In this document: one piece after another, positions 1 through 64,000 of the stretch
How positions within the stretch are numbered: the stretch's first letter is position 1
Layout of the letters: the number at the start of each line of letters is the position of its first letter
Source: Alphaproteobacteria bacterium
GTDB lineage: Bacteria; Pseudomonadota; Alphaproteobacteria; UBA7887
DNA length: 64,000 bases
Assembly (NCBI GenBank): GCA_965216755.1
Contig: CBDCGL010000011.1
Location: 3,072,001-3,136,000, forward strand
Reading direction: 5' to 3'
Notes under the pieces: generated by a model
What the model was told of the DNA's origin: nothing
Database searches by the model: none
The model's input: the letters and a program-made list of their open reading frames with translations, nothing else
Program-made: the position numbers and the translations under genes

Positions 1-456
1 TACTTATCCGGCGAACGGCGAAATTTGACCGCCCTGGCGCGGGCCATTTCCGTCGGCGAATCATACGGTCCAAGTCTTTCTACCTTGGCTTATGGCGCGC
101 CCGCACTCGGCCCGGTCACCGATATCCCCGGGGCGACACTGGGGGTGGGCGGCGGTACCAGCCCGTTGGTGGTGATTCAATTCGACCGTCCCGACGTCGC
201 GTATGAGCAACCGCTCTACGCCGCGATCAGTGAAGCTTTGGCGCAACGGCCCAACGCGAATTTCGATCTCGTCGCTGTGACGCCGGCACGCGGCAGCCCG
301 AGCGAGATGGCCACCGCGTCCGGACGATCAAAGAAGAACGCGGAACGTGTACTACGCGCCTTGATTGCCATGGGCCTGCCGGCGGAACGGCTGAATCTAG
401 GCTCCCAAACCAGCAACACGGCAAGTGACAGCGAAGTGCATGTTTTTGTTCGCTAA
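1..456 (+). CDS. 3' part of a hypothetical protein with an OmpA-like C-terminal domain (5'-truncated by window edge)
   Basis: Frame is open from base 1. C-terminus has 'PLVVIQFDRPDVAYEQPLY...AERVLRALIAMGLPAERL...EVHVFVR', an OmpA-C-like pattern. Confidence 0.6.
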   Translation, partial: YLSGERRNLTALARAISVGESYGPSLSTLAYGAPALGPVTDIPGATLGVGGGTSPLVVIQFDRPDVAYEQPLYAAISEALAQRPNANFDLVAVTPARGSPSEMATASGRSKKNAERVLRALIAMGLPAERLNLGSQTSNTASDSEVHVFVR

Positions 457-928
457 CGCGTTTTTTCAAGCAGGCGCGTTTCGTCGGTTGCGGGCCCTGG
501 GTGGGCTGAGCTGGACCATTTTGGCGTTGTTGGTTGGTGCCGCATTGGTGGGTCCGGTGGCGGTTGCCGCGGATGAGGATGTCACGCGGGCGGAAATTCA
601 GCGCATTATCGAGGCGCAAATAGACGCTTTTCGCCGTGACGATAGTGCCGCTGCGTTTGGCTTCGCCTCGCCCGGAATTCAGGCGCGCTTTGGCACCGCC
701 GACACCTTCATGTCGATGGTGCGGCAGGGATACCAGCCTGTCTACCGACCGCGCGCGGTCGAATTTGGTGCATTGGAAATGGTTCGCGGGCGTCTGACCC
801 AAAACGTCCTGGTGATCGGTCCGGACGGCATGCCCGTTCAGGCGCTGTATCCCATGGAACAGCAGGATGATGGCAGCTGGCGCATTGATGGTTGCGTGCT
901 GGTCGCTTTCGACGGTGAAGGCGCGTGA
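425..928 (+). CDS. DUF4864-type exported protein (start uncertain)
   Basis: Hydrophobic signal segment, then 'IEAQIDAFRRDD..AAFGFASP.IQ..F.....FM.MVRQGY.PVYRP...WRIDGCVL'. Confidence 0.75.
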   Translation: MTAKCMFLFANAFFQAGAFRRLRALGGLSWTILALLVGAALVGPVAVAADEDVTRAEIQRIIEAQIDAFRRDDSAAAFGFASPGIQARFGTADTFMSMVRQGYQPVYRPRAVEFGALEMVRGRLTQNVLVIGPDGMPVQALYPMEQQDDGSWRIDGCVLVAFDGEGA

Positions 929-943
929 GTTGCGGCGCGCGGC

Positions 944-1876
944 TTAGCCGGCGTCGCGCGGCATGATCGCGAGATTGTCAATCAACCGCGTGTCACCAAT
1001 ATGCAGAGCGACCAAGACCCGTGCCGGACGCGTCGCCCGGGTAACTTTTTCAAGGGTCTCGGAATCGCGTATCTCAAGATAGTCGATGTCGCCCAATCCC
1101 AATTCACGCAACCGCGTAAGCCCGCGCGGTATTTCGTTTTGTGCCAAGCCACCATCGGCCATTCGACCGGCGATATCGGCGAGCACGCGGTTGATCAATC
1201 CCGCGCGTCGACGTTCGTCCGGCTTCAAATTGACATTGCGCGATGAAATTGCCAATCCGTCGGCTTCGCGCACGGTCTCAACCGGCAAAATGCGCACGGG
1301 AATGTCTAAGTCTCGTGTCATTTGGGTGATCATGCGCAGCTGTTGATAGTCCTTTTCGCCGAACACGGCGACGTCGGGCATGGCTTGCATGAACAGCTTG
1401 GTGACGACTGTCGCCACGCCGTCGAAATGACCCGCGCGATGATCACCGCAGAGTCCCTCCGTGATGCCTGCGACGGAAACGGTGGTAACAAATCCGTCGC
1501 CATACATTTCTGTAAGGTCGGGCACAAATGCCAAATCGACCTGCGCCGCGACAAGCTTATCCAAATCCGCTTGTTCCGTGCGCGGATAGGTGCCGAAGTC
1601 CTCGTTTTCACCGAACTGTTTCGGGTTGACAAAAATGCTGACCACCGTGCGCTGACAGGCGTGCTGCCCGGCTTCCACCAACCGCATATGGGCGTCGTGC
1701 AGTGCGCCCATGGTCGGCACCAAGGCAATCGACTCACCGGCGGCACGCCAAGCCGATACCTGGCGGCGCAGATCGTCGACATTGCGCGCGATCGCCAACT
1801 TGGATTCGGCATCTGGAAAGGCATCGACCATGGCTAAACCGTAATCTCGCAGTTGCAGCACGTCAACGCGGCTCAC
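944..1876 (-). CDS. panC: pantoate--beta-alanine ligase (start GTG 1876 or ATG ~1831)
   Basis: VPTMGALH, SIFVNPKQF, GHFDGVATVV, FGEKDYQQL, READGLAISSRN and TRLIDN motifs. Confidence 0.95.
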   Translation of the reverse strand: MSRVDVLQLRDYGLAMVDAFPDAESKLAIARNVDDLRRQVSAWRAAGESIALVPTMGALHDAHMRLVEAGQHACQRTVVSIFVNPKQFGENEDFGTYPRTEQADLDKLVAAQVDLAFVPDLTEMYGDGFVTTVSVAGITEGLCGDHRAGHFDGVATVVTKLFMQAMPDVAVFGEKDYQQLRMITQMTRDLDIPVRILPVETVREADGLAISSRNVNLKPDERRRAGLINRVLADIAGRMADGGLAQNEIPRGLTRLRELGLGDIDYLEIRDSETLEKVTRATRPARVLVALHIGDTRLIDNLAIMPRDAG

Positions 1877-2049
1877 ATTGTGTCTTGGTTGCTGTCGGCG
1901 GCGTCTTGGTCTTCGTCGTCAAACAGAATCCGGTTGGCCGCGCCATCCAGATCGTCGAATTGACCGGCGCGCAGCGCCCACAAGAAAGCGCCAAGCCCGA
2001 GCAAACCGAGCCCAAGGGCCACCGGAATCAGCCACAATATGCCGCTCAT
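1873..2049 (-). CDS. ccoS: cbb3 oxidase assembly protein CcoS/FixS
   Basis: 58 aa MSGILWLIPVALGLGLLGLGAFLWALRAGQFDDLDGAANRILFDD. ATGA overlap with ccoI stop. Confidence 0.93.
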   Translation of the reverse strand: MSGILWLIPVALGLGLLGLGAFLWALRAGQFDDLDGAANRILFDDEDQDAADSNQDTM

Positions 2050-4445
2050 TTGCGCACCGTTGCACCGCGTTCGCGGCTGAGTCTGAGGGCGTTCAATGTA
2101 ACAATCAACGACGAGCTCGACATGGCGATCGCCGCCCATAGCGGGGTGATCAAACCGGCAATCGCCAGCGGCACCGCGAACAGATTGTATACCACCGCAA
2201 GGCCGACATTCTGGCGCATGACTCTATACGCGCGGCGCGCGGTCGCCAACGCGGTCGTGACCGGCGCCAAGCGATCGCCCATGAACACCACGTCAGCCGC
2301 GGCGCGGCTGATATCGGCGGCGGTGGCCGGCGACATCGATGCCCAGGCTGCCGCCAAAGCCGGCGCGTCGTTGAGACCATCGCCGACCATGACCACCCGC
2401 CGTCCCGCCAGGCGCCACGCCTCGAGGGCCGCGACCTTGTCGGCTGGGCGACAGTCGCCACGCCAGTCCCCGATGGCCAATGCCGCGGCGACGGATTTCA
2501 CCACCGGGTCACGATCGCCAGAGCGCAAGGCGACGGTAAAACCGAGATGTCGAAGCGACGCGATCGACGCCGCCGCGTCCGGTCGCAAAGGATCATCAAA
2601 CACAAACCGTATTGGCGTTTTGCCGGGCACGGCCAACCACAGTTCCGGGCCGTCCGCACCGGCGTCAGACGCGTTGCCATGGGGATCGTCGCCGATCCAG
2701 GCGCGACTGCCGAGACGCACCGGCCCTTGTGGTGCGTGCGCGATCAAACCGGCACCGGGCTGTTCGCTGACACCTTTGGCAACGGCGACATTGGGCAGTG
2801 TCGCAGCCAAGGCCCGCGCCAAGGGATGACGGCTGGCCGCGGCAAGGCTTGCGGCCAGTTTCAGGCTCTCGCGGTCGTGGGCCGAACCGGCGCGCAAACG
2901 CGGCCGGCCCAGTGTCAATGTGCCGGTCTTATCGAACACGACCATATCCGCACGGGCCAAGCGCTCGAGTGCGGTGCCCGACGTCAACAATATACCGTCG
3001 GCAAACAGGCGGCCGCTGGCAGCCACTTGAACCACCGGCACGGCCAGCGCCAACGCGCATGGGCAGGTGACGATCAACACCGCGACCGCGTGCAGCAAAG
3101 CAGTCTGCCAGTGCACCGCGCCGAGCAGCAACCATCCGGCGAACGTGACCAGCGCCAGGCCGTGTACCACCGGCACATAGACGCGCGATACCCGGTCCGC
3201 CAACTGGGCAAAGCGGCTGCGGTCCTGCTCGGCGGTCTCCATCAGGCGCACTATGCCGCCCAACACCGTATCGTCGCCCACGGCGGTCACGCGCAGCCGC
3301 ACCGGCGCTGTCACATTCACCGTGCCGGCGAACACATGCTCACCCGGGCCCGCTGCGACCGGCGTGCTTTCGCCGGTGACCAGCGCACAATCAAAGTCTG
3401 ACCTGCCATCGATGACAGTGCCGTCGACGGGAACGCGTTCGCCCGCCGTCAGTTGCACCAGGTCGCCTTCGTTGAGTCGCGTGATGGCCGTTTGCACCGC
3501 GCGACCCTGGCTGTCGATCCGCGTTGCCGCGGTTGCCTGAAGCGAAAGCAATTGCTCGGCGGCGTGGCGCGCCTGCCCCCGCGCGCGGTGTTCAAGCGTA
3601 CGTCCGATCAGCAAAAAGAACAGCAAGCCGACAGCCGCGTCGAAATATGCGTGGTCGGCGTGGCTCGCGGTTTGGCCGACACTCACCAAGGCCGCCAGAA
3701 CAACCGCCAGCGAAATCGGCACGTCCATGTTGGTGTGCCCGGCCCGCAGTGCCGCCAGCGCCGCACGAAAGAACGGCCGGCCGGCATAGGCAATGGCGGG
3801 GATCGCGATGGCCGCCGAGATCCAATGCATCAGGTCGCGCGTGACCGGGCGCATGTCCGATGCCGCCCCCGCCCACACCGCGACCGACAGCAGCATGATA
3901 TTGCCAGCCGCAAACCCCGCCACGGCCAGGCACCGCAGCAGGAACTGTTGGTGACTATGGTCGGCGTTGGCCAGCGCCTCCAAGTCATAAGGAACCAAAC
4001 GATAGCCAAGCTCAAAAACGCGCGCGGCCAGTGTTGTTGCGTCGGTTTGGCCGGCGCGCCAGGCCAATCTGAGGCGCCGGGTGGTCATGTTGACCCGCGC
4101 CGCGACCACACCGGGCATACGGCCGAGCGCGGTCTCGATCAGCCATACACAGGCGCCGCAATGCAAACCGTCGATCATGGCGTGGACGGTTACCACATCG
4201 CCGTGGCGTCGTTCGAACGCCGCCCAATCCACGGTGGCGTCGTTTTCCGGCGGCTTCGGCGGGCGCTGCGTGGGGTCAAGCTGGCGTCGGGCATAATAGT
4301 TGCCCAAGCCAAGGCCGCGGATCAGGGCGTCGGCCGCTTGGCAGCCCGCACAACAAAATCGCGCACCGCCCGCGCTTCCAGCCAAAACAGGCTGGCCGCA
4401 ATGGGCGCACGCAGGTGGCGCGTCGCGCCCGGCGGTTGCCGTCAT
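2046..4445 (-). CDS. ccoI: Cu-translocating P1B-type ATPase CcoI/FixI
   Basis: N-terminal CAHCG..FCCAGC, HMA GLHCGAC, TGES, CPC, DKTGT and GDGLND motifs. Start set at the ATGA overlap with ccoH stop. Confidence 0.93.
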   Translation of the reverse strand: MTATAGRDAPPACAHCGQPVLAGSAGGARFCCAGCQAADALIRGLGLGNYYARRQLDPTQRPPKPPENDATVDWAAFERRHGDVVTVHAMIDGLHCGACVWLIETALGRMPGVVAARVNMTTRRLRLAWRAGQTDATTLAARVFELGYRLVPYDLEALANADHSHQQFLLRCLAVAGFAAGNIMLLSVAVWAGAASDMRPVTRDLMHWISAAIAIPAIAYAGRPFFRAALAALRAGHTNMDVPISLAVVLAALVSVGQTASHADHAYFDAAVGLLFFLLIGRTLEHRARGQARHAAEQLLSLQATAATRIDSQGRAVQTAITRLNEGDLVQLTAGERVPVDGTVIDGRSDFDCALVTGESTPVAAGPGEHVFAGTVNVTAPVRLRVTAVGDDTVLGGIVRLMETAEQDRSRFAQLADRVSRVYVPVVHGLALVTFAGWLLLGAVHWQTALLHAVAVLIVTCPCALALAVPVVQVAASGRLFADGILLTSGTALERLARADMVVFDKTGTLTLGRPRLRAGSAHDRESLKLAASLAAASRHPLARALAATLPNVAVAKGVSEQPGAGLIAHAPQGPVRLGSRAWIGDDPHGNASDAGADGPELWLAVPGKTPIRFVFDDPLRPDAAASIASLRHLGFTVALRSGDRDPVVKSVAAALAIGDWRGDCRPADKVAALEAWRLAGRRVVMVGDGLNDAPALAAAWASMSPATAADISRAAADVVFMGDRLAPVTTALATARRAYRVMRQNVGLAVVYNLFAVPLAIAGLITPLWAAIAMSSSSLIVTLNALRLSRERGATVRK

Positions 4446-4960
4446 TTTACATAAAGGCGCGCGTGTGTTTGATAGCGGTCGGAACGGCGCGCCGCTTGGA
4501 CATGGACGTCCCAAATTCCCAACAATGGCACGTCGACCGCAGCCGTGTAACGTCCGGCGCCGGTCGCCCGCAAGGCCAAATCCTGATCGTATCCTTCATG
4601 GGTCGGCCGCCGCCAAGCGGCGACCATGGCCAGATCGGTCACCGGCCGGCCATCTCGATCTTGAACGGTCACCAGCAAACGGCCGGATGCGCTTCCAGCC
4701 GGCACGCCGGCGCCGTCGTCCGGCTCGAACGTCACCTTCGCCGTCCACCCCAGCTGGTTCTGCTGGTCTTGCGCAGCCAGCGCGTCGTTGTAGTGGAGGC
4801 CCTTTTGGTAGTGGTCTTCGGTGGTCAGGCCGGTCCAACTGGTGAGCGCGAACCAGACGAAAATCCCATTCACGACGACCGCAACACCAAGCCCACTAAA
4901 AAGGACAAACGGGATCCAGCGCGATGTCCGTTCCGGCTGAGGACTATTTTTCAGGGCCAC
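4442..4960 (-). CDS. ccoH: FixH/CcoH family protein (GTG start inferred)
   Basis: 'RWIPFVLFSGLGVAVVVNGIFVWFALTSWTGLTTEDHYQKGLHYN' and RPTHEGYD. Lies between ccoG and ccoI. Confidence 0.88.
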   Translation of the reverse strand: MALKNSPQPERTSRWIPFVLFSGLGVAVVVNGIFVWFALTSWTGLTTEDHYQKGLHYNDALAAQDQQNQLGWTAKVTFEPDDGAGVPAGSASGRLLVTVQDRDGRPVTDLAMVAAWRRPTHEGYDQDLALRATGAGRYTAAVDVPLLGIWDVHVQAARRSDRYQTHARLYVK

Positions 4961-6404
4961 GGAATACGCTTTCTTGGCGCGCCACCTCGCCCGACGCAAG
5001 GTCGGTCACCACAAACGCCACGTCGACGCTTTCATCGTCAAGCGCGCGCGCCGGCGCGCTGACCAAAACACGATGGCTCTCCAACCGATCGGAACCGACC
5101 GTTAAATCAATACTGTCTGGCACGTCACTGTCCAGACCAACGACCTTCATCTCGGCGCCAGGCGGCCCTTCGATCGCCAAGCGAAACGATCCCGTATCGT
5201 GATACTTGTTCAAGATCTTGACCGTGTAGGCATTGCGCACGCTGCCGTCCGATAGCATGACAAACAGGGGATTGCGATCGTGCAACACATTGACCGAGAA
5301 CGATGCCCGCGTCAGCAACGTATACAGCATCAGGCCGCCGGCCAACGCCATGACACACACATAGACGATCGTCCGCATGCGGATCGGATGGACATGGCCG
5401 ACCTTGCCTTGCCCACGCAAGGCCAAATTGGCCGAAGTGTCATAGCGGATCAATCCGCGCGGCCGGCCAACACGGTCCATCACGCCATTACACACATCAA
5501 CGCACAAGGCACAGGTGATACATTGCATCTGTTGACCGTCGCGAATGTCGATGCCGGTCGGACACACCGCGACACATTGGTTGCAGTCGACACAGTCGCC
5601 GCGCCCCTCCCACGACGCGCCTTTCTTGTGTGATCCGCGCGGTTCGCCACGATAGTGGTCGTAGGAGACGATCAGCGTCTCTTCATCAAACATGGCCGAC
5701 TGAAAACGGGCATAAGGGCACATATAGGTGCACACCTGCTCGCGCGCGAAACCGGCCAACAGATAGGTGCTGCCGGTCAGAAATGCGATCGTAATATAGG
5801 CGGGCGCCGGCGCCGAGAAGGTCACGAGCTGGCTCAGCAGGGTCGGCGCGTCGGCGAAATACAGGATCCAGGCGCCGCCGGTAAGCAAGGCGATTACCAA
5901 CCAAAGGCAATGTTTGGTGATCCGCTTGCGCAATTTGGCCAAGCTCCAACGCGCCTTGTCGAGACGCATTTGCGCGTTGCGATCGCCTTCGACATAGCGT
6001 TCGACAAAGATGTACAGGTCGGTCCACACCGTTTGTGGACAGGCATAGCCGCACCAGACACGACCAGCGAGGGCCGTGACGAAGAACAATCCGATCGCCG
6101 CCAGCACCAGCAGCCCGGTGATGTAATAGAACTCCTGCGGCCAAATCTCGATAAAGAAGAAATAAAAGCGGCGCGCCGGCAAATCGAGCAGCACCGCTTG
6201 ATCGGGCAAATGGGCGCCGCGGTCCCAACGCAACCACGGCACACCCCAATAAATCGCCAACAGCACCGCCATGGCGATCCATTTCAGCGTTCGATAGCGC
6301 CCCCTGACCGCCTTCGGAAAGATCTTCTGGCGCGGGGCATAGAAGGCTTCGCTCGCCCGCTGGTTGACGGCGGCGGCATCCTCGACCGGAACCTCGGTTA
6401 CCAC
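4944..6404 (-). CDS. ccoG: cbb3 accessory polyferredoxin CcoG/FixG
   Basis: GRVWCGYACPQTVW, CTYMCPY, CVDCNQCVAVCPTGIDIR and CITCALCVDVC motifs. Confidence 0.95.
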   Translation of the reverse strand: MVTEVPVEDAAAVNQRASEAFYAPRQKIFPKAVRGRYRTLKWIAMAVLLAIYWGVPWLRWDRGAHLPDQAVLLDLPARRFYFFFIEIWPQEFYYITGLLVLAAIGLFFVTALAGRVWCGYACPQTVWTDLYIFVERYVEGDRNAQMRLDKARWSLAKLRKRITKHCLWLVIALLTGGAWILYFADAPTLLSQLVTFSAPAPAYITIAFLTGSTYLLAGFAREQVCTYMCPYARFQSAMFDEETLIVSYDHYRGEPRGSHKKGASWEGRGDCVDCNQCVAVCPTGIDIRDGQQMQCITCALCVDVCNGVMDRVGRPRGLIRYDTSANLALRGQGKVGHVHPIRMRTIVYVCVMALAGGLMLYTLLTRASFSVNVLHDRNPLFVMLSDGSVRNAYTVKILNKYHDTGSFRLAIEGPPGAEMKVVGLDSDVPDSIDLTVGSDRLESHRVLVSAPARALDDESVDVAFVVTDLASGEVARQESVFRGPEK

Positions 6405-6419
6405 TGCCGCCGTTTCATG

Positions 6420-7292
6420 CTACTGGCCCCCACCCAAGGCGTGCACATAGACCGCCAATTGTTTGATCGTCGCATCGTCCAACCGTCCGGCCCAAGCCGG
6501 CATGTGGCCCGCGCGCGCATAGCTTATGATGTCGACGATCGTATCCTTGTCGCTGCCATAGAGCCAGATGGCGTCGTTCAGACGCGGTGCACCCAGATCG
6601 GCGAGCCCTTCGCCCTGTTCACCGTGGCACGCGGCGCAGTTATCGGCAAAAAGCGTTTCGCCGCGGCCGGCAGCGGCCTCGTCCGTGGCGGCACCGGTCA
6701 ACGACAGCACATATTCGGCAGTATCGTTGACCTCATCATCGACGAGCATTTCAAACGTCTTGAAAGGCGGCATGTCGGAAATGCGTGTTTCCTCATCGGT
6801 GGGCGACCGAATGCCGTGGCGGATGACCGAATAAATGGTATCGATGTCGCCGCCCCACAACCAATCATCGTCGTTGAGGTTGGGATAGCCGGGGCTGCCG
6901 CTGGCGCCCGACCCATGACAGGGCGCGCAGTTGTCGCCGAACGCGGCCGCGCCGCCGGCCATGGCGAAACGCAGCAAATCCGGATCGTCCAATACCGCCG
7001 CCGGCTCTGCCCCGTCAATCTGATCGACCCATTGGCTTTGCGCGGCACGCGCGGTGGCCATTTGGTCCAACACAACCTGGCGCTGGGAATAGCCGATGAC
7101 GCCCTTTGTATGGCTGCTGATCAGCGGCCAGGCCGGCATCACAATCCAATAACCGATCGCCCAAATAATGCTCGCATAGAGGACATAGAGCCACCATCGC
7201 GGCAAGGGTTGGTTTATTTCTGTCAAACCGTCCCAATCGTGGCCCGTGGTCGGCAACCCGGTGAGTTCGTCTTTTTTAATCTCAGTGGACAC
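6420..7292 (-). CDS. ccoP: cbb3-type cytochrome c oxidase subunit III (diheme c)
   Basis: TTGHDWDGL.E.NQPLPRWW and two CxxCH motifs (CAPCH, CAACH). Confidence 0.96.
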   Translation of the reverse strand: MSTEIKKDELTGLPTTGHDWDGLTEINQPLPRWWLYVLYASIIWAIGYWIVMPAWPLISSHTKGVIGYSQRQVVLDQMATARAAQSQWVDQIDGAEPAAVLDDPDLLRFAMAGGAAAFGDNCAPCHGSGASGSPGYPNLNDDDWLWGGDIDTIYSVIRHGIRSPTDEETRISDMPPFKTFEMLVDDEVNDTAEYVLSLTGAATDEAAAGRGETLFADNCAACHGEQGEGLADLGAPRLNDAIWLYGSDKDTIVDIISYARAGHMPAWAGRLDDATIKQLAVYVHALGGGQ

Positions 7293-7295
7293 GGC

Positions 7296-7442
7296 TCAAT
7301 CATCCTGAAAGGGAATATGGGCGGCACGGCGAAAGCGATCGCGATTGCGCGGCCAAAACGCCCATAAGGCGACGGCCACGAAAATCGCGACCATGACCAC
7401 AAGGGCAACGCTGCGGACGACGGTTAAGGCATCGAGTTCCAT
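7296..7442 (-). CDS. ccoQ: cbb3-type oxidase subunit CcoQ (48 aa, absent from the ORF track)
   Basis: Hand translation: MELDALTVVRSVALVVMVAIFVAVALWAFWPRNRDRFRRAAHIPFQDD*. Lies between ccoO and ccoP with an upstream GGAG. Confidence 0.9.
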   Translation of the reverse strand: MELDALTVVRSVALVVMVAIFVAVALWAFWPRNRDRFRRAAHIPFQDD

Positions 7443-7457
7443 CAGCAAAGGCTCCGA

Positions 7458-8183
7458 CTAACGAAAATCGCGGCTGGGGTCATAGGTCGTGAAATCGACC
7501 AACGTGCCCAGCATTTGCAGATAAGCAACCAAGGCATCCATTTCGGAAACGATCGTCGGATCCCCGTCGAAGTCGGCGACCACCGCCTTCGGATAACGCG
7601 TCAGCAAGCCTTCGTGATCGGCTTCCGGGTCGGCTTGGGCGGCCAGGTCTTCTGCGGCGGCGGCGACCATTTCCTCGGTGTAGGGTACGCCGACGACTTG
7701 GTTGGTGGCCAGGTGGGCGTCGATATCGCCGGCGTCGACCGCCCGGTTCATCAAAAAGCCGTAGCCGGGCATGATCGATTCCGGCACCACCGCGCGCGGG
7801 TCGATCAAATGCTCGACCTGCCACGCGTTCGAATATTTGCCGCCGAGGCGCGCCAAATCCGGCCCGGTGCGTTTCGACCCCCATTGGAACGGATGGTCAT
7901 ACATACTTTCCGCAGCCAAACTATAGTGACCGTAGCGTTCCAATTCATCGCGGAATGGTCGCACTTGCTGGCTGTGGCACACATAACACCCTTCACGGAT
8001 GTAGATGTTGCGCCCCGTCAATTCCAACGGAGAATAGGGTCTGACGCCGTCAACTTCTTCGATCGTGCTGTCCAGATAATAGAGCGGCACGATTTCGACC
8101 AAGCCGCCGACGATGACGGCCAACAAGATGAGAACACCCATGAGCAGCGTATGGCGTTCGATAACGTCGTGCTTGATGAGCAT
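7458..8183 (-). CDS. ccoO: cbb3-type oxidase subunit II
   Basis: [20 protein letters not shown] and [12 protein letters not shown] motifs. Confidence 0.97.
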
Positions 8184-8204
8184 GTTCCGCCTCCGCCGTA
8201 AGCT

Positions 8205-9662
8205 CTAGGACGCCGTCGCCGGCGCACCGGCAGGCATGGACTCTTCGGTTTCACCACGCGCCGTGCGCCACAAATTGTAGACCATGATCAACGAACCGAG
8301 GACAAACAGCGTGCCGCCCAAGGCGCGAATGACATAGTACGGGTGCATGGCTTCGACGGTCTCGACAAAGGAATATTCCAGGAAGCCGAGCGAATCGTAG
8401 GCGCGCCACATCAGGCCCTGCATAATGCCGGATACCCACATGGCGGTGATGTAGAGCACGATGCCAATTGTCGCCAGCCAGAAATGATAGCTCACCAAGC
8501 GAAGCGAATAGAGCCGTTCGCGCTGCCACACCATCGGCACCAGGCAATAGAGGGCGCCGAAGCTGACAAACCCAACCCAGCCGAGGGCGCCGGAATGGAC
8601 ATGGCCGATGGTCCAGTCGGTGTAGTGGCTGAGCGCATTGACGGCCTTGATCGACATCACCGGCCCTTCGAAAGTGCTCATGCCATAGAAGCCGACCGAG
8701 ACCACCAGGAAGCGCAACACCGGATCGGTGCGCAACTTATCCCACGCGCCCGACAAGGTCATGATGCCGTTGATCATTCCGCCCCACGAAGGCATCCACA
8801 GCATCACGGAAAAGGTCATGCCCAAGGTCTGCGCCCAATCGGGCAACGCGGTGTAGTGCAGATGGTGAGGTCCCGCCCAGATATAGAGAAAGATCAGCGA
8901 CCAGAAATGGACGATCGATAGGCGGTAGGAATAAACCGGCCGCTCCGCGCGCTTCGGGATGAAGTAGTACATGATGCCCAGAAAACCCGCGGTCAAAAAG
9001 AAACCGACCGCGTTATGGGCATACCACCATTGGGTCAGCGCGTCGTGCACGCCCGAATAGAGGATGTAGCTTTTCGCCCCCGTCCACGACACCGGCACCG
9101 CCAGATTGTTGACGATGTGCAGCATCGCGACCGTGATGATAAAGGCCAGGAAGAACCAGTTAGCAACATAGATGTGCGATTCGCGACGCTTCATCAGCGT
9201 GCCCGCGAACACCACCAAATAGACGACCCAGACGATCGTCAGCCACAAGTCGGCGTACCATTCAGGCTCAGCGTATTCTTTCGACTGGGTCACGCCGAGC
9301 ACATATCCCAGCGCCGCAATGACAATAAAGAAATTGTATCCCCAAACGACGAAATGTGCGGCGCCGCCACCGAACAGACGCGTCCGGCAGGTACGCTGAA
9401 CAACAAAAAACGACGTGGCCAACAGCGCATTGCCACCAAACGCAAAAATCACCGCAGACGTATGGACCGGGCGCAACCGCCCGAACGTGGTCCATGGCAA
9501 GTCAAGATTTAACGCCGGAAATGCCAGTTGAAAGGCGATCAAATCCCCGACAAGGAATCCGACCACGCCCCAAAATACGGTCGCGATGACGGCAAGCTTG
9601 ACGACCTTATAGTCGTAGGGCGTCGCCGCTACGGCCACGCCCTGTGCAGTCGTGTCGGTCAT
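8205..9662 (-). CDS. ccoN: cbb3-type oxidase subunit I
   Basis: [36 protein letters not shown] and WTIGHVHSG motifs. ATG 9662 follows GAGGGGG. Confidence 0.97.
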
Positions 9663-9993
9663 GCGTACACGTCCCCCCTCATGTGACGCAGGCTGTAAAA
9701 CATGCACACTGTGACGTGCAGGACCGACTGCGTCAAACTCGTCGTTTGGGCCGGAGCAGCGACAACAACCATTCGCATGCGGCGCACTCCGGCAAGGGCC
9801 TAATTCTCAGCCGCAAATCGCAGCAGGCCACCCCATGCTGCACTGCAACGAAAACGATGCCCATCCTGTGAATCAACGACCTCCACGCCTTAACCCAAGT
9901 TAACCGCGTGGTGCGGACGGCGTGATTGTGCGGCGAAAGCGACACTCATGGTAGAACGCCCCAATCGGGCCCATCAACTTTGCGGATAAACGC

Positions 9994-11766
9994 ATGATCG
10001 ATCGATTGAAGCCGATATTTCGCGCGCCCATTCTCGTGGTCGCTCTCGTGCTGACCAGCACGGCGACAGCGCAGACGGATCGTGCGGCCCCTGACCGAGG
10101 CGCACCCGAGGCGGCGACCGGATTTGACGACCGGGGTGGTGCCCGGACGGCCCACGATATGATCAGTGCCGCCAATCCCCATGCGGCGCGCGCCGGATAC
10201 GACATATTGGCCCGCGGTGGATCGGCGCTTGACGCGATCATCGCGGCGCAGATGGTCCTGAATGTGGTCGAGCCGCAATCATCGGGCATCGGCGGCGGCG
10301 CGTTTTTGCTCTATTACGCGGCGGCTGAGAATGCGCTTTATACCTATGACGGGCGCGAAACAGCGCCCGCCGCCGTGACCGAAACGCTGTTTGTCGATCC
10401 CGACGGCACCACGCCCGGCTATTTGGATGCGGTTGCCGGCGGGCGCTCGGTTGGCGTACCAGGGCTGTTGCGCATGCTTGACCGCGCCCACCACGATCAC
10501 GGTCGTTTGCCATGGCGAGACCTCTTTGCAGCCGCCATCAGCCTGGCCAAAGACGGATTCGCGATCAGTCCGCGACTTCACCACTTGGCGGCGCGGGTGC
10601 CTACGCTGCGTAAGTTTCCCAAAGCCCGCGACTATCTGCTCACCACAGCGGGCGACGCCAAACCAATCGGCGCCGAGCTGCGAAATCGGCGCCTCGCGGA
10701 GACTCTCGACATCATTGCGCGTGACGGTGTCGATGCCTTTTACAGCGGCGCCATCGCCGCCGACATTGTCAATGCGGTCACCAATGCCCCCCTGAACCCG
10801 GGCGCCATGACGATCGCCGACCTGGCGGGGTATCAGGCAAAGGTCCGGGCACCGGTTTGTGCCCCCTATCGCACCTATCGGATATGCAGCATGGGCCCGC
10901 CGACATCGGGCGGCGTGACCATATTGCAGATTCTCGGCATGCTGGCACAGTTTGACATGGCGCGATTGGCACCATTCGGCGTCGATGCTAGTCATTTGTT
11001 CGCCGAAGCGAGTCGGCTTGCCTTTGCCGACCGCGATCTCTATTTGGCCGACCCCGATTTTGTCGCCGTGCCAGTGGCCGGCTTGCTTAACCGTGCCTAT
11101 CTGGCCGCGCGCGCCGCTTTGATCGACCCGCGACGCGCCAATCGGACCTCGGCCGCAGGCGCGCCGCCGGGCTTAAGCGCCGACTTCGCTTTGCCTCCGG
11201 AACAACGCGAGCCACCGTCAACGACCCATGTCAGCGTCATCGATCGCGATGGCAACGCAGCGGCGCTGACCAGCAGTATCGAATTCGCGTTTGGCTCCGG
11301 GCTGATGGCGCGGGGATTTCTGCTCAACAACCAGCTGACCGATTTTGCCCTGGTGCCGCAGCGCGCCGGCGTGCCTGTGGCCAATCGGGTCGCGCCCGGG
11401 AAACGACCGCGCAGTTCCATGGCGCCAACAATCGTCTTCGATGACTCCGGTGACCCCGCGCTGGTGATCGGGTCGCCGGGCGGCGCCAATATCATCTGCT
11501 ATGTGGTCAAAGTCATAGTCGCCGTAATCGACTGGGGACGCGACGTGCACAGCGCCATTGCCCTGCCCAATCTGTGCAATCGCAATGGCGACACACTGGT
11601 CGAAAAGGGCACGCGCCTAGAGGCCCTTACGCACGCGCTGTCGCGGCGCGGCCATGTGATCGATGTGCGGGACATGAACAGCGGCTTGCACGGCATCGCC
11701 GTGACCGCCGACGGCCTAGCCGGTGGCGCCGATCCGCGTCGGGAAGGGATCGCGCTCGGCCATTGA
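9994..11766 (+). CDS. ggt: gamma-glutamyltransferase
   Basis: Signal peptide, EPQSSGIGGG, DGRETAP, autocleavage site STTHVSVID, LNNQLTDF, KRPRSSMAP and GADPRR. Confidence 0.95.
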   Translation: MIDRLKPIFRAPILVVALVLTSTATAQTDRAAPDRGAPEAATGFDDRGGARTAHDMISAANPHAARAGYDILARGGSALDAIIAAQMVLNVVEPQSSGIGGGAFLLYYAAAENALYTYDGRETAPAAVTETLFVDPDGTTPGYLDAVAGGRSVGVPGLLRMLDRAHHDHGRLPWRDLFAAAISLAKDGFAISPRLHHLAARVPTLRKFPKARDYLLTTAGDAKPIGAELRNRRLAETLDIIARDGVDAFYSGAIAADIVNAVTNAPLNPGAMTIADLAGYQAKVRAPVCAPYRTYRICSMGPPTSGGVTILQILGMLAQFDMARLAPFGVDASHLFAEASRLAFADRDLYLADPDFVAVPVAGLLNRAYLAARAALIDPRRANRTSAAGAPPGLSADFALPPEQREPPSTTHVSVIDRDGNAAALTSSIEFAFGSGLMARGFLLNNQLTDFALVPQRAGVPVANRVAPGKRPRSSMAPTIVFDDSGDPALVIGSPGGANIICYVVKVIVAVIDWGRDVHSAIALPNLCNRNGDTLVEKGTRLEALTHALSRRGHVIDVRDMNSGLHGIAVTADGLAGGADPRREGIALGH

Positions 11767-12972
11767 GAGTTGGCCGGCTTGAAAAATATCGCCGGAAAGC
11801 ATGGCGTCGTCGATTGCGCTGCCCTGATACAGGACAATGCCGGCGGCGCGGCCGAAGGCAAGTGCCTCGGCACTATCGCAGTGATCGAGAATAAAGCGGT
11901 CGACGCCGGCCGTGGCGACGGTCGCGGCGATCCGATCGACGTCGACGGCGGGCACGCGCCAATCACAGCGATAAAAGTCCGTGCCGATCGCCGCCAAATT
12001 GAGCGCGTCCAGGCTGGCCGCGTTGACGCCATCCAAACACCACCGCAAGCCGAGATCCGCGGTCGATCGCCGCACATCCTGAAAGACGCCGAAATTGCCG
12101 AACATGTCCGCGACATGGAGCGCAACGATCAGATGCGCGGCATGGGCTTCGGCCAACCGTTGCGCAAATGACCGAAATGCCGGCGTTTGCACAGTTGTTA
12201 TGCGCAGGCGCAGCATGACCGGCAAGTGACCCGATCGTGGACTTGTGCTGCCGACCGACGCCAATAGGCGCGTATCGAAGCTTTGTGCAAATTGCTGTGC
12301 CAGCCAACTATCGTCAGGCAGATCCAAGTTCGGCATCGCCTTTTGGCGCAGCGCATCCACCGCAACATAGATATCCTCGCACAACGGGACCGGCGGGCCG
12401 TCGTCGTCCAACCGGCAGACCGCCTGGTGGCGCAAGAATGGTTCGATGTCGATCGACCTCAACCCCACTTCGAGACGCGCGTAGGGTCCGGCGTCGCGCG
12501 CGGCCGAAAAAGCATCGGTTTCCGTCGCGGCCGCGTTGCTCGCGTCGGCGCGACCCAATCGCTGCCGATACATGCTGCGGCACAGCGCCATAAAGCCCGC
12601 CCATTCGGCGGCGAGATCGTACCAAGCGGTCAGCAGTTCCGCCGCCGGCAGTGGTTCGTCAGACACGGCGCTGCCACCGCCCGCCTCTTGGACCAACGTG
12701 CAGATTTCGGCACCGGCTGCTTTGACTGCAGCCGCGTCCTGACCGGCGCATACCAACACGAGATCGTTGTTCCACAATCGAAACAGCGCATCGTCGTAGG
12801 ACGGCGCCAGAGGTTTGAGGCGCGCTTCGGCGGCAGCCAGTAACGGCTCGGTACGATCTTTGGGCAAAAGCCGCGACAACCGCACATAAAGCGCCTGATA
12901 ACCTTTGCGGCGCCGCTCGAGGCGCGCCACATAGGCGATCAGCGCTGCTTCGGGATCGGCATACTTGGTCAT
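11716..12972 (-). CDS. degenerate EAL-like domain protein (start uncertain)
   Basis: C-terminal pattern 'LRHQAVCRL...LCEDIY...WCLDG...GIVLYQG' resembles an EAL fold without an ExL motif. Overlaps ggt 3' end by 51 nt. Confidence 0.55.
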   Translation of the reverse strand: MTKYADPEAALIAYVARLERRRKGYQALYVRLSRLLPKDRTEPLLAAAEARLKPLAPSYDDALFRLWNNDLVLVCAGQDAAAVKAAGAEICTLVQEAGGGSAVSDEPLPAAELLTAWYDLAAEWAGFMALCRSMYRQRLGRADASNAAATETDAFSAARDAGPYARLEVGLRSIDIEPFLRHQAVCRLDDDGPPVPLCEDIYVAVDALRQKAMPNLDLPDDSWLAQQFAQSFDTRLLASVGSTSPRSGHLPVMLRLRITTVQTPAFRSFAQRLAEAHAAHLIVALHVADMFGNFGVFQDVRRSTADLGLRWCLDGVNAASLDALNLAAIGTDFYRCDWRVPAVDVDRIAATVATAGVDRFILDHCDSAEALAFGRAAGIVLYQGSAIDDAMLSGDIFQAGQLSMAERDPFPTRIGATG

Positions 12973-13110
12973 CGGCGACCGTCGACTCGCGGGTTTCATT
13001 GCTGATCGGATGGCGCTGCCACCGAGATGCGGCACCGACTCTTCCGGTCCGCGAGTATCAGGGTTGACGGTTAACGGATTGTAAGCGGTCGCTTATTTCA
13101 CGCGCGCTTG

Positions 13111-14487
13111 TCACACGGCATCGGGAATCGTCAGCCTGAATCGTGTGCCGCTTGGCGAGGTTTCAACCAGTTGAGCATCCCCACCGTGCAAACGCGCGAC
13201 CTCGCGAACGATTGCCAATCCCAGGCCCGTGCCGCCGGCGCGCGCCGAACCGGCAAACGGCTCAAACAAGTGCGCGCGTGCTTTGGCTGGCAGGCCCGCG
13301 CCCTGGTCCGTGACATCGATTTCGACGCCATCGGCCGGACGCCGCGCGGATATCGTTACGGTGCCGGTGCCGTTCATCGCTTCGACCGCATTGCGGCCGA
13401 GATTGAGCAAGGCCCGAAACAACTGGTCGCGATCGGCCGAGATCATCAGGTCCTTGTCCATGATGTTGCGCCACTGCGTTGGGCTATCGAGGGTCATGTC
13501 GATCGTTTCCTCAACATCGACCACCAGGTCGTGTAAACGGAATCGAGACGGACTAAACGTCGGTTCGGCATCGTGCGCATAATTCAAGGTCTGAGCACAC
13601 AAACTCACTGCGCGATCGATCGCGGTCATCAGCCGTGGCGTCACCCGCCGTACTTCGGGATCTTCGCTTTGCGCCAAGCTATCCGAGACAATCATTGCTG
13701 AGGCAAGAGAGTTGCGCAAGTCGTGGTTGATCTTGCTCATCGCGGCGCCCAGCGCCGCCAGGCGGGTCTTCTGAATCAACGACGCCCGCAATTGGCGCTG
13801 CATGGCACCCAGCGCCGACTGAGCCCGGCCGATTTCATCCTGCCGGCGCGTATACTCGATAACGTTCCGCATATCCTCAGGGTTGCGTCGAAAGGCGGCC
13901 AAATTTGCCGTGATGCGGCCCATGGGTCTGACCATCATCCATTGCAGGCTGAAATAGACCAGCGTCGCCGTCAGCAGTGAGATCACTAGACTGAGATTGA
14001 GGATTCGGCGCGAGAATTCGTGCATCGTAACCCGCATGGGAACTTCGTTGATGACGACTTCAACGATCATATCCGGCTTGCCGCGCGCCTGATCGAGCAC
14101 GCGTATGTAACGCTGCTCGGTCGATAACAAAACGGCGAAGGCGTCGAAGATCAGGCTCAGCGAGTTGACTTCGCGAAGATCAAAGGTCGCGTCGACGGCG
14201 GGCGGCATGCGCCGCGACAACATCATCATCGAGGCTTCCGCGTCGCGCAGCACGACGCCAGCGACCATGGCTTGGTCAAGGATTTGCTCTTCCAACGATT
14301 TGTCGAGCATGCCATTGGGCGCGGCCTCAAGCGCGCGCGTCGCGAGATGGCCCGACTCCAAGCGTTCGGACAAATAGGCCAAACGAAAACGCGCAATCGA
14401 CGGCACGTAAATCAGCACTTCGCCGATCAAGACGAACAACACGGTCAACAGCAAGAGCCGGCCGGACAGGCTGCGCAAGATCTTCAT
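13111..14487 (-). CDS. HAMP-domain sensor histidine kinase
   Basis: Two TM helices, HAMP domain, H-box SKINHDLRN, N-box NLGRNA, DQGAG and GGTGLGL. Confidence 0.92.
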   Translation of the reverse strand: MKILRSLSGRLLLLTVLFVLIGEVLIYVPSIARFRLAYLSERLESGHLATRALEAAPNGMLDKSLEEQILDQAMVAGVVLRDAEASMMMLSRRMPPAVDATFDLREVNSLSLIFDAFAVLLSTEQRYIRVLDQARGKPDMIVEVVINEVPMRVTMHEFSRRILNLSLVISLLTATLVYFSLQWMMVRPMGRITANLAAFRRNPEDMRNVIEYTRRQDEIGRAQSALGAMQRQLRASLIQKTRLAALGAAMSKINHDLRNSLASAMIVSDSLAQSEDPEVRRVTPRLMTAIDRAVSLCAQTLNYAHDAEPTFSPSRFRLHDLVVDVEETIDMTLDSPTQWRNIMDKDLMISADRDQLFRALLNLGRNAVEAMNGTGTVTISARRPADGVEIDVTDQGAGLPAKARAHLFEPFAGSARAGGTGLGLAIVREVARLHGGDAQLVETSPSGTRFRLTIPDAV

Positions 14488-14551
14488 ATCGGCCGCACCT
14501 TAGGCCGGTTCGCGCGCACCGCCAACGGCAACGGTGCCAAATCGGGCCACC

Positions 14552-15976
14552 TCAACCAAATCGCGAGAGAAATTTGACCAGCTTGCGCGTGCGGTCGCTG
14601 AACAGCGATGGCGTGAAATAGGCCCCGGCCGCGCGCTTGTTGATTTCACCATAGGTCGGATAGGGCGCGATCACGCTGGCCATAGCCCCGATCTTCATCT
14701 TGCGCCCGATCATCAACGCCCACGATTGCAGCAACTCGCCGGCGTGGCAACCAACGATGGAGACGCCCAACACGCGACCGCGTCCGGAGGTGATGACCTT
14801 GACCAGACCGTCTGTGTGACGTTCCGTTTGCGCCCGATCGATGTCCGCGAACGGCCAGGTAACAACACGTATGTTGGGGTCTTGTTTGCGGGCGTCGGCT
14901 TCGGTTATGCCGACCTGGCCAACTTCCGGATCCGTATAGGTCACCCACGGCACAGCCCGATAGTCGACGGAAGCCGGCAGACGGAACAACGCGCGACGAA
15001 TGATGACTCCGGCGTGATAGCCGGCCATATGGGTGAATTGATAAGGGCCGGCGACATCGCCAGCGGCGAACACGCGCCGATTGCTGGTCCGCAGACCTGG
15101 ATCGACGGCGATGCCGCGCGGGGAAAAATCGATGCCCGCGTTCTGCAATCCCAATTCTTCTACGTTCGCCTTGCGGCCGACCGCAATCAGCAGGTGTGAG
15201 CCATCAACATGGCCGGCCTCACCGCCCTGTTCGGTGTGCACACGCACGACACCGTCGTGGCGCGACACCGCCGTGACTTTGGTTTGCTCCCGCAGCGCGA
15301 CCCCTTCCGCCCGAAGCCGGTCGAGCGCCACTTTGGCGATATCCGGGTCATCCTTGGCCAAGCACTGAAACATCTCGACCACCGTCACCGCCGCGCCGAG
15401 GCGTCGGTAGGCTTGGGCAAGTTCCAGACCAATCGGGCCGCCGCCGACCACGATCAAATGCGACGGCAGAACATCATTGGCAAAGATCGTCTCGTTGGTG
15501 AAGTAAGGCGCTGCGTCCAGCCCCGTGATAGGCGGCACAAAGGGCGATGAGCCGGTGGCAATCACAAACCGCCGCGCGCGAACCGCGATGTCGCCGACCA
15601 CCACTTCGTTGGGGGCCGAGAACTGCGCCGCGCCCGGGATGACGCGCACGCCCATGCCCTCAAATCGCTCCACCGAGTCATGCGGCGCGATTGCCGCAAT
15701 CACACCCTGCACGTGATCACGCACGGCCGCCATATCGACCGCTGGCGTCGCCGACCGCACGCCGTACCGATCCGCGTCACGAAAAGCTTGCGCGGCGGCG
15801 CCCGCCGCCAACAGCGCTTTCGACGGCACGCAGCCATAATTGAGGCAATCGCCACCCATTGGGCCCTTTTCGATCAGGACAGTCTCGGCACCCATTTGGC
15901 TCGCACCCGCTGCCACCGATAACCCGGCCGATCCGGCGCCGATCACGCACATGTCGGTCTTGATCGTCTCAGCCAT
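14552..15976 (-). CDS. FAD-dependent pyridine nucleotide-disulfide oxidoreductase (dihydrolipoyl dehydrogenase/MerA-like family)
   Basis: GAGSAG, GGDCLNYGCVPSK, GGGPIG, AAGD and APYPT motifs. No C-terminal Cys pair. Confidence 0.9.
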   Translation of the reverse strand: MAETIKTDMCVIGAGSAGLSVAAGASQMGAETVLIEKGPMGGDCLNYGCVPSKALLAAGAAAQAFRDADRYGVRSATPAVDMAAVRDHVQGVIAAIAPHDSVERFEGMGVRVIPGAAQFSAPNEVVVGDIAVRARRFVIATGSSPFVPPITGLDAAPYFTNETIFANDVLPSHLIVVGGGPIGLELAQAYRRLGAAVTVVEMFQCLAKDDPDIAKVALDRLRAEGVALREQTKVTAVSRHDGVVRVHTEQGGEAGHVDGSHLLIAVGRKANVEELGLQNAGIDFSPRGIAVDPGLRTSNRRVFAAGDVAGPYQFTHMAGYHAGVIIRRALFRLPASVDYRAVPWVTYTDPEVGQVGITEADARKQDPNIRVVTWPFADIDRAQTERHTDGLVKVITSGRGRVLGVSIVGCHAGELLQSWALMIGRKMKIGAMASVIAPYPTYGEINKRAAGAYFTPSLFSDRTRKLVKFLSRFG

Positions 15977-16008
15977 GCAGCGCCTCCATCACAAGACCGA
16001 CGTGTGCC

Positions 16009-16971
16009 TTAGAAAAAGATCTTCTCCGGGTCCATGCCGTCATAGAGATGGGCGACATAGTCGCCGTAGCCGTTATAGATCCGTGTCGGCACTTTTTCAT
16101 CGAAGCCGATCAGCTCTTCTTCTGCCTGGCTCCAATCGGGGAACGGCACGTCCGGATTCACATTCGCCCAAAAGCCATACAGTTCATCGTTGATTTCGTT
16201 CCAGAACGTTTCCGGCTGCTCGTCGGTAAACGTAATGCGGGTAATCGACTTGATCGACTTGAAGCCATATTTCCAGGGAATCGCCAGGCGGATCGGCGCG
16301 CCATTTTGCTTGAGCAATGGTTCGCCATACAAGCCCGTGGCGACAAATGCCAATTCGTTGGTCGCCTCGGCGATCGTCAGGCCCTCGCTGTACGGCCACG
16401 GAAACCAGCCTTGGCGTTGACCGGGCGCAATCCAGCGATTGGAAAAGGACTCGAAGCGCACAAAGGTGGCATCACCCAGCGGCCGGGCGAAATCGACCAG
16501 GGCCTTTAACGGAAACCCGCTCCACGGCACGGTCGCCGCCCACGCTTCCACACAACGCAGTCGGTAGACGCGTTCCTCCAACGGCATGCGTTTGATCAGG
16601 TCATCAAAACTGATTTCCACGTCTTCCTCGACCAAACCATCGATTTCAACGGTCCAGTCATCGATATTCAGCTTCTGGGCGGCCTTGTGGATCCGTTTGT
16701 GCGAACCGAACTCGTAGAAATTGTTGTAGGTGGTGACCTTTTCCTTGTCGGTCAGCGTCCGCGCCACCTTGTACGTGTCGTTACGCGGAAAGGGATAGAT
16801 ATCGGCGCTCGGTTCGGCGGCAAGGGCCTGTGACATTCGCCCTCGGCCGGCGGCTGTGACCGCAACGGCGGCGGCCGCGCCGGTCAAAAAGCCGCGTCGA
16901 GAGGTCAAAAGATGGGCCGGCGTTACCATTGATTCGGGCATAGCCCAGCCCGGTTTAACCCGTGTAAGCAT
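16009..16971 (-). CDS. msrP: periplasmic methionine-sulfoxide reductase catalytic subunit (Mo), Tat-exported
   Basis: SRRGFL Tat motif, TYNNFYEFG, ERVYRLRCVEAW, QNGAPIRL.IPWKYGFKSIK and YGFWANVNP. Confidence 0.93.
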   Translation of the reverse strand: MLTRVKPGWAMPESMVTPAHLLTSRRGFLTGAAAAVAVTAAGRGRMSQALAAEPSADIYPFPRNDTYKVARTLTDKEKVTTYNNFYEFGSHKRIHKAAQKLNIDDWTVEIDGLVEEDVEISFDDLIKRMPLEERVYRLRCVEAWAATVPWSGFPLKALVDFARPLGDATFVRFESFSNRWIAPGQRQGWFPWPYSEGLTIAEATNELAFVATGLYGEPLLKQNGAPIRLAIPWKYGFKSIKSITRITFTDEQPETFWNEINDELYGFWANVNPDVPFPDWSQAEEELIGFDEKVPTRIYNGYGDYVAHLYDGMDPEKIFF

Positions 16972-17138
16972 GCGACGTCTCCACTAGGGTCTCGACATCA
17001 AGCCGGCGGCGCTCTTGTCGTTAGGTGCACCTCTGGATCCGGCGATCGGCCCTAACATAATCAGGCTGACGGGTGGCCGCCAGAAACCTGCGTTCACAGC
17101 TTCGCGCGTTGCCGTGCCCGGGCGGTGCCAATACAGCA

Positions 17139-17167
17139 CTTGAATGCGCGCGCATAGTGCCCAACAT
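17139..17167 (+). promoter_or_regulatory. putative RpoH (sigma32) promoter of the hsp20 gene
   Basis: CTTGAA-N16-CCAACAT, close to the alphaproteobacterial RpoH consensus CTTGAA-N15/16-CCTATAT, about 150 nt upstream of hsp20. Confidence 0.6.
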
Positions 17168-17257
17168 TTCAACGCATATTGGTGCCGAGTTATCGGGCCA
17201 TGTTGCAGTTGCGGCAAGGCACGCGCGGCCGCGAAAGCTCCGCGAACGCCGTGACTG

Positions 17258-17321
17258 TATTTGTGGGGCGCCCGTTTGGGCCCCGAAACCAAGACGTCGC
17301 CTGCTCAAGGAGGGGATGATG
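17258..17321 (+). promoter_or_regulatory. ROSE-like RNA thermometer in the hsp20 5'UTR
   Basis: GGGGC/GCCCC hairpin followed by cgtcgCCTGCTcaagGAGGGGATGATG. The (U/C)UGCU-like motif can pair with the SD leaving a bulged G. Confidence 0.5.
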
Positions 17322-17744
17322 TCGCGAACTTCTCTGTTTAGCAGCCCATTGCTGGTCGGGTTTGACGGCCTGGAACGGCTGCTCGAACGCGCGGCGCAGG
17401 CCACCAATGATGGCTACCCGCCCTATGATATTGAACAACTTGCGCCGGATCGCATGCGGATCACGCTGGCAGTTGCCGGATTTTCCGAGGCGGAACTGAG
17501 CATCACGGTGGAAGCCAAGCAATTGGTCATCCGTGGCAAGCAAAGCGACGATCGTTCGGAACGCCTGTTCCTGCATCGGGGCATCGCGGCGCGTCAATTT
17601 CACCGCAGCTTCGTGCTGGCCGATGATTTGGAAGTGGCTGGCGCGGCGCTGGAGAAGGGATTGCTCCATATCGATGTCGATCGTCTGTCACCGGACACAG
17701 TGGTGCGCAAGGTCGACATTCGCACCGCCAGCGGCGACGGCTGA
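17316..17744 (+). CDS. ibpA: small heat-shock protein Hsp20 (IbpA-like)
   Basis: SPLLVGFD, GYPPYDIE, RITLAVAGF, FLHRGIAARQF.RSF.L and GLLHID. SD AGGAGG. Confidence 0.9.
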   Translation: MMSRTSLFSSPLLVGFDGLERLLERAAQATNDGYPPYDIEQLAPDRMRITLAVAGFSEAELSITVEAKQLVIRGKQSDDRSERLFLHRGIAARQFHRSFVLADDLEVAGAALEKGLLHIDVDRLSPDTVVRKVDIRTASGDG

Positions 17745-17879
17745 GGCTGAAGCCCAACCCCGTTATTTGTGAAACCATAGCGCCTCGGAATACCGCGTGC
17801 CAGACGCGGCGTTGCCAAAGCCCGTTTCAGGCCTAGATAAGGATGATGAGGCTTCGAGGGCGCCGGGAGAACAAGACCC

Positions 17880-18095
17880 ATGAACGAAGCGACTTATCTT
17901 AAGTCATTGACGGCAGAGGCCTTTGCGGCCTTAGGGACCCCCTATATGGCGTACATTAAGGCGGTCCATATCGACGGTGAATCGGGTTACGCAATCCATT
18001 CAGCGGATGGCAGCCAAATGGCTGTTATGGCGGATCGCGAATTGGCCTTTGCTGCAGCCCGCCAGCATGACATGAACCCGGTCAGCGTCCACTAG
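17880..18095 (+). CDS. DUF1150 family protein
   Basis: LTAEAFAALG..MAYIK...YAIHSADG.QMAV..DRELAFAAARQHDMNPVSVH. Commonly found next to hsp20. Confidence 0.85.
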   Translation: MNEATYLKSLTAEAFAALGTPYMAYIKAVHIDGESGYAIHSADGSQMAVMADRELAFAAARQHDMNPVSVH

Positions 18096-18160
18096 ATCGA
18101 TCTTCGTTCAAACGGAGTCGTTTGAGCGAAGTTAAGTTGATCGATATCCAATAGACAGAC
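18092..18160. repeat. CTAG-starting intergenic repeat (CIR/Bru-RS-like), partial copy
   Basis: ctagatcgatcttcgttcaaacggagtcgtttgagcgaagttaagttgatcgatatccaatagacagac aligns without gaps to 46462-46530. Internal gttcaaac/gtttgagc hairpin. Confidence 0.7.
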
Positions 18161-18181
18161 CGTGCACCACAGCAGACAAGC

Positions 18182-19564
18182 CTAAGATAGCCGCAGCGCC
18201 TCAATCAGCGTCGCGAATAGGGTCGCGGGCACGTGAATGCCGTCCAAATGCCATTTGTCATTGGCCGACCCAACCTGGTCGGCGGTATCTGGATATGGAT
18301 CCAGGAACACCAGTTGATGGGCGCGCGCAGCCGCACCCAGGGCCGTGTTGAACTGCGCGACCATGTCGCGATGCGTTTGGGCCGGCACCCCTGCACGGTT
18401 GGACTGCGCCGCCGCCGGCGCGGGAATCCCCCATATCATTACCTGGCGCGTCGACGCCGCCAGCGCCGCCGCAACATGGCCGACATGGGCCGCCGCCAAT
18501 TGCTGACAATAAAGGGCCGGATCGACGTCCGGATGGCCACGCAGATAGGGCAATAGCCCTTCGTCCGGGCGGCTGTCGATTTCGCCGAACATCGTGACCA
18601 CTGGTTCGTGCGGCGGTAGACTGCCGACAATATCGGCAAATATGGCGCGCGACGGGTTGGGCGCCGGATTAAGCCGCGGCGCCAAATGCCACACCTTGGC
18701 ACCGATTACCAGATGCGGGACGACCCGCCGGTGGCATCCTTGCAAACGCACCACAGTGTGCGCCGGCGCCAAACAATGGCTGTCGCCAATCACATGCAGC
18801 GGCGCGGTTGTCGCGCTGTCGTAAAGATCGGCGTTGCTGGCCCGAAACGCCAGCAAAGCTGCCAAATAGTCGGGATAACTGAGCGCGCCGGCCAATAGTC
18901 GCCGGTCGCGAGTCGTCACCGCACCAATGCGATCGCGAATGACCTGGCGCCACGCCGTCATGCTGCGTACCAGGTCGTGGTGATCGCGGGCTTGGCGCGG
19001 TTGCGTCCGATCGAGCCAACCTTGGCACAAATCCGGACGATCGCGGACAACGCCGGCGACGGCCGCTGTCATATGGGTCGCCGCGGCTGCCAAAGGATCG
19101 ATATCAACCCGGTTTTGCGCGCGTTCTGCCAAATCGTCCAATTCCGGCCATCTTCGGGCAGCCAGCAGACACTGCGCCGACAGCAGCCAACTGCGCGCAT
19201 CCGTGGCGCCAGCGGCGATGGCGCGGGTCAAATGGTCGCTGGCCGCACCCAAGTCGCCAAGACCAAACAAGGCACTACCCAAACCGCTGGCGGCCGCGAC
19301 CGCGACCGGCGGCCGCAAGCTCGATCGGCCGCAAAGCTCGGCGAATTGGTCGTAGGCCTGGCGGTCACGGCCGTGGTGCCAGGCCAATTCAGCCGTCAGA
19401 ACCTGAAATTGGGGGTCTTCGGCCAGGTCAGGCGCGAGCGCGTCGAGAAAACCCTGCGCACGATCCAGGGCACCATCGGCGATCAGGCGCCTGACCAGGG
19501 GCAAACGCAACCGCCCTGACGCAGCGACCGTGTTTGGTGTCACCACGGCACCGACATCGCACAT
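18182..19564 (-). CDS. hypothetical protein: TPR-like N-terminus plus SGNH/GDSL-hydrolase-like C-terminus
   Basis: Helical Ala/Leu repeats, then LHVIGDSH, FGEIDSR and DGIH (DxxH). Start uncertain. Confidence 0.55.
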   Translation of the reverse strand: MCDVGAVVTPNTVAASGRLRLPLVRRLIADGALDRAQGFLDALAPDLAEDPQFQVLTAELAWHHGRDRQAYDQFAELCGRSSLRPPVAVAAASGLGSALFGLGDLGAASDHLTRAIAAGATDARSWLLSAQCLLAARRWPELDDLAERAQNRVDIDPLAAAATHMTAAVAGVVRDRPDLCQGWLDRTQPRQARDHHDLVRSMTAWRQVIRDRIGAVTTRDRRLLAGALSYPDYLAALLAFRASNADLYDSATTAPLHVIGDSHCLAPAHTVVRLQGCHRRVVPHLVIGAKVWHLAPRLNPAPNPSRAIFADIVGSLPPHEPVVTMFGEIDSRPDEGLLPYLRGHPDVDPALYCQQLAAAHVGHVAAALAASTRQVMIWGIPAPAAAQSNRAGVPAQTHRDMVAQFNTALGAAARAHQLVFLDPYPDTADQVGSANDKWHLDGIHVPATLFATLIEALRLS

Positions 19565-19583
19565 GCCAGCCGACCTCGACCCA

Positions 19584-21152
19584 TCAGGCCGGCAGCCTGA
19601 CCGCAAAACAAGCGCCCTGGGTCGGCTCTTGAGGTCCGGCGCCGGGAATATTCTTCGCCTCGATCGTGCCGCCATGGGCGACCACGATCTGACGCGAGAT
19701 GCTCAATCCCAAACCGGAATGGGTGCCAAAAGCCTCTGAAGCAGGACGATGGGTATAGAAGCGGTCGAAAATCGCCTCGGTCTTTTCCACGGGTAAGCCG
19801 GGACCACGATCCTCGACCAAGACCTCGGCCATAGCGCCGTCCCGGCGCAGGTTGACCGTGATCACCTCTCCGGGCGGGCTAAAACTCACTGCATTTTCGA
19901 TCAAATTGCGAAACACCTGGACCAAGCGTGGTTCGACCCCGGGTACGACCACATGATCATCGCGATCGGTTACCAAAGTGATATGCGGGTCGTCGAGATT
20001 GCGCGTCGATTCGTGCATGTCAACCAGAGCGGTCAACATTTCAGTCAAGTTGACCGGACCGGTCTCGGCACGCGCCAGTTCCGCATCGACCCGCGACGCG
20101 GCCGCGATATCGGTGATCAACCGGTCCATACGTTGAACATCCTGGGCCAGTATCGCCATCAGCCGATTCTGGGTCTCGGCATCATCAATGCGATTTATGG
20201 TCTCGACCGCGCTGCGCAGGCTCGATAGCGGGTTTTTCAGTTCGTGGGCAACGTCGGCGGCAAATCCTTCGATAGCCCCCAAGCGTTCCTGCAGGGCGGT
20301 CGTCATGCGTCGCAGGGCAACGCTGAGTTCGCCGATCTCATCATGGCGGCGGCTAAGATCCGGGATCTCGCCATCGTGACGCGTGCCACGGGTCACGGCC
20401 TCGGCGGCCGTCGCCAGCTGGCGGATCGGCCGCGCGATCGTGCCAGCCAGATAGATCGACAACAGAAAAGTGACGCCGAAGGCGACCAGCGACAACTGCA
20501 GGATCGCGGCCTGGGCGTTGCGCACACTGGCGACGATGTCTTGGGTGCCCGAGGCGAGCATCAGGCCGCCGACGATGCGCTTGAAACGCTGCACCGGTAC
20601 CGCCACGCTGAGCACGCTTTCGCCTTCGGGCGTGACCCGATGGGCCGTGGCGCGTTCGCCGGCCAGCGCCCGCAGCACCTCTCCATAATCATCCGCTTCC
20701 TGGCGCGATGTTTCGACATAGAGCGGCAGATCGTAGCGAAACAGCCGGGTGATGCGCCGATAGACGAACTCGAAGGCCGCACTCACCGGTCCGGCGCTGG
20801 GCGGCGGCAATTCCCTAAGCAGCACCTCGGCGCCGCCCGCCGCCAGCAAACGCGTATCCACCATCAGACGGCCGTAATTGTCGAACAAACGGGCGCGGGC
20901 ATTGATCGGCGCCGCCAGACGCTTGAGCAGGATGCTGGCGAGAACCGGTTCCATCGCTTGGGGCATGGCCGGATCGGGTGGCACGACGCTTTCTCCGAGC
21001 GCCGCCGCGATCACCTCGCCTTGTGTGGTCAGCGCCTTAAGGCGTTCTTGAATCAGACCTTTTTCATAGTCGTTGAGATAAAGAATTCCACCGGCGACAA
21101 TCGCCAGGGCGACAATGTTGACGGCCAAGATGCGCCTGGTGAGCGACGACAT
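19584..21152 (-). CDS. chvG: sensor histidine kinase ChvG/ExoS (start may be upstream TTG ~21245)
   Basis: SLTRRILAVNI, RARLFD, SVAVPVQRFK, FAADVAHELKNPLSSLRSA, RFYTHRP and HSGLGLSIS. Confidence 0.92.
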   Translation of the reverse strand: MSSLTRRILAVNIVALAIVAGGILYLNDYEKGLIQERLKALTTQGEVIAAALGESVVPPDPAMPQAMEPVLASILLKRLAAPINARARLFDNYGRLMVDTRLLAAGGAEVLLRELPPPSAGPVSAAFEFVYRRITRLFRYDLPLYVETSRQEADDYGEVLRALAGERATAHRVTPEGESVLSVAVPVQRFKRIVGGLMLASGTQDIVASVRNAQAAILQLSLVAFGVTFLLSIYLAGTIARPIRQLATAAEAVTRGTRHDGEIPDLSRRHDEIGELSVALRRMTTALQERLGAIEGFAADVAHELKNPLSSLRSAVETINRIDDAETQNRLMAILAQDVQRMDRLITDIAAASRVDAELARAETGPVNLTEMLTALVDMHESTRNLDDPHITLVTDRDDHVVVPGVEPRLVQVFRNLIENAVSFSPPGEVITVNLRRDGAMAEVLVEDRGPGLPVEKTEAIFDRFYTHRPASEAFGTHSGLGLSISRQIVVAHGGTIEAKNIPGAGPQEPTQGACFAVRLPA

Positions 21153-21252
21153 CGGCCCCCGGCGCACGGCGCGCGAGCGGCGCAGCCGGCGCAAAGCGCG
21201 TGCTTTTTGGTGCCGCGGCTTCAGTCGGCGCGGCGGCCGCGCCAAACGCCCA

Positions 21253-21963
21253 TTATGACTCTCGGAACCGGTAACCAATGCCGTACAACGTGTCAATCTG
21301 CGCGAAGCCGCCGTCGACATCGCGGAACTTCTTGCGCATGCGTTTAATGTGGCTGTCGATGGTGCGGTCATCCACATAAACGTCGTCTGAATAGGCCGCG
21401 TCCATCAACTGGTCGCGCGTTTTGACGTGACCTGGCCGGCTGGCCAGGGCCTGCAAGATCAGGAATTCGGTCACGGTCAGCGAGACCGGCTCATCGCGCC
21501 AGGTGCACAGATGACGCTCAGGATCCAGAATCAGTGGGCCGCGTTCGATCACCTCGCGTGGCGCTTCGCCCGATTCATCGTCGGCGCGCGCCAATTCTGC
21601 GCGGCGCAGCACCGCACGCACCCGTTCGATCAGCAAGCGCACCGAGAACGGCTTGGTGATGTAATCGTCGGCGCCCATTTTCAGACCGAGGATTTCGTCG
21701 AGTTCGTCGTCCTTCGACGTCAAAAAGATCACCGGTAACTGGCTTTCCCGGCGCAAGCGGGCGAGCAATTCCATACCGTCCATGCGCGGCATCTTGATGT
21801 CCAGCACCGCCAGATCCAGCGCGCTTTGCCCGATGGCCTTCAAAGCATCCTCGCCATTGGTAAATGTCTTGGTCTCGAAACCTTCGGATTCGAGCGCGAT
21901 CGAGACCGACGTCAAGATGTTCTGGTCGTCGTCGACGACCGCGATCACCGGTTGTTTCGCCAT
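21253..21963 (-). CDS. chvI: OmpR-family response regulator ChvI
   Basis: [28 protein letters not shown] and [18 protein letters not shown]...[11 protein letters not shown]. Confidence 0.95.
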
Positions 21964-22146
21964 GGCAATCTCGTCATATCGTTGGCGACCGAGGGCCGCA
22001 TGATGGCGCGGCTTGGTCTTGCCCGCCGGTTTTACCTCATATGGGCGTAAAGCTTGAGATTTTCATGCGTTTGGTCGGCGCGCACAGAGCGGCGTTCGAC
22101 CGACGCCGCGACACGACCGACTTGCGCGCCACGGTCCTTCGTGTAT

Positions 22147-22165
22147 TGTATACTGTATACAGTAT
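22147..22165. promoter_or_regulatory. putative GntR(FCD) operator of the hcm operon
   Basis: Perfect 16-bp palindrome ATACTGTATACAGTAT (22150-22165) overlapping TGTATACTGTATACA, 20 nt before the gntR ATG. Confidence 0.65.
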
Positions 22166-22184
22166 TCATTCATGATGTTGTCGT

Positions 22185-22886
22185 ATGCGGACTTTGTCGC
22201 TTTATCCGCGTCTGGTCGAACAGGCCTATGGCGAGATCCTTGAGGCAATCTGCGCGGGGCGGTTGCCTCCGGGCGCGGCCTTGGCCCAAGAGCGGCTGGC
22301 CGCACAGCTCGATGTATCCCGTCAGCCGATCGGCCAGGCACTGGCGCTGCTAAAGGCGCAGGGATTTGTCAGCGATCGCGGGCGCCGGGGCCTGATGGTA
22401 GCGCCGATCGACGCCGACTTCGCCGTTGCCCTATACGAATTTCGCAGTGCCGTCGACGGTTTGGCGGCGCGCAAAGCGGCGTTTGGTCGGGCCGATGTCG
22501 GTGTCGCGCGGTCGATCCTGAGCCGCGGCCGGGTGGCGGCCGACGCCGGCTCCATCGATGGCCTGATCACCGCCGACATGGATTTTCACGCCTGCATTTA
22601 CAGCTTGGCTGGAAACCAGATCCTGCGCGAAAGTATGACCCAACACTGGCATCACATTCGGCGCTTGATGCGGGCGATACTGACCATCGACGGCGATTGG
22701 CCGACGCGGGTTTGGGATGAGCATCAGACCATCGTCGAGACCATCGCGGCTGGCGATGAAATCCGCGCCGAAAGGCTGGCGCGTCGCCATGTCAATGCCG
22801 CGGCAGACGCCCTGCGCCGGCGCATTGTCGGCACTGCCGCCAACAGCGCGCCCCCTTTTGACAACGCCCGCGAGTTCGTCCCATGA
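22185..22886 (+). CDS. GntR (FCD) family transcriptional regulator
   Basis: wHTH '[21 protein letters not shown]' and FCD 'DMDFH...[11 protein letters not shown]...A..LARRH'. Confidence 0.92.
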
Positions 22887-23290
22887 CCGAGATCATCCGT
22901 GTCCTGATTGCCAAAGTTGGTCTGGACGGCCATGACCGTGGTGTCAAAATTGTTGCCCGCTACCTGCGTGATGCCGGCATGGATGTGATTTACACCGGCC
23001 TCCATCGCACGCCGGAAGAAGTGGTCAGTGCCGCCGTGCAAGAGGATGTCGATGTGCTCGGCATCAGTATTTTGTCCGGCGCCCACATGACCGTTTTTCC
23101 CAAAGTCATCGATCTGCTCAAGGCCGCTGGGGCCGATGACATTCTATTGGTCGGCGGCGGCGTCATGCCCGACGACGATGTGGCGGCGCTGAAGGCCCAA
23201 GGCGTCGCCGCGATTTTGCTGCAGGATACGCCGCCGGATGACATCGTCGCGACCATCCGCGACCTGGTCATGGCGCGCGGTCCACGCTAG
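22883..23290 (+). CDS. hcmB: cobalamin-binding small subunit of acyl-CoA mutase (HcmB)
   Basis: [11 protein letters not shown] (DxHxxG), GISILSGAH and GGGV motifs. ATGA overlap with gntR. Confidence 0.85.
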
Positions 23291-23300
23291 GAGATCCTTT

Positions 23301-24725
23301 ATGGAATTTTGGCAGTTTCCAACGCGCTACGACATGGCGTATCGCCCGGACCCCAAGAGCCGCTATTGGTTTCCCGAACGCGAAACCATGTCAGCCGACG
23401 AACGCGACGCGGCGATTGTCGTGCGGCTGCGCGAGGTGATGACGTACGCCTATGACCATTCACCATTTTATCGCAACCATTGGGATCAGGCCGGTATTCA
23501 CCCGGATCACATAACGTCGCTCGAGGCATTCGAGCGGGTGCCCGTGGTGACCAAACAAGACCTGCGCGCGGCCCAAGAGCGGACACCGCCGTTTGGCGAC
23601 TATCTGTGCATACCGAAGGACCAAGTGCATCATATCCACGGCACGTCGGGCACCACCGGACGGCCGACAGCATTCGGCATCAGCCGTGACGATTGGCAGA
23701 CCATCGGCGCCAACCAGGCACGTATCTTGTGGGGCATGGGTCTGCGCCCAGGTGATACGGTCTTTGTGGCGGCAATCTTTAGCCTCTATCTCGGCTCGTG
23801 GGGCGCGATGTTGGGCGCCGAACAATTGGGCGCGACATCATTTCCCTTTGGTGCCGGCGCCAGTGGCATGACCGCGCGAGCGGCCGCCTGGTTGGCCGGG
23901 ATCAAGCCGCAAGGTTTTTACAGCACACCTTCCTATGCCTTGCATTTGGCGGACGTCGCCCGTGAAGAAGGCTTTGATCCACGCGACTTCGGACTGAACG
24001 TGATGTTTTTTTCCGGTGAACCGGGCGCCTCCATCCCGGGCATCCGCGGTCGTATCGAAGACGCTTATGGCGCGACCGTATTCGATTGCGGCACCATGGC
24101 CGAAATGACCCCGTTCATGAGTGCCGCCGGCACCGCTCAATCGCACCACGGCATGCTGCTGTGGCAAGACATGGTCTATCACGAAGTGTGTGATCCGCAA
24201 TCTTTCCAAAGAGTGCCGTATGGGCAGCAAGGCACGCCGGTTTACACCCATCTTGAGCGCACCTCGCAACCGATGATCCGTTTGGCTTCTGGCGACTTGA
24301 CCCATTGGGTCAACGAACCAACCCCCTGTGGGCGCACCTATCCGTCGCTGCCTGATGGGGTCTATGGCCGCATTGACGATATGTTTCAAATTCGCGGCGA
24401 AAACATTTATCCGTCGGAAATCGACAAAGTGTTGAACATGTCAGCAGATTATGGCGGCGAGCATCGGATTGTGGTCAGCCGCGATGGCGCCATGGACGAG
24501 CTGTTGGTCCAGGTCGAAGCGGCCCCACATGTGTTCGCGCAAGGCGACGCGGCGGTCGGACAATTCGGCGACAATATGAGCCGCGCGCTGCATCGGACCT
24601 TGGGTGTGCGGGCACGGGTCGACGTATTGGCAGCGAATAGTTTGCCGCGCACCGACTTTAAGGCGCGCCGGGTCGTCGACGATCGGGATTTGTTTCGCAG
24701 CCTGCGCGCCCGGCAAGGCGCCTGA
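23301..24725 (+). CDS. hcl: 2-hydroxyisobutyrate-CoA ligase (PaaK-like ANL family)
   Basis: HGTSGTTGRPT, FSLYLGSWG, FFSGEPGAS and GRIDDMF.IRGENIYPSEI. The N-terminus SRYWFPERETM matches my recollection of Aquincola HCL. SD AGGAGA. Confidence 0.8.
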   Translation: MEFWQFPTRYDMAYRPDPKSRYWFPERETMSADERDAAIVVRLREVMTYAYDHSPFYRNHWDQAGIHPDHITSLEAFERVPVVTKQDLRAAQERTPPFGDYLCIPKDQVHHIHGTSGTTGRPTAFGISRDDWQTIGANQARILWGMGLRPGDTVFVAAIFSLYLGSWGAMLGAEQLGATSFPFGAGASGMTARAAAWLAGIKPQGFYSTPSYALHLADVAREEGFDPRDFGLNVMFFSGEPGASIPGIRGRIEDAYGATVFDCGTMAEMTPFMSAAGTAQSHHGMLLWQDMVYHEVCDPQSFQRVPYGQQGTPVYTHLERTSQPMIRLASGDLTHWVNEPTPCGRTYPSLPDGVYGRIDDMFQIRGENIYPSEIDKVLNMSADYGGEHRIVVSRDGAMDELLVQVEAAPHVFAQGDAAVGQFGDNMSRALHRTLGVRARVDVLAANSLPRTDFKARRVVDDRDLFRSLRARQGA

Positions 24726-24731
24726 CTGATT

Positions 24732-25715
24732 GTGGCCCACGATCCCTCCGCCGGGCCGCCCGACGCCGATTTGCACGCCGCCGTCTTGGCCGGCAATATG
24801 CGCGCCATCGCGCGTCTGATCAGTCGCGCCGAATCCGGTGACGCTGCCGCCCGACCGGTGTTGGCGGCGCTTTATGGCGAGACCGGTCGCGCGCATATTG
24901 TTGGCGTCACCGGCGTGCCCGGCAGCGGCAAATCGTCGCTGGTACAGCAATTGGTGCATGCCTTGCGTTCCGACGGCCGCACGGTCGGGGTGCTGGCGGT
25001 GGACCCATCGAGTCCTTTCAGCGGCGGTTCTGTATTGGGCGATCGCATTCGGATGACCGAACATGCCGGCGACCCAGGCGTTTTTATTCGCAGCATGGCG
25101 ACCCGCGGCGCGTTGGGCGGTTTGGCGCGCGCTGCAATGGACGCAGTCGACGTCATGGATGCCGGCGGCTTTGACACGATCATTATCGAGACCGTTGGCG
25201 CCGGCCAAGACGAAGTCGATATTGTGCGCGCCGCACATACCACCGTGGTGGTCTCGGCACCTGGCTTGGGCGACGACATACAAGCGATCAAAGCCGGCAT
25301 TTTGGAGATTGCGGATATTCACGTGGTCAGCAAGTGCGACCGTTCCGATGCCAATAAAACCATTGTTGACCTTAAGGCCATGCTGGCGTTGAGCTTGGTC
25401 CTAGATTCGCGCGACCCATGGGCGACTCCGGTGGTGCCGACCAGCGCCGAAACCGGCGAAGGAATTGCCGACTTGCGCGAGACCATTGCGCGCCATCACG
25501 GTTACCTGATCGAAAGCGGCACGATCGCCGACCGCCGCCACGCCATCGCCGAAGCGCGGACTCTCAAGATCGCCGAAGACCTGGTGCGCCGACGACTGCT
25601 TGGCTCAACCGATGACCGCGCCCGAGATCTGGTGGCGCAAGTTGCCGCGCGCACCATCGATCCACACCACGCCGCGGCGCTATTGCTTGAACGTTTGTCC
25701 GAGGTATGCCCATGA
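24732..25715 (+). CDS. meaH: MeaB/MeaH G-protein chaperone of B12 mutase
   Basis: GVPGSGKSS, VDPSSPFSGGSVLGDRIRM, ETVGAGQ, GDDIQAIKAGILEIAD and SKCD motifs. Confidence 0.88.
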   Translation: MAHDPSAGPPDADLHAAVLAGNMRAIARLISRAESGDAAARPVLAALYGETGRAHIVGVTGVPGSGKSSLVQQLVHALRSDGRTVGVLAVDPSSPFSGGSVLGDRIRMTEHAGDPGVFIRSMATRGALGGLARAAMDAVDVMDAGGFDTIIIETVGAGQDEVDIVRAAHTTVVVSAPGLGDDIQAIKAGILEIADIHVVSKCDRSDANKTIVDLKAMLALSLVLDSRDPWATPVVPTSAETGEGIADLRETIARHHGYLIESGTIADRRHAIAEARTLKIAEDLVRRRLLGSTDDRARDLVAQVAARTIDPHHAAALLLERLSEVCP

Positions 25716-27412
25716 GCACCGACGAAACTGCGGCGACAAACGCGTCCTCTCCCTCGCTGTCGGAGACCCTCGCCACTTGGGAAAAGGACGTTGTCGCACC
25801 ATTCATCGCGCGCCAGCCGGAAACACAAGCTGACTATCGGACCGCGTCGGGCTTACCACTGCAGAGGACCTATACCGCATTGGATGCGGGTACAGCGCCA
25901 CCCGAGGATATCGGCCTGCCCGGCAGCTATCCGTTCACGCGCGGGCCCTATCCGACCATGTACCGCGCGCGCCCCTGGACCATGCGCCAGATCGCCGGCT
26001 TCGGCACCGGCGCCGACACCAATCGGCGCTTCAAATATCTGCTCGAACAGGGGCAAACCGGCCTGTCGACCGATTTCGATATGCCGACCTTGATGGGCTA
26101 TGACTCGGACAATCCGATGAGCGACGGCGAGGTCGGCCGCGAGGGCGTGGCCGTCGATACCATCGACGACATGGAAGCGCTGTTCGACGGCATCGACCTG
26201 ACCAAGATTTCAGTGTCGATGACGATCAATCCCAGCGCTTGGATTGTCTACGCCATGTTTATCGCGCTGGCGCGCCGGCGCGGCGACGACCTCCATGCCC
26301 TTTCGGGCACTATTCAAGCCGATATTCTGAAGGAATACATCGCGCAGAAAGAGTGGATCTATCCGGTTCGGCCGTCTGTGCGGCTGGTGCGCGACTGCGT
26401 CGCTTTTGGCGCCGCGCACATGCGGCGCTTTAATCCGCTCAATATATCCGGCTACCACATGTCCGAAGCCGGCGCGACCGCCGTGCAAGAAGCCGCGTTC
26501 ACCATCGCCAACACCATCGCCTATGTGGAAGAACTGTCGCGCGCCGGCTTGCACGTCGACGATTATGCACCGCGGTTGTCGTTCTTCTTTGTTGCTCAGG
26601 CGGATTTCTTTGAAGAGATCGCCAAATTCCGCGCCGTGCGTCGGGTTTATGCCAAGGTCATGAAAGAGCGATTCGGCGCCACCAAACCGGAAGCCATGCG
26701 GATGCGCTTTCATACCCAGACCGCGGCCGCCACATTGACCAAGCCGCAATATCAGATCAATGTGGTGCGCACGGCTTTGCAGGCCCTGGCGGCGATATTG
26801 GGCGGCACCCAAAGTCTGCATACCAATGGCATGGACGAGGCGTTCACGATTCCCACCGAAGAGGCGATGAAAATCGCGTTGCGCACCCAACAGATCATTG
26901 CTGATGAAACCAATGTGACATCGGTGGTCGACCCGCTCGGCGGATCCTATTTTGTTGAAAGCCTGACGACAAAGATGGAACAGGAAATCTTCGCAATTTT
27001 GGACAAGGTCGACGACATGGGCGGCACCATCCAAGCGATCGAAGACGGTTGGTTCCAGCGCCAAATCGCCGATTCGGCGTATCGCTTCGCGCTCGACAAG
27101 GCGCGCGGGGAACGGCCGGTTCTGGGCGTCAACAAATATGTCGAACCGGATGACATACCGGCGATCGAAACCCACCCGTATGATCCGAACACCCAGCAGC
27201 GCCAAATCCAAAATCTTCACCGGGTGCGGGCGCGCCGCGACAATGACCTGGTCGAACGTCTGCTTGATGAACTGGAAGCCACGGCGCGCGATGAGAGCGC
27301 GAATCTGATGCCGATCACCATCGATTTGGTCGACGCGCGGGCCTCCATGGGCGAGATTGTCGAACGCTTGCGCGGCCTGTGGGGCAGCTATCGCGAACAA
27401 CCGGTAATTTAG
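25712..27412 (+). CDS. hcmA: 2-hydroxyisobutyryl-CoA mutase large subunit
   Basis: PFTRGPYPTMY..RPWTMRQIAGF has Ile where MCM has Tyr and ICM has Phe. GLSTDFDMPTLMGYD (HCM Asp), ILKEYIAQKEW and ISGYH are also present. Confidence 0.88.
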   Translation: MSTDETAATNASSPSLSETLATWEKDVVAPFIARQPETQADYRTASGLPLQRTYTALDAGTAPPEDIGLPGSYPFTRGPYPTMYRARPWTMRQIAGFGTGADTNRRFKYLLEQGQTGLSTDFDMPTLMGYDSDNPMSDGEVGREGVAVDTIDDMEALFDGIDLTKISVSMTINPSAWIVYAMFIALARRRGDDLHALSGTIQADILKEYIAQKEWIYPVRPSVRLVRDCVAFGAAHMRRFNPLNISGYHMSEAGATAVQEAAFTIANTIAYVEELSRAGLHVDDYAPRLSFFFVAQADFFEEIAKFRAVRRVYAKVMKERFGATKPEAMRMRFHTQTAAATLTKPQYQINVVRTALQALAAILGGTQSLHTNGMDEAFTIPTEEAMKIALRTQQIIADETNVTSVVDPLGGSYFVESLTTKMEQEIFAILDKVDDMGGTIQAIEDGWFQRQIADSAYRFALDKARGERPVLGVNKYVEPDDIPAIETHPYDPNTQQRQIQNLHRVRARRDNDLVERLLDELEATARDESANLMPITIDLVDARASMGEIVERLRGLWGSYREQPVI

Positions 27413-27417
27413 TCCGC

Positions 27418-28500
27418 ATGACCGCCGGCCTGCTCCTTCCCTATCTCGAGTCCCGCCCCCATGTGGGCGACGCCGCGCGCGGCCCGAGTTCGGCGGTGAT
27501 CGGCCGCGTGAGCCTCGGCCGCGGGGTGTCGCTCGGGGCGCTCGCGACGTTGCGCGCCGACGGCCATGACATCACCGTCGGCGACGACTGCATGTTTCTG
27601 GATCGCGCCACGGTGCATATCGCCGACAAGATCTATCCGGCGACCATCGGCCACCGGGTAACGGTCGGCCGCTTCGCCCTGGTCCATGCCTGCCGCGTCG
27701 ATGACGATTGTGTCATTGGCGATGCCGCCGTGATCATGGACAATTCCCACCTCGGCCGCGGCGCGGCCCTGGCCGCTGGCGCCTTGGTGCCGCCCGGCAA
27801 GACCCTTGCGGGTGGCCAGCTCTATGCCGGCAATCCGGCGCGGCCGGTGCGGACACTCAACGCCGATGACTTGGCCGCCTTGCGCCAAGGGTTGATCGCC
27901 GGCGATGGCGGCGAGATCACCTGCCCAGAGGCGCTGCCACCCCTGACCATGGCCCCCTACATTCCGACGGAGCGGGCCAGCCCACCGCTCTACTGGCTGG
28001 ACGAGCGGTTTCCGCGCATCGACCCTTTGGCCTATGTGGCGCCGAGCGCGGTCGTCGCCGGCAATGTGCTGGTTGGCCGCGATGTCAGTATTTGGTTCGC
28101 AACTGTGGTTCGCGCCGACAACGCGCAGATCGCGATCGGGCCGCGTAGCAATATTCAAGACAACACGATTATCGAAACCACCGCCGATCGCGGTTTGGTG
28201 ACCATCGGCTCAGACGTGACCGTCGGCCACAATGTGCGCATGGGCGCGTGTGTCATCGAAGACGAATGTTTGATCGGCATGGGCGCGGAAATGGCCGACG
28301 GCGTGGTGGTCGAACATGGCGCCATTGTCGGCGCGCGGGCATTCGTCGAGTCGGGCACAGTGGTCCGCACCGGCCATGTTTGGGCAGGTCGACCGGCGAA
28401 ACTGTTCCGCGAGGTCAAACCGGCGGAGCGTGCGTTTTTCACCCGCGGCAAAGAGGTGTATGTCGGATACACCCAGAACTACCGCATCCAGGCCGCCTAA
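27418..28500 (+). CDS. tandem two-domain gamma-carbonic-anhydrase-like (CaiE/PaaY/YrdA family) protein
   Basis: Two left-handed beta-helix hexapeptide domains (LRAD..D.ATVH..VGR..VHAC and VRAD..NIQD..VGH..GAC), each followed by a G.PA..R motif. Confidence 0.85.
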   Translation: MTAGLLLPYLESRPHVGDAARGPSSAVIGRVSLGRGVSLGALATLRADGHDITVGDDCMFLDRATVHIADKIYPATIGHRVTVGRFALVHACRVDDDCVIGDAAVIMDNSHLGRGAALAAGALVPPGKTLAGGQLYAGNPARPVRTLNADDLAALRQGLIAGDGGEITCPEALPPLTMAPYIPTERASPPLYWLDERFPRIDPLAYVAPSAVVAGNVLVGRDVSIWFATVVRADNAQIAIGPRSNIQDNTIIETTADRGLVTIGSDVTVGHNVRMGACVIEDECLIGMGAEMADGVVVEHGAIVGARAFVESGTVVRTGHVWAGRPAKLFREVKPAERAFFTRGKEVYVGYTQNYRIQAA

Positions 28501-28516
28501 GCACCTTTCTCTAATT

Positions 28517-28600
28517 CGGTGACAGTTTACTAAATACACCAAATATTGTATGCTGCAGTAATAATATACGAAATATAGTGTATTTAGTAAACTGTCACCG
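28517..28600. repeat. 84-bp palindromic element, copy 1
   Basis: CGGTGACAGTTTACTAAATA + 44 nt + TATTTAGTAAACTGTCACCG, flanked by AATT on both sides. Confidence 0.95.
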
Positions 28601-28611
28601 AATTCGTAAAC

Positions 28612-28920
28612 TCAATTATCATAGCCGAAAAGCCAGCGCATGGTGCCGTGATGGATATTGCGCACCGAATGTACTGCGCGGCGGGGAATGAATATTTCGT
28701 CACCCGGTTCGGCCACTACCGTGTCGTCGTCCACCGTCAGCTGCAAGCGGCCATCCACGACCGTCACCAACTCGTTGGTCTGGTGAACAAAATCCAGCCA
28801 GGCCTGACCCGGCGGATCGGTGAACATGTGGCACGAGTAGCCGCGCGCGCCCCATGCATCGGCGACCGCGCTTTGGTCGACCGGCGGCGCAAACACGCTC
28901 CGCGTGAGCAGCTTTGACAT
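28612..28920 (-). CDS. cupin domain protein
   Basis: WLDFVHQTNELVTVVDG...PGDEIFIPRRAVHSVRN cupin motifs. Confidence 0.85.
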   Translation of the reverse strand: MSKLLTRSVFAPPVDQSAVADAWGARGYSCHMFTDPPGQAWLDFVHQTNELVTVVDGRLQLTVDDDTVVAEPGDEIFIPRRAVHSVRNIHHGTMRWLFGYDN

Positions 28921-29029
28921 ATGTGTTTCCCAGCCTTGATGGTTTGCCGCGATCATGTGCCATCATACGCGTCGTTTGGCCCGTTGGTCATCACGAGTCG
29001 CAAACCGAAGAAATCGAGGGGAAGCCGCC

Positions 29030-30622
29030 ATGGCCGTGCGCCGCTTGCGTTTTTGGGGCTGGGGATATGAAGACGAACCAATCGACGCGGCCGAGGCGGC
29101 ACGCGTCGTCCAACATGTGCAACGGCGCCTGGCCGCACCTGATCTTGAGGAAGACCCGGCGCCACGCCTAGAGGATATCGAATTGTCGGCGCCGCGCTTA
29201 TCGCCACCGGCGAGCTTGCGCGACATCTGCGACACGGCACCGATCGAACGGGTCAGCCATACCTATGGCAAATCATTCCCCGACTATGTGCGAACGCTGT
29301 CGCGCGACTTCTCGGTCGCGCCGGACGTGGTCGCCTATCCACGTCATGAAGCCGATATTGTCGACCTGCTGGCGTGGGCCAGCGACACCCATGCGGCCGT
29401 GATCCCCTTCGGCGCCGGGTCGTCGGTGGTCGGCGGCGTCGAAGCCGCCGTTGGCGACGGTTATCGCGGCGTTATCACGATTGACTTGCGCCAGCTGGAC
29501 CAGGTTCTCGAAGTCGACGAAACCTCGCGCGCGGCGCGCATTCAGGGCGGCGTGCTGGGCCCGCATATGGATGCTCAGCTCAAGCCGCATGGCTTTTCCA
29601 TGCGCCATTTCCCGCAATCCTATCAATTCTCGACCTTGGGCGGCTGGATCGCGACGCGGTCGGGTGGTCATTACGCCAGTCTGTACACCCATATTGACGA
29701 CTTCGTCGAATCGCTACGCGTGGTCACGCCGGCGGGCGTCATCGAAAGCCGGCGCCTGCCGGGATCCGGCGCCGGGCCGAGCCCAGACCGTTTCTTCATT
29801 GGCTCCGAGGGCACTTTGGGCGTTATTACCGAAGCGTGGATGCGGGTGCAGAACCGACCGACGCACAAGGCCGCGGCGTCGATGTGGTTCTATGAATATC
29901 AACAAGCGTCGCGCGCCGTCCGGGCGATTGCCCAGGCCGGGCTTTATCCATCCAATTGCCGGTTGATTGATGCCGACGAAACCGCCATGACCCTGGCCGG
30001 CGATGGCAGCCGCCACCTGTTGGTGTTGGGCTTCGAATCGGGCGACCACCCAGTCGACGCGTGGATGGCACGCGCCATCGAATGTTGCCAGGATTTCGGC
30101 GGCGTCCGCGACGACTCCGAAGCGGCCGGCCAGTCCACGGGCGCCGGCGGTTGGCGCACCGCGTTCATCCGCGCGCCTTTCTATCGCAGCCACCTGATCG
30201 CCCGCGGCATCATTCACGACACGTTCGAGACGTCGATTCCGTGGGATCATTTCCCGGAATTCCATGCCCGTGTGAAAACCGCCACGGCTCAAGCCATCCA
30301 TGACGTGACCGGACGCGACGGCACCGTGACCTGCCGCTTTACCCATGTCTATCCTGATGGTCCGGCACCCTATTTCACGTTTCATGCGGTTGGCAAAAAG
30401 GGTGCTCTTCTCGAGCAATGGCGGGACCTGAAGCAGATCGCCTCGGATATACTATTGAAAGAGGGTGGCACGATTACCCATCATCATGCGGTCGGCCGCG
30501 ACCACCGACCCTGGTATGATCAGCAAAGACCGGACTTGTTCGCCGACGCCGTCCAAGCCGCCAAAACCAAGCTTGATCCCAAGGGTGTTCTCAACCCGGG
30601 CGTTTTGATCGATCCGGCTTAA
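29030..30622 (+). CDS. FAD-binding oxidoreductase, alkyl-DHAP-synthase-like (VAO/PCMH family)
   Basis: FWGWG, PFGAGSSVVGG, RHFPQSYQFSTLGGWIATRSGG, GSEGTLG, THHHAVGRDH and DPKGVLNPG. Confidence 0.88.
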   Translation: MAVRRLRFWGWGYEDEPIDAAEAARVVQHVQRRLAAPDLEEDPAPRLEDIELSAPRLSPPASLRDICDTAPIERVSHTYGKSFPDYVRTLSRDFSVAPDVVAYPRHEADIVDLLAWASDTHAAVIPFGAGSSVVGGVEAAVGDGYRGVITIDLRQLDQVLEVDETSRAARIQGGVLGPHMDAQLKPHGFSMRHFPQSYQFSTLGGWIATRSGGHYASLYTHIDDFVESLRVVTPAGVIESRRLPGSGAGPSPDRFFIGSEGTLGVITEAWMRVQNRPTHKAAASMWFYEYQQASRAVRAIAQAGLYPSNCRLIDADETAMTLAGDGSRHLLVLGFESGDHPVDAWMARAIECCQDFGGVRDDSEAAGQSTGAGGWRTAFIRAPFYRSHLIARGIIHDTFETSIPWDHFPEFHARVKTATAQAIHDVTGRDGTVTCRFTHVYPDGPAPYFTFHAVGKKGALLEQWRDLKQIASDILLKEGGTITHHHAVGRDHRPWYDQQRPDLFADAVQAAKTKLDPKGVLNPGVLIDPA

Positions 30623-30641
30623 CGCGAAAGGGAGATACATC

Positions 30642-31415
30642 GTGGCACAATCAGCCGTTCGCCGTTCTGCCGTCAGCACCATGAGCGATGCTGAATGGGA
30701 TACCCGCGTCGCCTTGGCCGCCACCTATCGGGTGTTCGCCGAAATGGGCATGGACGATTTGATCTACACCCACATTTCGGCGCGTCTGCCCGACGCACCG
30801 GAGCACTTCCTTCTGAACCCATTCGGCCTGATGTTTGAGGAAGTGACGGCGTCGAACTTGGTCAAGGTCGATCTGGAGGGCACACCGGTAGACCCGGATT
30901 CGGCGCCCGTCAATCGCGCCGGCTTCGTGATCCACAGTGCCTTCCACGCCGGATGCCATCGGGCCAATTGCGTGATTCATCTGCATTCGGAAGCGGGCTG
31001 CGCCGTAGCGGCGCAAAAGGATGGCTTGCTACCCTTATCGCAATATTACTTTTTCAGCGGTGGCGGCGTCGCCTATCACGCCTATGAGGGGCTGGCGCTG
31101 GACGATGATGAAAAGGCGCGGCTTGTCGACGATTTGGGTGATAAGAACTGGATGGTGCTGCGCAACCATGGCCTGTTGACTGTCGGCCACACAGTCGCCG
31201 CGGCGTTCTTCCATATGTACAATTTGGAACGCGCCTGTCGGGTCCAGGTGGCCGCCCGCGGCGGTGGCGCCGCGATCGAACTGCCGGCCAAAACGGTTCA
31301 GGAGAAGACCCAGGCCCAGCGGCCGGTCAGTCTAGACCTTGGCGAATGGGGCCAACGGGAGTTGGCGGCCTGGATGCGCAAGTTGGACCGCGCCGGCAGC
31401 GACTACCGTCAATAG
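30642..31415 (+). CDS. class II aldolase/adducin family protein
   Basis: DLIYTHISAR, FLLNPFGLMFEEVTASNL, IHSAFH, CVIHLHS and LRNHGLL. Confidence 0.92.
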   Translation: MAQSAVRRSAVSTMSDAEWDTRVALAATYRVFAEMGMDDLIYTHISARLPDAPEHFLLNPFGLMFEEVTASNLVKVDLEGTPVDPDSAPVNRAGFVIHSAFHAGCHRANCVIHLHSEAGCAVAAQKDGLLPLSQYYFFSGGGVAYHAYEGLALDDDEKARLVDDLGDKNWMVLRNHGLLTVGHTVAAAFFHMYNLERACRVQVAARGGGAAIELPAKTVQEKTQAQRPVSLDLGEWGQRELAAWMRKLDRAGSDYRQ

Positions 31416-31421
31416 TGAATT

Positions 31422-31505
31422 CGGTGACAGTTTACTAAATACGCCATATCTAGTGTATGCACTAGGCATACCGCAATATGTAGCGTATTTAGTAAACTGT
31501 CACCG
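31422..31505. repeat. 84-bp palindromic element, copy 2
   Basis: Same 20-bp arms as copy 1 with a divergent 44-nt interior. Confidence 0.95.
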
Positions 31506-31511
31506 TAAGCA

Positions 31512-32096
31512 TTAATGCGTCGGGACGCTCCAGCTGACGGCCAGTTGCTTGGCTGCGTTGAGTTGCGCTTCGTTGAGCTTGCGCTGGATAAAGGGCAGAT
31601 TCTCTTGCGCACGTGCATGACCCTGGGTCGCCGCTAGGGTCAGCCAGGCGTGAGCGGTGACCAGGTCGCGGCTGACTCCTTGGCCATTGTAATACATGAA
31701 GCCGAGCCGATTCTGCGCCTCGGCATAGCCTTGCGTGGCCGCGTCACGGCAATAGCCGGCGGCCTTTGCATAGTCCTTTTGCACGCCATCGCCATTGCCG
31801 TGGCGAAAACACATGACGTATTGGGCCGGCGGGTGATTCATTTGCGCGGCCGATTGATACAGCTTTAACGCGACCGCCACGTCGGCTGGGACGCCAAGGC
31901 CATTTTCGTACATCACACCAAGATTGTAAGCCGCCGCGCCACTGCCGGCGTTCGCAGCTGCTTCAAAGGCCACGCGCGCGCTTGCATAGTCGCGCTGTTT
32001 GAACGCGGCGACACCCGCCGCATTGTCTGCCCAAACCGGCGCCGCCAAGATGGTGACGAAAACAACCGAAAGTGCCAACAGCTTCATGGGCCGCAT
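31512..32096 (-). CDS. secreted Sel1-repeat protein
   Basis: Signal peptide and three Sel1 repeats (AAYNLGVMYENGLGV..D; AQY......GDGV.KD; AQNRLGFMYYNGQGV..D). Confidence 0.9.
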   Translation of the reverse strand: MRPMKLLALSVVFVTILAAPVWADNAAGVAAFKQRDYASARVAFEAAANAGSGAAAYNLGVMYENGLGVPADVAVALKLYQSAAQMNHPPAQYVMCFRHGNGDGVQKDYAKAAGYCRDAATQGYAEAQNRLGFMYYNGQGVSRDLVTAHAWLTLAATQGHARAQENLPFIQRKLNEAQLNAAKQLAVSWSVPTH

Positions 32097-32217
32097 CCCG
32101 TGCTCATTTCGACCGTGACAATTGTGGCACGAATGGGGCGGCGGGACTATGGCCGTCGCTACACTTTTGGCTCAAAGAATGCCTGAAAACCGCCAAAAAA
32201 TGGCAAGGTTCTTGCCG

Positions 32218-33186
32218 TCATGAACTTGCGAGCGGCGCCCCGCTTTGTACGCTGTTGGTGGCAAATGCCACCTCGGGACCGGTTAAGTCTAGGATTGTAA
32301 AAGGAAATTGCGCGGGCCAGCGGCGCGCATAGGCGCAGGCGAGATCGGCATAGGCCGCCGCCAAGGCCATTTCGGCCAGTTTGCGGTCACGCGTGGGTGC
32401 CACCTTAAGCGGTGCTTCGATTGTGGTGACAAACCGGCCGTCGGCCGCGCGAACGGTAAATACAGGCAGTAATGCCGCGCCTGTGGCCAACGCCAGGCCA
32501 GGCGCGCCGGCGGCGATTCGCAGGCCGCCGTTCAAGAACGGCACGCTGTGCGCCCGCTGGCCGCGGCCCGCCACAGTGAGGGAGACAACGCCGTTGGCGC
32601 GTAGGTGGCCAGCGAGCTGACGCAAGGCGGCAGCTGAGCCAGACCGGCCAATGACCGCGCGCCGCGCCACATAGCGGCCTTCAATGCGCGTCGAAATCCA
32701 GTTGAACAGGGTGATCCCCACACGGCTGCGGCCAAACGCCCCATGTTCAAAGCGGCTCAAATGCACAACAGATAAACCGGCGCGATGCAGCGCGATCTTG
32801 CTGACCAAATCGCTGTGCGCCATAGGCGTCACCCACAGCACGACGCCGGCGCCGGCCTGCAGCGCCCGTTTCACATGCTCCAGCCCGACCAAATCAGTCG
32901 CCGGGCGCCAACCGCCCGGGCGATAACAGCGAAGCAGCTCAAACCGCGCCAAATGGGCATGGGTCAAATGTTCGGTGAACAGGGCGTCGCGGTCGTCGAT
33001 ACCGAGCAAAAGGCCCATCCGGCGTGCCCGCAAACCGGCGCGCGCCGGTCGCAGCTTATGCGCCAATCGGGCCAGGCGGCCGGCGGCATTCATCCAGGCG
33101 CGTTGCGGCAGCAGCCAAGACATGAGCGCCACCGCCGGCACATAGGCGAATAAATAAATGTCGCGCCATCCGACCAGCGCTGGCAT
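32218..33186 (-). CDS. LpxL/LPLAT-like acyltransferase family protein
   Basis: GLEHV..AL..G.GV, VPFLNG....AGAPGLALATGAALLPV and WPAQF. The catalytic HxxxxD/E motif is not clear. Confidence 0.6.
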   Translation of the reverse strand: MPALVGWRDIYLFAYVPAVALMSWLLPQRAWMNAAGRLARLAHKLRPARAGLRARRMGLLLGIDDRDALFTEHLTHAHLARFELLRCYRPGGWRPATDLVGLEHVKRALQAGAGVVLWVTPMAHSDLVSKIALHRAGLSVVHLSRFEHGAFGRSRVGITLFNWISTRIEGRYVARRAVIGRSGSAAALRQLAGHLRANGVVSLTVAGRGQRAHSVPFLNGGLRIAAGAPGLALATGAALLPVFTVRAADGRFVTTIEAPLKVAPTRDRKLAEMALAAAYADLACAYARRWPAQFPFTILDLTGPEVAFATNSVQSGAPLASS

Positions 33187-33275
33187 CGCGCACCATTGTC
33201 GCTATGGATCCGAAGGGTGAACTCAACCAATAGGCCCGTTATGGTTAAGAATTCGCTGGCATGGAGGAAAGTTGG

Positions 33276-33485
33276 ATGGGCGACCGTCTGTTGGCGATCG
33301 GCCTGATCGGCAGCATTGTCACGGCGTTGTGCTGTTTTACGCCGATATTGGTGATGATCTTGGGCGCGCTGGGGCTATCGGCTTTGGCGGCGGGGCTGGA
33401 CAGCGTGTTATTGCCGTTGCTGGGCGTTTTTCTGGCGATCACGCTCTATGCGTTGTGGCGCCGCCCCGGGATCAAACGGGGCTAG
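33276..33485 (+). CDS. merF: mercury transport protein MerF
   Basis: LLAIGLIGSIVTALCCFTPILVMILGALGLSAL..GLDSVLLPLLGVFLAITLYALWRR. SD GGAGG. Confidence 0.85.
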   Translation: MGDRLLAIGLIGSIVTALCCFTPILVMILGALGLSALAAGLDSVLLPLLGVFLAITLYALWRRPGIKRG

Positions 33486-35178
33486 AGGCGACCGCGCCGC
33501 CGAACTGCAGCACCGCGTCCGCCGACAAGGCACGCACCGCCAAGGGATGTACGCGCCCACGGATTTCAACCTCATGGGATTGGGCGTCGTCGACCGTGAT
33601 GCCGCCGTGGCGAACAACGTCATCAGACAGAACCACTTGCGCCTGCAACGTCTTGGTCATTTCCTCCAGGCGGCTGGCGGTATTGACCACATCACCGACA
33701 ACCGTGATGCCGCGCACGCCGCGAAACCCCATTTCACCGACAATGACCGGCCCCACATGGATGCCGATGCCGATTTTGAGCGGCACGTCGAGCTCATCGC
33801 GCAAAGAGTCGTTGAGCTGTTCCAGGCGCGCGGTCATCGAACGCGCCGCGCCAACCGCGTTGCGGCATCCCTGTTCGACGTCACCATCAATACCGAACAG
33901 TGCCATCAGCCCATCGCCGACAAATTCATTGATCACGCCGCCGGCGCTTTCGATCGCTTCCGCCATCGTCACCCGGAACCGGTTGAGCACAAAAACCACG
34001 TCATAGGGCAGGCGCGACTCGGAAAAGCGCGTGAAGCCACGTAGGTCGGCAAATAGGATGGCCACCGTCCGCTCTTCGCTGTTTTGCCGAAGCGCACGCT
34101 GATACGCGTCGGCGACGGTCGCTGTCGGCGGCAGCAGGGGCGACAGCGCCAGATCCGCCGTCGGCCGGATCTGACATGCCAGGCGCACGGACGAGGGCGC
34201 CGCGATCCGCCGCAACACGGTGAGCTCTTGCCCCTCTGGTGGCGGCAGGCGGTCCGCGCCATTTTCGATCTGCACCCGACATGTGGAACAGCGCCCGCGT
34301 CCACCGCACACGCTGGCATGGCGGATGCCCGCGGCGCGCAACGCCTCGAGCGCGGTCATGCCCGGTGCCACATCGACCACGCGCTGGCCGCGATAGCGCA
34401 TGCGCGGGCCCCGGTTGCGGCCGCGCCAATAACCGCGCAAGGCGCGGGCGGCCAATACCGCAACCAATATCGCACCGATCACATACCACCCAACCACGCG
34501 GCTATCCTGCATCCAGGCGGCCATGTCAGCTTCAAATCGGGCCTGTTCCATGGTCGCCAAAACCCAATCGGTGTCCTCCGCCAAAGCCATGACCCGGGTG
34601 CCGCCGGACACGTAGCCGGCCAAGGCCGCCACCGGCACGATAATGGCAAGCGCGAAGGCCACCAGTTGCACGCGCGCATACCACCTTTTCAGCCGCAACC
34701 AGCCATGCAGGCCGATACAGCCATGGATCCAAACCACAAACACGGCCACCGTCTGGACGATGCCGAAAGTGGGCGCGATCACCCACAAAAAGGTTAGTTC
34801 CAGATCGTAGTTCATGGCCACGTCATAGCGCTCGACAAGGCCGCGCGTCGCCAACACATGGCCGATCAAAATCAGCGGGATGCTCAAGCCAAGCACCGTT
34901 TGCACAAGCTGCCAAAGGGGCAGCCGCAGGGTCCGCCGGCGATAAACGGACCATAGTGCGGTGGCCATGTGGGTCAGCGCCGCGCCGGTGAGAAGGATCG
35001 TCCCCGGCACCGTGTGCCATGGCGCGACCGATACGGCGAGCCCGGCGTTCATGGTCGCCAAGCCGAAAATGCCAAGGCTGTGGTTAACCAGGTGGCCGAA
35101 CACGAAGACGAACAGAATCACCCCGCTGCCAAGACGCAAACGGGCGACCACCAAGCGTGCTGTAGGACCGTCAAACAT
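33472..35178 (-). CDS. class III adenylate/guanylate cyclase with a His-rich membrane domain and a 2Fe-2S ferredoxin domain (CyaC-type)
   Basis: TM His residues (GHLVNH, LTHM, IGHV, IHGCIGLH), HASVCGGRGRCSTC...RLACQ, FADLRGFT, GDGLMALF and GDVVNTASRLE. Confidence 0.9.
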   Translation of the reverse strand: MFDGPTARLVVARLRLGSGVILFVFVFGHLVNHSLGIFGLATMNAGLAVSVAPWHTVPGTILLTGAALTHMATALWSVYRRRTLRLPLWQLVQTVLGLSIPLILIGHVLATRGLVERYDVAMNYDLELTFLWVIAPTFGIVQTVAVFVVWIHGCIGLHGWLRLKRWYARVQLVAFALAIIVPVAALAGYVSGGTRVMALAEDTDWVLATMEQARFEADMAAWMQDSRVVGWYVIGAILVAVLAARALRGYWRGRNRGPRMRYRGQRVVDVAPGMTALEALRAAGIRHASVCGGRGRCSTCRVQIENGADRLPPPEGQELTVLRRIAAPSSVRLACQIRPTADLALSPLLPPTATVADAYQRALRQNSEERTVAILFADLRGFTRFSESRLPYDVVFVLNRFRVTMAEAIESAGGVINEFVGDGLMALFGIDGDVEQGCRNAVGAARSMTARLEQLNDSLRDELDVPLKIGIGIHVGPVIVGEMGFRGVRGITVVGDVVNTASRLEEMTKTLQAQVVLSDDVVRHGGITVDDAQSHEVEIRGRVHPLAVRALSADAVLQFGGAVASSPV

Positions 35179-35587
35179 CGGTAAGCGGACAGTATCAGAC
35201 CGGCCCGCGCGCGCCGCGATCACACGTTTGTGAGCAAATCGACTGCCCCAAAACGGCGCTCGTTTTACCCCATGGCGCATCCTCATTCATTCTTCACGCC
35301 AATACGTTAGGCAGGTGCGATGCCGCGCACCGATGGGCTTCGGGCGCGCATCCGACCAGATCGTCGAAAGCTTCACCCTGAGTGTCCAACAAAGCTTGCG
35401 CCAACAAGGTTACTTGCAAATGCGACTTAATCGCGATAGCAACAAATTTGGGTGGCAGCACTTTTTTGTGGGGGAAGAAACGTGGCGCAGATCGCCATTG
35501 TACCGAGCAGCTCGGCGTCAACGATGGGGTCTGTCGGCGAAGGGGCAAGCGTCAATATCGGCCGGACACGATCCGTTGCGCCGTAGC

Positions 35588-37300
35588 ATGCCGCCTTCCA
35601 CCGCGCCCGACAACCGGCTGTTTCTTGGGCTGCTGGTCGCCACCATGGGCCTTGCCGCTGCTTTTAACATATTTGCCTACCTTCGCCCGGACATCTTCTC
35701 ACCCGACGGCGGACACGATTTCATTCACCTGATTCCGCGGACGGCACGTGAATTCAAGCTTGTTTTCGGTGGGGCGTTCGTAATTGGCCTGCTCATATTC
35801 AGCTTGGTCATGTGGCGCGCGGCATTTTTCGACCGGCATTTCAAAAGCGCGTTGATCGGATGCGTCGCAGCTTGGGCGGTGTTTCTGTTCGCATTCACGT
35901 TCGCGCACACCATGAATATCGACGAACGCGAGGCCCTGCAAACGATCTGGAAAATGCACAATGGGTTGGTCCCGTACGTGGATTTTTTCCAGCACCATCA
36001 CCCTTTGCTTTGGATCCAGTCGCTCCCGGTCATGGCGCTTCTCGGCCCGTCGGCAACACTGTTTTTCGCGCTGCGCTTGGTTCAATTCTTGTTTGTAGCG
36101 GGCATTGCGATCGCCACCTACAAAACCGCACGGCTGATTACCGCCTCGGCCGAAACCGGCATCGTCGCCGTTCTTCTGCTTTTGACATTCTTCTTTTTTG
36201 TTTCCGACGGCATCGAGATTCGGCCCGACGTGGAGCAGACGTTCTTTTGCGTATGGAGCTTCTATTTTTTTGTCAAACATCTTTTTAGCAGCGACGATCA
36301 CTGGATGGCGGCGAGTGGTGCAAGCGCCGCCGTCGCGTTCATCTATCTGCAAAAAGCTCTGTTCTTTTTGTTTCCGCTGGGGCTGGTGATGGTCTATCTG
36401 CTGTCTACCCGTCGCATCCGCTGGCGGCGCCTGATCCACTTTTGCCTGGCGTTCTCCGTCCCCTGCCTCGTTTTCATCGGTGCGTATGTTTTGAGCGGCC
36501 AGGCCGAAGAATATCTCGTGTTCAATTGGGTCCTCAACGCGGTCAAGGAATCGCGCACCGCGGTGTTTCAGCACTACGCCTATTTGTTGGTTTGGAATCC
36601 GCACCTATGGCTGGGCACGGTTCTCTACCTGGCTTTCTGGATCGTCCGCCGCGGCACGATACCGTTCGCCATACATATAAGTTTCTTCGTCGGCATCGTG
36701 ATTTTTGTCATTGCCGCCGCCAGTCCGCGCGCGTGGAGTCAGTATTACATGGTGGCGTTCCCGTTTCTGGCGATCCCGGTGGCCGTGATGGTGCGGGAAA
36801 GCATCAAGGGCTTCCAAAAGAACACGCGGCTTGGCCTTTATTGTTTGTTGGTGTTCGGATCGGCGCCGGTGTTCCTGGTCGAATTCTGCTATCCGCAGTC
36901 CAACCAAGAGGTCTTTCGGATCATGCGCGACAATATCGGGCGGCACGACGAGTATGCGTATGACGAGCGCATACGTTACAATTTGTTCAAGCGAGACTTA
37001 AGCTTCTTTTGGTTCAGCACCCATCGGGACGGCATGCTGGATAGCTACCGCACGCTGGTCGAAGATGATCGATTTGATTGGCGCCGGAAACAAAGTTATG
37101 GCGACTTCGCTTTCTGCAATCTGATCGCCGCCACCCAGCCAAGAGTTGTGTACACGCGCGGCGGGTCCGAGAATCGGCTCGAAGATTGCGAAACCCGTGA
37201 ACACTATGTGCAAGTCTTTAGTGGCTATTATGTCGACCGTGGCGACGGTCGGCTCTATCACCGGCGCGACGCGACAGTGGCGCGTCGCCCGCCGGACTAG
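35588..37300 (+). CDS. GT-C (ArnT/PMT-like) multi-pass membrane glycosyltransferase
   Basis: NIDERE...GLVPYVDFFQHHHPL, EIRPD, QKA and many TM helices. Confidence 0.7.
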   Translation: MPPSTAPDNRLFLGLLVATMGLAAAFNIFAYLRPDIFSPDGGHDFIHLIPRTAREFKLVFGGAFVIGLLIFSLVMWRAAFFDRHFKSALIGCVAAWAVFLFAFTFAHTMNIDEREALQTIWKMHNGLVPYVDFFQHHHPLLWIQSLPVMALLGPSATLFFALRLVQFLFVAGIAIATYKTARLITASAETGIVAVLLLLTFFFFVSDGIEIRPDVEQTFFCVWSFYFFVKHLFSSDDHWMAASGASAAVAFIYLQKALFFLFPLGLVMVYLLSTRRIRWRRLIHFCLAFSVPCLVFIGAYVLSGQAEEYLVFNWVLNAVKESRTAVFQHYAYLLVWNPHLWLGTVLYLAFWIVRRGTIPFAIHISFFVGIVIFVIAAASPRAWSQYYMVAFPFLAIPVAVMVRESIKGFQKNTRLGLYCLLVFGSAPVFLVEFCYPQSNQEVFRIMRDNIGRHDEYAYDERIRYNLFKRDLSFFWFSTHRDGMLDSYRTLVEDDRFDWRRKQSYGDFAFCNLIAATQPRVVYTRGGSENRLEDCETREHYVQVFSGYYVDRGDGRLYHRRDATVARRPPD

Positions 37301-37301
37301 C

Positions 37302-38108
37302 CTAGCGATCCTTCCATTGGGGCGGGCGCTTTTCGAGGAACGCGGCGATGCCTTCCTTGGAATCCTCGGCATTGAACGCCCGCACCATCACTTCGGTGAC
37401 ATGATCGTAGGCCATGCGCCGGCTCATTTCTAGCTGGCGATAGAATGATCGCTTGCCCATGGCCACGGCATAGGCCGACTTGCCAGCGATTTGCCGCGCC
37501 AGCGCCTCAACGCGCCCATCGAGCGCATCGTCAGCCACGACTTCATTAACCAAGCCATAGCGAAACGCGGTTTCAGCGTCGATCAAATCGCCGGTCAGCA
37601 GCATCTGCAGGGCGTGCTTGGGCGCAATGGCGCGGCTGAGCGCCACCTGCGGGGCCAGACACCACAAGCCGATATTGACGCCCGGCGTGGCGAAGCGGGC
37701 GCTGGCCGCGGCCAGGGTCAGATCACAGGTCGCAGCCAACTCACAGCCGGCGGCGGTGGCGGTACCGTGGACTTTGGCAATAACCGGTTGCGGCAGGTCG
37801 ATAATCGCCTGCAACATGGCCGCACAGTGCACATTGGACGTCCGTTTCTCGTCGGCGTGGGTCGTCGCCAGGGTCTCGTTGAGGTCGTGGCCCGTGCAGA
37901 ATAGGCGGCCGGTGGCAGCCAAGACCACGACGCGCACAGCTCTGTCCGCGGCTATGGCATCGAAGGCTCCGTGCAGCGCGTCGACCAGGGCGTGCGACAG
38001 ACTGTTGCCGGACCGCGGTCGATTGAGGGTCAGTGTGGTGACGCCATCGGCATCAGTGCGCCGCAATACATCCTGCTCACTGGCGATGTCGCCTTGATCG
38101 CTATCCAT
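37302..38108 (-). CDS. enoyl-CoA hydratase/isomerase family protein
   Basis: LTLNRP, FCTGHDL, ATAAGCEL, FATPGVNIG and EGIAAFLEKRPPQW. Confidence 0.92.
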   Translation of the reverse strand: MDSDQGDIASEQDVLRRTDADGVTTLTLNRPRSGNSLSHALVDALHGAFDAIAADRAVRVVVLAATGRLFCTGHDLNETLATTHADEKRTSNVHCAAMLQAIIDLPQPVIAKVHGTATAAGCELAATCDLTLAAASARFATPGVNIGLWCLAPQVALSRAIAPKHALQMLLTGDLIDAETAFRYGLVNEVVADDALDGRVEALARQIAGKSAYAVAMGKRSFYRQLEMSRRMAYDHVTEVMVRAFNAEDSKEGIAAFLEKRPPQWKDR

Positions 38109-38326
38109 GTGGCCCTCCTGTGCCTGTGCGCCCCGCCAGTATGCCGGACATGGCGTCGATTTGACAGGCGATGGCTGAGGGCCCCGGCCTGGTCGGCGGG
38201 ACCAAAGTCGCTATCTTCATTCGAAGACCCACGCAACGACCCGCTGAGGATTCCGCTGTGGTAACAGTTTGCCGAACCGGCGCCGCGCCCGACCCGACCA
38301 CGCCGCAGTCGACCCATGATGACCGA

Positions 38327-39142
38327 ATGGGACAGCCGACGCGACGACGTGTTTTGAGCGGCCTGCCCGCGTTGGCGGCGGGCGGCGCGGCCGGCGCCGT
38401 GGTCGGCGGCGCGCTCGGCTATCGCTATCGCCACCAAATCCACGATATCTGGCGCACGAGCGTCGCCAACGGCGACGGCGACACGCCGGGTGCGCGGGCG
38501 TTTTTTGCCGAGGATGCGCGACTGCGCGCGCTGCGCGACCAGCAAACCGCCGACGATGCACTGGCGCTGAAAGCCCACTATGCCGCGCCGGTGATCGGTC
38601 CCGTGACAATGTGGTCGCTGATCGAACGAATGGGCCTGTGCATCGATACGACCGACCGGCAGTTGTTCGCCACCAGTCAACTGGTACACGTGCAGCAGAT
38701 CCTCGCCGCCATGGAGCGGCACGGCGTGACCGAACCGTCGTTTTTCCTGATCGCCTTGTTGCACGATGTCGGCAAGGTCGCGACACTCCACGGCGGCCGG
38801 CCGGAGGATATTTTCGGCGGCGCCGATCCCCTGCGCCACGACCCGGCGAGAAACGGCCTCGATCATGTCATCTTTCAGTTCAGCCACGCCGAATTGATAT
38901 ATCCGCGCATCAAGGATTTCGTGCCCGAGGCCGTGGCGTGGACCGTGCGTTACCACAACATCGATATCGCTAGCAGCCTACCGTTGATGACGGCGCGCGA
39001 GCGTGCACTGACCGAACGTTATTTGCGGCCATTCCGACGTTTCGACGGTGGCTACAAATCGTTTCACTACGCGCCGCCGTTCGACATCGCGTCCTACCGG
39101 GCGTTGATCGAGGACTATTTCCCCGAGCCGATTATGTTCTGA
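38327..39142 (+). CDS. myo-inositol-oxygenase-like HD-domain diiron protein with Tat signal/anchor
   Basis: TRRRVL followed by a hydrophobic stretch, then DTTD..H..Q, LLHDVGK, FSHAE, RYH, RFD..YK and C-terminal LIEDYFP. Confidence 0.7.
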   Translation: MGQPTRRRVLSGLPALAAGGAAGAVVGGALGYRYRHQIHDIWRTSVANGDGDTPGARAFFAEDARLRALRDQQTADDALALKAHYAAPVIGPVTMWSLIERMGLCIDTTDRQLFATSQLVHVQQILAAMERHGVTEPSFFLIALLHDVGKVATLHGGRPEDIFGGADPLRHDPARNGLDHVIFQFSHAELIYPRIKDFVPEAVAWTVRYHNIDIASSLPLMTARERALTERYLRPFRRFDGGYKSFHYAPPFDIASYRALIEDYFPEPIMF

Positions 39143-39156
39143 TTATTTTTCGATTT

Positions 39157-39240
39157 CGGTGACAGTTTACTAAATATACTGTATATTGCGGCCAGATCAG
39201 AGAAATCGCTAAATCTTGTGTATTTAGTAAACTGTCACCG
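39157..39240. repeat. 84-bp palindromic element, copy 3
   Basis: Same arms as the other copies. Separated from the tRNA-Thr CCA end by 9 nt. Confidence 0.95.
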
Positions 39241-39249
39241 AGATATAAA

Positions 39250-39325
39250 TGGTGCCGCCTGTGTGACTCGAACACACGACCCCAGCATTACGAATGCTGT
39301 GCTCTACCAACTGAGCTAAGGCGGC
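39250..39325 (-). tRNA. tRNA-Thr(CGT)
   Basis: Reverse complement GCCGCCTTAGCTCAGTTGGTAGAGCACAGCATTCGTAATGCTGGGGTCGTGTGTTCGAGTCACACAGGCGGCACCA. Forms a cloverleaf with anticodon CGT and encoded CCA. Confidence 0.97.
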
Positions 39326-39411
39326 ATGACAGCGCCAGATGCGCGCACCATAAGCCCGCCCGCCGCCCCCGGCAAGCCAGCAAATTATGCTGAACGAAAG
39401 CCCGTTCGGGG

Positions 39412-39774
39412 TTAGAACCGCCGCGGCGCAGACGGGTAGTTGGACGACGGGTAATAGCGCGAATTGCGGCGGCCGTTGGGCCGCTCCGCCGACGGATAGC
39501 GCACCGTCGGCCGCCTGACCGCCGGGCGCGCCGCACCCGGGCGTCGCAAGAAACTGAATGGACGGCCGAAATTGACACCGCGCCGGCCAAATGCCTGGGC
39601 TAGCTCCACACGATCGGTGGCGATGACCGCCACCGCCGCGCCGTCGGTCAACGATGCGTCCGCCGCTGTATAGGCCAGGGCGGGCTGCGCCACGGCGAGC
39701 CACGCGGCGGTCGCCGCCACGGCCGCAACCAACATGCCCCGCCCAGATACTCTATCGCTCCATCCGCTGTTCAT
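39412..39774 (-). CDS. small hypothetical exported protein with Arg-rich tail
   Basis: Signal-like MLVAAVAATAAWLAVAQPALA, 'VELAQ' linker and Arg/Pro-rich C-terminus. Start uncertain. Confidence 0.45.
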   Translation of the reverse strand: MNSGWSDRVSGRGMLVAAVAATAAWLAVAQPALAYTAADASLTDGAAVAVIATDRVELAQAFGRRGVNFGRPFSFLRRPGAARPAVRRPTVRYPSAERPNGRRNSRYYPSSNYPSAPRRF

Positions 39775-39867
39775 TGCCGAACCGCCCAATCCATTGCCCT
39801 TCAATTGCTTCCACAATAGGTGCTTTGCATCGATTCCGCAACAAAACGCCAAACTGGGGCACCCGCG

Positions 39868-40665
39868 CTACCGGCCAAGAAACCGCCCCGAACGCCGTTC
39901 CTGAAACGCGCGCAAACCTTCGGCCGCGTCTTCGCTGCGCAGCAAGTCGTGCTGTATTTCGTTGAACAGGGCGATCGCCGCCTCCGGCCCATGCTCCACC
40001 GCTCGCCGCGCCGACGCCAACGTTGCGCGCACCGCCAAGGGCGCCTGTTCAGCAATTCGCCGCGCGATCGTCTGAGCCCGCGCGCGTACTTGTTCGGCGG
40101 CGACCAGTTCCTGCACATAGCCGAGTCTGAAAGCGGTTTGGGCGTCGAACGGATCACCGGTCAGCAAATGCACCATGGCATTGCCCCAACCGGCCCGCTC
40201 GACCATGCGGATCGTCGCGCCGCCGGTCGCCATCAAGCCACGCTGCACCTCGATTTGGGCGAAACGGGCATCGTCCGCGGCGACCACGATATCGGCGGCA
40301 AGCATGAGCTCGATGCCCAAGGTCAGACACCAGCCCTGTACCGCGACCACCACTGGCTTGGTCCGCGCCGGTGGCCGCAGTCCGAACGGATCCACCGTGC
40401 CGGGCGGAAATAACGGCCGGCCGGCGTCCATATGCGGTTTCACCAACGGCAAGTCGAGCCCGCCGGTGAAATTTCGCCCTTCCGCGCACACCAATGCCAC
40501 GCGACAATCGCTTTGCCGCTCGAACGCGGTGTAGGCCTCAGCCAGCTGGGCCAACATCGCGGGCGTAAAGCCATTGGATTTGTCCGGCCGGTCAAAGGTG
40601 ATCGTGAACAGCGTGCCGTCGTCGTCGGTGGTGATGCGGCCGTCGGTGTGCGATGTGTCGCTCAT
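39868..40665 (-). CDS. crotonase/enoyl-CoA hydratase family protein
   Basis: DRPDKSN, FTGGLDL, TLGIELMLAAD, EVQRG and EGLRAFQERR. Confidence 0.92.
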   Translation of the reverse strand: MSDTSHTDGRITTDDDGTLFTITFDRPDKSNGFTPAMLAQLAEAYTAFERQSDCRVALVCAEGRNFTGGLDLPLVKPHMDAGRPLFPPGTVDPFGLRPPARTKPVVVAVQGWCLTLGIELMLAADIVVAADDARFAQIEVQRGLMATGGATIRMVERAGWGNAMVHLLTGDPFDAQTAFRLGYVQELVAAEQVRARAQTIARRIAEQAPLAVRATLASARRAVEHGPEAAIALFNEIQHDLLRSEDAAEGLRAFQERRSGRFLGR

Positions 40666-40738
40666 GGCGCCTGCCCCTGTATGATGTGTCGCGGCTTGGT
40701 GGCCGTTTCGTGGCGTGACCCCAGTTTATGGAAAAAAG

Positions 40739-41914
40739 ATGACCGATGCCGCTCCCGCGCGCTTGACGCCTTTTGCCATTGATGTCCCGCAAGGGGTTTT
40801 GGACGATCTCGCGACACGCCTCGCCGCAACCCGATGGCCGACGGCACCGGACGATGCCGCCTGGCAATATGGCGCCAACACCGACTACATGAAAAAATTG
40901 GTCGCGTATTGGCGGACCGAATTCGATTGGCGGCGTACCGAGGCGGGGCTGAATCAATGGCCACATTTTCGCGCCCGAATCGATGATTTCGATATCCATG
41001 TCATCGTGCTGCGCGCCGCCGGCGCTGCGCGGTCGCCGCGCCCCCTGTTGATCACCCATGGCTGGCCAAGCTCGTGCGTTGAAATGCTGGATATCTTGGC
41101 GCCGCTGGCGGATCCGGCGCGCTTTGGCGGTGACCCGGACGACGCCTTCGATGTGATTTGTCCGACTCTGCCCGGCTTTCCTTTGTCTTCGGCGCCGCCA
41201 CGGCCGATCGGCCCGCGCGCCATTGCCGGGCTTTGGCATCGGCTGATGACCGAGGTCTTGGGCCATGATCGCTATTTTGCCCATGGCGGCGATTGGGGCA
41301 GCGTGGTCAGCGCCTGGCTGGCCTTGGATCATCCGGACGCCGTGCGCGGTATCCACTTGACCATGGCGCCGTTGGCGCCCAATCCAGCCGACGGGGCCCC
41401 CTTTGACAATGAAGAACGCGCCTGGCGCGTGCGCACCCAAAAGCGCTTGAAACGCGAGGACGCCTATCAACGCATCCAGCGCACCAAGCCGCAAACATTG
41501 GCCTTTGGTTTGAACGATTCGCCGGTCGGTTTGGCGGCATGGCTGGTGGAAAAATTCCAGGGTGCGCCGAACGCGACCGCGGAGACCGTGCCGCCTTTTC
41601 CCATGGACCGTCTGCTCACCAATATCATGCTGTATTGGACCACCAGCAGCATCAACAGCGCCAATTGGATCTATCGCGCCGCCCCCGACGAGGGCGCGCT
41701 GATCATGCCGGCCGGGCAAAAAATCGACGTGCCGTGCGTGTTTTCGCTGCCACCGCGCGACCTGTTTCCGCGGCCGCCGCCGCAGTGGATCGCGCGCGGC
41801 TACACTTGCGTGAAACGCAACGACCTGGACAGCGGCGGCCATTTTCTGGCCATGGAAATCCCCGACACGCTTGTTAGCGAGATCCGGGCGTTCGGCCGCA
41901 CCGTGGTGGACTAA
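40739..41914 (+). CDS. epoxide hydrolase (EHN + alpha/beta hydrolase)
   Basis: PFAIDVP..LDDL..RL, HGWP, HGGDWGS, DSPVGLAAW.VEKF and GGHFLAME. Confidence 0.92.
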   Translation: MTDAAPARLTPFAIDVPQGVLDDLATRLAATRWPTAPDDAAWQYGANTDYMKKLVAYWRTEFDWRRTEAGLNQWPHFRARIDDFDIHVIVLRAAGAARSPRPLLITHGWPSSCVEMLDILAPLADPARFGGDPDDAFDVICPTLPGFPLSSAPPRPIGPRAIAGLWHRLMTEVLGHDRYFAHGGDWGSVVSAWLALDHPDAVRGIHLTMAPLAPNPADGAPFDNEERAWRVRTQKRLKREDAYQRIQRTKPQTLAFGLNDSPVGLAAWLVEKFQGAPNATAETVPPFPMDRLLTNIMLYWTTSSINSANWIYRAAPDEGALIMPAGQKIDVPCVFSLPPRDLFPRPPPQWIARGYTCVKRNDLDSGGHFLAMEIPDTLVSEIRAFGRTVVD

Positions 41915-42726
41915 GCGCTTACGTCGGCAAGAATCTTGGGCGTCGGTTCGGGCTCGTCGGCGACCTGGGCGACGCCCGGACCGAATGGCGTGAACAGATC
42001 GAGGGTCAGAATCGTTTGACTGGCCGCCTCCAACGCCAATGCGCTGCGGCCGCCGTCGATCACGATAAGGTTGCTAAACGATTCAAGCGATTTCGCCGCA
42101 GCAGCAAACGGCGATAGCAAAGGCCGCTCGGCGACGAATATGCCGCGATCGGGGTCGTCGAGGTCGACAAAGCTGCCACCCAGATCGTGCAGAGGACGTG
42201 GGTCGCCGACCAAATCGTGACTGGCGATCGCGGCGATCGAGATGCTGTGGCTGATGGAAATGCTGCGGTACGACACCGCCACCGAACCGGACTCGTTGTC
42301 GATCGCGATTTGCAGTTCGCGCACTTCAAGGGTGTAGCTGGCCTGAAAGCCGAAGCCGAAGGCGCCGTCCTCGGCCGCGACCTCGGCGATGGCTTCGTCC
42401 AATCCGCCGTCAAAGACGGCCTCGGTCAGAATTTCGGAATCCTCGGCATCAAACCCGGTAATGCGAAACAGTGCGTGCAGATCTCGACGCAAAGCGGGTA
42501 GCCGCTCTTGCAGCGCATCTGCGAATGCGTCGCGCAATTCGGCCATCAGTCGATCAGGTGACAAATCGAACGCCGCCGGCAAGCCAGCGCGCTCGCGACC
42601 ACGCCCCCGACCATGCGAATCGGTTTGCACGTCGTGGTTCGATTGGCCCCGTTCGACAGGCTTGGCAACCGTTTCGACGGGCGTTACCGGCTGTAGCGGT
42701 GAGAGGCCAAAGGTCATGTCAACCAT
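41911..42726 (-). CDS. hypothetical acidic protein
   Basis: Long ORF filling the gap, with SD AGGAG before the start. No recognisable motif. Confidence 0.55.
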   Translation of the reverse strand: MVDMTFGLSPLQPVTPVETVAKPVERGQSNHDVQTDSHGRGRGRERAGLPAAFDLSPDRLMAELRDAFADALQERLPALRRDLHALFRITGFDAEDSEILTEAVFDGGLDEAIAEVAAEDGAFGFGFQASYTLEVRELQIAIDNESGSVAVSYRSISISHSISIAAIASHDLVGDPRPLHDLGGSFVDLDDPDRGIFVAERPLLSPFAAAAKSLESFSNLIVIDGGRSALALEAASQTILTLDLFTPFGPGVAQVADEPEPTPKILADVSA

Positions 42727-42839
42727 CACGCACTCCTGGAGCGTGGTGAACGTTTCCGGCGCGCCCCCAAACGCCGCTTCGGGCATACTGCCTTCCAACG
42801 ACATATGGTTGGGGCCGTCCCAGGCAAGGGAGAACGCAA

Positions 42840-43610
42840 ATGAACGACAAGAACTTCGACCTGACCGGCAAAGTCGCCTTGTTGACCGGCGGTAATGGCG
42901 GCATCGGCCTCGGCATGGCTCAAGCCCTGGCCGCGGCCGGCGCCGATGTCTGCATTTGGGGCACTAACGCCGATAAGAACGCCGCTGCCCAACAAAACTT
43001 GGCCACATATGGCGGCCGTGTTCAAGCCTTTCTGTGCGACGTCGGCGACGAAGCGGCGGTTGATCAGGCCTTTGCTGACACAGTGGCGCATTTTGGTCGG
43101 GTCGACGCCTGCTTTGCCAATGCCGGCGTCGCCGGCCGGGCGCCGTCGTTCCTGGAAATGACAACCGACGAATGGCGCCGCGTGATGCGGGTGAATTTGG
43201 ACGGCGCGTTTTTTACTTTACGGGCCGCCACGCGCCATATGGTCGGTCGACCCGGCGGCGGATCTCTGGTCGTCACCTCGAGCCTGGCCGCGATCGAGGG
43301 CCAGGCGCGTGGCCAGCACTACGCTGCCACAAAGGGCGGGGTCATCGCGATGATGCGCGCGCTGGCAGTGGAAATGGCGCGCCACAAAGTGCGCGCGAAT
43401 GCGATACTACCGGGCTGGATCATGACCGACATGACCGAGGATTGGCTCAATCGCGACACGGTCACCCAGCATTTATTACGCCGGGTGCCGTTGCGCCGCT
43501 GGGGCACACCATCTGATTTCGGCGGTATCGCCGTGTATCTGACCAGCGATGCCAGCAGCTATCATTCCGGCGACACATTTGTGATTGATGGCGCCTATGC
43601 GCTTTTTTGA
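42840..43610 (+). CDS. short-chain dehydrogenase/reductase
   Basis: TGGNGGIG, ANAG, YAATK and PGWI.T motifs. Confidence 0.93.
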   Translation: MNDKNFDLTGKVALLTGGNGGIGLGMAQALAAAGADVCIWGTNADKNAAAQQNLATYGGRVQAFLCDVGDEAAVDQAFADTVAHFGRVDACFANAGVAGRAPSFLEMTTDEWRRVMRVNLDGAFFTLRAATRHMVGRPGGGSLVVTSSLAAIEGQARGQHYAATKGGVIAMMRALAVEMARHKVRANAILPGWIMTDMTEDWLNRDTVTQHLLRRVPLRRWGTPSDFGGIAVYLTSDASSYHSGDTFVIDGAYALF

Positions 43611-45052
43611 TTGAGGTCCGCCGGCGGCGCCGTGTCTGTCGGCGACTCGGTTGCCTCGACAACCACGACGTCAGGAGGTTCGGCTCCGGAACCGTTGCTT
43701 CCCGCCGCCGTCGCCTCGCCGGCCGCCAGCGCCGGGCGATCTTCGACAGCTATCACGGCACCCGAAAGCGACGCCGGCTGGCGCCAGTCGAGGCTGTCAA
43801 ACTGGCGGCAGTTGCCACATGTAATCGACCATGCGGCCGTCGGGGTGCCACAGTGGCGGCACACCCATGCCGGATCGGGCGGCGCACTGGCGGCGCGCAC
43901 CAACCAGGTCCGCGACAACGCGGCATCACCGGTTTCAGCCTCTTCTAGACGCGCCATCAAGCGGCATGCGCCGACCGTCAAAGTCGTCGCCTCCTGTGCG
44001 AGATGTTCACGAGCTGTGCCCCACAATTCGGCATCTATGGCGGCTTCCGCCAGTGCCAATTGCCCATCGACAGCGTCAGGCCGCGCCTTTACCAATTCGT
44101 CCAGAGCCCGCACCCGGTCCAACGGATCTTGGGCATCGACCGCGTCGACATAGACCCGCGCCAAATCCGGGTGCGCCATTTCGGCCCACCCCCTCAAAAT
44201 CCGGGCCTTGGCGCGCCGCCGGCGTCCGGCCGCTAACAATAAGCGTGCCTCCAAATCGACCGCCGGCACCAGCCCCGGTGCGGCGTCGACCGCCTTGCGC
44301 ACCAGATCCAAGGCTTCGCTGGCGCGGCCATCACGATCGGCCTGAACGGCCCGCTGATACTGCAGAGCCGCGCGACGACGGGCGCCATCGGTTGCGGTCA
44401 ACCAACCGGCGCGTACGGCGGCGTCTGTCACCTGCTCGGCTTGCAACCAATGCCCCGCCGAGATTTCCAAATCACCAAGATGTGTCAGGACCCAGCCTGT
44501 GGTCGGGCTGATCTCGAACGCGCGCCGCGCGTGCCGCAGGGCGATCGTCGTATCACCGTCGCGGATGGCCTGAACGACCAGCCCGCGCAGGCCCAAGAAC
44601 TCCGTTTCGGGATTGCCCAACATGTCCTCGAACGCCGCCCGCGCGCCGCTTTCGTCGCCATTCAGTTGGGCAGCTTGGGCGCTGAGCAGCAATGTCAGCG
44701 GTGGGTCCGACAACAGTCGCTCCGCGTCGCTGGCCGCCCGCCGGGCGCCGGCAACATCGCCGGCCGCGGCCGCCACCAGGCCACGTGTCAATGCCCGCTG
44801 ACCGCGCCGCAAACGGCGATTCGACGCCGCCGCCCGCAGCCGACCGGGACCTGCCAAGAGCCCGCTGATCAACCGCCAGATCACGGCCACAACCACTGCC
44901 ACAACCACCACGGCCACCACGAACGCCGCGGCACTTGTCTCGACGACATAGTTGCGCCAATGCACGACGACCGCGCCCGGATGATCGGCAAGCCAGGCAC
45001 CCAATGCGGCCAGCACCGCAAACACGGCGATATAGCCCAATACCCGTATCAC
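43595..45052 (-). CDS. hemY: HemY-like TPR membrane protein (alphaproteobacterial)
   Basis: WLADHPG.V...W..Y.VETS, GL.A.AAGD, LL.AQAAQL.GD, FLGLRGL and C-terminal WVC..CG....W...C..C. Confidence 0.85.
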   Translation of the reverse strand: MIRVLGYIAVFAVLAALGAWLADHPGAVVVHWRNYVVETSAAAFVVAVVVVAVVVAVIWRLISGLLAGPGRLRAAASNRRLRRGQRALTRGLVAAAAGDVAGARRAASDAERLLSDPPLTLLLSAQAAQLNGDESGARAAFEDMLGNPETEFLGLRGLVVQAIRDGDTTIALRHARRAFEISPTTGWVLTHLGDLEISAGHWLQAEQVTDAAVRAGWLTATDGARRRAALQYQRAVQADRDGRASEALDLVRKAVDAAPGLVPAVDLEARLLLAAGRRRRAKARILRGWAEMAHPDLARVYVDAVDAQDPLDRVRALDELVKARPDAVDGQLALAEAAIDAELWGTAREHLAQEATTLTVGACRLMARLEEAETGDAALSRTWLVRAASAPPDPAWVCRHCGTPTAAWSITCGNCRQFDSLDWRQPASLSGAVIAVEDRPALAAGEATAAGSNGSGAEPPDVVVVEATESPTDTAPPADLNQKSA

Positions 45053-45097
45053 TGCGCTGCGTCCCTTATGTCAATGTTGACCATGTCTGTAACGGCC

Positions 45098-46408
45098 TCA
45101 ACCGAGGGCGGCGCGCGCTTGATCGATCGCTGCGCGGGCCAGAGCGCTGACCGCCTGATCGAGCGCCACGCGAGCCCGTGCATCACGCAGCCATGGGTCT
45201 TGCGCGCCAGCCACCCCCAGCCGTTCGATTTCGGCGACCGCCGCGGCCAGCGCGCCGCGGCTCATATGCGCCTCGGCCCGCGACAAAATCGCCCCGGGGC
45301 TGGCGTCGGCGTCGTCGACATTGACCCGGCGCACAGTGACCAATTGGCCGATTTCGGCGACCGCGTCATCCAACCAACCATCGCTTTCGGCGCGCGCCTT
45401 GGCGTGTGTCAGACGGCGCGACATGGTCGGAAAACGCTGTTTCAAGCCCTGCAGCGTCGGCACGCCGGTCGGCGCCCAGTCGGCAATCTGGTCGGCAATT
45501 GGCACGAGCGCGGCGTCGTCACGCGCGGCCGTGCGCACCGATGCCAAGGCCGTTTCGAAGGGCCCGGCGCCGGCCGTTGCCACGCGCAATTCACCAACCG
45601 CGACCATCATCATGGCCGCCGTCAGAATCGATTCCGCGCGCGCCGTGGGCCCAACTTCCAACGCAGCAACGCGACCCGGCAGATCGCCGAGACCGGCCAC
45701 GGCATCCGGCAACACCATCAGTGCCGCGATCTTGTCTTCCAATGCGGCCATGGCCGCCGATTGGTCATCGGCGGATTCCAATGCCGCCAGTTGTTGCTGC
45801 ACGGCGGCCAATCCTTGACGGTTCGCCAACAAACCATCGCGTATGAATTCGTAAGCAGGGCCATCGACACCCGCCTCGGATGCTGACACTTCGCCAGTGC
45901 GTTGTTCAACGTCAGCGTTGAGCGCGGCGAGGCGCGTATCGAGGGACTCGAGACGTGTGTCGACCGTCGCCAACTGTGTCGCGACTTCGGCGGCCAGAGT
46001 GTCGAGGGCCGCATCATCGATGGCCATCGCCGGCGCCGGATCCGGGCGCTCGGCCAGCGCCGCAGTCGCCGTTTCCAGCGCCTCGATACGGCGTTCGGCG
46101 GCTGCAATGCGTGGATTGATCGGTTCCACCGTCGGCCCCAATTGCGTGATCAACGCAGGTCCAAACAGGGCCGCCGCTATCGACACCACGACCAACGACA
46201 ACACCACGGCGGCGACCAACACCGCCAAGGGTCGTCCCCATTGACCACCCCGAGGCCCGCCATCGATGTCCGACGTCCTCCCGTCGTCGCCGGACGGTTG
46301 TTCATTAATCGCCGTAGCGTCCGTTGACTGATCGCCAGACAACGTCGCGCGCGACCCGTCTTCGCTGTCGTCGGCCGCTTCTGGATTGGATCGGGTGGTA
46401 TCTGACAT
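45098..46408 (-). CDS. COG4223 / mitofilin (Mic60-like) membrane protein
   Basis: Single TM, coiled coil and C-terminal 'G.PF...L...GVPTL..L..RF...LVTVRR...AEA....G.L..A....W...A.AR'. Lies between hemD and hemY. Confidence 0.8.
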   Translation of the reverse strand: MSDTTRSNPEAADDSEDGSRATLSGDQSTDATAINEQPSGDDGRTSDIDGGPRGGQWGRPLAVLVAAVVLSLVVVSIAAALFGPALITQLGPTVEPINPRIAAAERRIEALETATAALAERPDPAPAMAIDDAALDTLAAEVATQLATVDTRLESLDTRLAALNADVEQRTGEVSASEAGVDGPAYEFIRDGLLANRQGLAAVQQQLAALESADDQSAAMAALEDKIAALMVLPDAVAGLGDLPGRVAALEVGPTARAESILTAAMMMVAVGELRVATAGAGPFETALASVRTAARDDAALVPIADQIADWAPTGVPTLQGLKQRFPTMSRRLTHAKARAESDGWLDDAVAEIGQLVTVRRVNVDDADASPGAILSRAEAHMSRGALAAAVAEIERLGVAGAQDPWLRDARARVALDQAVSALARAAIDQARAALG

Positions 46409-46461
46409 TGCTTCAAGACCTCAAACCGCCGCGGCACAGGGCGTGCCGCGACACAAACTGA

Positions 46462-46568
46462 CTAGATCAATCCTTGTTCAAACAAGGTCGTTTGAACGAA
46501 GCCAAATTGATCAATATCAAATAGATAGAGCATATCATGCGACCGAATATGAGAGTGAAATGCTCTAG
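46462..46568. repeat. CTAG-bounded intergenic repeat (CIR/Bru-RS-like), full 107-bp copy
   Basis: CTAG at both ends, left gttcaaac/gtttgaac hairpin, central tatcaaatagata and right tagagcat/atgctcta stem. Homologous to the 18092 copy. Confidence 0.75.
46507..46520. promoter_or_regulatory. FNR/FixK-box consensus inside the repeat
   Basis: TTGAT-CAAT-ATCAA, about 100 nt upstream of the COG4223 start. Confidence 0.45.
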
Positions 46569-47284
46569 CCATCGGAACGTGCGGCATCGACAAGCGCGCG
46601 CATGGCGTCGAATGTCGGCTCCGTTGTGACCGCGACCCGCCGCCAAGGGACCGCCTTCACTGATATGGCCACGGGCTCACTCAAACAAAAGGCCGCGCAG
46701 TGGGCCAATTGGTGTGCGCATTCGACAGTTTCGGCCAAGCGCACAAAAATCTTGGCGGTTCGGGCTGAAAAGAACAGCACGCCATCGATCTCGTGTTTAG
46801 CCAAGGCCGTTTGCACCTCGGTGGATAGGCTTTCGGCCTGCACGGCATGGTAAAGGACGTGCCGAATCACCTGAAAGCCGTACGCGCCGAGTTCGGCCAC
46901 CAGATCAACAGCGATATGGTCGCCGCTGACATGGACCAACGGCGCGCCCGCCGGATCGCAGCGCGCCGCCACCAACCGCACCAGATGGGCGCCGGCGCCG
47001 GCGGCGGATTCGACATCGGCAAAACCGCGATCGCGCGCCGTCTCGGCCGACGCATCGCCCACCGCAAAAATCGGTATGTCGCGCGCGGTGGTCAAATCCG
47101 CGAGCCGCGCGGCACCATAGGCGCTGGTCACCAACACCGCCTGCGCATTTGCCAATTCCGGTACCGCGACCGCGCGCGGCAGAATTCGGAGCATCGGTTC
47201 GATCAACACGTCGATGCCGATCCGCTCGAATTCCCGCGCCGACGCCAAGGACTGTTCTCTTGGCCGAGTCAATAGCACGCGCAT
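46565..47284 (-). CDS. hemD: uroporphyrinogen-III synthase
   Basis: MRVLLTRP, TSAYG, FAVGDASA, FFSARTA and CLSEPVA. Confidence 0.92.
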   Translation of the reverse strand: MRVLLTRPREQSLASAREFERIGIDVLIEPMLRILPRAVAVPELANAQAVLVTSAYGAARLADLTTARDIPIFAVGDASAETARDRGFADVESAAGAGAHLVRLVAARCDPAGAPLVHVSGDHIAVDLVAELGAYGFQVIRHVLYHAVQAESLSTEVQTALAKHEIDGVLFFSARTAKIFVRLAETVECAHQLAHCAAFCLSEPVAISVKAVPWRRVAVTTEPTFDAMRALVDAARSDG

Positions 47285-47287
47285 GGC

Positions 47288-48232
47288 TCACTGCGCCTGC
47301 AAGAAATCGGGGCCCGCACGATCCAACAAATGCTCGGCCAGGGCCGTGCCAATCAGCGTCGCGTCCGCCGACCGGCCATGGCTCGTGTCTTCGTGCACCA
47401 CACGGCCATCGGGCGCGGCGATCAAACCGCGCAGGTTAAGACCACCGCTGCCATCGACGACCGCCAGGCCGGCGATCGGCGTGCGACACGATCCGTCAAG
47501 CCGCGCCAGAAAGGCACGCTCAGTAGCCACACAGGTCGCGGTGGCCGGATCGTTCAGTTGTGCCAAAAGATCGCGTAACTGATGGTCACGCGCGCGGCAC
47601 TCAATGCCGATGGCGCCCTGAGCGATCGCCGGCAAGATTTGACTGGGCTCGAGAACCGCGGTGGCGGCGTTGGCCTGACCCAAGCGACGCAAACCGGCGT
47701 GCGCCAACAAAGTGGCATCGACGACACCGGAACGAACCTTTTCCATGCGCGTGCCGACATTGCCGCGTAGCGGCGTGATGGTCAGATCCGGCCGCCGCCA
47801 AAGCAATTGTGCGGCGCGACGCAAAGATGACGTGCCGACCACCGCGCCCGGCGCCAGCGACGCCAAACCGCCCGAACCGCCCGAACCGCGCCCGATTAGC
47901 GCATCGCGCGGATCCTCGCGCGCCAACATGCAGTCGATGACCAATCCATCAGGCAACCAGGTCGGCACGTCTTTCATCGAATGCACCGCCAGATCAATGC
48001 GATTTTCCAGCAGGGCATCGTCAATTTCCTTGGTGAACAGCCCTTTGCCGCCGATCTCCGCCAAAGGGCGATCGACGAAGCGGTCGCCGCTGGTGCGAAT
48101 CACGACGATTTCCACGCCGCCCGCCCCGCCCAGATCCGGATTGGCGGCAATCAGACGCCGACGCACTTCATCGGCCTGAACGCGCGCCAAGGGGCTGCCG
48201 CGTGTCCCGATTCGAATTTGTCCCAAAGTCAT
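47288..48232 (-). CDS. hemC: hydroxymethylbilane synthase
   Basis: [41 protein letters not shown] and LDGSCRTPI. Confidence 0.97.
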
Positions 48233-48387
48233 GCGTCGCTCGCCCCACCGAACACGTGACAGGGGCCAATGGCGCGCGATCAGCCAACCGCGTACACTCG
48301 CCGCAACCGGTCGCCATCGCCGGCGAACGCCATGGAGTCACGAAAGATGCGCATGTATATCACCAAATCGGTCGGCGGCATTCGCCA

Positions 48388-49443
48388 ATGATGGTCCTAG
48401 GAATTGAGTCCAGCTGCGATGAAACCGCTGCCGCACTGGTCGATGGCCAACGTCGCATTGTCGCCAACATCGTGCGCGCGCAGCTTGATGATCACCGCCC
48501 CTTTGGCGGTGTCGTGCCGGAAGTGGCGGCACGCGCCCACGTGCTGTGTCTGGACCACCTGATTCGCCAGGCGATGGAGCTGGGCCAGATCGATTTCAAC
48601 GATTTGGACGCGGTCGCGGCAACCGCCGGGCCCGGACTGATCGGCGGCCTGATGGTCGGTTTGACAACCGCCAAAGCAATCGCCGCCGTCCATGATCTGC
48701 CGCTGATCGCCGTGAATCATCTAGAGGCGCACGCCCTGACGCCGCGGTTGACCGACGATTTGGCGTTCCCCTACTTGCTGCTTTTGATGTCGGGCGGCCA
48801 TTGCCAGCTGCTGATCATCGAATCGGTGGGGCAATATCGGCGCTTGGGGACCACGATCGACGACGCGGTCGGGGAAGCCTTTGACAAGGCGGCGCGGATG
48901 ATGGGCTTGGGTTATCCGGGCGGACCCGCGATCGAGCAGGCGGCCGCCGATGGTGATCCCGACCGGTTTCGCTTGCCGCGGCCCTTGCACGGCCGGCCGG
49001 GATGCGATTTTTCGTTTTCCGGCCTCAAGACCGCATTGCGCCAGCAGATCGCGGCACTGAACGGGGATCAGCCGCAGCCGAATGACATCGCCGACCTGTG
49101 CGCGAGTTTTCAAGCGACCGTCGCCGATGTCTTGATCGATCGTTTGCGCCACGCCGTGGCGGTGTTTCACGCCCACCACGGCGCCGGCGGCGCGCTGGTC
49201 ATCGCCGGCGGTGTCGCCGCCAACAGCTATTTGCGCGCACGCTTGGCGGACGCCGCTGAGGCGTTGGCCATGCACCTGGTGGCGCCGCCGGTGGCACTCT
49301 GTACCGACAACGCGGCCATGGTCGCCTGGGCGGGTCTGGAGCGGTGGCGCCATGGCTTAAACGACGGCTTGGATTTCCCGGCCCGCGCCCGCTGGCCCTT
49401 GGACCCGACCGCGGTCGGAATCGGCGGCGGCGTCAGGGCATGA
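48388..49443 (+). CDS. tsaD: tRNA N6-threonylcarbamoyltransferase
   Basis: [43 protein letters not shown] and CTDNAAM. Confidence 0.96.
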
Positions 49444-50456
49444 TGGCAGGACCAACCGCACCGCGATATGGCCGCGTCGGCATTGTTGGGGCGGGTGCCT
49501 GGGGCACGGCGCTGGCCATGGTGGCGGCGAAGAACGGCTGTCAGGTCACATTGTGGGGCCGCGATCCAGCGCTCGCCGCGGCGATCAACCAACAGCGTCG
49601 CAACCCACGATATCTAAGCGATGCGCGGTTGCCGACCACCATCGACGCCGTGAGCGATCTCGCGGCCGTTGGCGCCTGCGACGCGCTTTTGCTGGTGGTG
49701 CCGGCACAGGCCGTCCGCGCGACCTGCCAGACGCTTCGACCGGCCGTCACCAACGGTGTTTCGATCACGGTTTGCGCAAAGGGCATCGAGCGCGGCAGCG
49801 GCGCCTTGATCAACGAAGTTGTCGCCGATGTCGCACCAAACCATCCCATCGCGGTTCTGTCCGGACCAACCTTTGCGACCGAAGTTGCGCGAGGCCTGCC
49901 AACGGCGGTGACTCTGGCCTGCGCCGATCCCGATATCGGTGCGCGATGGGTGGCGACGCTGGGTTTGCCCACATTTCGTCCTTACTACACCGCCGATGTG
50001 GTCGGCACGGCGTTGGCCGGTGCGGTCAAGAATGTACTGGCCATCGCCTGCGGGATCGCCATCGGTCGCGCACTCGGCGACAATGCGCGGGCGGCGCTGA
50101 TCACGCGCGGGCTGGCGGAAATGGCCCGCTTGAACGAGGCGCTCGGCGGCGATCGCGAAACCATGATGGGATTGGCCGGCCTGGGTGACTTGGTGTTGAC
50201 CAGCTCCAGCCGGCAATCGCGCAATTTCGCCTATGGTCTTGCGGTGGGCGAGCGCGGCAAAGCGGACGACCCGGCCGGCGGGCCATTGGTTGAAGGCAGG
50301 GCAACCGCGGTATCGGTGAACGAACGGGCCCGTCAGGCCCGCGTCGACATGCCGATCTGCAGCGCGGTCAAGGCCATCGTGCACGATGGCGCACCGGTCG
50401 ATGACACCATCGCCGCCCTGTTGGCGCGACCGTTCCGCGCCGAAGCGGCCGATTAA
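49440..50456 (+). CDS. gpsA: NAD(P)H-dependent glycerol-3-phosphate dehydrogenase
   Basis: [34 protein letters not shown] and [15 protein letters not shown]. Confidence 0.96.
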
Positions 50457-50462
50457 CCTCGG

Positions 50463-51305
50463 CTAGTCCCGCAACAGGTCGTTGATCGAGGTCTTGCTGC
50501 GGGTCTGTTCATCGACCTGTTTGACAATCACCGCGCAATAGAGTGACGGCCCGGGCGTGCCGTCGGCCATCGGCTTGCCTGCCAGGCTGCCCGGCACAAC
50601 GACCGAATAGGCCGGCACCCGACCATATTGAATCTGCCCCGTGGCCCGATCGACGATCTTGGTCGAGGCGCCCAAATACACGCCCATCGCCAGCACCGCG
50701 CCGGTTTCGACGATGACACCTTCGGCGACCTCGCTGCGGGCGCCGATAAAGCAGTTGTCCTCAACAATCACGGGGCCCGCCTGTAGCGGTTCCAAGACAC
50801 CGCCGATACCGGCCCCGCCCGATATGTGGCAATTGGCGCCGATCTGGGCGCACGAGCCGACCGTGGCCCAGGTGTCGACCATCGTTCCCGCACCGATATG
50901 GGCGCCCAAATTGACAAAACTGGGCATCAGCACCGCCCCCGGCGCGACAAAAGCCGAGCGACGCACGATCGCCCCCGGGACGGCCCGAAATCCGGCTTCG
51001 GCAAATTCGACCGCATCCCAACCGGCAAATTTGGATGGTACCTTGTCGTACCAATGGGCGCCGCCCGGCGCGCCGGCAATCGGAATCATGTCTTGTAGGC
51101 GGAACGACAGCAGCACCGCCTTTTTCAACCATTGATGCACCGTCCAGTTTCCATCGCGCTTCTCGGCGACACGAAATGTTCCCTGGTCGAGACCATCCAG
51201 GGCGGCATCGACCGCGTCGCGCGCGGCACCCGTTGTTTCGGGGCCGATTTGGTCGCGGTCTTGCCACGCAGCTTCGATCGCGGCTTCGATATCAGCACGG
51301 TCCAT
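50463..51305 (-). CDS. dapD: tetrahydrodipicolinate N-succinyltransferase
   Basis: [33 protein letters not shown] and [10 protein letters not shown]. Confidence 0.97.
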
Positions 51306-51352
51306 GATCCACACTCTATTGCTTGGGCGCCAAGGCGCGCCGATCGGGCCCG

Positions 51353-52048
51353 CTAAACTAGAGCCGCCAGCCAGCCGGTCAAGTCATCGGTGACATAGTC
51401 GACATGATCATGATTCACGTGCGGTTCCGAAACAGGCGCATGATCCCGGGCCGGCCGCACCCAAACCGTGGTCATCCCAAGCGCGGCGGCGGCGACCAGG
51501 TTGGCGGCGATGTCCTCAAACATCATCGCTCGCGGCCCCTCGATGGCGTGGCGGTCGACAAATCGGCGATAGGTGCGGTGGTCGGGCTTGGGCAGATAGT
51601 CGGCCGCGACGATATCGAAAACAGCGTCGAAATGATGGCCAACGCCGAGGCGATCCATGACCCGTTCGGCATGGTCGGTGGAGCCATTGGTAAAAACATA
51701 CTTCCGGCCCTGAAGTCGGCCGAGGATGTGGTCAAGGTCGGGCGACGGCGCCACCGGGGCCAGGTCGATATCATGGACGAAGTCCAGATAATCGTCCGGA
51801 TTGACGCCGTGATGCAGCATCAAGCCCCGCAAGGTCGTGCCGTGAGCGCGATAATAGTGCTTTTGCAGGCGAAAAGCGTCATCGGCGGCAAGCCCCAATC
51901 GACCACGGATAAATGCGCGCATGCGCTGGTCAATCTGGGCGAACAGGTCGCATTCAGCCGGGTAGAGAGTGTTGTCGAGGTCGAAGACCCAACTCTCGAC
52001 CGCCGCCGCAGATGGGGTCACAGCCTTGTTGCTCGACGGTTTGGTCAT
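51353..52048 (-). CDS. pyrimidine 5'-nucleotidase (HAD superfamily)
   Basis: [26 protein letters not shown] and MFED..NL. Confidence 0.92.
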
Positions 52049-52170
52049 AGATCCATTCTAGCGTTTTGGTTTCGAAGTGCGAAGTCGCTGTGGCCCAGAG
52101 CAACCGTCCGGGCACCCTGGCGAACGCCCATGTTTAGGTAATCTTCATCGATTTTACCGACTGTTAAGGC

Positions 52171-53919
52171 GTGATGACGAACCCCCGAATGGCAGGCCTG
52201 CTGAACGGCGCGAGCGCGCGCACCAGTTATCGGGTCGATCCAACCGTTGTACTGAAATCGTTTCCCGGTCCGGTCCTGATCCTGGAGCCGGACGGAGATG
52301 TCGTCGCCGCGAACGATCATGCCGCCGACTTGCTGGCGGCCCTGCGCAACGGCGCCTTGGACGGGCTGCTCTTGGCGTGCCGCGAGATCGCCGAGGCTGA
52401 CAAGCCGCTGATCGACACCATTGAATTGCCGGCCGCGCTGGGCGGCGGCGCCTTCGACGTAACCGTCCTGCCGTTGGTCAATGGCGACGGCGTGGTTGGC
52501 GGTTTGTTGTTGCTGGCCCGAAACGTCACGCTCGACCGTAATCTGCGTCGCGCCCTGGTCGAATCGCGACAGCGCTATAAGGATATTGTCGAGTGTTCGG
52601 GCGACTTCGCCTGGGAACTCGATGCCGAGGGCCGCTTTGCCTTCGTGTCGCCGCGCGGCGCATTGGGCCATCAGCCCGAAGAACTGATCGGCCGTCATCC
52701 GCATGAATTTGATAGCGAGCCGGCCTCGGATTCGACCGAAACACCGTTTGTGGCGCACCAGGCCGTGGAACGCGAGACGATGTGGTTCCGCGCTGCCAAC
52801 GGCCACGTGGCATGTTTGGAAGTCTCGTCGGTGCCTCTGATCGACCGGCACGGACACTGGGCGGGGGCACGTGGCATCTGCCGCAATGTGACCCGCGAGC
52901 GCACCCAGCAAGAGGCACTACGCCGGGCGCGCGAACGCGACCGGGCCATGGCCAAGATTATCCGCGACGTACGCAAGGAAATCGATCTGGCTACCGTTTT
53001 ACGCGAAGCAACCCGCGCCACCGGCCTGGCGCTTGATGGCGATGCTTGTTGGGTCTTCCTGGCCGATCGCGCCCCGGATCATCCGGCGGCACGCTGGCCC
53101 GCCGATGCGCCGGCACCGCCGGCGGCCGCGTGCGCCATGATCGAGAAGCTTGTGTCGGCGAGTCCCAATGATTCGGCGGTCACGGTGGAAACACTCTTAC
53201 TTGCCGCCAGTTTCGACGCGCAGCGCACGACCGCGGTGATTGCCATTGACCGGGACAACGGTGATGATGGCCATCGCCGATGGAATAGCGACGAACGGCT
53301 CTTGTTGACCGGCGTCGCCAATCAATTGGGCGTGGCCATCGAACAGGCGACGATCCACGAACAGCTACAAACCCTGTCGCGCACGGACGGCCTAACCGGC
53401 GTGCTGAACCGACGCGCCTTTCTGGACGAGACCGGACGCCGATTGCAACATGCCCGCCGCCACAAGCGGCCGGCGACGTTGTTGTTTATTGACTTGAACA
53501 ACTTTAAGGCGATCAACGACATTCTCGGCCATAAGCGTGGCGATGAGGCAATCGTCGCGGTCGCCGAACTGATCCAAAAGACCAGTCGGGCGAGCGATAT
53601 CCTGGCGCGGGTTGGTGGTGACGAGTTCGCCTTGTGGCTGGAGGAAACCGGCGCCGACGGGGCCCAAGTCAAGGTGCGCGCCTTGGTCAACGCCAGCGCC
53701 GAACTGACGCGGTTGTCGGCGTCGGACGATAAGCCGTTCGGGATGTCGATCGGCATCGCCGTGCTCGATCCCGAACATGACGAGACATTGGAATCCCTGA
53801 TGGATCGCGCCGACATGGCCATGTACGCGGCGAAACGTGATCGCACGCAGACGCGCTTCGCCGAGCTGCAAGTCGGCGAAACCCGCCCGCAAATAGAAAC
53901 TGATCGGGTGGACTCATGA
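52171..53919 (+). CDS. PAS-PAS-GAF diguanylate cyclase
   Basis: PAS (DFAWELDAEGRFAFVS), GAF, DGLTGVLNRR, DLNNFKAIND..GH..GD and RASD-x5-GGDEF. Confidence 0.92.
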   Translation: MMTNPRMAGLLNGASARTSYRVDPTVVLKSFPGPVLILEPDGDVVAANDHAADLLAALRNGALDGLLLACREIAEADKPLIDTIELPAALGGGAFDVTVLPLVNGDGVVGGLLLLARNVTLDRNLRRALVESRQRYKDIVECSGDFAWELDAEGRFAFVSPRGALGHQPEELIGRHPHEFDSEPASDSTETPFVAHQAVERETMWFRAANGHVACLEVSSVPLIDRHGHWAGARGICRNVTRERTQQEALRRARERDRAMAKIIRDVRKEIDLATVLREATRATGLALDGDACWVFLADRAPDHPAARWPADAPAPPAAACAMIEKLVSASPNDSAVTVETLLLAASFDAQRTTAVIAIDRDNGDDGHRRWNSDERLLLTGVANQLGVAIEQATIHEQLQTLSRTDGLTGVLNRRAFLDETGRRLQHARRHKRPATLLFIDLNNFKAINDILGHKRGDEAIVAVAELIQKTSRASDILARVGGDEFALWLEETGADGAQVKVRALVNASAELTRLSASDDKPFGMSIGIAVLDPEHDETLESLMDRADMAMYAAKRDRTQTRFAELQVGETRPQIETDRVDS

Positions 53920-55157
53920 AGCGTTTCGCGTCGCGCGTGCGCGCTTTTTTTGAGCGCGAGGTGGACTATGACAAATCGAAAAAAGTGGCCCGCCATGGCG
54001 ATACCTCGCAACGCCGCGACATTGCCGCGCGCCAGGACGTAGCGCCAGAGATTCTCTACTACCTGGCTGAGGATCCCGACCCAGAGGTCCGGCGCCTGAT
54101 CGCAGCCAATTCAGCGACGCCGCCCCATGCCGATGTGTTGCTGACACGCGATATCAACGATGATGTGCGCGTCGACTTGGCCCGCAAAATCGGCCGCCTG
54201 GCCCCGGATCTGCCCCTTGAGGCGCGCGACGCCCTGCAGTCGCTGACGTATGACGCGTTGGAGGCGCTGGCCAGCGATACGCTTCCCCGTGTGCGGCAAA
54301 TCATTGCCGAGGAAATTAAAAAGCTCGACAATTTGCCGCGCAGTTTGACGGTTATGCTGGCCCGCGATGTCGAACTGATGGTCGCCGCGCCAATCTTGGA
54401 ATACTCGCCATTGCTGCGCGACGAAGACCTGCTTGAAATCATCAACAGTGAGCCGATCCAAGGTGCGCTCAAGGCGATATCCGGGCGTCACGGGTTGAGC
54501 GAAACGGTGAGTGCGGCGATCGGCAACAGTGACGATGAAATGGCGATCGCGGCGTTGCTGGCCAACCAAAGCGCACAGATCAGCGAAGAGACCCTGGACT
54601 GCTTGATCGATCGTGCGCACGATCACGAATCGTGGCACGAACCGCTGGTGTTGCGACCGCATCTGTCTGAGCGCGCCTTCAAACACATTTCGCGATTCGT
54701 CACCGCATCGTTGCTTGCGGTTTTGGAAGAACGTCATGGCTTGGCTGCCGGCCTGTCGCAGGAGATGGCGCGCCGCGTCGATGAACGGCTTGAAACGCCT
54801 GGTGCCAACGACAGCCCGCAAGAGCAAGCCGCGGCCCTCGACGCCGCGGGCCAGCTCACCGAACAGCTTATTCTGGAACGACTGGCCTTGCCGGGCGAGA
54901 AAGAGTTCGTGATTCATGCGTTGGCGCGCCGCGCCGCGTTAGACCCGCAGATGGTGCAAAGAGTGATGGATACCGCGAGCGCCAAATCGGTCACGGCGCT
55001 GACCTGGAAGGCGGGCCTAAGTATGCGCGCAGCCATGGATTTCCAGCGTAAGCTGGCGCACATCGATTCGAAATCCTTGCTGTATGCCCGCGACGGGGTC
55101 GATTACCCGATGGACGAAGAAGAACTGAACTGGCGGTTGGATATGATCGCCGGTTGA
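53916..55157 (+). CDS. DUF2336 family protein
   Basis: PEILYYLA.D...VRR.IA.N, LARDVE..VAAPILEYSPLL.DEDL and LTWKAGLSMR. ATGA overlap with the cyclase. Confidence 0.85.
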   Translation: MKRFASRVRAFFEREVDYDKSKKVARHGDTSQRRDIAARQDVAPEILYYLAEDPDPEVRRLIAANSATPPHADVLLTRDINDDVRVDLARKIGRLAPDLPLEARDALQSLTYDALEALASDTLPRVRQIIAEEIKKLDNLPRSLTVMLARDVELMVAAPILEYSPLLRDEDLLEIINSEPIQGALKAISGRHGLSETVSAAIGNSDDEMAIAALLANQSAQISEETLDCLIDRAHDHESWHEPLVLRPHLSERAFKHISRFVTASLLAVLEERHGLAAGLSQEMARRVDERLETPGANDSPQEQAAALDAAGQLTEQLILERLALPGEKEFVIHALARRAALDPQMVQRVMDTASAKSVTALTWKAGLSMRAAMDFQRKLAHIDSKSLLYARDGVDYPMDEEELNWRLDMIAG

Positions 55158-55175
55158 GACACCCGCTATTTGTTT

Positions 55176-55259
55176 CGGTGACAGTTTACTAAATACACCA
55201 AATATTGTGTAATCTTCGAATAGCGCACAACATTTGGTGTATTTAGTAAACTGTCACCG
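55176..55259. repeat. 84-bp palindromic element, copy 4
   Basis: Same arms as the other copies. The most self-complementary copy. Confidence 0.95.
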
Positions 55260-55268
55260 AAGCCAGAG

Positions 55269-56177
55269 CTAGCCGTCGACGATCATGGTCCCAACACCAT
55301 GTTCGGTGAAGATTTCCAACAGCAGCACATGCGGCACACGGCCGTCTAGAATATGCGCCGCATCGGTATGGGCGGCGACCGCCCGCAAGCAGGTTTCAAC
55401 TTTCGGCACCATACCGCCGGTGATCGTGCCCTGACGAATACCGGTTACGGCTTCCGCCCGGCTCAACTCATTGATCAGCGCCCCGTCGGTGTCGAGCACC
55501 CCGGCAACGTCCGTCAACATCAAGAGCTTGGCCGCATGCAGTGCACCGGCCACCGCGCCAGCGGCGGTGTCCGCGTTCACGTTATAGGTCTCGCCGTCGG
55601 CGCCAATCGCGATCGGCGCGACCACCGGGATCATGCCGCCATCGATCAGTCGGGTCAGGATGGTGGTGTTGACCTGCACGGGTTCGCCGACAAATCCCAA
55701 ATCGACGACCTTTGCCGGGTTATTTGACGATCGGCGCGATTGATGGGCCAGGCGCTTGGCGACGATCAAATCGCCGTCCTTGCCACAAATGCCAATGGCG
55801 CAGCCACCGGCATGACTGATAGCTCCGGCGATTCGTTTGTTGATCGACCCGGCCAGTACCATTTCGACGACTTCGACCGTCGCCGCGTCGGTCACCCTGA
55901 GACCGTCGACAAACTCGCTTTCGATATTCAACCGCGCCAGCATTTCGCCGATCTGTGGGCCACCGCCATGAACGACAATCGGGTGAATACCGACCTGGCG
56001 CAGCAACACGATATCGCGCGCGAATTGGTGAAACAGGGTGTCGTCGACCATGGCATTGCCGCCAAATTTGACGACGAAAGTCTTGCCCGAAAAGCGCCGC
56101 ATATAGGGCAGCGCCTCTGACAATGTCGCGGCCGTGCGAAGTTGCTCGGCGATCGCTATTTCCGCGCTTTTTTGCAT
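55269..56177 (-). CDS. argB: acetylglutamate kinase
   Basis: VVKFGGNAM, VHGGGPQI, GLRVTD, NVNAD and GGMVPK. Confidence 0.97.
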   Translation of the reverse strand: MQKSAEIAIAEQLRTAATLSEALPYMRRFSGKTFVVKFGGNAMVDDTLFHQFARDIVLLRQVGIHPIVVHGGGPQIGEMLARLNIESEFVDGLRVTDAATVEVVEMVLAGSINKRIAGAISHAGGCAIGICGKDGDLIVAKRLAHQSRRSSNNPAKVVDLGFVGEPVQVNTTILTRLIDGGMIPVVAPIAIGADGETYNVNADTAAGAVAGALHAAKLLMLTDVAGVLDTDGALINELSRAEAVTGIRQGTITGGMVPKVETCLRAVAAHTDAAHILDGRVPHVLLLEIFTEHGVGTMIVDG

Positions 56178-56226
56178 GCTGTGACCCTTATACCAAAACC
56201 TGACGCAAACGGCCCATGGCGATCAA

Positions 56227-56877
56227 TCATGCCGATCGTGTCAATTCGGCAAGCGCCGCGCGGAGTTCGGCGATGCCGAGCCCATCCGTGGCGCTGGTCA
56301 CAAACACGTCGGGATACGCGGTTGGGTGGACCCGACTCTCTTCCGCGATCTGCACGCGCACGTCCTCGCGCGCTGTCGGCCGCAGCTTGTCGATCTTGGT
56401 CAAGATGATCTGGCACGACACCGCGGCACCGTCGAGCATATCCAAAAGGTCATGGTCACTTTGTTTGAGACCATGGCGTGAATCGACCAGCAGACACACG
56501 CGCCGCAAATTGGCCCGGCCACGCAAATAGTCGCGGGTCAGACGCTGCCAGGCTGCACTTTCGCTGCGTGACACCCGCGCATAGCCATAGCCGGGCAAAT
56601 CAACGATCATCAGCCGCCCGCCCAAGTCAAAGAAATTCAGCTGACGCGTGCGCCCGGGCGTGTTGGAAATACGCGCCAGCGTGCGCCGACCTGTCAATGC
56701 ATTGATCAGGCTCGACTTACCGACATTGGATCGGCCGGCGAACGCGACCTCCGGTAGCCCATCGTCAGGGATTTGGGCCAATTGCGCGGCGCCGATGACG
56801 AAGCGACACTCTTGCGCGAATAGCTTGCGCCCGGCTTCAAGGTCTGGCTGCGCCGACGTGGGGCCGCCCGCGGACAA
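56227..56877 (-). CDS. engB: ribosome biogenesis GTPase YihA/EngB
   Basis: GRSNVGKSSLIN, SNTPGRT, DLPGYGYA and TKID. Confidence 0.96.
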   Translation of the reverse strand: MSAGGPTSAQPDLEAGRKLFAQECRFVIGAAQLAQIPDDGLPEVAFAGRSNVGKSSLINALTGRRTLARISNTPGRTRQLNFFDLGGRLMIVDLPGYGYARVSRSESAAWQRLTRDYLRGRANLRRVCLLVDSRHGLKQSDHDLLDMLDGAAVSCQIILTKIDKLRPTAREDVRVQIAEESRVHPTAYPDVFVTSATDGLGIAELRAALAELTRSA

Positions 56878-56880
56878 TCT

Positions 56881-58650
56881 CTAGGCCTTGACGCCCATGC
56901 GGCGCATGATCACCCATTGCTGCAGGATCGACAGCACATTGTTCCAGCACCAATAAATCACCAGGCCAGCGGGGAAGCTGGCGAACAAAAAAGTGAAAAC
57001 AATGGGCAGGGCCATCATGATGCGCGCTTGCATGGGATCGGGCGGCGCCGGATTCAGCTTTTGTTGCAGCCACATGGTTAGGCCCATCAGCAGCGGCCAA
57101 ACGCCGATCATCAGGAAAACAGGTGGCGTAAACGGCAACAGTCCGAACAAGTTGAACAGACTCGTCGGGTCCGGCGCCGACAGATCTTGGATCCAACCAT
57201 AGAACGGCGCGTGGCGCATTTCGATGGTGACAAACAGGACTTTGTAAAGCGCGAAAAACACCGGGATCTGGATCAAAATCGGCAGACACCCAGACAACGG
57301 GTTGGCCTTTTCGCGCTTATACATCTCCATCATTTCTTGGTTCATGCGCTGGCGGTCGTCGCCAAATTTCTCGCGCAATTCCATCATCTGCGGCTGCAGC
57401 TTTTTGAGCTTGCTCATGGCCACGTAGGATTTGTTGGCCAATGGAAAAAACAGCAGCTTGATCAGTACCGTCAGCCCCAAGATCGCCAACCCAAAATTGC
57501 CCAACATCTCGTGCAAATAATGGATCACATAAAACAGGAACTTGGTTAGAAAGTAGAACCAGCCGAAATCAACCGCGAGGTCGAACTTCGCGATGCCCAG
57601 CGATTCCTCATAACGGTCGAGCAGCGAAACCTCTTTCGCACCGGCAAAGAAATAGTGGGTGACGCTTGCTTGGTCGCCCGGCGCGATGTCACGGCCACTC
57701 AACAACATATCGACCTGAAAACGGTCGCGACCGTCGGCCGTTATGGCGTGATTGAACCGCGCGGTCATGGCATCTTTTTGATCCGGTATCAACGCCGCCA
57801 ACCAGTATTTGTCGGTAATGCCAATCCAGCCGCCGGTGCTTTCCGCCGTAATCGTCGGCTGTTCGCGCAAGTCGTCATAGTCGACTTCTTCAAGTATCTC
57901 GTTGAAAACCCCCAGCGGCCCCTCATGCAAAATGAAAAAGCCGGATGTCTCCGGTTCATCGGCACGACTGACCAAGCCAAACGGATAAAGCGTCAGTGCC
58001 ACATCGCTATCGTTGCTGACCCGGTCGGTGATCGTGAACATGAAGGTGTCGTCGATTTCGATGCTTCGCTGGAAAGTCAGACCCGCCCCATTGTCCCATG
58101 TCAGGCGCAGCGGGTGGCCAGGCGACAGGGTGCCGCCATCGGCCTTCCAGACGGTGTCGGTATCGGGCAGCGCGACCGACACGCCGGGATCGGTCAGCCA
58201 GCCAAAATTAGCGTGATAGGGATGCGGTGCCTGGTTCGGCGACAGCAGCACGATGTTGGCACTGCCGGGATCGACATCTTCATGATAGTCGGCCAGAACC
58301 ACGTCATCGAACGGCGCGCCACGCAGCGCGATCGAACCCCGCACCCGTCCGGTGCCGCCGTCCGGCGCAATCGGCACGCGCGGCGTCAAAGCCAATGCAT
58401 CATCGCGTGTTGCCGGAATCGGCGCCGCCTGGCCGGCCTGCGGCACAACGGTCTCAGCCGACGAGGCTGGCGCATCGCTTGGCGGCCGCGTGCGCGGCGT
58501 CAATTCGCCGCTTTCAGACAGCTGTGTCGTTGCTTGTTCGTCGGGCGGCGCCTGCCGTTCCTCCATCGGGACGCCAAACCAAAACTGAAATGCCAGCAAG
58601 ATGCCGACCGACACGACAATCGCCAAAATCAGATTACGTTGGTCTTGCAT
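56881..58650 (-). CDS. yidC: membrane protein insertase
   Basis: DQRNLILAI, GWIGITDKYW, VDFGWFYFLTK, GCLPILIQIPVFFALY and WIQDLSAPD. Confidence 0.97.
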   Translation of the reverse strand: MQDQRNLILAIVVSVGILLAFQFWFGVPMEERQAPPDEQATTQLSESGELTPRTRPPSDAPASSAETVVPQAGQAAPIPATRDDALALTPRVPIAPDGGTGRVRGSIALRGAPFDDVVLADYHEDVDPGSANIVLLSPNQAPHPYHANFGWLTDPGVSVALPDTDTVWKADGGTLSPGHPLRLTWDNGAGLTFQRSIEIDDTFMFTITDRVSNDSDVALTLYPFGLVSRADEPETSGFFILHEGPLGVFNEILEEVDYDDLREQPTITAESTGGWIGITDKYWLAALIPDQKDAMTARFNHAITADGRDRFQVDMLLSGRDIAPGDQASVTHYFFAGAKEVSLLDRYEESLGIAKFDLAVDFGWFYFLTKFLFYVIHYLHEMLGNFGLAILGLTVLIKLLFFPLANKSYVAMSKLKKLQPQMMELREKFGDDRQRMNQEMMEMYKREKANPLSGCLPILIQIPVFFALYKVLFVTIEMRHAPFYGWIQDLSAPDPTSLFNLFGLLPFTPPVFLMIGVWPLLMGLTMWLQQKLNPAPPDPMQARIMMALPIVFTFLFASFPAGLVIYWCWNNVLSILQQWVIMRRMGVKA

Positions 58651-58661
58651 GGATCACGCGA

Positions 58662-58928
58662 TTAAATGGAGGTTTGCCCAGACTTGCAGTGCGATCGGTC
58701 GACAGGCGGATCGGGCACCGGATCATAGCCACAGCCGCCCCACGGATGACAGCGCGAGATACGGCGCGCGATCAAGGTGCAACCGCGCGCGGCACCGTGC
58801 CGCCGCAACGCGTCGAGTGCATATTCCGAACAACTTGGATGAAACCGGCACGATGGCGGCAACCACGGCCGCACAGCCAACCGATAGATCCAAACCAGCA
58901 ATCGGAGCAAACGCGCGGTTAACGACAT
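58662..58928 (-). CDS. yidD: membrane protein insertion efficiency factor
   Basis: CRFHPSCSEYA and RISRCHPWGGCGYDPVP. Confidence 0.95.
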   Translation of the reverse strand: MSLTARLLRLLVWIYRLAVRPWLPPSCRFHPSCSEYALDALRRHGAARGCTLIARRISRCHPWGGCGYDPVPDPPVDRSHCKSGQTSI

Positions 58929-58934
58929 CGATCG

Positions 58935-59369
58935 TTACGATTTTTTTGTTTCAGTGCGTTTGCGGTCACCCGCTTTGGCACGGCGCTCCGGATCGTTTGG
59001 ATCGCCGGGCCGGGCCATTGCGGCCAACCCGCCGACCTTCGCCAAAGCGGCAAGAAAATCGGCCGCGAGAGCAGCGCGGGGTCGGCTGACGGTTGCGGCG
59101 CGGGCGATCATGACATAATCCAAATCCACCCGTGCATAGCGCGGCAAGATCTCGTCTGCAAGGGCGCGCAACCGACGCCGCGCCCGGTTTCTGACCACCG
59201 CCGGTCCAATCTTTCGGGTTGCGGTAAAACCGACTCGCGCCGCGTCGCGCACTCTGTCGACAGCCGGAGCCGCCTGCAGGACCATGCCCGGCGTCGCCCA
59301 TTTGCGTCCGCGCCTGGCGACATAAAGGAAATCGGCGCGCCGCTTCAATCGCGGCACCGCATGGCCCAC
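58935..59369 (-). CDS. rnpA: ribonuclease P protein component
   Basis: RLKRRADF, RVGFTATRKIGPAVVRNRARRRLR and DYVMIAR. GTG start inferred just after rpmH. Confidence 0.93.
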   Translation of the reverse strand: MGHAVPRLKRRADFLYVARRGRKWATPGMVLQAAPAVDRVRDAARVGFTATRKIGPAVVRNRARRRLRALADEILPRYARVDLDYVMIARAATVSRPRAALAADFLAALAKVGGLAAMARPGDPNDPERRAKAGDRKRTETKKS

Positions 59370-59373
59370 AAGC

Positions 59374-59508
59374 CTAAGCCGATAGTCGTTTGCGCCCCCT
59401 GGCGCGACGGCGTGCAAGAACACGTCGTCCGCCGACGGTCGCCATGCGTGCGCGAAAGCCATGCCGACGCTTTCGCACCAAGACGCTGGGTTGATATGTA
59501 CGTTTCAT
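59374..59508 (-). CDS. rpmH: 50S ribosomal protein L34 (absent from the ORF track)
   Basis: Hand translation: [44 protein letters not shown]. Confidence 0.97.
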
Positions 59509-59824
59509 TGGAACAAAAGCCTCACGGAATACCGCGCCCCCACGCCCGCCATGCGACGGAGGCGCCGCGCTGTATACGAGTTGTACTGCGCGAAGTCAAA
59601 TGGCGCCAGCCTGAACCTTTTGAGCTAAGTTCTTGTCGGCACGCTATTGTCGGTCGCGCGCTGGCGATGTTGTGAATGGCCTTTTTGGCGGGACAGCTGT
59701 TACCGTCTCCCATATAAGAAACGATTGTGATTTGCGACGATGAAATGCGGCTTAGATTGGGGTCGTCGCAAACATCAGGGTGGAGCGAGGGAGTGGCCCG
59801 CCCGGGCCGTAAAGGCGAGATGAG

Positions 59825-60664
59825 ATGATGATGCCTCGGTGGATCATCGCGGCGGGAATTGGCGTCGTCCTGGCCGGTTGCGAAACGGTACCGCCGCGAC
59901 CGGCCGAAGAACTTGATCCGCGCGGTCTGTGGTTTACCCACGATGCCAAGTCAACCGAAACGATCGACCATGGGCCGTGGCAGCATTTTCTTGAGACCTA
60001 TGCAGAAATCGACGATCAAGCCGTGACCCGCATCGCCTACGAAGACGTGACGCGTCAGGACAAGAAAGCCCTTGCCGCGTATTTGGACTTTCTGAATTCG
60101 ATCAGAATTGCCGACTATAACCGCGATGAACAGATCGCGTTTTGGATGAACTTGTACAATGCCGCGATTGCCCATTTGGTGTTGGACCACTGGCCGGTGG
60201 ACTCGATCCTGCAAATCCGTGGTCCGGGCGTCAATGTCGTTGGTCCGTGGCTTGAAAACGTCGCACGGATCGAAGGCAAATCGGTGAGCTTCAATGATAT
60301 CGAGCACCACATATTGCGACCGGCTTTCGGTGACATGGGACCGCCGATCCACTATGGCGTCAATTGCGCCTCGATCGGATGTCCGACTTTGGCGGTGGAC
60401 GCCCATACCGGTACGAACTGGCGTGATAATTTGGAAGAATCGGCGCGCCTCTACGTAAATTCACCGCAAGGCGTAACCATCGAAGATGACGAACTCTTCG
60501 TTTCCAAGGTCTACTTCAGTTGGTTTATCGATGATTTCGGCGGCACCGACGAAGCCGTCATCGAGCATTTGATGTCCTATGCCGAACCGGAACTCGCAGA
60601 GCAATTGTCCGCGTTCGACACCATCACCAGCGATTACTACGACTGGCGCATCAACAAGCGATAG
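59825..60664 (+). CDS. DUF547 lipoprotein
   Basis: Lipobox LAGC, AFWMNLYNA, IEH.ILR, IHYGVNCASIGCP and YDWRIN. Confidence 0.88.
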   Translation: MMMPRWIIAAGIGVVLAGCETVPPRPAEELDPRGLWFTHDAKSTETIDHGPWQHFLETYAEIDDQAVTRIAYEDVTRQDKKALAAYLDFLNSIRIADYNRDEQIAFWMNLYNAAIAHLVLDHWPVDSILQIRGPGVNVVGPWLENVARIEGKSVSFNDIEHHILRPAFGDMGPPIHYGVNCASIGCPTLAVDAHTGTNWRDNLEESARLYVNSPQGVTIEDDELFVSKVYFSWFIDDFGGTDEAVIEHLMSYAEPELAEQLSAFDTITSDYYDWRINKR

Positions 60665-60754
60665 CAACTGCCGTGCCATCAGCCATCCCCTTCGTGACGC
60701 GCGCCGAACGCCAAGTTGCGCGGCGGCCGGATCGGACATGGGGGAACGAACAAA

Positions 60755-61495
60755 ATGGTCAGTAACGACGACCCGCAAACCAATGTCTCGGCCCTGCGGC
60801 GCTGGTTGCCGCTGGTTATCTTGGCCGCCGCCATTGGCGTCGTCTTTGCGCTCGGCCTGCATAGCTATTTGAACTTCGAGACCCTGCGCGACAATCGCGC
60901 GCTGCTGCTCGATTGGGTCGGCCGCTACGGCGTGCTGGCCGGGCTTGTCTATATTTTGATCTATGCGGCCGTGGTCGCGATGTCCCTACCCGGCGCGGTG
61001 TTCATGACGCTGGCCGGCGGCTTCATGTTCGGCGCGGTCGCAGCGACCGCCTATACGGTCATCGGGGCGACCGCCGGCGCGACCCTGTTGTTTGTCATCG
61101 CCAAAACCACCTTGGGCGAGAGTCTGCGCCAGCGGGCCGGGCGTGCGGTGCGTAAAATGGAACAAGGGTTCAAACGCAATGCGTTTAACTATTTGTTGGT
61201 GTTGCGGTTGGTGCCGATTTTTCCGTTTTGGCTGGTCAACCTTGTGCCGGCCTTGTTGGGCGTGCCTTTGGCGACATTTGTCATCGCGACACTGATTGGC
61301 ATCATTCCGGGCACCTTCGTGTTTTGCCTGGCCGGCGCCGGTTTGGGCAGCGTATTCGACTCGGGCGAATCGTTTTCTTTGCGAAGCGTACTGACACCTG
61401 AGCTAATTGCCGCGTTGATCGGTCTCGCGCTGCTCGCATTGCTGCCCGTGGTCTATCGTCATTTTCGCGGCAACACACAGCAATCTAACGATTAA
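60755..61495 (+). CDS. TVP38/TMEM64 (DedA/VTT) membrane protein
   Basis: SLPGA..MTL.GGFMFG, GATAGA, YLLVLRLVPIFPFWLVN and GIIPG. Confidence 0.92.
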   Translation: MVSNDDPQTNVSALRRWLPLVILAAAIGVVFALGLHSYLNFETLRDNRALLLDWVGRYGVLAGLVYILIYAAVVAMSLPGAVFMTLAGGFMFGAVAATAYTVIGATAGATLLFVIAKTTLGESLRQRAGRAVRKMEQGFKRNAFNYLLVLRLVPIFPFWLVNLVPALLGVPLATFVIATLIGIIPGTFVFCLAGAGLGSVFDSGESFSLRSVLTPELIAALIGLALLALLPVVYRHFRGNTQQSND

Positions 61496-61567
61496 CAGCA
61501 CTGCCGTTTAATCGCATCGTGGAAATGCGCTGCGCACGGCTGGTCGCGTCACGCAATTTTAACTACA

Positions 61568-62359
61568 TTGGCAGATGATGTTTCACTCTCAGAACGATCG
61601 ATTCCAAGAGCTGGCGGCCAAAATAGATTCGTCGTGAAAAAGTCCTACACAGTGCCCTGTGCGAGTGCGTTTCGTGATCGCGTCTTGTCGTTGGCCGAGG
61701 CATTGGGCGTGAACGCCGCGGATGTCGCGCGTTCGGTTTTGTTGCTCGTGCCGCGCGAAGTGATTGACGCCGCAGATGATCCTGGCGAACCGGATCCGAA
61801 AGATCGTGAGACTGTTGTGCTGAAGTCGGGGCCGTCGGCGGGCCGTCCCTGGCGCCGCAAACCACGCTTGCAGGTCCGCATGCAGCCGGACTTGGAAATA
61901 ACCCAAATTCGTCGCGCATTGGCAATCGCCCTGCAATTGGGCGAAGGCGGCATCGCGGTGTCGCTTAGCGATCCCAACGCGACGGCGGCGCCAACCAACG
62001 GCGGGCCGCGCCCGCCGAAGGAAGCGAAACGACCGGCGCCGGAAACGAAACCAGCTATTAAGCCTTCGACGCCGCCGCCGAAGAACGACCACCAAGTCAC
62101 CGCCTTGGAAGACGAAGTGGGGCGCCTGGAGTCGCTTATCGCCAGCATGCTGTTCGAACCACTGAAGGGCGGCGTTAAGAGTCGTCAAGACGCTCTGTTC
62201 GTCCTCGGCTTCCCGCCCTGGGCGCGACCGGATCGCGGTGCCGTGCGCCGTCGATTTCGCGAATTGGCCGCCATTCACCACCCCGATAGCCGGTTTGGCG
62301 ACCACGAGCGGATGAGTCAGATCAATGCAGCATCGGAGTTGCTCGGCCGGCGCAACTGA
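61568..62359 (+). CDS. C-terminal J-domain protein (start uncertain)
   Basis: ALFVLGFPP...RRFRELAAIHHPDS..GDHERMSQINAA, a J domain with HPD. Confidence 0.8.
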   Translation: MADDVSLSERSIPRAGGQNRFVVKKSYTVPCASAFRDRVLSLAEALGVNAADVARSVLLLVPREVIDAADDPGEPDPKDRETVVLKSGPSAGRPWRRKPRLQVRMQPDLEITQIRRALAIALQLGEGGIAVSLSDPNATAAPTNGGPRPPKEAKRPAPETKPAIKPSTPPPKNDHQVTALEDEVGRLESLIASMLFEPLKGGVKSRQDALFVLGFPPWARPDRGAVRRRFRELAAIHHPDSRFGDHERMSQINAASELLGRRN

Positions 62360-62414
62360 CGCGGGTTCGCAAGCCGGTTGAAACCGTCACCAAGGCGGGC
62401 CACTGTGCGCCGCG

Positions 62415-63182
62415 ATGACCGAACCCACCATCAACGTCAGCCGACTGACCAAATCTTTTGGCACCGTAACGGCTGTGGATCGCATTTCATTTGCCGTCGC
62501 CGCCGGCCAAACGATTGGTCTGCTGGGCGGCAACGGCGCCGGCAAGACGACAACTCTGGGCATGTTGTTGGGACTCATTCTGCCCGATTCCGGCAGCATT
62601 CGGATATTCGGCGAAGACATGGTGCGTCATCGCCATCGTCTGTTGCCGATGATGAATTTTTCGTCGCCCTATGTGGATCTGCCGCACCGCTTGACCGTTC
62701 ACGAAAACCTGCGTGTGTACGGACATCTCTACGGCCTCGAGACGGTCGAACGCCAAATCGCGCGCCTCGCCCAAGACCTGGACCTGTCCGCCTTTCTGGA
62801 TCGTCAAACCGGCAAGCTGTCGGCGGGGCAAAAAACACGGGTTGCCTTGGCCAAAGCGCTGCTCAATACACCGCGGCTGCTGTTGCTGGACGAACCGACG
62901 GCTTCGATGGATCCGGATACGGGTGACATCATTCGTGGCTATCTGGAGGCCTATCAAGCGCGCAGTCAGGCGACGGTGTTGCTGGCATCGCACAATATGG
63001 GCGAAGTGGAGCGTTTGTGCGATGACGTGATCATGATGAAGGCGGGGGCGGTGGTCGACCAAGGCACACCGGCCGCCCTGTTGGCGCGCTATGGTCGTCG
63101 GTCGATGGAAGAGGTGTTCCTGGATATCGCCCGCAATCGTCAACGCGATGGGGCGGACGGCGATGCGACGGGGGTAGCATGA
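62415..63182 (+). CDS. ABC transporter ATP-binding protein
   Basis: GGNGAGKTT, LSAGQ, LLLLDEPT and SH motifs. Confidence 0.95.
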   Translation: MTEPTINVSRLTKSFGTVTAVDRISFAVAAGQTIGLLGGNGAGKTTTLGMLLGLILPDSGSIRIFGEDMVRHRHRLLPMMNFSSPYVDLPHRLTVHENLRVYGHLYGLETVERQIARLAQDLDLSAFLDRQTGKLSAGQKTRVALAKALLNTPRLLLLDEPTASMDPDTGDIIRGYLEAYQARSQATVLLASHNMGEVERLCDDVIMMKAGAVVDQGTPAALLARYGRRSMEEVFLDIARNRQRDGADGDATGVA

Positions 63183-63985
63183 CGCCGCTGGCCTTGTCCG
63201 CGCGCCGCGTCTATGCGCTGTCGCTGCGCCACTATTACTTGATGCGCGGATCCTGGCCGCGCCTTTTGGATCTGATCTATTGGCCGACCCTGCAAATGAC
63301 CTTGTGGGGTTTCATTACTGTATTTCTGAAAACCAATAGCAGCTGGGTCGCCGAAGCCGCCGGCGTGCTGATCTCCGCGGTGTTGCTGTGGGACGTCTTG
63401 TTTCGCGGCCACATCAGTCTGTTTTTGAGTTTTCTAGAGGAAATATGGTCACGCAATTTGGGCCATCTGTTCGTCAGCCCGTTGCGGCCGGGCGAGTTTA
63501 TTTTGGCGATCGTATTTGTCAGCCTGGTCCGCACAATCATCGGCGTCGGCGGCGCGGCGGCATTTGCGGTTTTGTTGTTCGGCGTATCGATTCTCGATCT
63601 AGGCCTGCCACTGGCGGCATTTTTTTTCAACCTGATTGCCATGGGTTGGTCGTTGGGATTGTTGGTCAGTGGCTTGGTGCTGCGCTATGGGCAAGGCGCC
63701 GAGGGGTTGGCATGGGCGGCGGTGTTTCTGATTCAGCCGGTCAGCAGCGTCTATTATCCGGTCGACATACTGCCCGCTTGGTTGCAGGCGGTCGCTGCCG
63801 GTCTGCCCGCCGCACATGTTTTCGAAGGCATGCGGGCGCTGTTGATCGATGATCTGTTTCGGCCCGACCTGCTGGTCAAGGCGACGCTGTTGAATGGCGT
63901 GTGGTTGCTGCTCGGCATCGCCGTATTTTACGCGATATTGCGAACCGCGCGGCGCAACGGCCAGCTAATGCGGCTGGGTGAATAG
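63179..63985 (+). CDS. ABC-2 type permease
   Basis: Six TM helices, SFLEEIWSRNL, YYPV..LPAWLQ and FEGMR. ATGA overlap with the ATPase. Confidence 0.92.
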   Translation: MTPLALSARRVYALSLRHYYLMRGSWPRLLDLIYWPTLQMTLWGFITVFLKTNSSWVAEAAGVLISAVLLWDVLFRGHISLFLSFLEEIWSRNLGHLFVSPLRPGEFILAIVFVSLVRTIIGVGGAAAFAVLLFGVSILDLGLPLAAFFFNLIAMGWSLGLLVSGLVLRYGQGAEGLAWAAVFLIQPVSSVYYPVDILPAWLQAVAAGLPAAHVFEGMRALLIDDLFRPDLLVKATLLNGVWLLLGIAVFYAILRTARRNGQLMRLGE

Positions 63986-64000
63986 GCCAAATGAGGATGT

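Follow-up and report, generated by a model that had tools for sequence, protein, structure and literature searches.

The window, by which we mean the whole stretch of 64,000 nucleotides that was analysed, carries six consecutive genes on its forward strand, of which the last encodes a tandem protein of the gamma-carbonic anhydrase (gamma-CA) family:

22185..22886, + strand: GntR/FCD regulator, first gene of the cluster (Pfam GntR and FCD)
22883..23290, + strand: hcmB-like B12-binding small subunit (TIGR00640, 152 bits, above cut-off)
23238..24725, + strand: PaaK-family acyl-CoA ligase, HCL-like, start codon uncertain (AMP-binding_C_2; PaaK models below cut-off)
24732..25715, + strand: MeaB/MeaH-type G-protein chaperone (TIGR00750, 340 bits, above cut-off)
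25706..27412, + strand: hcmA-like large subunit, B12-dependent acyl-CoA mutase (MM_CoA_mutase, 683 bits, E 2.9e-205)
27418..28500, + strand: tandem gamma-CA-family gene, 360 aa plus stop (translation; Pfam Hexapep; NCBIfam gamma-CA models on two stretches; AF2)

The frame from 27418 to 28500 on the + strand was open, and its translation gave a 360-aa product that included both strings FLDRATVHIADKIYPATIGHRVTVGRFALVHAC and NIQDNTIIETTADRGLVTIGSDVTVGHNVRMGAC. The hcmA stop codon TAG (27410-27412) is followed by the 5 nt TCCGC and then by the ATG at 27418, as the 5-nt gap given in the earlier note for this junction implies. A GTG start at 27379, which would lengthen the ORF, was disfavoured because homologues align from the ATG at 27418. 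The tandem gamma-CA gene probably closes a 2-hydroxyisobutyrate operon (GntR, hcmB, CoA ligase, meaB, hcmA) and is probably co-translated with hcmA, whose product is 67-75% identical to the mutase found beside tandem gamma-CAs elsewhere. A promoter/terminator scan of 21500-29200 gave counts equal to the shuffled expectation, and an Rfam scan of 15000-40000 found one tRNA only and no cobalamin riboswitch.

The product consists of two domains and a linker:

27418..27912, + strand: domain 1 (D1, residues 1-165), beta-helix plus short helix 149-161, predicted to supply the His1/His3 half of the site (secondary structure, alignments)
27913..27987, + strand: Pro-rich linker (about residues 166-190), without regular secondary structure
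27988..28497, + strand: domain 2 (D2, residues 191-360), beta-helix plus long C-terminal helix 335-359, predicted to supply the His2 half

The hexapeptide-repeat left-handed parallel beta-helix with C-terminal helix that marks the gamma-CA family was found in the tandem protein (Pfam Hexapep E 8.4e-22). The AF2 single-chain model had a mean pLDDT of 96.2 and a pTM of 0.94, with 10-residue-block means of 79-91 across residues 161-190 in the linker region. Foldseek matched this model with probability 1.00 to YrdA, 3vnp, 1xhd and others, and each domain superposed on single gamma-CA chains with a target-normalised TM of up to 0.96. D2 was 31-40% identical to the solved chains that Foldseek ranked first, its top match to solved gamma-CAs spanning residues 189-356 (E about 1e-34), and the complex I CAL subunits 6x89_L2, 7a23_o and 7aqq_x matched best over D1 residues 76-157. 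All Foldseek matches were single-domain; no solved chain holding two gamma-CA-type domains was returned, and that search gave no solved precedent for a gamma-CA unit made of two helices whose third face is open. The shorter homologues held no evidence for a split form with D1 as its own protein: D1-like matches, taken as candidate stand-alone D1-type proteins, seemed to be fragments of tandem genes or copies of them with frameshifts, and the rest were canonical three-His single domains. The tandem protein shares the left-handed beta-helix and C-terminal helix of Cam (Methanosarcina thermophila) and YrdA-type proteins (PDB 3tio, 3ixc, 1xhd), as well as the canonical positions of the metal ligands and of the Arg/Asp and Asn/Gln/Asp second shell. 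However, Cam and YrdA are homotrimers of single domains with three sites, whereas here two domains are fused and no third is evident.

According to the portion of PMC4519908 available to us, the gamma-CA metal is bound by His81 and His122 of one monomer and His117 of its neighbour, in agreement with the ligand assignment made in the earlier note. The corresponding positions of the tandem protein are as follows:

27616..27618, + strand: His67, predicted metal ligand 1 (Cam His81 position); 120/120 homologues, 78/78 metagenome loci; touches H271 in the model
27670..27672, + strand: Arg85 at the lost D1 ligand-2 position (Cam His117 position); R 117, S 2, A 1 of 120
27685..27687, + strand: His90, predicted metal ligand 3 (Cam His122 position); 120/120; touches H271 in the model
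28174..28176, + strand: Glu253 at the lost D2 ligand-1 position; variable, V/L/E/A/I/D; Y or H in other clades
28228..28230, + strand: His271, predicted metal ligand 2 (Cam His117 position); 120/120 homologues, 70/70 metagenome copies
28243..28245, + strand: Gly276 at the lost D2 ligand-3 position; G 106/120, never His in the 120

Alignment of D1 with single-domain gamma-CAs and with D2 showed H67, R85 and H90 to occupy the positions of ligands 1, 2 and 3, respectively. Residue-by-residue comparison of D2 with solved gamma-CAs placed E253 at the first ligand His, H271 at the 'GH' His and G276 at the third His; the 3ixc alignment with D2 shows the ligand positions as NIQDNTVVHTDS...VTIGHSCILHAC. 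Neither domain holds all three ligand His, since D1 reads H-R-H and D2 reads E-H-G, and the full set is present only across D1 and D2 together. The two halves of the pattern claimed in the earlier note, a D1 with His1 and His3 and Arg at His2, and a D2 with His2 only and Glu and Gly elsewhere, are therefore both correct.

Conservation was scored in a close-family set of 120 tandem homologues (47-64% identity) and in a metagenome set obtained by a scan with a D1-only alignment, in which 78 loci were scored for D1 and 70 full-length copies for D2. D1 was H-R-H in 78/78 metagenome loci, and the D2 His2 was kept in 70/70 copies. At position 253 His was not among the six most frequent residues (V42, L22, E13, A11, I9, D9; n=120), and position 276 was F/Y/A/H/S/E/N in the metagenome loci of other clades. 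Among 34 distant tandem representatives (27-58% identity) position 85 was never His, and R46, D48, H67, H90, N245, Q247, D248 and H271 were all kept in 32; one representative, P0261, had lost both His90 and His271. The complementary His pattern, whose conservation in homologues the earlier note had named as a check, is thus kept in the close family (120/120) and well beyond it (32/34). Judged from these alignments, the H-R-H / E-H-G split is not a chance pattern.

The second-shell residues are also divided between the domains:

27553..27561, + strand: Arg46-Ala47-Asp48, counterparts of Cam Arg59/Asp61; R46 and D48 each 120/120 (codons checked)
28150..28161, + strand: Asn245-Ile-Gln247-Asp248, counterparts of Cam Asn73/Gln75/Asp76; Q247 and D248 120/120, N245 107/120

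The D2 counterparts of Arg46 and Asp48 have decayed (R232 in 43/120, D234 in 40/120), and the D1 counterparts of Gln247 and Asp248, L61 and D62, are variable. Gln247 and Asp248 were invariant in 36 aligned representatives, and R46, D48, Q247 and D248 were kept in 70/70 full-length metagenome copies. The second shell of the gamma-CA family is therefore present, each residue once per chain. Mean conservation by face showed a modest contrast only (0.75 vs 0.61 and 0.76 vs 0.70); the case for a complementary split is based on the individual residues given above and makes no use of these averages. Complementarity of the second shell was absent from the earlier note and was found in the present analysis.

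We consider it likely that D1 and D2 form a single composite metal site where the two domains meet. The two left-handed beta-helix domains would lie against each other as adjacent subunits do in a gamma-CA trimer, D1 giving the face with ligands 1 and 3 (His67, His90) and the Arg46/Asp48 pair. Ligand 2 (His271) and Asn245/Gln247/Asp248 would come from the facing surface of D2. On the reciprocal faces of D1 and D2 the ligand and second-shell residues have been lost. Because these faces are degenerate, one metal per 360-aa chain is expected, compared with three per canonical trimer. Each domain keeps half of the ligands, so that a single active site would be possible only jointly, and with one site face per domain there would be at most one site per tandem chain. 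The proposal that neither domain could make a homotrimeric site and that together they make one asymmetric site is supported by the lack of a full ligand set in either domain, by the conserved pattern and by the model contacts described below.

D1 (residues 1-185) and D2 (residues 186-360) were modelled as two chains, with Zn included but unscored. The D1/D2 score was 0.95 in all three runs, and the best of 3 controls scored 0.01; the score mark was reached by 116/157 solved complexes and 2/215 mismatched pairs, a calibration that is only approximate here because our own alignment was supplied and a small molecule was in the model. The high score may also partly reflect solved gamma-CA trimers. 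Contacts agreed between the runs to at least 94%, and the pLDDT of the partner was 94 or higher. The pairs with the lowest error at the interface included 67-271, 90-271, 65-271, 88-271, 67-248 and 46-248, and in the contact list H67 and H90 both touched H271, which is the convergence of His residues that had been put forward as a model check. The D1 interface residues were 42-48, 63-70 and 86-90, and linker residues 174, 178 and 181-183 touched D2. Arg85 was not named in the D1-D2 interface of this model; residue 253, at the vestigial D2 ligand-1 position, was listed there. The listing of residue 253 counts against the composite site, as do the near-invariance of Arg85 in the close family (117/120), the loss of His90 and His271 in P0261 and the missing solved precedent for a two-helix unit. 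The two-chain model also bears on a different arrangement, in which three chains would form separate rings, a D1 homotrimer and a D2 homotrimer, with no three-His interface; the protein would then carry no metal, act as a scaffold or in binding, and use its His residues for another purpose. Every solved gamma-CA-family member that we found is a trimer of single domains, as this arrangement would have it. We regard it as very improbable, because it leaves unexplained why exactly the complementary ligands and second shell should stay unchanged when the residues reciprocal to them have decayed, and because the AF2 pTM of 0.94 and the two-chain result (0.95 against 0.01, with 67/90-271 contacts) favour pairing within the chain.

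Another reading keeps the one complete site but makes the D1-D2 unit two thirds of a pseudo-trimer, closed by a separately encoded beta-helix as CAL closes CA1/CA2/CAL. Gamma-CA interfaces normally occur in threes, and 5/5 checked genomes with hcm-linked tandem genes also encode a gamma-CA homologue of one domain, with 30-36% identity to D2. On the other side, no further gamma-CA was found in the source genome, which is 99.8% complete, its single other match being a weak 54-residue hexapeptide (E 7.7e-5); no third gamma-CA subunit is therefore available there. In the class sample, the six genomes with full-length tandem genes and one with a partial copy (G304) gave one match each at E<=1e-20, and conservation at the former ligand positions is poor on the faces that a third subunit would contact. 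A pseudo-trimer is thus improbable in our estimate, and the composite site would be made by D1 and D2 with no third helix.

A parallel to such a composite site is found in plant complex I. In the text of PMC8290278 accessible to us, only the CA1/CA2 interface of Arabidopsis complex I is complete, CA1 giving H130, N99, Q101, D102 and Y207 and CA2 giving H107, H135 and R86. As far as that text goes, CA1/CA2/CAL2 and the tandem protein each have one interface with all three His, and in both the donor of His2 also gives Asn/Gln/Asp (plus Tyr in complex I) and the donor of His1/His3 gives Arg. The tandem protein is thus built of non-identical gamma-CA-fold units with one predicted interfacial three-His site, as judged from the residue pattern, the model contacts and the split described in that text. 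The analogy with complex I drawn in the earlier note is therefore apt, the residues being divided between CA1 and CA2 as between D2 and D1. The architecture differs: the complex I proteins are three separate polypeptides on a membrane complex, whereas one fused, bacterial and presumably soluble two-domain chain was found here instead of three separate subunits attached to complex I. Furthermore, in complex I it is CAL that has lost ligands, CA1 and CA2 each having the complete set, whereas both domains of the tandem protein are degenerate and complementary.

The position of the tandem gene after hcmA was examined in other genomes. A profile scan of reference genomes with D2-derived patterns, in which neighbour genes were identified by tblastn with the proteins of the window and by Pfam on all ORFs, kept 80 loci, 11 of them tandem, and 7 of these 11 adjoin hcmB-hcl-meaB-hcmA. 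Among 59 assessable metagenome loci, each with at least 400 nt upstream, the directly upstream gene was hcmA in 39 and 2-hydroxyacyl-CoA-lyase-like in 4 (43/59 together), and 13 had no hcm gene upstream. The median gap between hcmA and the tandem gene in the metagenome loci was 21 nt. Co-occurrence with hcm clusters, suggested earlier as a check, is thus real and recurrent. The linkage label needed 12 changes on the tree, and at least 7 are required by its well-supported branches. The same hcm operon occurs in a sister genus with no tandem gamma-CA gene downstream. In 6/10 genomes tested with unlinked copies there was no hcmA orthologue, just MCM-like matches of 42-47%, and in many loci the downstream neighbour was the housekeeping pyrophosphatase gene (ppa).

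PaaY is a thioesterase, and a PaaY-like thioesterase role is plausible for the tandem protein. The genes for PaaY (phenylacetate operon) and CaiE (carnitine operon) are gamma-CA-family genes that lie beside a dedicated acyl-CoA ligase, here of the PaaK family. However, PaaY and CaiE are single-domain proteins, whereas the tandem protein has two domains and falls below both cut-offs (PaaY, TIGR02287, 146.1 bits against 319.6; CaiE, NF010150, 129.1 bits against 305). No other paa genes were found among the ten neighbours scanned, and no cai genes were nearby. Our best guess, which is a tentative one, is that the protein hydrolyses CoA thioesters of the pathway in a metal-dependent manner, as a PaaY-like CoA-recycling or proofreading thioesterase. 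Against it count the scores below the PaaY, CaiE and gamma-CA equivalog cut-offs, the 13 of 59 loci with no hcm gene upstream, the presence of the tandem family also in genomes without hcmA, and the frequent downstream neighbour ppa. CO2/bicarbonate interconversion by the tandem protein seems unlikely to us, and the remaining share goes to other or non-catalytic roles.

The tandem protein might instead be a housekeeping gamma-carbonic anhydrase with a real site, whose place after hcmA is synteny without meaning for the pathway. The composite site carries all canonical CA-site residues, the best NCBIfam match was the gamma-CA equivalog NF050158 (217.4 bits over two stretches, below its cut-off of 250), the protein is the sole gamma-CA found in its genome, and the family also occurs beside ppa and in genomes lacking hcmA. 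We nevertheless hold this reading to be doubtful. The tight, repeated placement after hcmA or the lyase gene (43/59; gap 21 nt; at least 7 label changes) is hard to call chance, and we know of no carboxylation step in the 2-hydroxyisobutyrate pathway. In addition, the position of Cam Glu62, a residue whose role is taken from the available portion of PMC4519908, is an invariant Gly49 in the 120 homologues of the tandem family.

A more specific form of the hydrolase reading is that the tandem protein would be an obligately asymmetric, single-site, two-helix enzyme with no third subunit that was repeatedly recruited to B12-mutase/lyase operons as a dedicated CoA-thioester hydrolase; this we offer as speculation with a low chance of being right. 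Its substrate might be 2-hydroxyisobutyryl-CoA on stalling of the mutase, or formyl-CoA from a co-encoded 2-hydroxyacyl-CoA lyase. For the actinobacterial pathway, no specific formyl-CoA-hydrolysing enzyme had been identified according to the part of PMC7176365 that we could consult, in which the hcm operon comprises hcl, hcmAB, meaH and a GntR regulator only.

We found no description in the literature of a tandem or fused gamma-CA, or of a gamma-CA gene in hcm clusters. To our knowledge, gamma-CA-family proteins are nearly universal and most have no proven function. PMC13098186 mentions duplicated genes only, not a fused gamma-CA, and PMC8084838 describes an induced 'carbonic anhydrase/acetyltransferase' in the Desulfotomaculum acetone cluster.

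If D1 and D2 do share one site, duplication and fusion would have cut three symmetric interfacial sites to one, with selection retained on just one face per domain, and the tandem family would be a clean record of the residues that matter. It would offer a natural single-site, single-chain scaffold for the study and engineering of gamma-CAs, useful because a mutation then affects one copy of a residue instead of three, and a bacterial counterpart to the asymmetric CA domain of complex I. The tandem gene is also a conserved addition to the 2-hydroxyisobutyryl-CoA mutase operons that serve in 2-hydroxyisobutyrate bioproduction, and if its product is a pathway thioesterase, the CoA balance and the yields of engineered pathways would be affected.

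Translation of the 360-codon open frame at 27418-28500 (+) yielded the tandem gamma-CA protein, and both strings quoted in the earlier note were present in the product. As that note had claimed, the gene begins 5 nt past hcmA, whose TAG at 27410-27412 is followed by five bases and then the ATG. An alternative GTG-started ORF from 27379 exists, yet 119 homologues align from the ATG. The first four genes below, all co-directional with the tandem gene, were assigned using Pfam and NCBIfam.

22185-22886, + strand: GntR/FCD regulator
22883-23290, + strand: B12-binding small subunit (hcmB)
23238-24725, + strand: PaaK-family CoA ligase (hcl)
24732-25715, + strand: MeaB-type GTPase (meaB)
25706-27412, + strand: mutase large subunit (hcmA), full-length methylmalonyl-CoA-mutase type (Pfam MM_CoA_mutase, E 2.9e-205)
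27418-28500, + strand: tandem gamma-CA gene
28955-30622, + strand: GlcD-like FAD-linked oxidase, after a 455-nt gap 3' of the tandem gene
30642-31415, + strand: class II aldolase/adducin-family protein, next after the oxidase

The cluster upstream of the tandem gene has the same layout as the 2-hydroxyisobutyryl-CoA mutase operons (hcl, hcmAB and meaH with a GntR regulator) in the available text of PMC7176365. The FAD-binding domain of the GlcD-like oxidase begins only at ORF residue 123, and tblastn found no counterpart of this oxidase or of the aldolase beside the tandem genes in 16 reference loci. The G+C content was 66.3% in the tandem gene, 61.2% in the five upstream operon genes and 61.7% in the whole window; the higher value may reflect a Gly/Ala/Val-rich repeat composition or a history unlike that of the hcm genes.

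Two hexapeptide/gamma-CA stretches were recognised in the protein by Pfam and NCBIfam. According to the available text of a review (PMC4519908), one Cam monomer contributes His81 and His122 to the metal site and its neighbour contributes His117. When residues 1-165 were aligned with single-domain gamma-CAs of the canonical type and with the second domain (D2), H67, R85 and H90 of the first domain (D1) fell at the three ligand positions, and HMMER alignments of residues 189-356 matched E253, H271 and G276 to the three metal-binding histidines of solved gamma-CAs. The proposed complementary halves, His-Arg-His in D1 and Glu-His-Gly in D2, were thereby confirmed.

This composite gamma-CA-type site, as read from alignments, is conserved. 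A word-indexed protein search returned 675 proteins at E <= 0.001, and the best 120 of them, which were analysed, were all tandem (348-389 aa, 47-64% identity). Among these 120, H67, H90 and H271 were each present in 120/120; position 85 was R in 117, S in 2 and A in 1; position 276 was G in 106 and never His; and position 253 was variable, the six commonest residues listed being V, L, E, A, I and D. Scanning metagenome contigs specifically for D1 yielded 78 loci that encode a D1-type domain, 70 of them full-length copies. D1 was H-R-H in 78/78, and His271, R46, D48, Q247 and D248 were retained in 70/70, so that the complementary pattern held in all 120 homologues, all 78 D1 and all 70 D2 domains. 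The vestigial D2 positions 253 and 276 drifted among the metagenome loci (253/271/276 triplets: V-H-G 30, Y-H-F 13, E-H-G 5, A-H-G 5, Y-H-Y 3, H-H-H 3). In loci L149, L154 and L162, D2 was still H-H-H while D1 was H-R-H, and in L134-L158 it was mostly Y-H-F or Y-H-Y, with a large hcm-linked clade carrying Tyr and Phe/Tyr at the vestigial positions. These clade-specific states look like stages of decay after loss of the middle His of D1, and the conserved aromatic pair could have a role of its own.

More distant relatives were collected with HMMER, run exhaustively against representatives at 50% identity, which gave 89 clusters at E <= 1e-30. From 150 listed, 35 of tandem length were picked and aligned with the query, and 34/35 were two-domain. 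All of R46, D48, H67, H90, N245, Q247, D248 and H271 were retained in 32 of these 34, and position 85 was never His. One exception, P0261 (353 aa, tandem), carries Arg in place of His90 and Gln in place of His271, and its lineage appears to have lost the composite site; the other, P0297, is a truncated protein with Ala46/Thr48. In P0372 and P0377 the D2-type domain is complete, and the N-terminal portion shows poor alignment or none. The representative search also gave longer relatives, P0245 (826 aa, three matched stretches), P0265 (460 aa) and P0281 (514 aa), and further clusters of tandem length are present in the Atlas: a 338-aa one, auto-named CaiE, and a 324-aa one from Bacillota.

The complementarity of the two domains, in the aligned residues, reaches past the metal ligands into the second shell. 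Arg46 and Asp48 of D1 were invariant and their D2 counterparts were not (R232 43/120, D234 40/120), while Gln247 and Asp248 of D2 were invariant, Asn245 was present in 107/120, and the D1 counterparts at 61/62 were variable. Judged from these patterns, purifying selection on site residues is limited to one face per domain, as a single site between D1 face 1 and D2 face 2 predicts. The sole complete site of Arabidopsis complex I, in the available text of PMC8290278, is split between CA1 (H130, N99, Q101, D102, Y207) and CA2 (H107, H135, R86) in the way that the residues are split here between D2 and D1.

We also analyzed predicted structures. AlphaFold2, with a 120-row alignment, gave a mean pLDDT of 96.2 and a pTM of 0.94. 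The predicted fold has two beta-helices; a short helix and a Pro-rich linker come after D1, and the C-terminal helix is long. When D1 (1-185) and D2 (186-360) were folded as separate chains with Zn included, all three runs gave a two-chain score of 0.95, against 0.01 for the highest of three controls. The benchmark mark is reached by 116/157 solved complexes and 2/215 mismatched pairs, counts that are only rough here because a custom alignment and a ligand were used. The runs agreed in at least 94% of contacts, with partner pLDDT of at least 94, and the lowest-error contacts included 67-271, 90-271, 65-271, 88-271, 67-248 and 46-248. The three histidines are thus predicted to meet, as the earlier note had anticipated, and Arg46 to meet Asp248 in a productive orientation, although the pass may be a memory of solved relatives, since gamma-CA trimers are solved. 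The model interface names residue 253, but not R85 or G276. Foldseek against the PDB matched only single-domain gamma-CA chains (target-normalised TM up to 0.96, query-normalised about 0.45) and no solved chain with two such domains.

A separate protein might close the D1-D2 pair into a pseudo-trimer in genomes other than that of the window, and all five checked genomes with hcm-linked tandem genes encode a distant single-domain homologue that would be available for this. We regard this arrangement as improbable; the window's 99.8%-complete genome contained no other gamma-CA, its sole other match being a 54-residue hexapeptide stretch (E 7.7e-5). Of 401 sampled genomes from the window's class, 264 had a gamma-CA match, and all listed non-tandem matches covered the D2 half only. 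Tandem genes were found in G000, G182, G161, G391, G119 and G275 and a partial copy in G304, each genome having a single gamma-CA match. A search for short stand-alone D1-type proteins turned up only what look like fragments of tandem genes.

The tandem gene was recurrently and tightly operon-linked to a CoA-ester pathway starting with a PaaK-family ligase. In reference genomes, 7/11 tandem loci lay directly after hcmB-hcl-meaB-hcmA. L003 has a partial copy of a thiamine-diphosphate enzyme gene, which in two other reference loci separates hcmA from the tandem gene:

L002:6168-7928, + strand: thiamine-diphosphate enzyme
L004:6237-7952, + strand: thiamine-diphosphate enzyme

The L002 enzyme matched the solved actinobacterial 2-hydroxyacyl-CoA lyase 7pt1 with 615 bits. 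Such a lyase within an hcm operon places mutase and lyase routes for 2-hydroxyisobutyryl-CoA in one operon; the available text of PMC7176365 describes the lyase-HCL cluster in strains without the mutase. The same placement was seen in L174, L175, L190, L196 and L210 (G408:C34), several such loci being betaproteobacterial. The remaining four reference loci had housekeeping neighbours: L008 and L010 have proS upstream, and these two and L011 have ppa and an EamA transporter downstream.

The 59 metagenome loci with at least 400 nt upstream came from a scan that retained its 80 top matches, the search alignment having 7/16 hcm-linked rows, and contigs from related samples among them are not independent. 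The gene directly upstream was hcmA in 39 of these loci, lyase-like in 4 and MeaB-like in 1; a related thiamine enzyme lay 1.6 kb away in 2, and 13 had none of these. Co-occurrence with hcm clusters, which the earlier note had suggested checking, was therefore seen as hcmA or a lyase-like gene directly upstream in 43/59. The median gap from hcmA to the tandem gene was 21 nt (41 loci), and the order hcmA, tandem gene, GntR (reverse), ppa was found in many metagenome loci. The inorganic pyrophosphatase gene ppa lay 0.1-1.2 kb downstream in many loci, with or without upstream hcm genes, often with the reverse GntR gene between (ppa downstream: L008, L010, L011, L157, L160, L168-L171, L174, L177-L179, L181, L183-L186, L189, L191, L193, L194, L200, L203-L205). 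This proximity may be lineage synteny or a tie to the PPi-forming CoA ligase. In L207 a single-domain three-His gamma-CA (8001-8525) is directly followed by a MeaB-like gene (8564-9514) 58% identical to the window's, and in L160 a MeaB-like gene (6824-7768) is the immediate 5' neighbour of the tandem gene, hcmA being absent from that position; it may be the mutase chaperone itself that gamma-CA-fold genes accompany.

A FastTree phylogeny was built from 133 tandem proteins. The six hcm-linked reference copies grouped together in it, and the window protein lay in the other half amid copies with other contexts. When 49 copies were labelled as linked and 20 as unlinked, the linkage label needed 12 changes, at least seven of them forced by well-supported branches. 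In G304, from the sister genus of the window's family, a GntR-hcmB-hcl-meaB-hcmA operon (71-80% identity to the window's hcmB, hcl and hcmA, about 61% to meaB) had 6 kb downstream without the tandem gene, and in G161, also from this sister genus, the same operon had 421 nt to the contig end and no tandem gene there; in both, the tandem gene was on another contig. The tree position and these operons argue that the 5-nt juxtaposition in the window arose separately from the betaproteobacterial one. Six of ten tested genomes with unlinked copies had no hcmA orthologue, only 42-47% MCM-like matches, and the other four had one elsewhere in the genome.

PaaY, a gamma-CA-fold thioesterase, is encoded beside PaaK. 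Given this precedent and the operon pattern, CoA-thioester hydrolysis is a tentative first guess for the chemistry that we infer. Formyl-CoA would be an attractive candidate substrate in lyase-containing operons, because no specific formyl-CoA hydrolase is identified for the actinobacterial pathway in the available text of PMC7176365. A genuine carbonic anhydrase, which we consider rather unlikely, would fit the intact composite site, the housekeeping contexts of some loci and the tandem gene being the only gamma-CA found in the window's genome; however, the Cam Glu62 position is an invariant Gly49 in the tandem family. The protein was not classed in the gamma-CA, PaaY or CaiE equivalogs, because it scored below every curated NCBIfam cut-off (217.4/250, 146.1/319.6 and 129.1/305 bits, respectively).

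Full-text searches, with subscription journals, supplements and figures outside their scope, returned no description of a tandem, fused or duplicated gamma-CA and none of a gamma-CA gene in hcm clusters, for which a published gene map with the ORF may exist. Homologues carry no database name more specific than 'gamma carbonic anhydrase family protein' or 'isoleucine patch superfamily'. Within that scope, the architecture read from alignments and models, two fused and mutually degenerate gamma-CA domains with one putative composite site, appears to be new, and so does the recurrent presence of such a gene in 2-hydroxyisobutyryl-CoA mutase operons. An acetone-induced cluster of the Firmicute Desulfotomaculum arcticum includes a B12 mutase, a thiamine enzyme and an induced 'carbonic anhydrase/acetyltransferase' gene, 04007 (PMC8084838). 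Because the Atlas has a 324-aa cluster in Bacillota, 04007 may, going by its annotation, be related to the tandem family.

Follow-up and report, generated by a model that had tools for sequence, protein, structure and literature searches.

A family of 84-bp inverted-repeat doublets linked to a single-copy Y1 transposase gene, with paired NrdR-box-like sequences in the interior

Four palindromic elements at gene ends

The window, a 64,000-nucleotide stretch of an alphaproteobacterial contig, holds four copies of an 84-bp palindromic element, to which no strand is assigned. Copy 1 (28517..28600, arms 28517-28536 and 28581-28600) lies between the convergent ends of a hexapeptide transferase ORF (28500) and a cupin gene (28612), its palindrome reaching out to 28513-28604. 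Copy 2 (31422..31505, arms 31422-31441 and 31486-31505) occupies the convergent gap between a class II aldolase (end 31415) and a Sel1-repeat gene (end 31512). Copy 3 (39157..39240, arms 39157-39176 and 39221-39240) is bordered on one side by the stop of a MIOX-like ORF (39142) and on the other by tRNA-Thr (CGT; 39250..39325, minus strand), whose 3′ end faces the element and which is a neighbour rather than part of it. Copy 4 (55176..55259, arms 55176-55195 and 55240-55259) again separates convergent genes, a DUF2336 ORF (end 55157) and an amino-acid kinase gene (end 55269).

An earlier sequence-only reading had described four elements here, each 84 bp long and with the same 20-bp inverted arms, and all of its coordinates proved exact, with 0 mismatches. 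The arm 20-mer is present eight times in the window, four times per strand and always without mismatch (0 expected from 100 shuffles), and each of the four arm pairs spans 84 bp. Searching with the 11-nt arm core at ≤1 mismatch yielded 0 further copies in the window, and an inverted-repeat scan found no other family of this kind there. The hairpins computed for the four copies are very stable, with folding energies between -43 and -58 kcal/mol and z-scores between -8 and -14. The 20-bp arms are identical as claimed, but they are not the full extent of the repeat: the palindrome comprises 23 nt per side (TTW plus the 20-nt arm), and the base immediately outside the arm covaries in 51 of the 63 elements found genome-wide. 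As the same reading had it, there is no consistent target-site duplication; no direct duplication was seen at the elements, whose flanks are inverted (TTW/WAA).

Genome-wide copies and a single transposase gene

The 20-mer has 87 exact matches in the whole genome. Paired arms make up 63 elements, of which 40 are 84 bp long, 15 are 85 bp long and the remaining 8 measure 79-83 or 90-91 bp. Arm-to-arm distances across the genome bear out the geometry seen in the window, with 55 of the 63 elements at 84 or 85 bp (hereafter the main class) and arms far less diverged than linkers. Six arm matches are unpaired, two of which lie inside a 5.8-kb exact repeat and represent chance similarity. All 63 elements are extragenic, in gaps or overlapping the ends of crude ORF calls. 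By these crude calls, 43 elements occupy convergent-ORF gaps, compared with 480 of 2433 background gaps, and 2 of 63 occupy divergent gaps; those in convergent gaps lie mostly 5-30 nt from stop codons. The neighbours are unrelated genes, and the elements sit at their 3′ ends and not at reductase promoters. Density is higher near the predicted origin, 41 of 63 elements lying within 2.25-4.25 Mb (41% of the contig). At three elements, contigs of four public runs, which break at repeats, displayed no excision or empty-site joint.

Y1_Tnp (PF01797) matches the whole genome once, and a search with the matching protein itself also returns a single match. This Y1 (HUH) transposase gene (G000:C11:3428737-3429408) is located 292 kb from the window; with respect to Y1_Tnp, this agrees with the sequence-only reading, which had found no transposase there. 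The gene is an intact 223-aa ORF with the motifs NHVH (PNHVHLI), WQ and Y..NP (RYVSRNP). It scores 33 bits against Pfam Y1_Tnp (cut-off 23) and 68 bits against NCBIfam REP_Tyr_transpos, below the curated cut-off of 80. Compared with E. coli TnpA-REP (PDB 4ER8; E 1.6e-5), its HUH motif and catalytic Y align to the HxH and Y of that structure. The gene lies between two element copies, one 28 nt before the ATG and the other 17 nt after the stop, so that copies border the sole Y1_Tnp gene on both sides.

This arrangement recurs in other genomes. We considered 29 foreign loci with homologues at 51-71% identity, accepting an arm core with ≤2 mismatches within ~100 nt of the gene ends. The inverted arm core was found at both gene ends in 15 of these loci and on one side only in 2, with no arm, or a dubious match only, beside the homologue in 12. 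A Halieaceae homologue (49% identity) is likewise flanked by arms. Conversely, the arm alone retrieved 120 metagenome loci, of which 47 contain a homologue, and 23 arm pairs are 600-1100 bp apart. The arm variant also follows the protein clade, with ..GTTTACT accompanying the clade at 62-71% identity and ..GTATACT accompanying many homologues at 53-56%. Mesorhizobium and Caulobacter genomes with related palindromes gave 0 matches to the transposase protein. We infer that transposase and arms very probably form a cognate pair, with the enzyme acting on the arms. One Y1_Tnp gene, its two flanking copies and the same arms at foreign homologues thus support the proposal of a REPIN-like element on which a RAYT/Y1 HUH transposase acts in trans.

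TIR-associated tyrosine transposases have been described as TIRYTs, or TIRtrons (Di Nocera et al. 2013, PMC3733652), and correspond to TnpA-Y1 subclass 2.1 (Quentin et al. 2018, PMC6006769) and to Group 1 RAYTs (Bertels et al. 2017, PMC5581495). Because inverted arms flanking the homologue, as in 15 of the 29 loci, are the TIRYT/TIRtron pattern, the element family belongs to a known kind. Like TIRtrons as far as these accounts describe them, it has a Y1 HUH gene between long inverted repeats bearing a GGGGWSAS motif, matched at 8 of 8 positions in relatives (GGGGACAG) and at 7 of 8 in this genome (GGTGACAG), and it forms a moderately abundant repeat family, often of dimers. The protein resembles subclass 2.1 by motif comparison, not phylogeny, in its NHVH, W[EQ] (here WQ) and Y[IV]xxNP (here YVSRNP), and in its length of 223 aa against a median of 238. 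In contrast to that subclass, the reported C-terminal HTH-like domain (Bac_DnaA_C, HTH_23 or HTH_28) was not detected here, with no Pfam match to such a domain up to E 10; the subclass 2.1 paper used profiles of its own. The 87 exact copies of the 20-mer also contrast with the flanking 16-mers of Group 1 RAYTs, which average 12 (PMC5581495).

The REPIN-RAYT systems of Pseudomonas and Enterobacteria, in the features drawn here from Bertels & Rainey 2011 (PMC3116915, PMC3337134), likewise combine an inverted repeat pair and spacer that form a hairpin, dozens of extragenic copies, a single-copy tyrosine transposase gene flanked by doublets, and repeats more conserved than the spacer, whereas the transposase here comes from another subclass. 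In the broad sense, the present system is of the REPIN-RAYT type: it has the inverted pair and hairpin, many extragenic copies, and a repeat-flanked, single-copy Y1 gene with HUH, a catalytic Y and the class 2 signature Y---NP. That part of the original assignment is supported; the arms, however, are not canonical GTAG REPs but of the TIR type of TIRYTs. We rejected canonical REPs because the arms have neither a 5′ GT[AG]G tag nor a GTAG/GTGG-footed stem-loop of their own. With IS200/IS605 elements (IS608, ISDra2) the system shares the Y1 HUH core, an expected single-strand, hairpin-guided chemistry and the absence of target duplication. Unlike them, it has no TnpB and no subterminal small hairpins, its gene is single-copy, and its repeats would move without the gene.

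Paired NrdR-box-like sequences in the interior

NrdR is a repressor that senses dATP/ATP, the levels of DNA building blocks. Its sites, as given in the portions of the literature used here, consist of two 16-bp partially palindromic boxes with conserved C4, A6, A8, T9, T11 and G13, separated by a 15-16 bp linker whose length, but not sequence, is constrained; binding tolerates spacers of 14-17 bp, with 2- to 13-fold weaker in vitro binding at 14 bp for some NrdRs (PMC13584703, PMC12051234, PMC9110341).

The 44-bp interior, described earlier as different in every copy, varies freely in the linker (~0 bit) but not at six positions in each half, which are conserved at 78-99%. Counted over 110 half-sites (both halves of the 55 main-class elements), these are C4 (109), A6 (100), A8 (101), T9 (104), T11 (86) and G13 (104), and the intervening box positions 5, 7, 10 and 12 carry 0.2-0.3 bit. 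The linker measures 14 bp in 40 of the 55 elements and 15 bp in 15. Both boxes retain C4 and G13 in 48 of 55 elements, and both have an AT fraction of at least 0.625 between those positions in 49 of 55. In the window, the two NrdR-box-like sites, without assigned strand, lie at 28536..28551 and 28566..28581 in copy 1 (14-bp linker, 28552-28565), at 31441..31456 and 31471..31486 in copy 2 (linker 31457-31470), at 39176..39191 and 39206..39221 in copy 3 (linker 39192-39205), and at 55195..55210 and 55225..55240 in copy 4 (linker 55211-55224). All of them hold 6/6 conserved positions, except for the first site of copy 3 (5/6).

The element box consensus equals a logo-based synthetic NrdR box at positions 1-4, 6, 8, 9, 11 and 13-15, and the genome encodes nrdR with D15, R17 and the RRRR motif. 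Genuine NrdR operators sit elsewhere than the elements: outside them, perfect tandem cores spaced 30-33 bp apart number only five, and two of these lie upstream of ribonucleotide reductase genes. A published loose NrdR regex has 224 matches outside the elements, a high background in this genome. Set against the operators in the accounts seen (PMC13584703, PMC12051234, PMC9110341), the elements have the two boxes, the six positions and the length-only linker in common. They differ in number, at ~50 copies, in their placement downstream of unrelated genes instead of in reductase promoters, in a linker of mostly 14 bp rather than 15-16 bp, and in having the sites embedded between putative transposase-recognition arms. 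At the level of sequence, then, the interior matches the published NrdR operator architecture, and this is the novel part of the finding; a paired NrdR-box-like dimer spacer is absent from the TIRtron and RAYT accounts as far as these extend (PMC3733652, PMC6006769, PMC5581495). The suggestion that invariant arms and length around a diverged interior mark a geometry-constrained protein-DNA site agrees with this, as the constraint fits a paired NrdR operator. NrdR may bind the elements, a prospect we consider evenly balanced.

The paired-box feature is known from one genome, with 0 paired NrdR-like cores among 26 metagenome doublets and 118 genome-collection palindromes. Relatives have ACACT(A/T)A(A/T)T after the arm, immediately before the transposase start. 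The box part ACACT.AAT is therefore inherited from the ancestral repeat, and what is specific to this lineage is limited to T11, G13 and the looser constraint at positions 5 and 7. Positions 5 and 7, fixed in relatives, are variable in this genome, which keeps positions 4, 6, 8 and 9 fixed, the pattern expected from the NrdR logo.

Related copies reveal how selection has acted. The pairs 3565420/3853169 and 631478/688137 have 19 of 28 variable positions in common (~0.1 pairs expected at ≥19) and identical arms. Since some copies have homologous linkers ~30% diverged while their arms remain identical, arms and box cores are under purifying selection. Arm deviations total 42 in 2200 positions, and the five elements with at least 3 arm mismatches still hold 10-12 of 12 box-core positions.

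Competing explanations and biological meaning

We favor the view that the element is probably a REPIN-type TIRtron doublet whose interior is an NrdR-bound module. It would join two 23-nt terminal repeats in inverted orientation as a dimer, and its repeat family would be that of a single-copy REP/TIR-associated Y1 HUH transposase; in published terms, it would be a non-autonomous, REPIN-type doublet of a TIRtron (TIRYT; TnpA-Y1 subclass 2.1-like). By analogy with its enzyme family, the transposase would recognize the arms on single-stranded DNA, with the doublet folded as a long hairpin, and would have copied doublets to gene-free gaps, chiefly between convergent genes. The interior would comprise two 16-bp NrdR-box-like sites and an unconstrained linker, 14 bp in the 84-bp class and 15 bp in the 85-bp class, and a fixed length with drifting sequence would arise because the linker of such a two-box module is constrained in length only. 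An NrdR tetramer could bind this module and bend the DNA, which would draw both arms together and couple the element to nucleotide and replication state. Expression of the transposase gene, which lies behind one such module, may be coupled likewise.

E. coli BIMEs (RIP/RIB elements) carry an IHF site between inverted REPs, and the elements resemble them in having a candidate site for a DNA-bending host protein between inverted transposase-related repeats. The host protein and the repeat class differ, and a link with the nucleotide pool would come from NrdR. REPs and BIMEs are reported, in the parts consulted, to recruit IHF and other proteins (PMC3479197, PMC2817692).

The elements could instead be transposase doublets with a coincidental likeness to NrdR sites, a serious possibility that we nonetheless think somewhat unlikely. 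On this view, the interior would be conserved for the sake of the transposase itself, or of an inward sigma-70-type promoter inherited from the upstream region of the transposase gene, with a -35 GTGACA in the arm and a -10 in the AT-rich core. Copy 1, copy 2 and the transposase-flanking copy do show promoter-like GTGACA-N17-(C/A/T)ATATT matches in their arms and boxes, half the box goes back to the ancestral repeat, and no other sampled genome has the paired-box design. The key -10 positions are weak, however (T in 53 of 110 half-sites at box position 7 and in 59 of 110 at position 12, against 78-99% at the NrdR positions). Coincidence would also have to produce free (5, 7, 10 and 12) and fixed positions that follow the NrdR logo one for one, the two-box arrangement with a 14-15 bp length-only linker, and box cores that persist in the five elements with degraded arms. 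Alternatively, the elements may persist mainly because of the RNA or DNA hairpins that they form at gene ends, which would terminate transcription in both directions or stabilize mRNA 3′ ends, as proposed for REPs, with sequence conservation secondary. Their stability, their placement near convergent stops, the covariation of the outside base and nine arm changes mirrored in the partner arm are consistent with this. We nevertheless consider it improbable: arm sequence is conserved beyond pairing, changes in one arm only (40) exceed the mirrored ones, and the two interior halves of one element show no more complementarity than halves taken from different elements. Moreover, no T-run follows the hairpins, a terminator scan calls none of them, and gene-end placement is expected anyway because insertions are harmless there.

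Two further explanations dispense with the Y1 enzyme. A chromosome-organizing or site-specific recombination site is suggested by a 355-aa Phage_integrase-family gene that shares 6 nt with the right-hand element at the transposase locus, and by the denser occurrence of elements around the predicted origin. Yet a homologue of this recombinase appears in 0 other fetched loci, against 96 loci with the Y1 gene, and in many genomes the arms flank the Y1 gene itself; we consider this explanation very improbable. Terminal inverted repeats, small size and many copies also recall a classical MITE from a DDE-transposase insertion sequence, which we find hardly credible: the full-length partners hold a Y1 HUH gene between the same repeats, and none of the genome's arm pairs bounds a long element with a different transposase. 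We rejected a DDE-type MITE, having found neither a direct target duplication nor a DDE insertion sequence with the same ends.

These findings bear on how single-copy REP/TIR-associated tyrosine transposases and their repeats persist; the RAYT literature, in the parts used here, calls the housekeeping role of RAYTs unclear. A doublet with a paired NrdR-operator-like spacer offers a concrete, testable hypothesis that accounts for fixed length with drifting sequence. If NrdR does not bind, the elements are an ordinary addition to the TIRYT/TIRtron repeat families. If it does, NrdR sites would outnumber reductase operators by ~20:1, which bears on sequence-based prediction of NrdR regulons. A further step, which we regard as doubtful, is that transposase-linked repeats have built a genome-wide array of ~50 functional NrdR sites, concentrated around the replication origin. 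NrdR, its loading dependent on the dATP/ATP ratio, would bend every doublet and in this way license or block the transposase, and the array would in turn buffer free NrdR and set ribonucleotide reductase expression. If true, this would be the first physiological link of a RAYT-type system to the nucleotide and replication state of the cell, and it could be the host benefit that has long been sought for these systems.

Architecture and copy number of the element family

Within the window, the 20-nt arm gives eight exact matches, four per strand (0 expected from 100 shuffles), which delimit elements starting at 28517, 31422, 39157 and 55176, each arm pair spanning 84 bp. This confirms the sequence-only reading, which had described four 84-bp copies with identical 20-nt arms. 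Neither further copies (by a looser 11-nt core search) nor other families of like kind (by an inverted-repeat scan) were found in the window. As single strands, the four copies form predicted hairpins of -43 to -58 kcal/mol (z-scores -8 to -14). At Rfam gathering thresholds a tRNA is the sole window match, and the elements are unmatched.

The window corresponds to G000:C11:3072001-3136000. Across the source genome (5.0 Mb, 59% G+C), we found 132 arm matches at up to four mismatches per arm, every one on contig C11. These form 63 doublets, leaving six unpaired matches. When arm-to-arm distances are tabulated genome-wide, the proposed fixed length of 84 bp holds for 40 doublets, but 15 measure 85 bp and eight have other lengths (80 bp twice; 79, 81, 82, 83, 90 and 91 bp once each). 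Two of the unpaired matches, at C11:4024 and C11:3964041, belong to a 5.8-kb exact repeat and resemble the arm by chance; the remaining four are decayed or truncated copies. Among the 55 main elements of 84 or 85 bp, 34 have perfect arms on both sides, and 42 of the 2200 arm positions deviate. The palindrome extends to 23 nt per side, with TT plus a base that is complementary across the two sides in 51 of the 63 elements. Minor subfamilies share the outer arm and have different interiors without the paired box design described below: C11:229828 and C11:1519251 (82-83 bp), C11:2508207 and C11:4312762 (80 bp, with an arm end ..ACTTAATT typical of Mesorhizobium/Halieaceae-type palindromes) and C11:1027065 (79 bp).

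No direct target duplication was found at element flanks, bearing out the earlier observation that there is no consistent target-site duplication. In two pairs of elements, C11:2590735/2590947 and 4348610/4462523, the identity extends into the flanks. One of the pairs is in direct and the other in inverted orientation, and both reflect segmental duplication, not transposition. About half of element sides are flanked by truncated arms or by one, two or three additional units of 8-9 nt (TTWCGGTG, with or without one further base), and the extra units are often exactly mirrored on both sides, with copy-specific variants (for example G000:C11:2738754, 2559113, 2590735, 3055093 and 229828). Of the 148 CGGTG-N3-4-CGGTG tandems in the genome, 32 lie within 60 nt of an element. 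We suspect that the flank units arise from repeated cleavage and rejoining.

Genomic placement of the elements

Using crude ORF-based gene calls, which mis-strand at least the transposase gene and make all placement numbers approximate, the ORFs neighbouring the 63 elements are convergent in 43 cases, co-directional in 18 and divergent in 2, compared with 480 convergent and 636 divergent among 2433 background gaps of at least 40 bp. Element-to-stop-codon gaps are mostly 5-30 nt. The four window copies are all of the convergent type, and one of them faces the 3′ end of a tRNA-Thr. The elements were not called in a terminator scan.

The window lies close to the cumulative GC-skew minimum near 3.25 Mb, and dnaA (C11:3149506-3149988) is found 13.5 kb past the window end. 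An origin-centred interval from 2.25 to 4.25 Mb, picked post hoc and covering 41% of the contig, holds 41 of the 63 elements, an enrichment of ~1.6-fold. Separately, four equal-scoring weak Bac_DnaA matches in 270-aa frames (G000:C10:1837, C11:8715, C11:459303 and C11:1261957) probably represent IstB-type helpers encoded by a multicopy IS21-like element.

Among 40 relatives, a set without a same-genus genome, arm-like matches occurred in two only, with one or two each and two mismatches apiece. In contigs from four public sequencing runs (one study, at most two samples), no joint was seen at the elements, and the contigs break off inside arms. In the same runs, contigs of other organisms matching the tRNA-Thr (window 39250) run on 3′ into GGGACAGTTTAG-containing sequence, reminiscent of a related repeat beside the same tRNA-Thr.

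A Y1 transposase gene bracketed by the elements

The Pfam Y1_Tnp model has one match in the genome (C11:3428809-3429102; 33 bits, cut-off 23), within an intact ORF of 223 aa at positions 1429-2100 of the retrieved transposase locus, L121. Its product carries the HUH (NHVH), WQ and tyrosine (YVSRNP) motifs, scores 68 bits against the NCBIfam model 'REP-associated tyrosine transposase' (under the cut-off of 80) and aligns with E. coli TnpA-REP (PDB 4ER8, E 1.6e-5) across the catalytic motifs. The sequence-only reading had raised the possibility that copies flank a Y1_Tnp/RAYT gene, and the sole such gene in this genome is indeed bracketed by two elements: an 84-bp element ends 28 nt 5′ of the ATG, and another starts 17 nt 3′ of the stop codon. 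A transposase gene bracketed by its own repeats is the defining arrangement of REP/REPIN-RAYT systems. The right-hand element is overlapped by 6 nt by a gene for a 355-aa tyrosine recombinase of the Phage_integrase family (L121 2196-3263, minus strand; G000:C11:3429504-3430571), a homologue of which is absent from all other retrieved loci.

The same pairing recurs in other genomes. Palindromes of 70-94 bp built on the same 11-nt core occur on at least 112 alpha-, beta- and gammaproteobacterial contigs, and 144 of the 401 genomes sampled from the phylum carry transposase homologues (E 1e-20 or better). Among the 29 foreign loci listed, the inverted core (≤2 mismatches) lies within ~100 nt of both gene ends in 15 and beside one end only in 2, with no or dubious matches in 12; a Halieaceae homologue of 49% identity has the same gene-flanked-by-arms arrangement, and across the foreign loci the arm variant tracks the protein clade. 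In the reverse test, 47 of 120 metagenome loci retrieved by the 19-nt arm alone contained a homologue (tblastn), and these 120 loci include 23 inverted arm pairs 600-1100 bp apart, a spacing that is the size of the transposase gene. Transposase and element arms are thus very probably a cognate pair, and the flanked gene together with the paired arms at 15 of 29 foreign loci supports the earlier proposal of a REPIN-like element served by a RAYT/Y1 HUH transposase. Several homologues have in-frame TGA or TAA stops, for instance at the loci L122 (Lamprocystis purpurea) and L151, and are therefore likely to be pseudogenes. In one family, small genomes have as many as 7 transposase matches; such multiplicity is IS-like and contrasts with the single copy in the source genome.

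The names TIRtron for such units and TIRYT for their enzymes come from Di Nocera et al. 2013 (PMC3733652), who describe inverted repeats that share a GGGGWSAS motif, many of them dimeric. The source-genome arms read GGTGACAG, matching 7 of the 8 motif positions, and relatives' arms read GGGGACAG, matching all 8; unlike canonical REPs, the arms lack a GT[AG]G-footed stem-loop per unit. This TIRYT-type motif and the lack of canonical REP features identify the element family as the REPIN-type doublet of a TIRYT, and as such it is a further member of the published TIRYT/TIRtron kind. Most TIRYTs are described as TnpA-Y1 subclass 2.1, with NHVH, W[EQ] and Y[IV]xxNP motifs and a median of 238 aa (Quentin et al. 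2018, PMC6006769), the class termed Group 1 by Bertels et al. 2017 (PMC5581495), whose flanking 16-mers are moderately repeated (mean 12). By its sequence the transposase likely falls in subclass 2.1; with Pfam, no match to the C-terminal HTH-like domain of this subclass was found in it. The copy number here is unusually high compared with TIRYT repeat families. A literature search with the 11-nt core as a literal sequence returned unrelated papers only.

All sequence features of a paired NrdR operator recur in the doublet interior

The 44-bp interior had been described as variable. This is true of the linker (~0 bit beyond position 16) but not of a 16-bp unit on either side of it, made up of the last arm base (the 20th) and the 15 bases that follow it. 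In the 55 main elements, which have 110 half-sites in all, this unit is conserved at C4 (109), A6 (100), A8 (101), T9 (104), T11 (86) and G13 (104), with 0.2-0.3 bit at positions 5, 7, 10 and 12. Shahid et al. 2026 (PMC13584703) describe the box bound by the repressor NrdR as a 16-bp partial palindrome, highly conserved at exactly C4, A6, A8, T9, T11 and G13; two boxes are required, joined by a 15-16-bp linker of fixed length and free sequence. They also report that the NrdR proteins of E. coli and S. coelicolor recognise heterologous boxes. Our box consensus equals the logo-based synthetic box of that paper at positions 1-4, 6, 8, 9, 11 and 13-15. The critical C4 and G13 are present in both boxes of 48 of the 55 elements; all six positions match in both boxes of 18 elements, with 25 more scoring six and five; and in 49 the AT fraction between C4 and G13 is at least 0.625 in both boxes. 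The box-to-box distance is 14 bp in the 84-bp class and 15 bp in the 85-bp class, so most element linkers fall one base short of the usual optimum. Four NrdRs are reported by Shahid et al. 2025 (PMC12051234) to bind 14-17-bp spacers, although in three cases binding at 14 bp was 2- to 13-fold below that at the best spacing.

A single NrdR is encoded in the source genome; it has D15 and R17, which contact DNA, as well as the RRRR motif. Outside the elements, the whole genome has just five perfect tandem cores spaced 30-33 bp apart, two of them directly upstream of ribonucleotide reductase genes (C11:1949904, of nrdJ type, and C11:1812842), so the real operators of this organism obey the same rule as the element boxes; the element sites differ from such operators in lying away from reductase gene promoters. 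A 16-nt NrdR consensus (at least 11/12) had no match at the reductase genes, where the six-position core matched. A published loose NrdR regex (linker 14-17) matched 25 of the 63 elements and 224 sites outside them, mostly within ORFs; it is too permissive genome-wide here, and we count it as support solely through the density contrast. Beside the tandem cores that precede a 630-aa ORF for a reductase large subunit (G000:C11:1812845-1812900) lie two DnaA-box-like TTATCCACA words.

Could the box instead be a remnant of the repeat's own ancestry, or serve another purpose? Half of the NrdR-like box is indeed inherited from the ancestral repeat. The bases matching box positions 5 and 7 are fixed in related repeat families as part of an ancestral ACACT.AAT. 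In the source genome, positions 5 and 7 vary while 4, 6, 8 and 9 are fixed, which is predicted by the NrdR logo and not by simple inheritance. Against the NrdR reading, the paired-box design is absent from 26 metagenome doublets (76-89 bp) and 118 genome-collection palindromes, and was found in the source genome only. A promoter scan gave sigma-70-like 9/12 matches in arm plus box; as key -10 positions are weakly conserved, we did not adopt a promoter as the main reading and retain it only as part of a rival. Covariation in an interior hairpin was rejected, since left and right agree about as well within elements as between them at all interior positions.

The paired NrdR-box-like module is under constraint. 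Linkers of different copies are nearly unrelated, with a residue of homology: nine pairs share at least 17 of 28 variable positions, against ~1.9 expected from column-preserving shuffles, so the linker was copied along with the element and then diverged by about a third. The top pairs, 3565420/3853169 and 631478/688137, share 19 of the 28 variable positions, and in both all 40 arm bases are identical. Diverged linkers next to identical arms require that either purifying selection or some unknown correction process acts on the arms and the six box positions, and a length almost unchanged in a substitution-saturated linker requires selection on spacing. In the small sample of five elements with at least three arm mismatches, box cores score 10-12/12, and arm and box decay are uncorrelated. 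These patterns show that the doublet's NrdR-operator-like module is maintained by selection at ~50 loci.

Judged from sequence, NrdR is about as likely as not to bind this module. By analogy with IS200/IS605-type Y1 enzymes and E. coli TnpA-REP, the transposase would act on the arms in single-stranded DNA. NrdR is reported to kink DNA by ~90 degrees per box (PMC9110341), so a doublet with NrdR bound would be folded, with its two arms adjacent. One NrdR-like module lies just upstream of the transposase gene, and either this module or doublet folding could make the system responsive to the dATP/ATP ratio. Among the papers listed for the REP/REPIN/TIRYT/MITE literature, none mentions NrdR, and among those listed for NrdR and extragenic sequences, judged by title and the start of the abstract, none concerns repeats; the repeat itself might appear in the supplementary TIR sequences of Di Nocera et al. 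As far as the portions of the literature searched extend, an NrdR-operator-like spacer in such doublets is undescribed, and it makes this family a variant worth a simple binding test.

Follow-up and report, generated by a model that had tools for sequence, protein, structure and literature searches.

Background

REP, BIME and REPIN repeats are among the commonest non-coding elements of bacteria, and their function is debated. To our knowledge, just one well-known example exists of such a repeat whose linker incorporates the site of a host protein, namely IHF in E. coli BIME-1. The REPINs of Pseudomonas, reportedly described by Bertels and Rainey in 2011, are grouped with the TIR repeat families as close systems. 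Tandem NrdR operators at ribonucleotide reductase (RNR) promoters were reportedly set out by Rodionov and Gelfand in 2005.

E. coli BIME-1, also called RIP or RIB, is a REP and an inverted REP around an L linker, and the RAYT or TnpA-REP gene is found in a REPtron (PMC3333891). In the same account BIME linkers are variable, except for the BIME-1 L linker with its IHF site. TIRtrons, or TIRYT, as presented by Di Nocera et al. in 2013, pair a RAYT-like gene with long inverted repeats that are unrelated to GTAG REPs (PMC3733652).

Tandem NrdR operators are described for S. coelicolor nrdRJ and nrdAB, and for E. coli nrdHIEF, nrdDG and nrdAB (PMC9110341, PMC12176259). Known NrdR boxes have conserved GC pairs 9 bp apart and a box offset of 31, and NrdR, as a tetramer, puts a kink of about 90 degrees into each box (PMC9110341). 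Boxes are separated by linkers of 15-16 bp, a distance in which some variation is tolerated by E. coli NrdR (PMC12176259). Among the matches listed from the open-access literature, titles and abstracts yielded no link of NrdR with REPINs, repetitive extragenic palindromes or repeat elements. Nor was a host-regulator operator inside TIR/REPIN-type repeats found described in the portions of that literature consulted.

The window discussed here is the whole stretch of 64,000 nucleotides that was analysed. It contains four hairpin repeats, each with two NrdR-box-like 16-mers in tandem. An earlier note on this DNA had recognised the 16-mers, and missed the element as the repeat of a RAYT/TIRYT-type Y1 transposase. 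Our explanation, which we hold to be probable but by some way not certain, is that such a repeat had its linker turned, in this lineage only, into a selected tandem operator for NrdR.

Copies in the window

Copy 1 (28515..28602) is made up of a 22-nt arm, a 44-nt linker and a 22-nt inverted arm, with a hairpin of -44.4 kcal/mol. It lies between two convergent genes, one hexapeptide-transferase-like (stop 28500) and one for a cupin (stop 28612), and its 16-mers are at 28536..28551 and 28566..28581. Copy 2 (31420..31507), with 16-mers at 31441..31456 and 31471..31486, again separates convergent genes, for a class II aldolase (stop 31415) and a Sel1-repeat protein (stop 31512). Copy 3 (39155..39242) has a MIOX-like gene (stop 39142) on one side and, on the other, tRNA-Thr(CGT) (39250-39325, minus strand), whose 3' end faces it. 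Its 16-mers are at 39176..39191, where position 6 is G and not A, and at 39206..39221. Copy 4 (55174..55261), with 16-mers at 55195..55210 and 55225..55240, has as convergent neighbours a DUF2336 gene (stop 55157) and an amino-acid-kinase gene (stop 55269). Elements and boxes are given without strand, and the offset between the two boxes is 30 in all four.

All eight 16-mers, and the four central 14-mers between them, are exactly as the earlier note quoted them. The pattern C-N-A-N-A-T-N-T-N-G, required twice at an offset of 30 with at most one mismatch, occurs five times in the window, against 0.04 times expected (100 shuffles). Four of these five are the elements. The neighbouring genes are unrelated housekeeping genes and a tRNA, and there is no RNR or replication promoter among them.

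No Rfam family matched the elements at E <= 1 between positions 28000 and 56000 of the window. In this span the search hit only the tRNA and, by chance, a miRNA (E = 0.39) and Plastid-ycf2 (E = 0.084), the latter on the other strand from the tRNA.

The repeat family and its transposase

The four copies are members of a larger family, of about 61 elements (61 arm pairs), dispersed outside genes across the bacterial genome. In each, a less conserved linker separates two inverted arms of 22-28 nt that are nearly invariant, and 51 left and 53 right arms match the 18-mer core exactly. The linker measures 44 nt in 39 copies and 45 nt in 14. It consists of the two 16-mers at its ends and 14-15 unconstrained nt; nothing is left over. 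When the arms pair, the hairpins have energies from -43 to -58 kcal/mol, and shuffling gives z-scores from -8 to -14. Their outermost 6 nt covary in inverted fashion; over the last five positions the pairing is 0.83-0.94. Four orphan-looking arms come from elements in which the partner arm has decayed, and two arm matches with 3 mismatches sit in a duplicated region that we take, from its sequence, to be putatively rRNA.

The chassis is a REPIN/BIME-like hairpin repeat. Neither of the tetranucleotide tags GTAG and CGTC, which mark the foot of REPs, is present in the arm sequence. A classical DDE-transposon MITE was considered and rejected because no target-site duplication accompanies the terminal inverted repeats; direct repeats of at least 3 nt were absent at 7 assumed boundaries in 52 copies. 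Short-read contigs from four sequencing runs break within elements, and none of these contigs bridges an empty site.

The cognate gene encodes a Y1 (HUH) tyrosine transposase of RAYT/TIRYT-like type. It is present in a single copy at C11:3428737-3429408, outside the window, and is the only Y1_Tnp match in the genome (PF01797; 33.3 bits, cut-off 23). The closest NCBIfam model, REP-associated tyrosine transposase NF047646, gives 68.1 bits, which is under its cut-off of 80, so the protein does not count as a RAYT equivalog. Two element copies flank the gene, one 31 nt upstream and one 20 nt downstream. A single-copy Y1 gene flanked by its own repeats is the arrangement of REP, BIME and REPIN systems. 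A RAYT-like gene with long inverted non-GTAG repeats, and with copies elsewhere in the genome that lack the gene, is that of a TIRtron or TIRYT, where gene-less doublets are likewise described as moderately abundant in the same genome. Unlike the TIRtrons described there, however, the class with boxed linkers has here expanded to at least 53 copies, whereas copies with a plain, box-less linker number 1-8 per genome.

Other genomes have homologues of the transposase at 59-68% identity, and the same arms, or similar ones, lie no more than about 40 nt from these genes. In other Proteobacteria, the same arms accompany related transposases, and no NrdR boxes are present. Linker length is fixed there also, at 37-39 nt in genome G106 and at 43 nt in a betaproteobacterial MAG. 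The arm 18-mer, allowing one mismatch, was found in none of the 40 relatives searched, 22 of which are of the same family. Since the same arms exist elsewhere without boxes, the boxes are a lineage-specific addition that stands outside the common mobility machinery of the family. And since these arms and related transposases work elsewhere without them, the boxes are dispensable for the mobility of the family.

By analogy, the closest known counterpart would be E. coli BIME-1. As far as the published description of BIME-1 goes, both have two inverted conserved palindromic arms and otherwise highly variable linkers, both are scattered over the 3' ends of genes, and in each case the repeats flank a cognate Y1 transposase gene that is present once. 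Both linkers hold a site for a host protein that bends DNA sharply: IHF there and, to go by the motif, NrdR here. The protein would differ in kind, however, NrdR being a nucleotide-sensing repressor that sits as a tetramer on two boxes, and the site here fills the whole linker. The arms also differ from those described for BIME-1 in lacking a GTAG tag, and in pairing with each other instead of forming small hairpins themselves.

Conservation of the linker

Among 104 boxes from 52 distinct genomic copies, C4 is kept in 103, A6 in 94, A8 in 95, T9 in 98, T11 in 82 and G13 in 98. This skeleton runs through the 53 copies with a 44- or 45-nt linker, while the interleaved positions vary freely. Non-modal bases fill 54 of 624 cells (8.7%) at the six constrained positions versus 223 of 416 (54%) at four interleaved ones (Fisher p = 8e-59). 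The earlier note had named loss of the pattern in a larger alignment as grounds for dropping the idea; the pattern persists. The central 14-15 nt are unrelated between copies, with identity at or near random. This had been claimed for the window and is true of the whole genome as well.

It could be argued that all this is a functionless relic: a master copy happened to contain an NrdR-like sequence, and its copies have diverged too little to lose it. All copies do share a common ancestral element, and to the eye subfamily traces persist in some spacers. Yet conservation differs about sixfold between neighbouring positions of the same 16-mer, the conserved positions are those of NrdR contact type, and the spacers in between are at or near random identity. 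This position-specific contrast refutes the relic unless mutation is itself position-specific, and we consider a relic very improbable. The contrast demonstrates a selective constraint on the linker, which, judging from these alignments, is kept by purifying selection as a tandem operator-like sequence. Selection at the level of the host and at that of the element are inseparable here, because the composite occurs in one lineage only.

The constraint could also be structural, with the linker part of an RNA or single-stranded DNA hairpin (a terminator, an mRNA stabiliser or a transposase substrate) and the box pattern a result of stem pairing. The strong arm hairpins and the inverted covariation of the outermost 6 nt fit this, and REP-type repeats are known as RNA elements at 3' ends, according to the account in PMC3733652. 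But pairing of left with right boxes is barely higher within the same element (466) than between different elements (447.4 +/- 9.1; permutation, z = 2.05), and pairing of the spacers is not raised at all (120 against 116.5 +/- 9.2; z = 0.38). These permutation tests reject a hairpin stem within the linker. The 104 boxes of 52 copies show no covariation within the box, there are no compensated changes at C4/G13 such as a stem would lead one to expect, and, as mentioned, Rfam has no match. The earlier note's view that the two boxes pair poorly, and that a double-stranded DNA palindrome is at stake rather than an RNA stem, therefore holds genome-wide. In the absence of left-right and within-box covariation, the constraint acts on the sequence and not on a stem. 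For the linker, the structural explanation is largely refuted, and we give it very little credence.

Match to NrdR boxes

An independent NrdR matrix was made by de novo Gibbs sampling from the nrdJ upstream regions of 27 relatives. This genome was excluded, and none of the relatives used carries the element. The motif that results is ccACaAnATnTtGTgg. Its matrix correlates with that of the element boxes at r = 0.93, with r of 0.96-1.00 per column at positions 2-6 and 8-9, and the six constrained positions are identical in both. Under the nrdJ matrix, the median element box scores 14.1 bits versus 15.7 for real sites (leave-one-out), a score of 14.1 bits being reached by 2.35e-5 of genome positions. 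Of the 57 genome matches at 16 bits or more, 40 are inside elements.

The reverse comparison gives a similar picture. A matrix built from the elements only finds 111 tandem matches in the 4.85 Mb genome, with just 6 outside elements. Of these 6, two precede an nrdJ-like gene, and another precedes dnaE by 48 nt. The check proposed earlier, of a logo from all copies against an NrdR matrix and the genome's own nrdJ boxes, has in this way also retrieved the native nrdJ operator. Strict tandem matches number 23 in this genome versus 0-7 in 40 relatives.

The regulator itself is there. The absence of nrdR would have told against the idea, but the gene is present and intact (TIGR00244, 174.8 bits against a cut-off of 124.65). 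Its Zn-ribbon aligns without gaps to E. coli NrdR 9FVR, with C3, C6, D15, R17, RRRR 26-29, C31 and C34 in register, so the DNA-reading residues are intact too. By the independent nrdJ-promoter matrix, the element boxes are statistically indistinguishable from NrdR boxes. This supports NrdR as their reader, although the binding itself, with everything downstream of it, is something we infer from the motif. The NrdR-box consensus string written out in the earlier note did not turn up verbatim in the open-access literature.

As in the RNR-promoter operators so far as these are described, the boxes are 16-bp near-palindromes with C and G 9 bp apart and an A/T centre. They share their motif with this genome's own nrdJ and dnaE promoters, and would stand about three helical turns from each other. 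On this spacing the copies are divided. Three helical turns correspond to an offset of 31-32 with a linker of 15-16 bp. The constant spacing of 30 bp that had been claimed is true of the window, but genome-wide 39 copies have an offset of 30 and 14 have one of 31. The nrdJ operators native to this genome and to the relatives examined have offsets of 31 (17 pairs), 32 (4), 33 (7) and 30 (1). An offset of 30 occurs in 1 of 41 native box pairs, which leaves the main offset of the elements 1 bp short of native operators.

Position in the genome

The second difference from the described RNR-promoter operators is location. The elements, some 55 of them, are part of a mobile hairpin repeat and are not at the promoters of RNR or replication genes. 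Of 37 copies with both neighbours called, 26 are between convergent genes and one is between divergent genes. That the copies are at gene 3' ends and not at nrd promoters had been noted for the window, and is borne out for the genome. Most predicted NrdR sites of this genome are on this evidence at gene ends, inside selfish-looking repeats. Gene 3' ends offer a repressor of initiation no obvious target.

Another protein might then read the boxes: the Y1 transposase, a factor specific to the element, or some other host regulator, the likeness to NrdR being convergent. The 30-bp offset unlike that of native operators and the positions away from promoters both suit such a reader, as does the fact that linker length is fixed in this family even without boxes (G106, the betaproteobacterial MAG). 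Against it, such boxes are missing where transposase homologues at 59-68% identity go with identical arms, the same six positions are constrained in the independent nrdJ-promoter matrix, and the element matrix picks nrdJ and dnaE promoters out of 4.85 Mb. We regard a different reader as unlikely.

It is also conceivable that NrdR does bind, but in the service of promoter control. Each element would then be a pair of inward-facing, NrdR-repressible promoters, in which each arm provides a -35-like GTGACA and the box core (nATnTn) follows 17 bp downstream. The convergent neighbours would be transcribed in antisense or, from the copy that ends 31 nt before its start, the transposase gene would be transcribed. 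In 12 kb, 6 sites resemble promoters by a consensus scan, and the three elements contain 4 of them, all GTGACA or TTTACT-17-nATATT. In native promoters the NrdR box is described as overlapping the -10 element (PMC4409342). The total of 6 is within chance, however (4.4 +/- 1.8), and the -10 test is passed by 38 of 104 boxes inward versus 23 of 104 outward, and by 5-12 of 27 native ones. The centre of the NrdR consensus is AT-rich anyway, and GTGACA belongs to arms that are identical in genomes without boxes. Promoter control strikes us as decidedly unlikely.

Possible role of the boxes

We return to the explanation that a linker became an NrdR operator. Here the arms belong to the single-copy transposase of RAYT/TIRYT kind, the gene itself being flanked by two copies, and the linker of 44-45 bp would have been turned into a lineage-specific tandem operator for the dATP/ATP-sensing repressor NrdR. 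This would place a nucleotide-dependent architectural protein between two arms, as IHF is placed in the E. coli BIME-1 linker. The roughly 55 sites at convergent gene ends would hold most of the cell's high-affinity NrdR sites, and would thus act as a sink.

More tentatively, and with less confidence than in the operator itself, NrdR may have been co-opted by the repeat family, making a dNTP-gated element and a genome-wide NrdR sink. In its dATP/ATP-loaded form, NrdR would bend the linker into a U-turn and bring the arms side by side, and the dNTP pool would thereby gate the maintenance or proliferation of the element, or the expression of its transposase. Conversely, some 55 repeat-borne operators would reset the point at which RNR and dnaE escape repression. 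The numbers, at least 53 boxed copies versus 1-8 box-less ones per genome, fit an element that proliferated more or was better retained once it had acquired boxes. Titration, architecture and mobility control are candidate roles that we infer here.

What this would add is a predicted site for a second, unrelated DNA-bending host protein in a REP-type linker, preserved by selection in some 50 copies. NrdR reports the dATP/ATP ratio. If it binds, it would be more than an RNR repressor in this organism, with most of its sites outside promoters, and this would bear on how DNA-precursor supply is coupled to titration, nucleoid architecture and transposase activity.

The family is directly usable for binding studies because it amounts to mutagenesis carried out by nature: across 104 boxes, contact-type positions alone survive. 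It includes weak members as well, which tell against the operator. At least one box scores under 8 bits in 9 of 43 exact-arm copies, and the two copies that flank the transposase gene have weak left boxes, at 6.1 and 6.6 bits.

Repeat elements in the window and the genome

A repeat search finds one repeat family in the window, with four 88-nt copies at 28515-28602, 31420-31507, 39155-39242 and 55174-55261. In each, a 44-nt interior separates a 22-nt arm from that arm's exact reverse complement. They carry the 16-mers and central 14-mers exactly as the earlier note quoted them. The tandem skeleton C-N-A-N-A-T-N-T-N-G, with a start-to-start offset of 30 and at most one mismatch, is matched 5 times in the window, where 0.04 matches would be expected; four of the five are these elements.

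All four copies lie 5-17 nt from stop codons or a tRNA end, on both sides. The third copy occupies the entire gap between a protein gene and the gene for tRNA-Thr(CGT) (39250-39325, minus strand), the 3' end of which is 8 nt away.

The source genome measures 5.0 Mb, in 11 contigs. The 18-nt core of the arm has 132 matches in it at up to 3 mismatches, and is present exactly in 51 left arms and 53 right ones. When paired, the arms yield 61 elements, not counting a 62nd pair in which a left arm already used meets a second, partial right arm. The interior is 44 nt long in 39 copies, 45 nt in 14 and of some other length (39-51 nt) in 8. Neighbouring genes were called with a GC3-filtered ORF heuristic, which found both for 37 copies: the genes on either side are convergent for 26 of these, tandem for 10 and divergent for 1.

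The arms fold into long hairpins (-43 to -58 kcal/mol), and on their outer sides the adjoining 6 nt show inverted covariation. The elements match no Rfam family.

Only one Y1_Tnp match exists in this genome, a 223-aa ORF with HUH and tyrosine regions at C11:3428737-3429408, on the contig (C11) that also holds the window (C11:3072001-3136000). It scores 33.3 bits for PF01797 and 68.1 bits for the NCBIfam model 'REP-associated tyrosine transposase', short of the cut-off of 80. Element copies flank the gene, 31 nt upstream and 20 nt downstream.

Exact arm pairs are also found in 30 metagenome stretches and in MAGs labelled Betaproteobacteria/Burkholderiaceae, Methylococcales, Alphaproteobacteria and Geminicoccaceae. 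Three of the five arm-bearing MAGs have transposase homologues at 62-65% identity. A homologue at E <= 1e-45 is encoded by 28 of 400 sampled genomes of the class. Wherever such a homologue reaches roughly 59% identity, the arms of this element, or similar ones, lie no more than about 40 nt from its gene.

The element is thus a RAYT/TIRYT-associated hairpin repeat. Its anatomy is that of REP/BIME/REPIN-type repeats, but the TIR repeat families of TIRYT genes, as described in PMC3733652, are a closer match, because the element arms lack the GTAG tag.

Selection on the linker

Statistics on the 16-mer boxes cover the 53 copies with a 44- or 45-nt interior, 52 of which are distinct, yielding 104 boxes. 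In these 53 copies each 16-mer consists of one end of the linker plus the last base of its arm. The modal bases are A1 (102 of 104), C2 (80), A3 (89), C4 (103), A6 (94), A8 (95), T9 (98), T11 (82) and G13 (98). Box positions 5, 7, 10 and 12 are nearly free, and so are the central 14-15 nt.

The earlier note had seen C4, A8, T9, T11 and G13 kept in all boxes of the window copies and A6 in 7 of 8, with the other positions varying and the central 14 nt unrelated; this pattern persists genome-wide. Non-modal cells number 54 out of 624 at positions 4, 6, 8, 9, 11 and 13, versus 223 out of 416 at the interleaved positions 5, 7, 10 and 12 (Fisher p = 8e-59). Descent from a single master copy cannot give such alternating constraint. 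The two linker 16-mers are therefore under purifying selection, on the host or on the element.

Both boxes reach at least 8 bits in 34 of 43 copies with exact arms and in 4 of 10 copies with mismatched arms, which weakly suggests joint decay of arms and boxes.

A stem formed by the linker would be another source of constraint. Pairing between the left and right box of the same element amounts to 466, versus 447.4 +/- 9.1 for boxes of different elements, and 126 of 5000 permutations reached the observed value. The spacer gives 120 versus 116.5 +/- 9.2. There is no covariation within boxes, where mirror positions pair at the frequency predicted by independence. These results speak against a stem in the linker. 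As there is no stem signal, the constraint acts on the sequence as double-stranded DNA, which is also what the earlier note had proposed.

The motif as an NrdR box

The source genome has one nrdR gene (TIGR00244, 174.8 bits) and three genes for RNR large subunits. Its NrdR aligns without gaps to that of E. coli over the Zn-ribbon, with the four cysteines, D15, R17 and RRRR 26-29 in register. These residues are DNA-binding and specificity determinants of NrdR (PMC9110341).

A matrix was made from the element boxes alone and used to scan the 4.85-Mb contig in tandem mode. Only 6 of its 111 tandem matches are outside elements. Two of them are upstream of an nrdJ-like gene, at offsets 31 and 43. 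Another, at C11:920930-920977 with an offset of 32, precedes the start of dnaE (DNA polymerase III alpha; NF004226, 1448.5 bits) by 48 nt and scores 26.4 bits with the independent matrix introduced below. The NrdR regulon of this genome probably includes the replicative polymerase.

The independent matrix comes from a palindrome-constrained Gibbs sampler, run on 27 regions of 400 nt upstream of nrdJ in relatives, with the source genome excluded. The element arm is found in 0 of 40 genomes of relatives. Of 12 seeds, the best three converged on one motif, ccACaAnATnTtGTgg; between the resulting matrix and that of the elements the correlation is r = 0.93.

On the independent matrix, element boxes have a median of 14.1 bits, versus 15.7 bits for real sites scored leave-one-out. 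Scores of at least 14.1 bits are found at only 2.35e-5 of genome positions, and 40 of the 57 positions with at least 16 bits are inside elements. The strict two-box pattern occurs 23 times in this genome versus 0-7 times per genome in the 40 relatives. By their sequence, then, the positions under selection coincide with those of the NrdR box, and the likeness that the earlier note had pointed out holds up.

That note had also put the spacing at a constant 30 bp. The offset is 30 in 39 copies, and 31 in the other 14. Box pairs upstream of nrdJ have offsets of 31 (17 pairs), 32 (4), 33 (7) and 42-43 (7), with 30, the commonest offset in the elements, seen only once. NrdR linkers are given as 15 or 16 bp in PMC12176259, which also describes E. 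coli NrdR as somewhat tolerant of distance changes in vitro.

Four NrdR boxes (C11:1949815-1949947) precede the nrdJ-like gene, at -229, -186, -143 and -112 relative to its start, so that their offsets are 43, 43 and 31. In the class I RNR promoter, near C11:1812775-1812900, there are two DnaA-box-like TTATCCACA words and just a single box, of 10 bits. Upstream of the third RNR-like gene (C11:3537079-3539472) there is no box of at least 8 bits. Further strong tandem NrdR-like pairs outside elements, at 20-25 bits summed, are found at C11:4549408, 4082660, 1718773 and 3680413; one of these four falls within a thiamine-enzyme-like ORF.

The same arms in other genomes

Among 26 distinct copies of the element in other genomes and metagenomes, with linkers of 39-49 nt, 0 have two boxes of at least 8 bits. 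Similarly, 0 of 29 loci of other genomes have a box of at least 11 bits inside an arm-flanked element. For example, genome G106 has a 68%-identical transposase and 8 copies with exact arms. Its linkers of 37-39 nt are GC-rich and mutually unrelated, and inspection by eye finds no box pattern in them. Genome G041, with 6 copies, likewise has linkers of fixed length (43 nt) that are unrelated between copies.

The 8 other-length copies in the source genome are also without boxes. Together with the box-less copies elsewhere, this means that a variable linker of fixed length is the norm for the family. A variable linker has likewise been described for E. coli BIMEs (PMC3333891). The combination of invariant arms and scrambled linker is family-wide, and simple drift does not explain it.

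The source genome differs by one linker class, constrained as a predicted NrdR operator, and the boxes are a lineage-specific addition. This class comprises 53 copies, and about 4 more in which an arm has decayed, whereas copies without boxes amount to 1-8 per genome.

Possible roles

NrdR turns DNA by about 90 degrees per box, 180 degrees overall (PMC9110341). Such a turn would set the two arms of an element side by side. The geometry would allow an NrdR-gated promoter to read inward from each arm, though this is poorly supported. The most likely consequences would be that the elements act as a sink for NrdR and that they have an architectural role, by analogy with IHF in the BIME-1 linker. 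Around 55 of the predicted operator pairs in this genome are in repeats, compared with a small number at nrdJ, dnaE and some other loci.

What would be new is a BIME-1-like design that uses a different host protein instead of IHF, namely the predicted, nucleotide-sensing NrdR. No report linking NrdR to REP, REPIN or BIME repeats was found in the open-access literature.

Flanks and duplicated copies

No target duplication of at least 3 nt accompanies the element copies. Just outside many of them, for example at C11:2738756, 2934924, 4074700 and 3333696, the outermost 8-9 nt of the arm, (A/G)TTWCGGTG, recur 1-3 times head to tail. The Y1 transposase may have left these footprints by cleaving or inserting repeatedly.

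The copies at C11:2590737 and 2590949 are 212 nt apart and identical, which points to a local duplication. Those at C11:4348612 and 4462525 lie 114 kb apart, one being the reverse complement of the other; they have 24 nt of flank in common and are therefore part of a larger inverted duplication.
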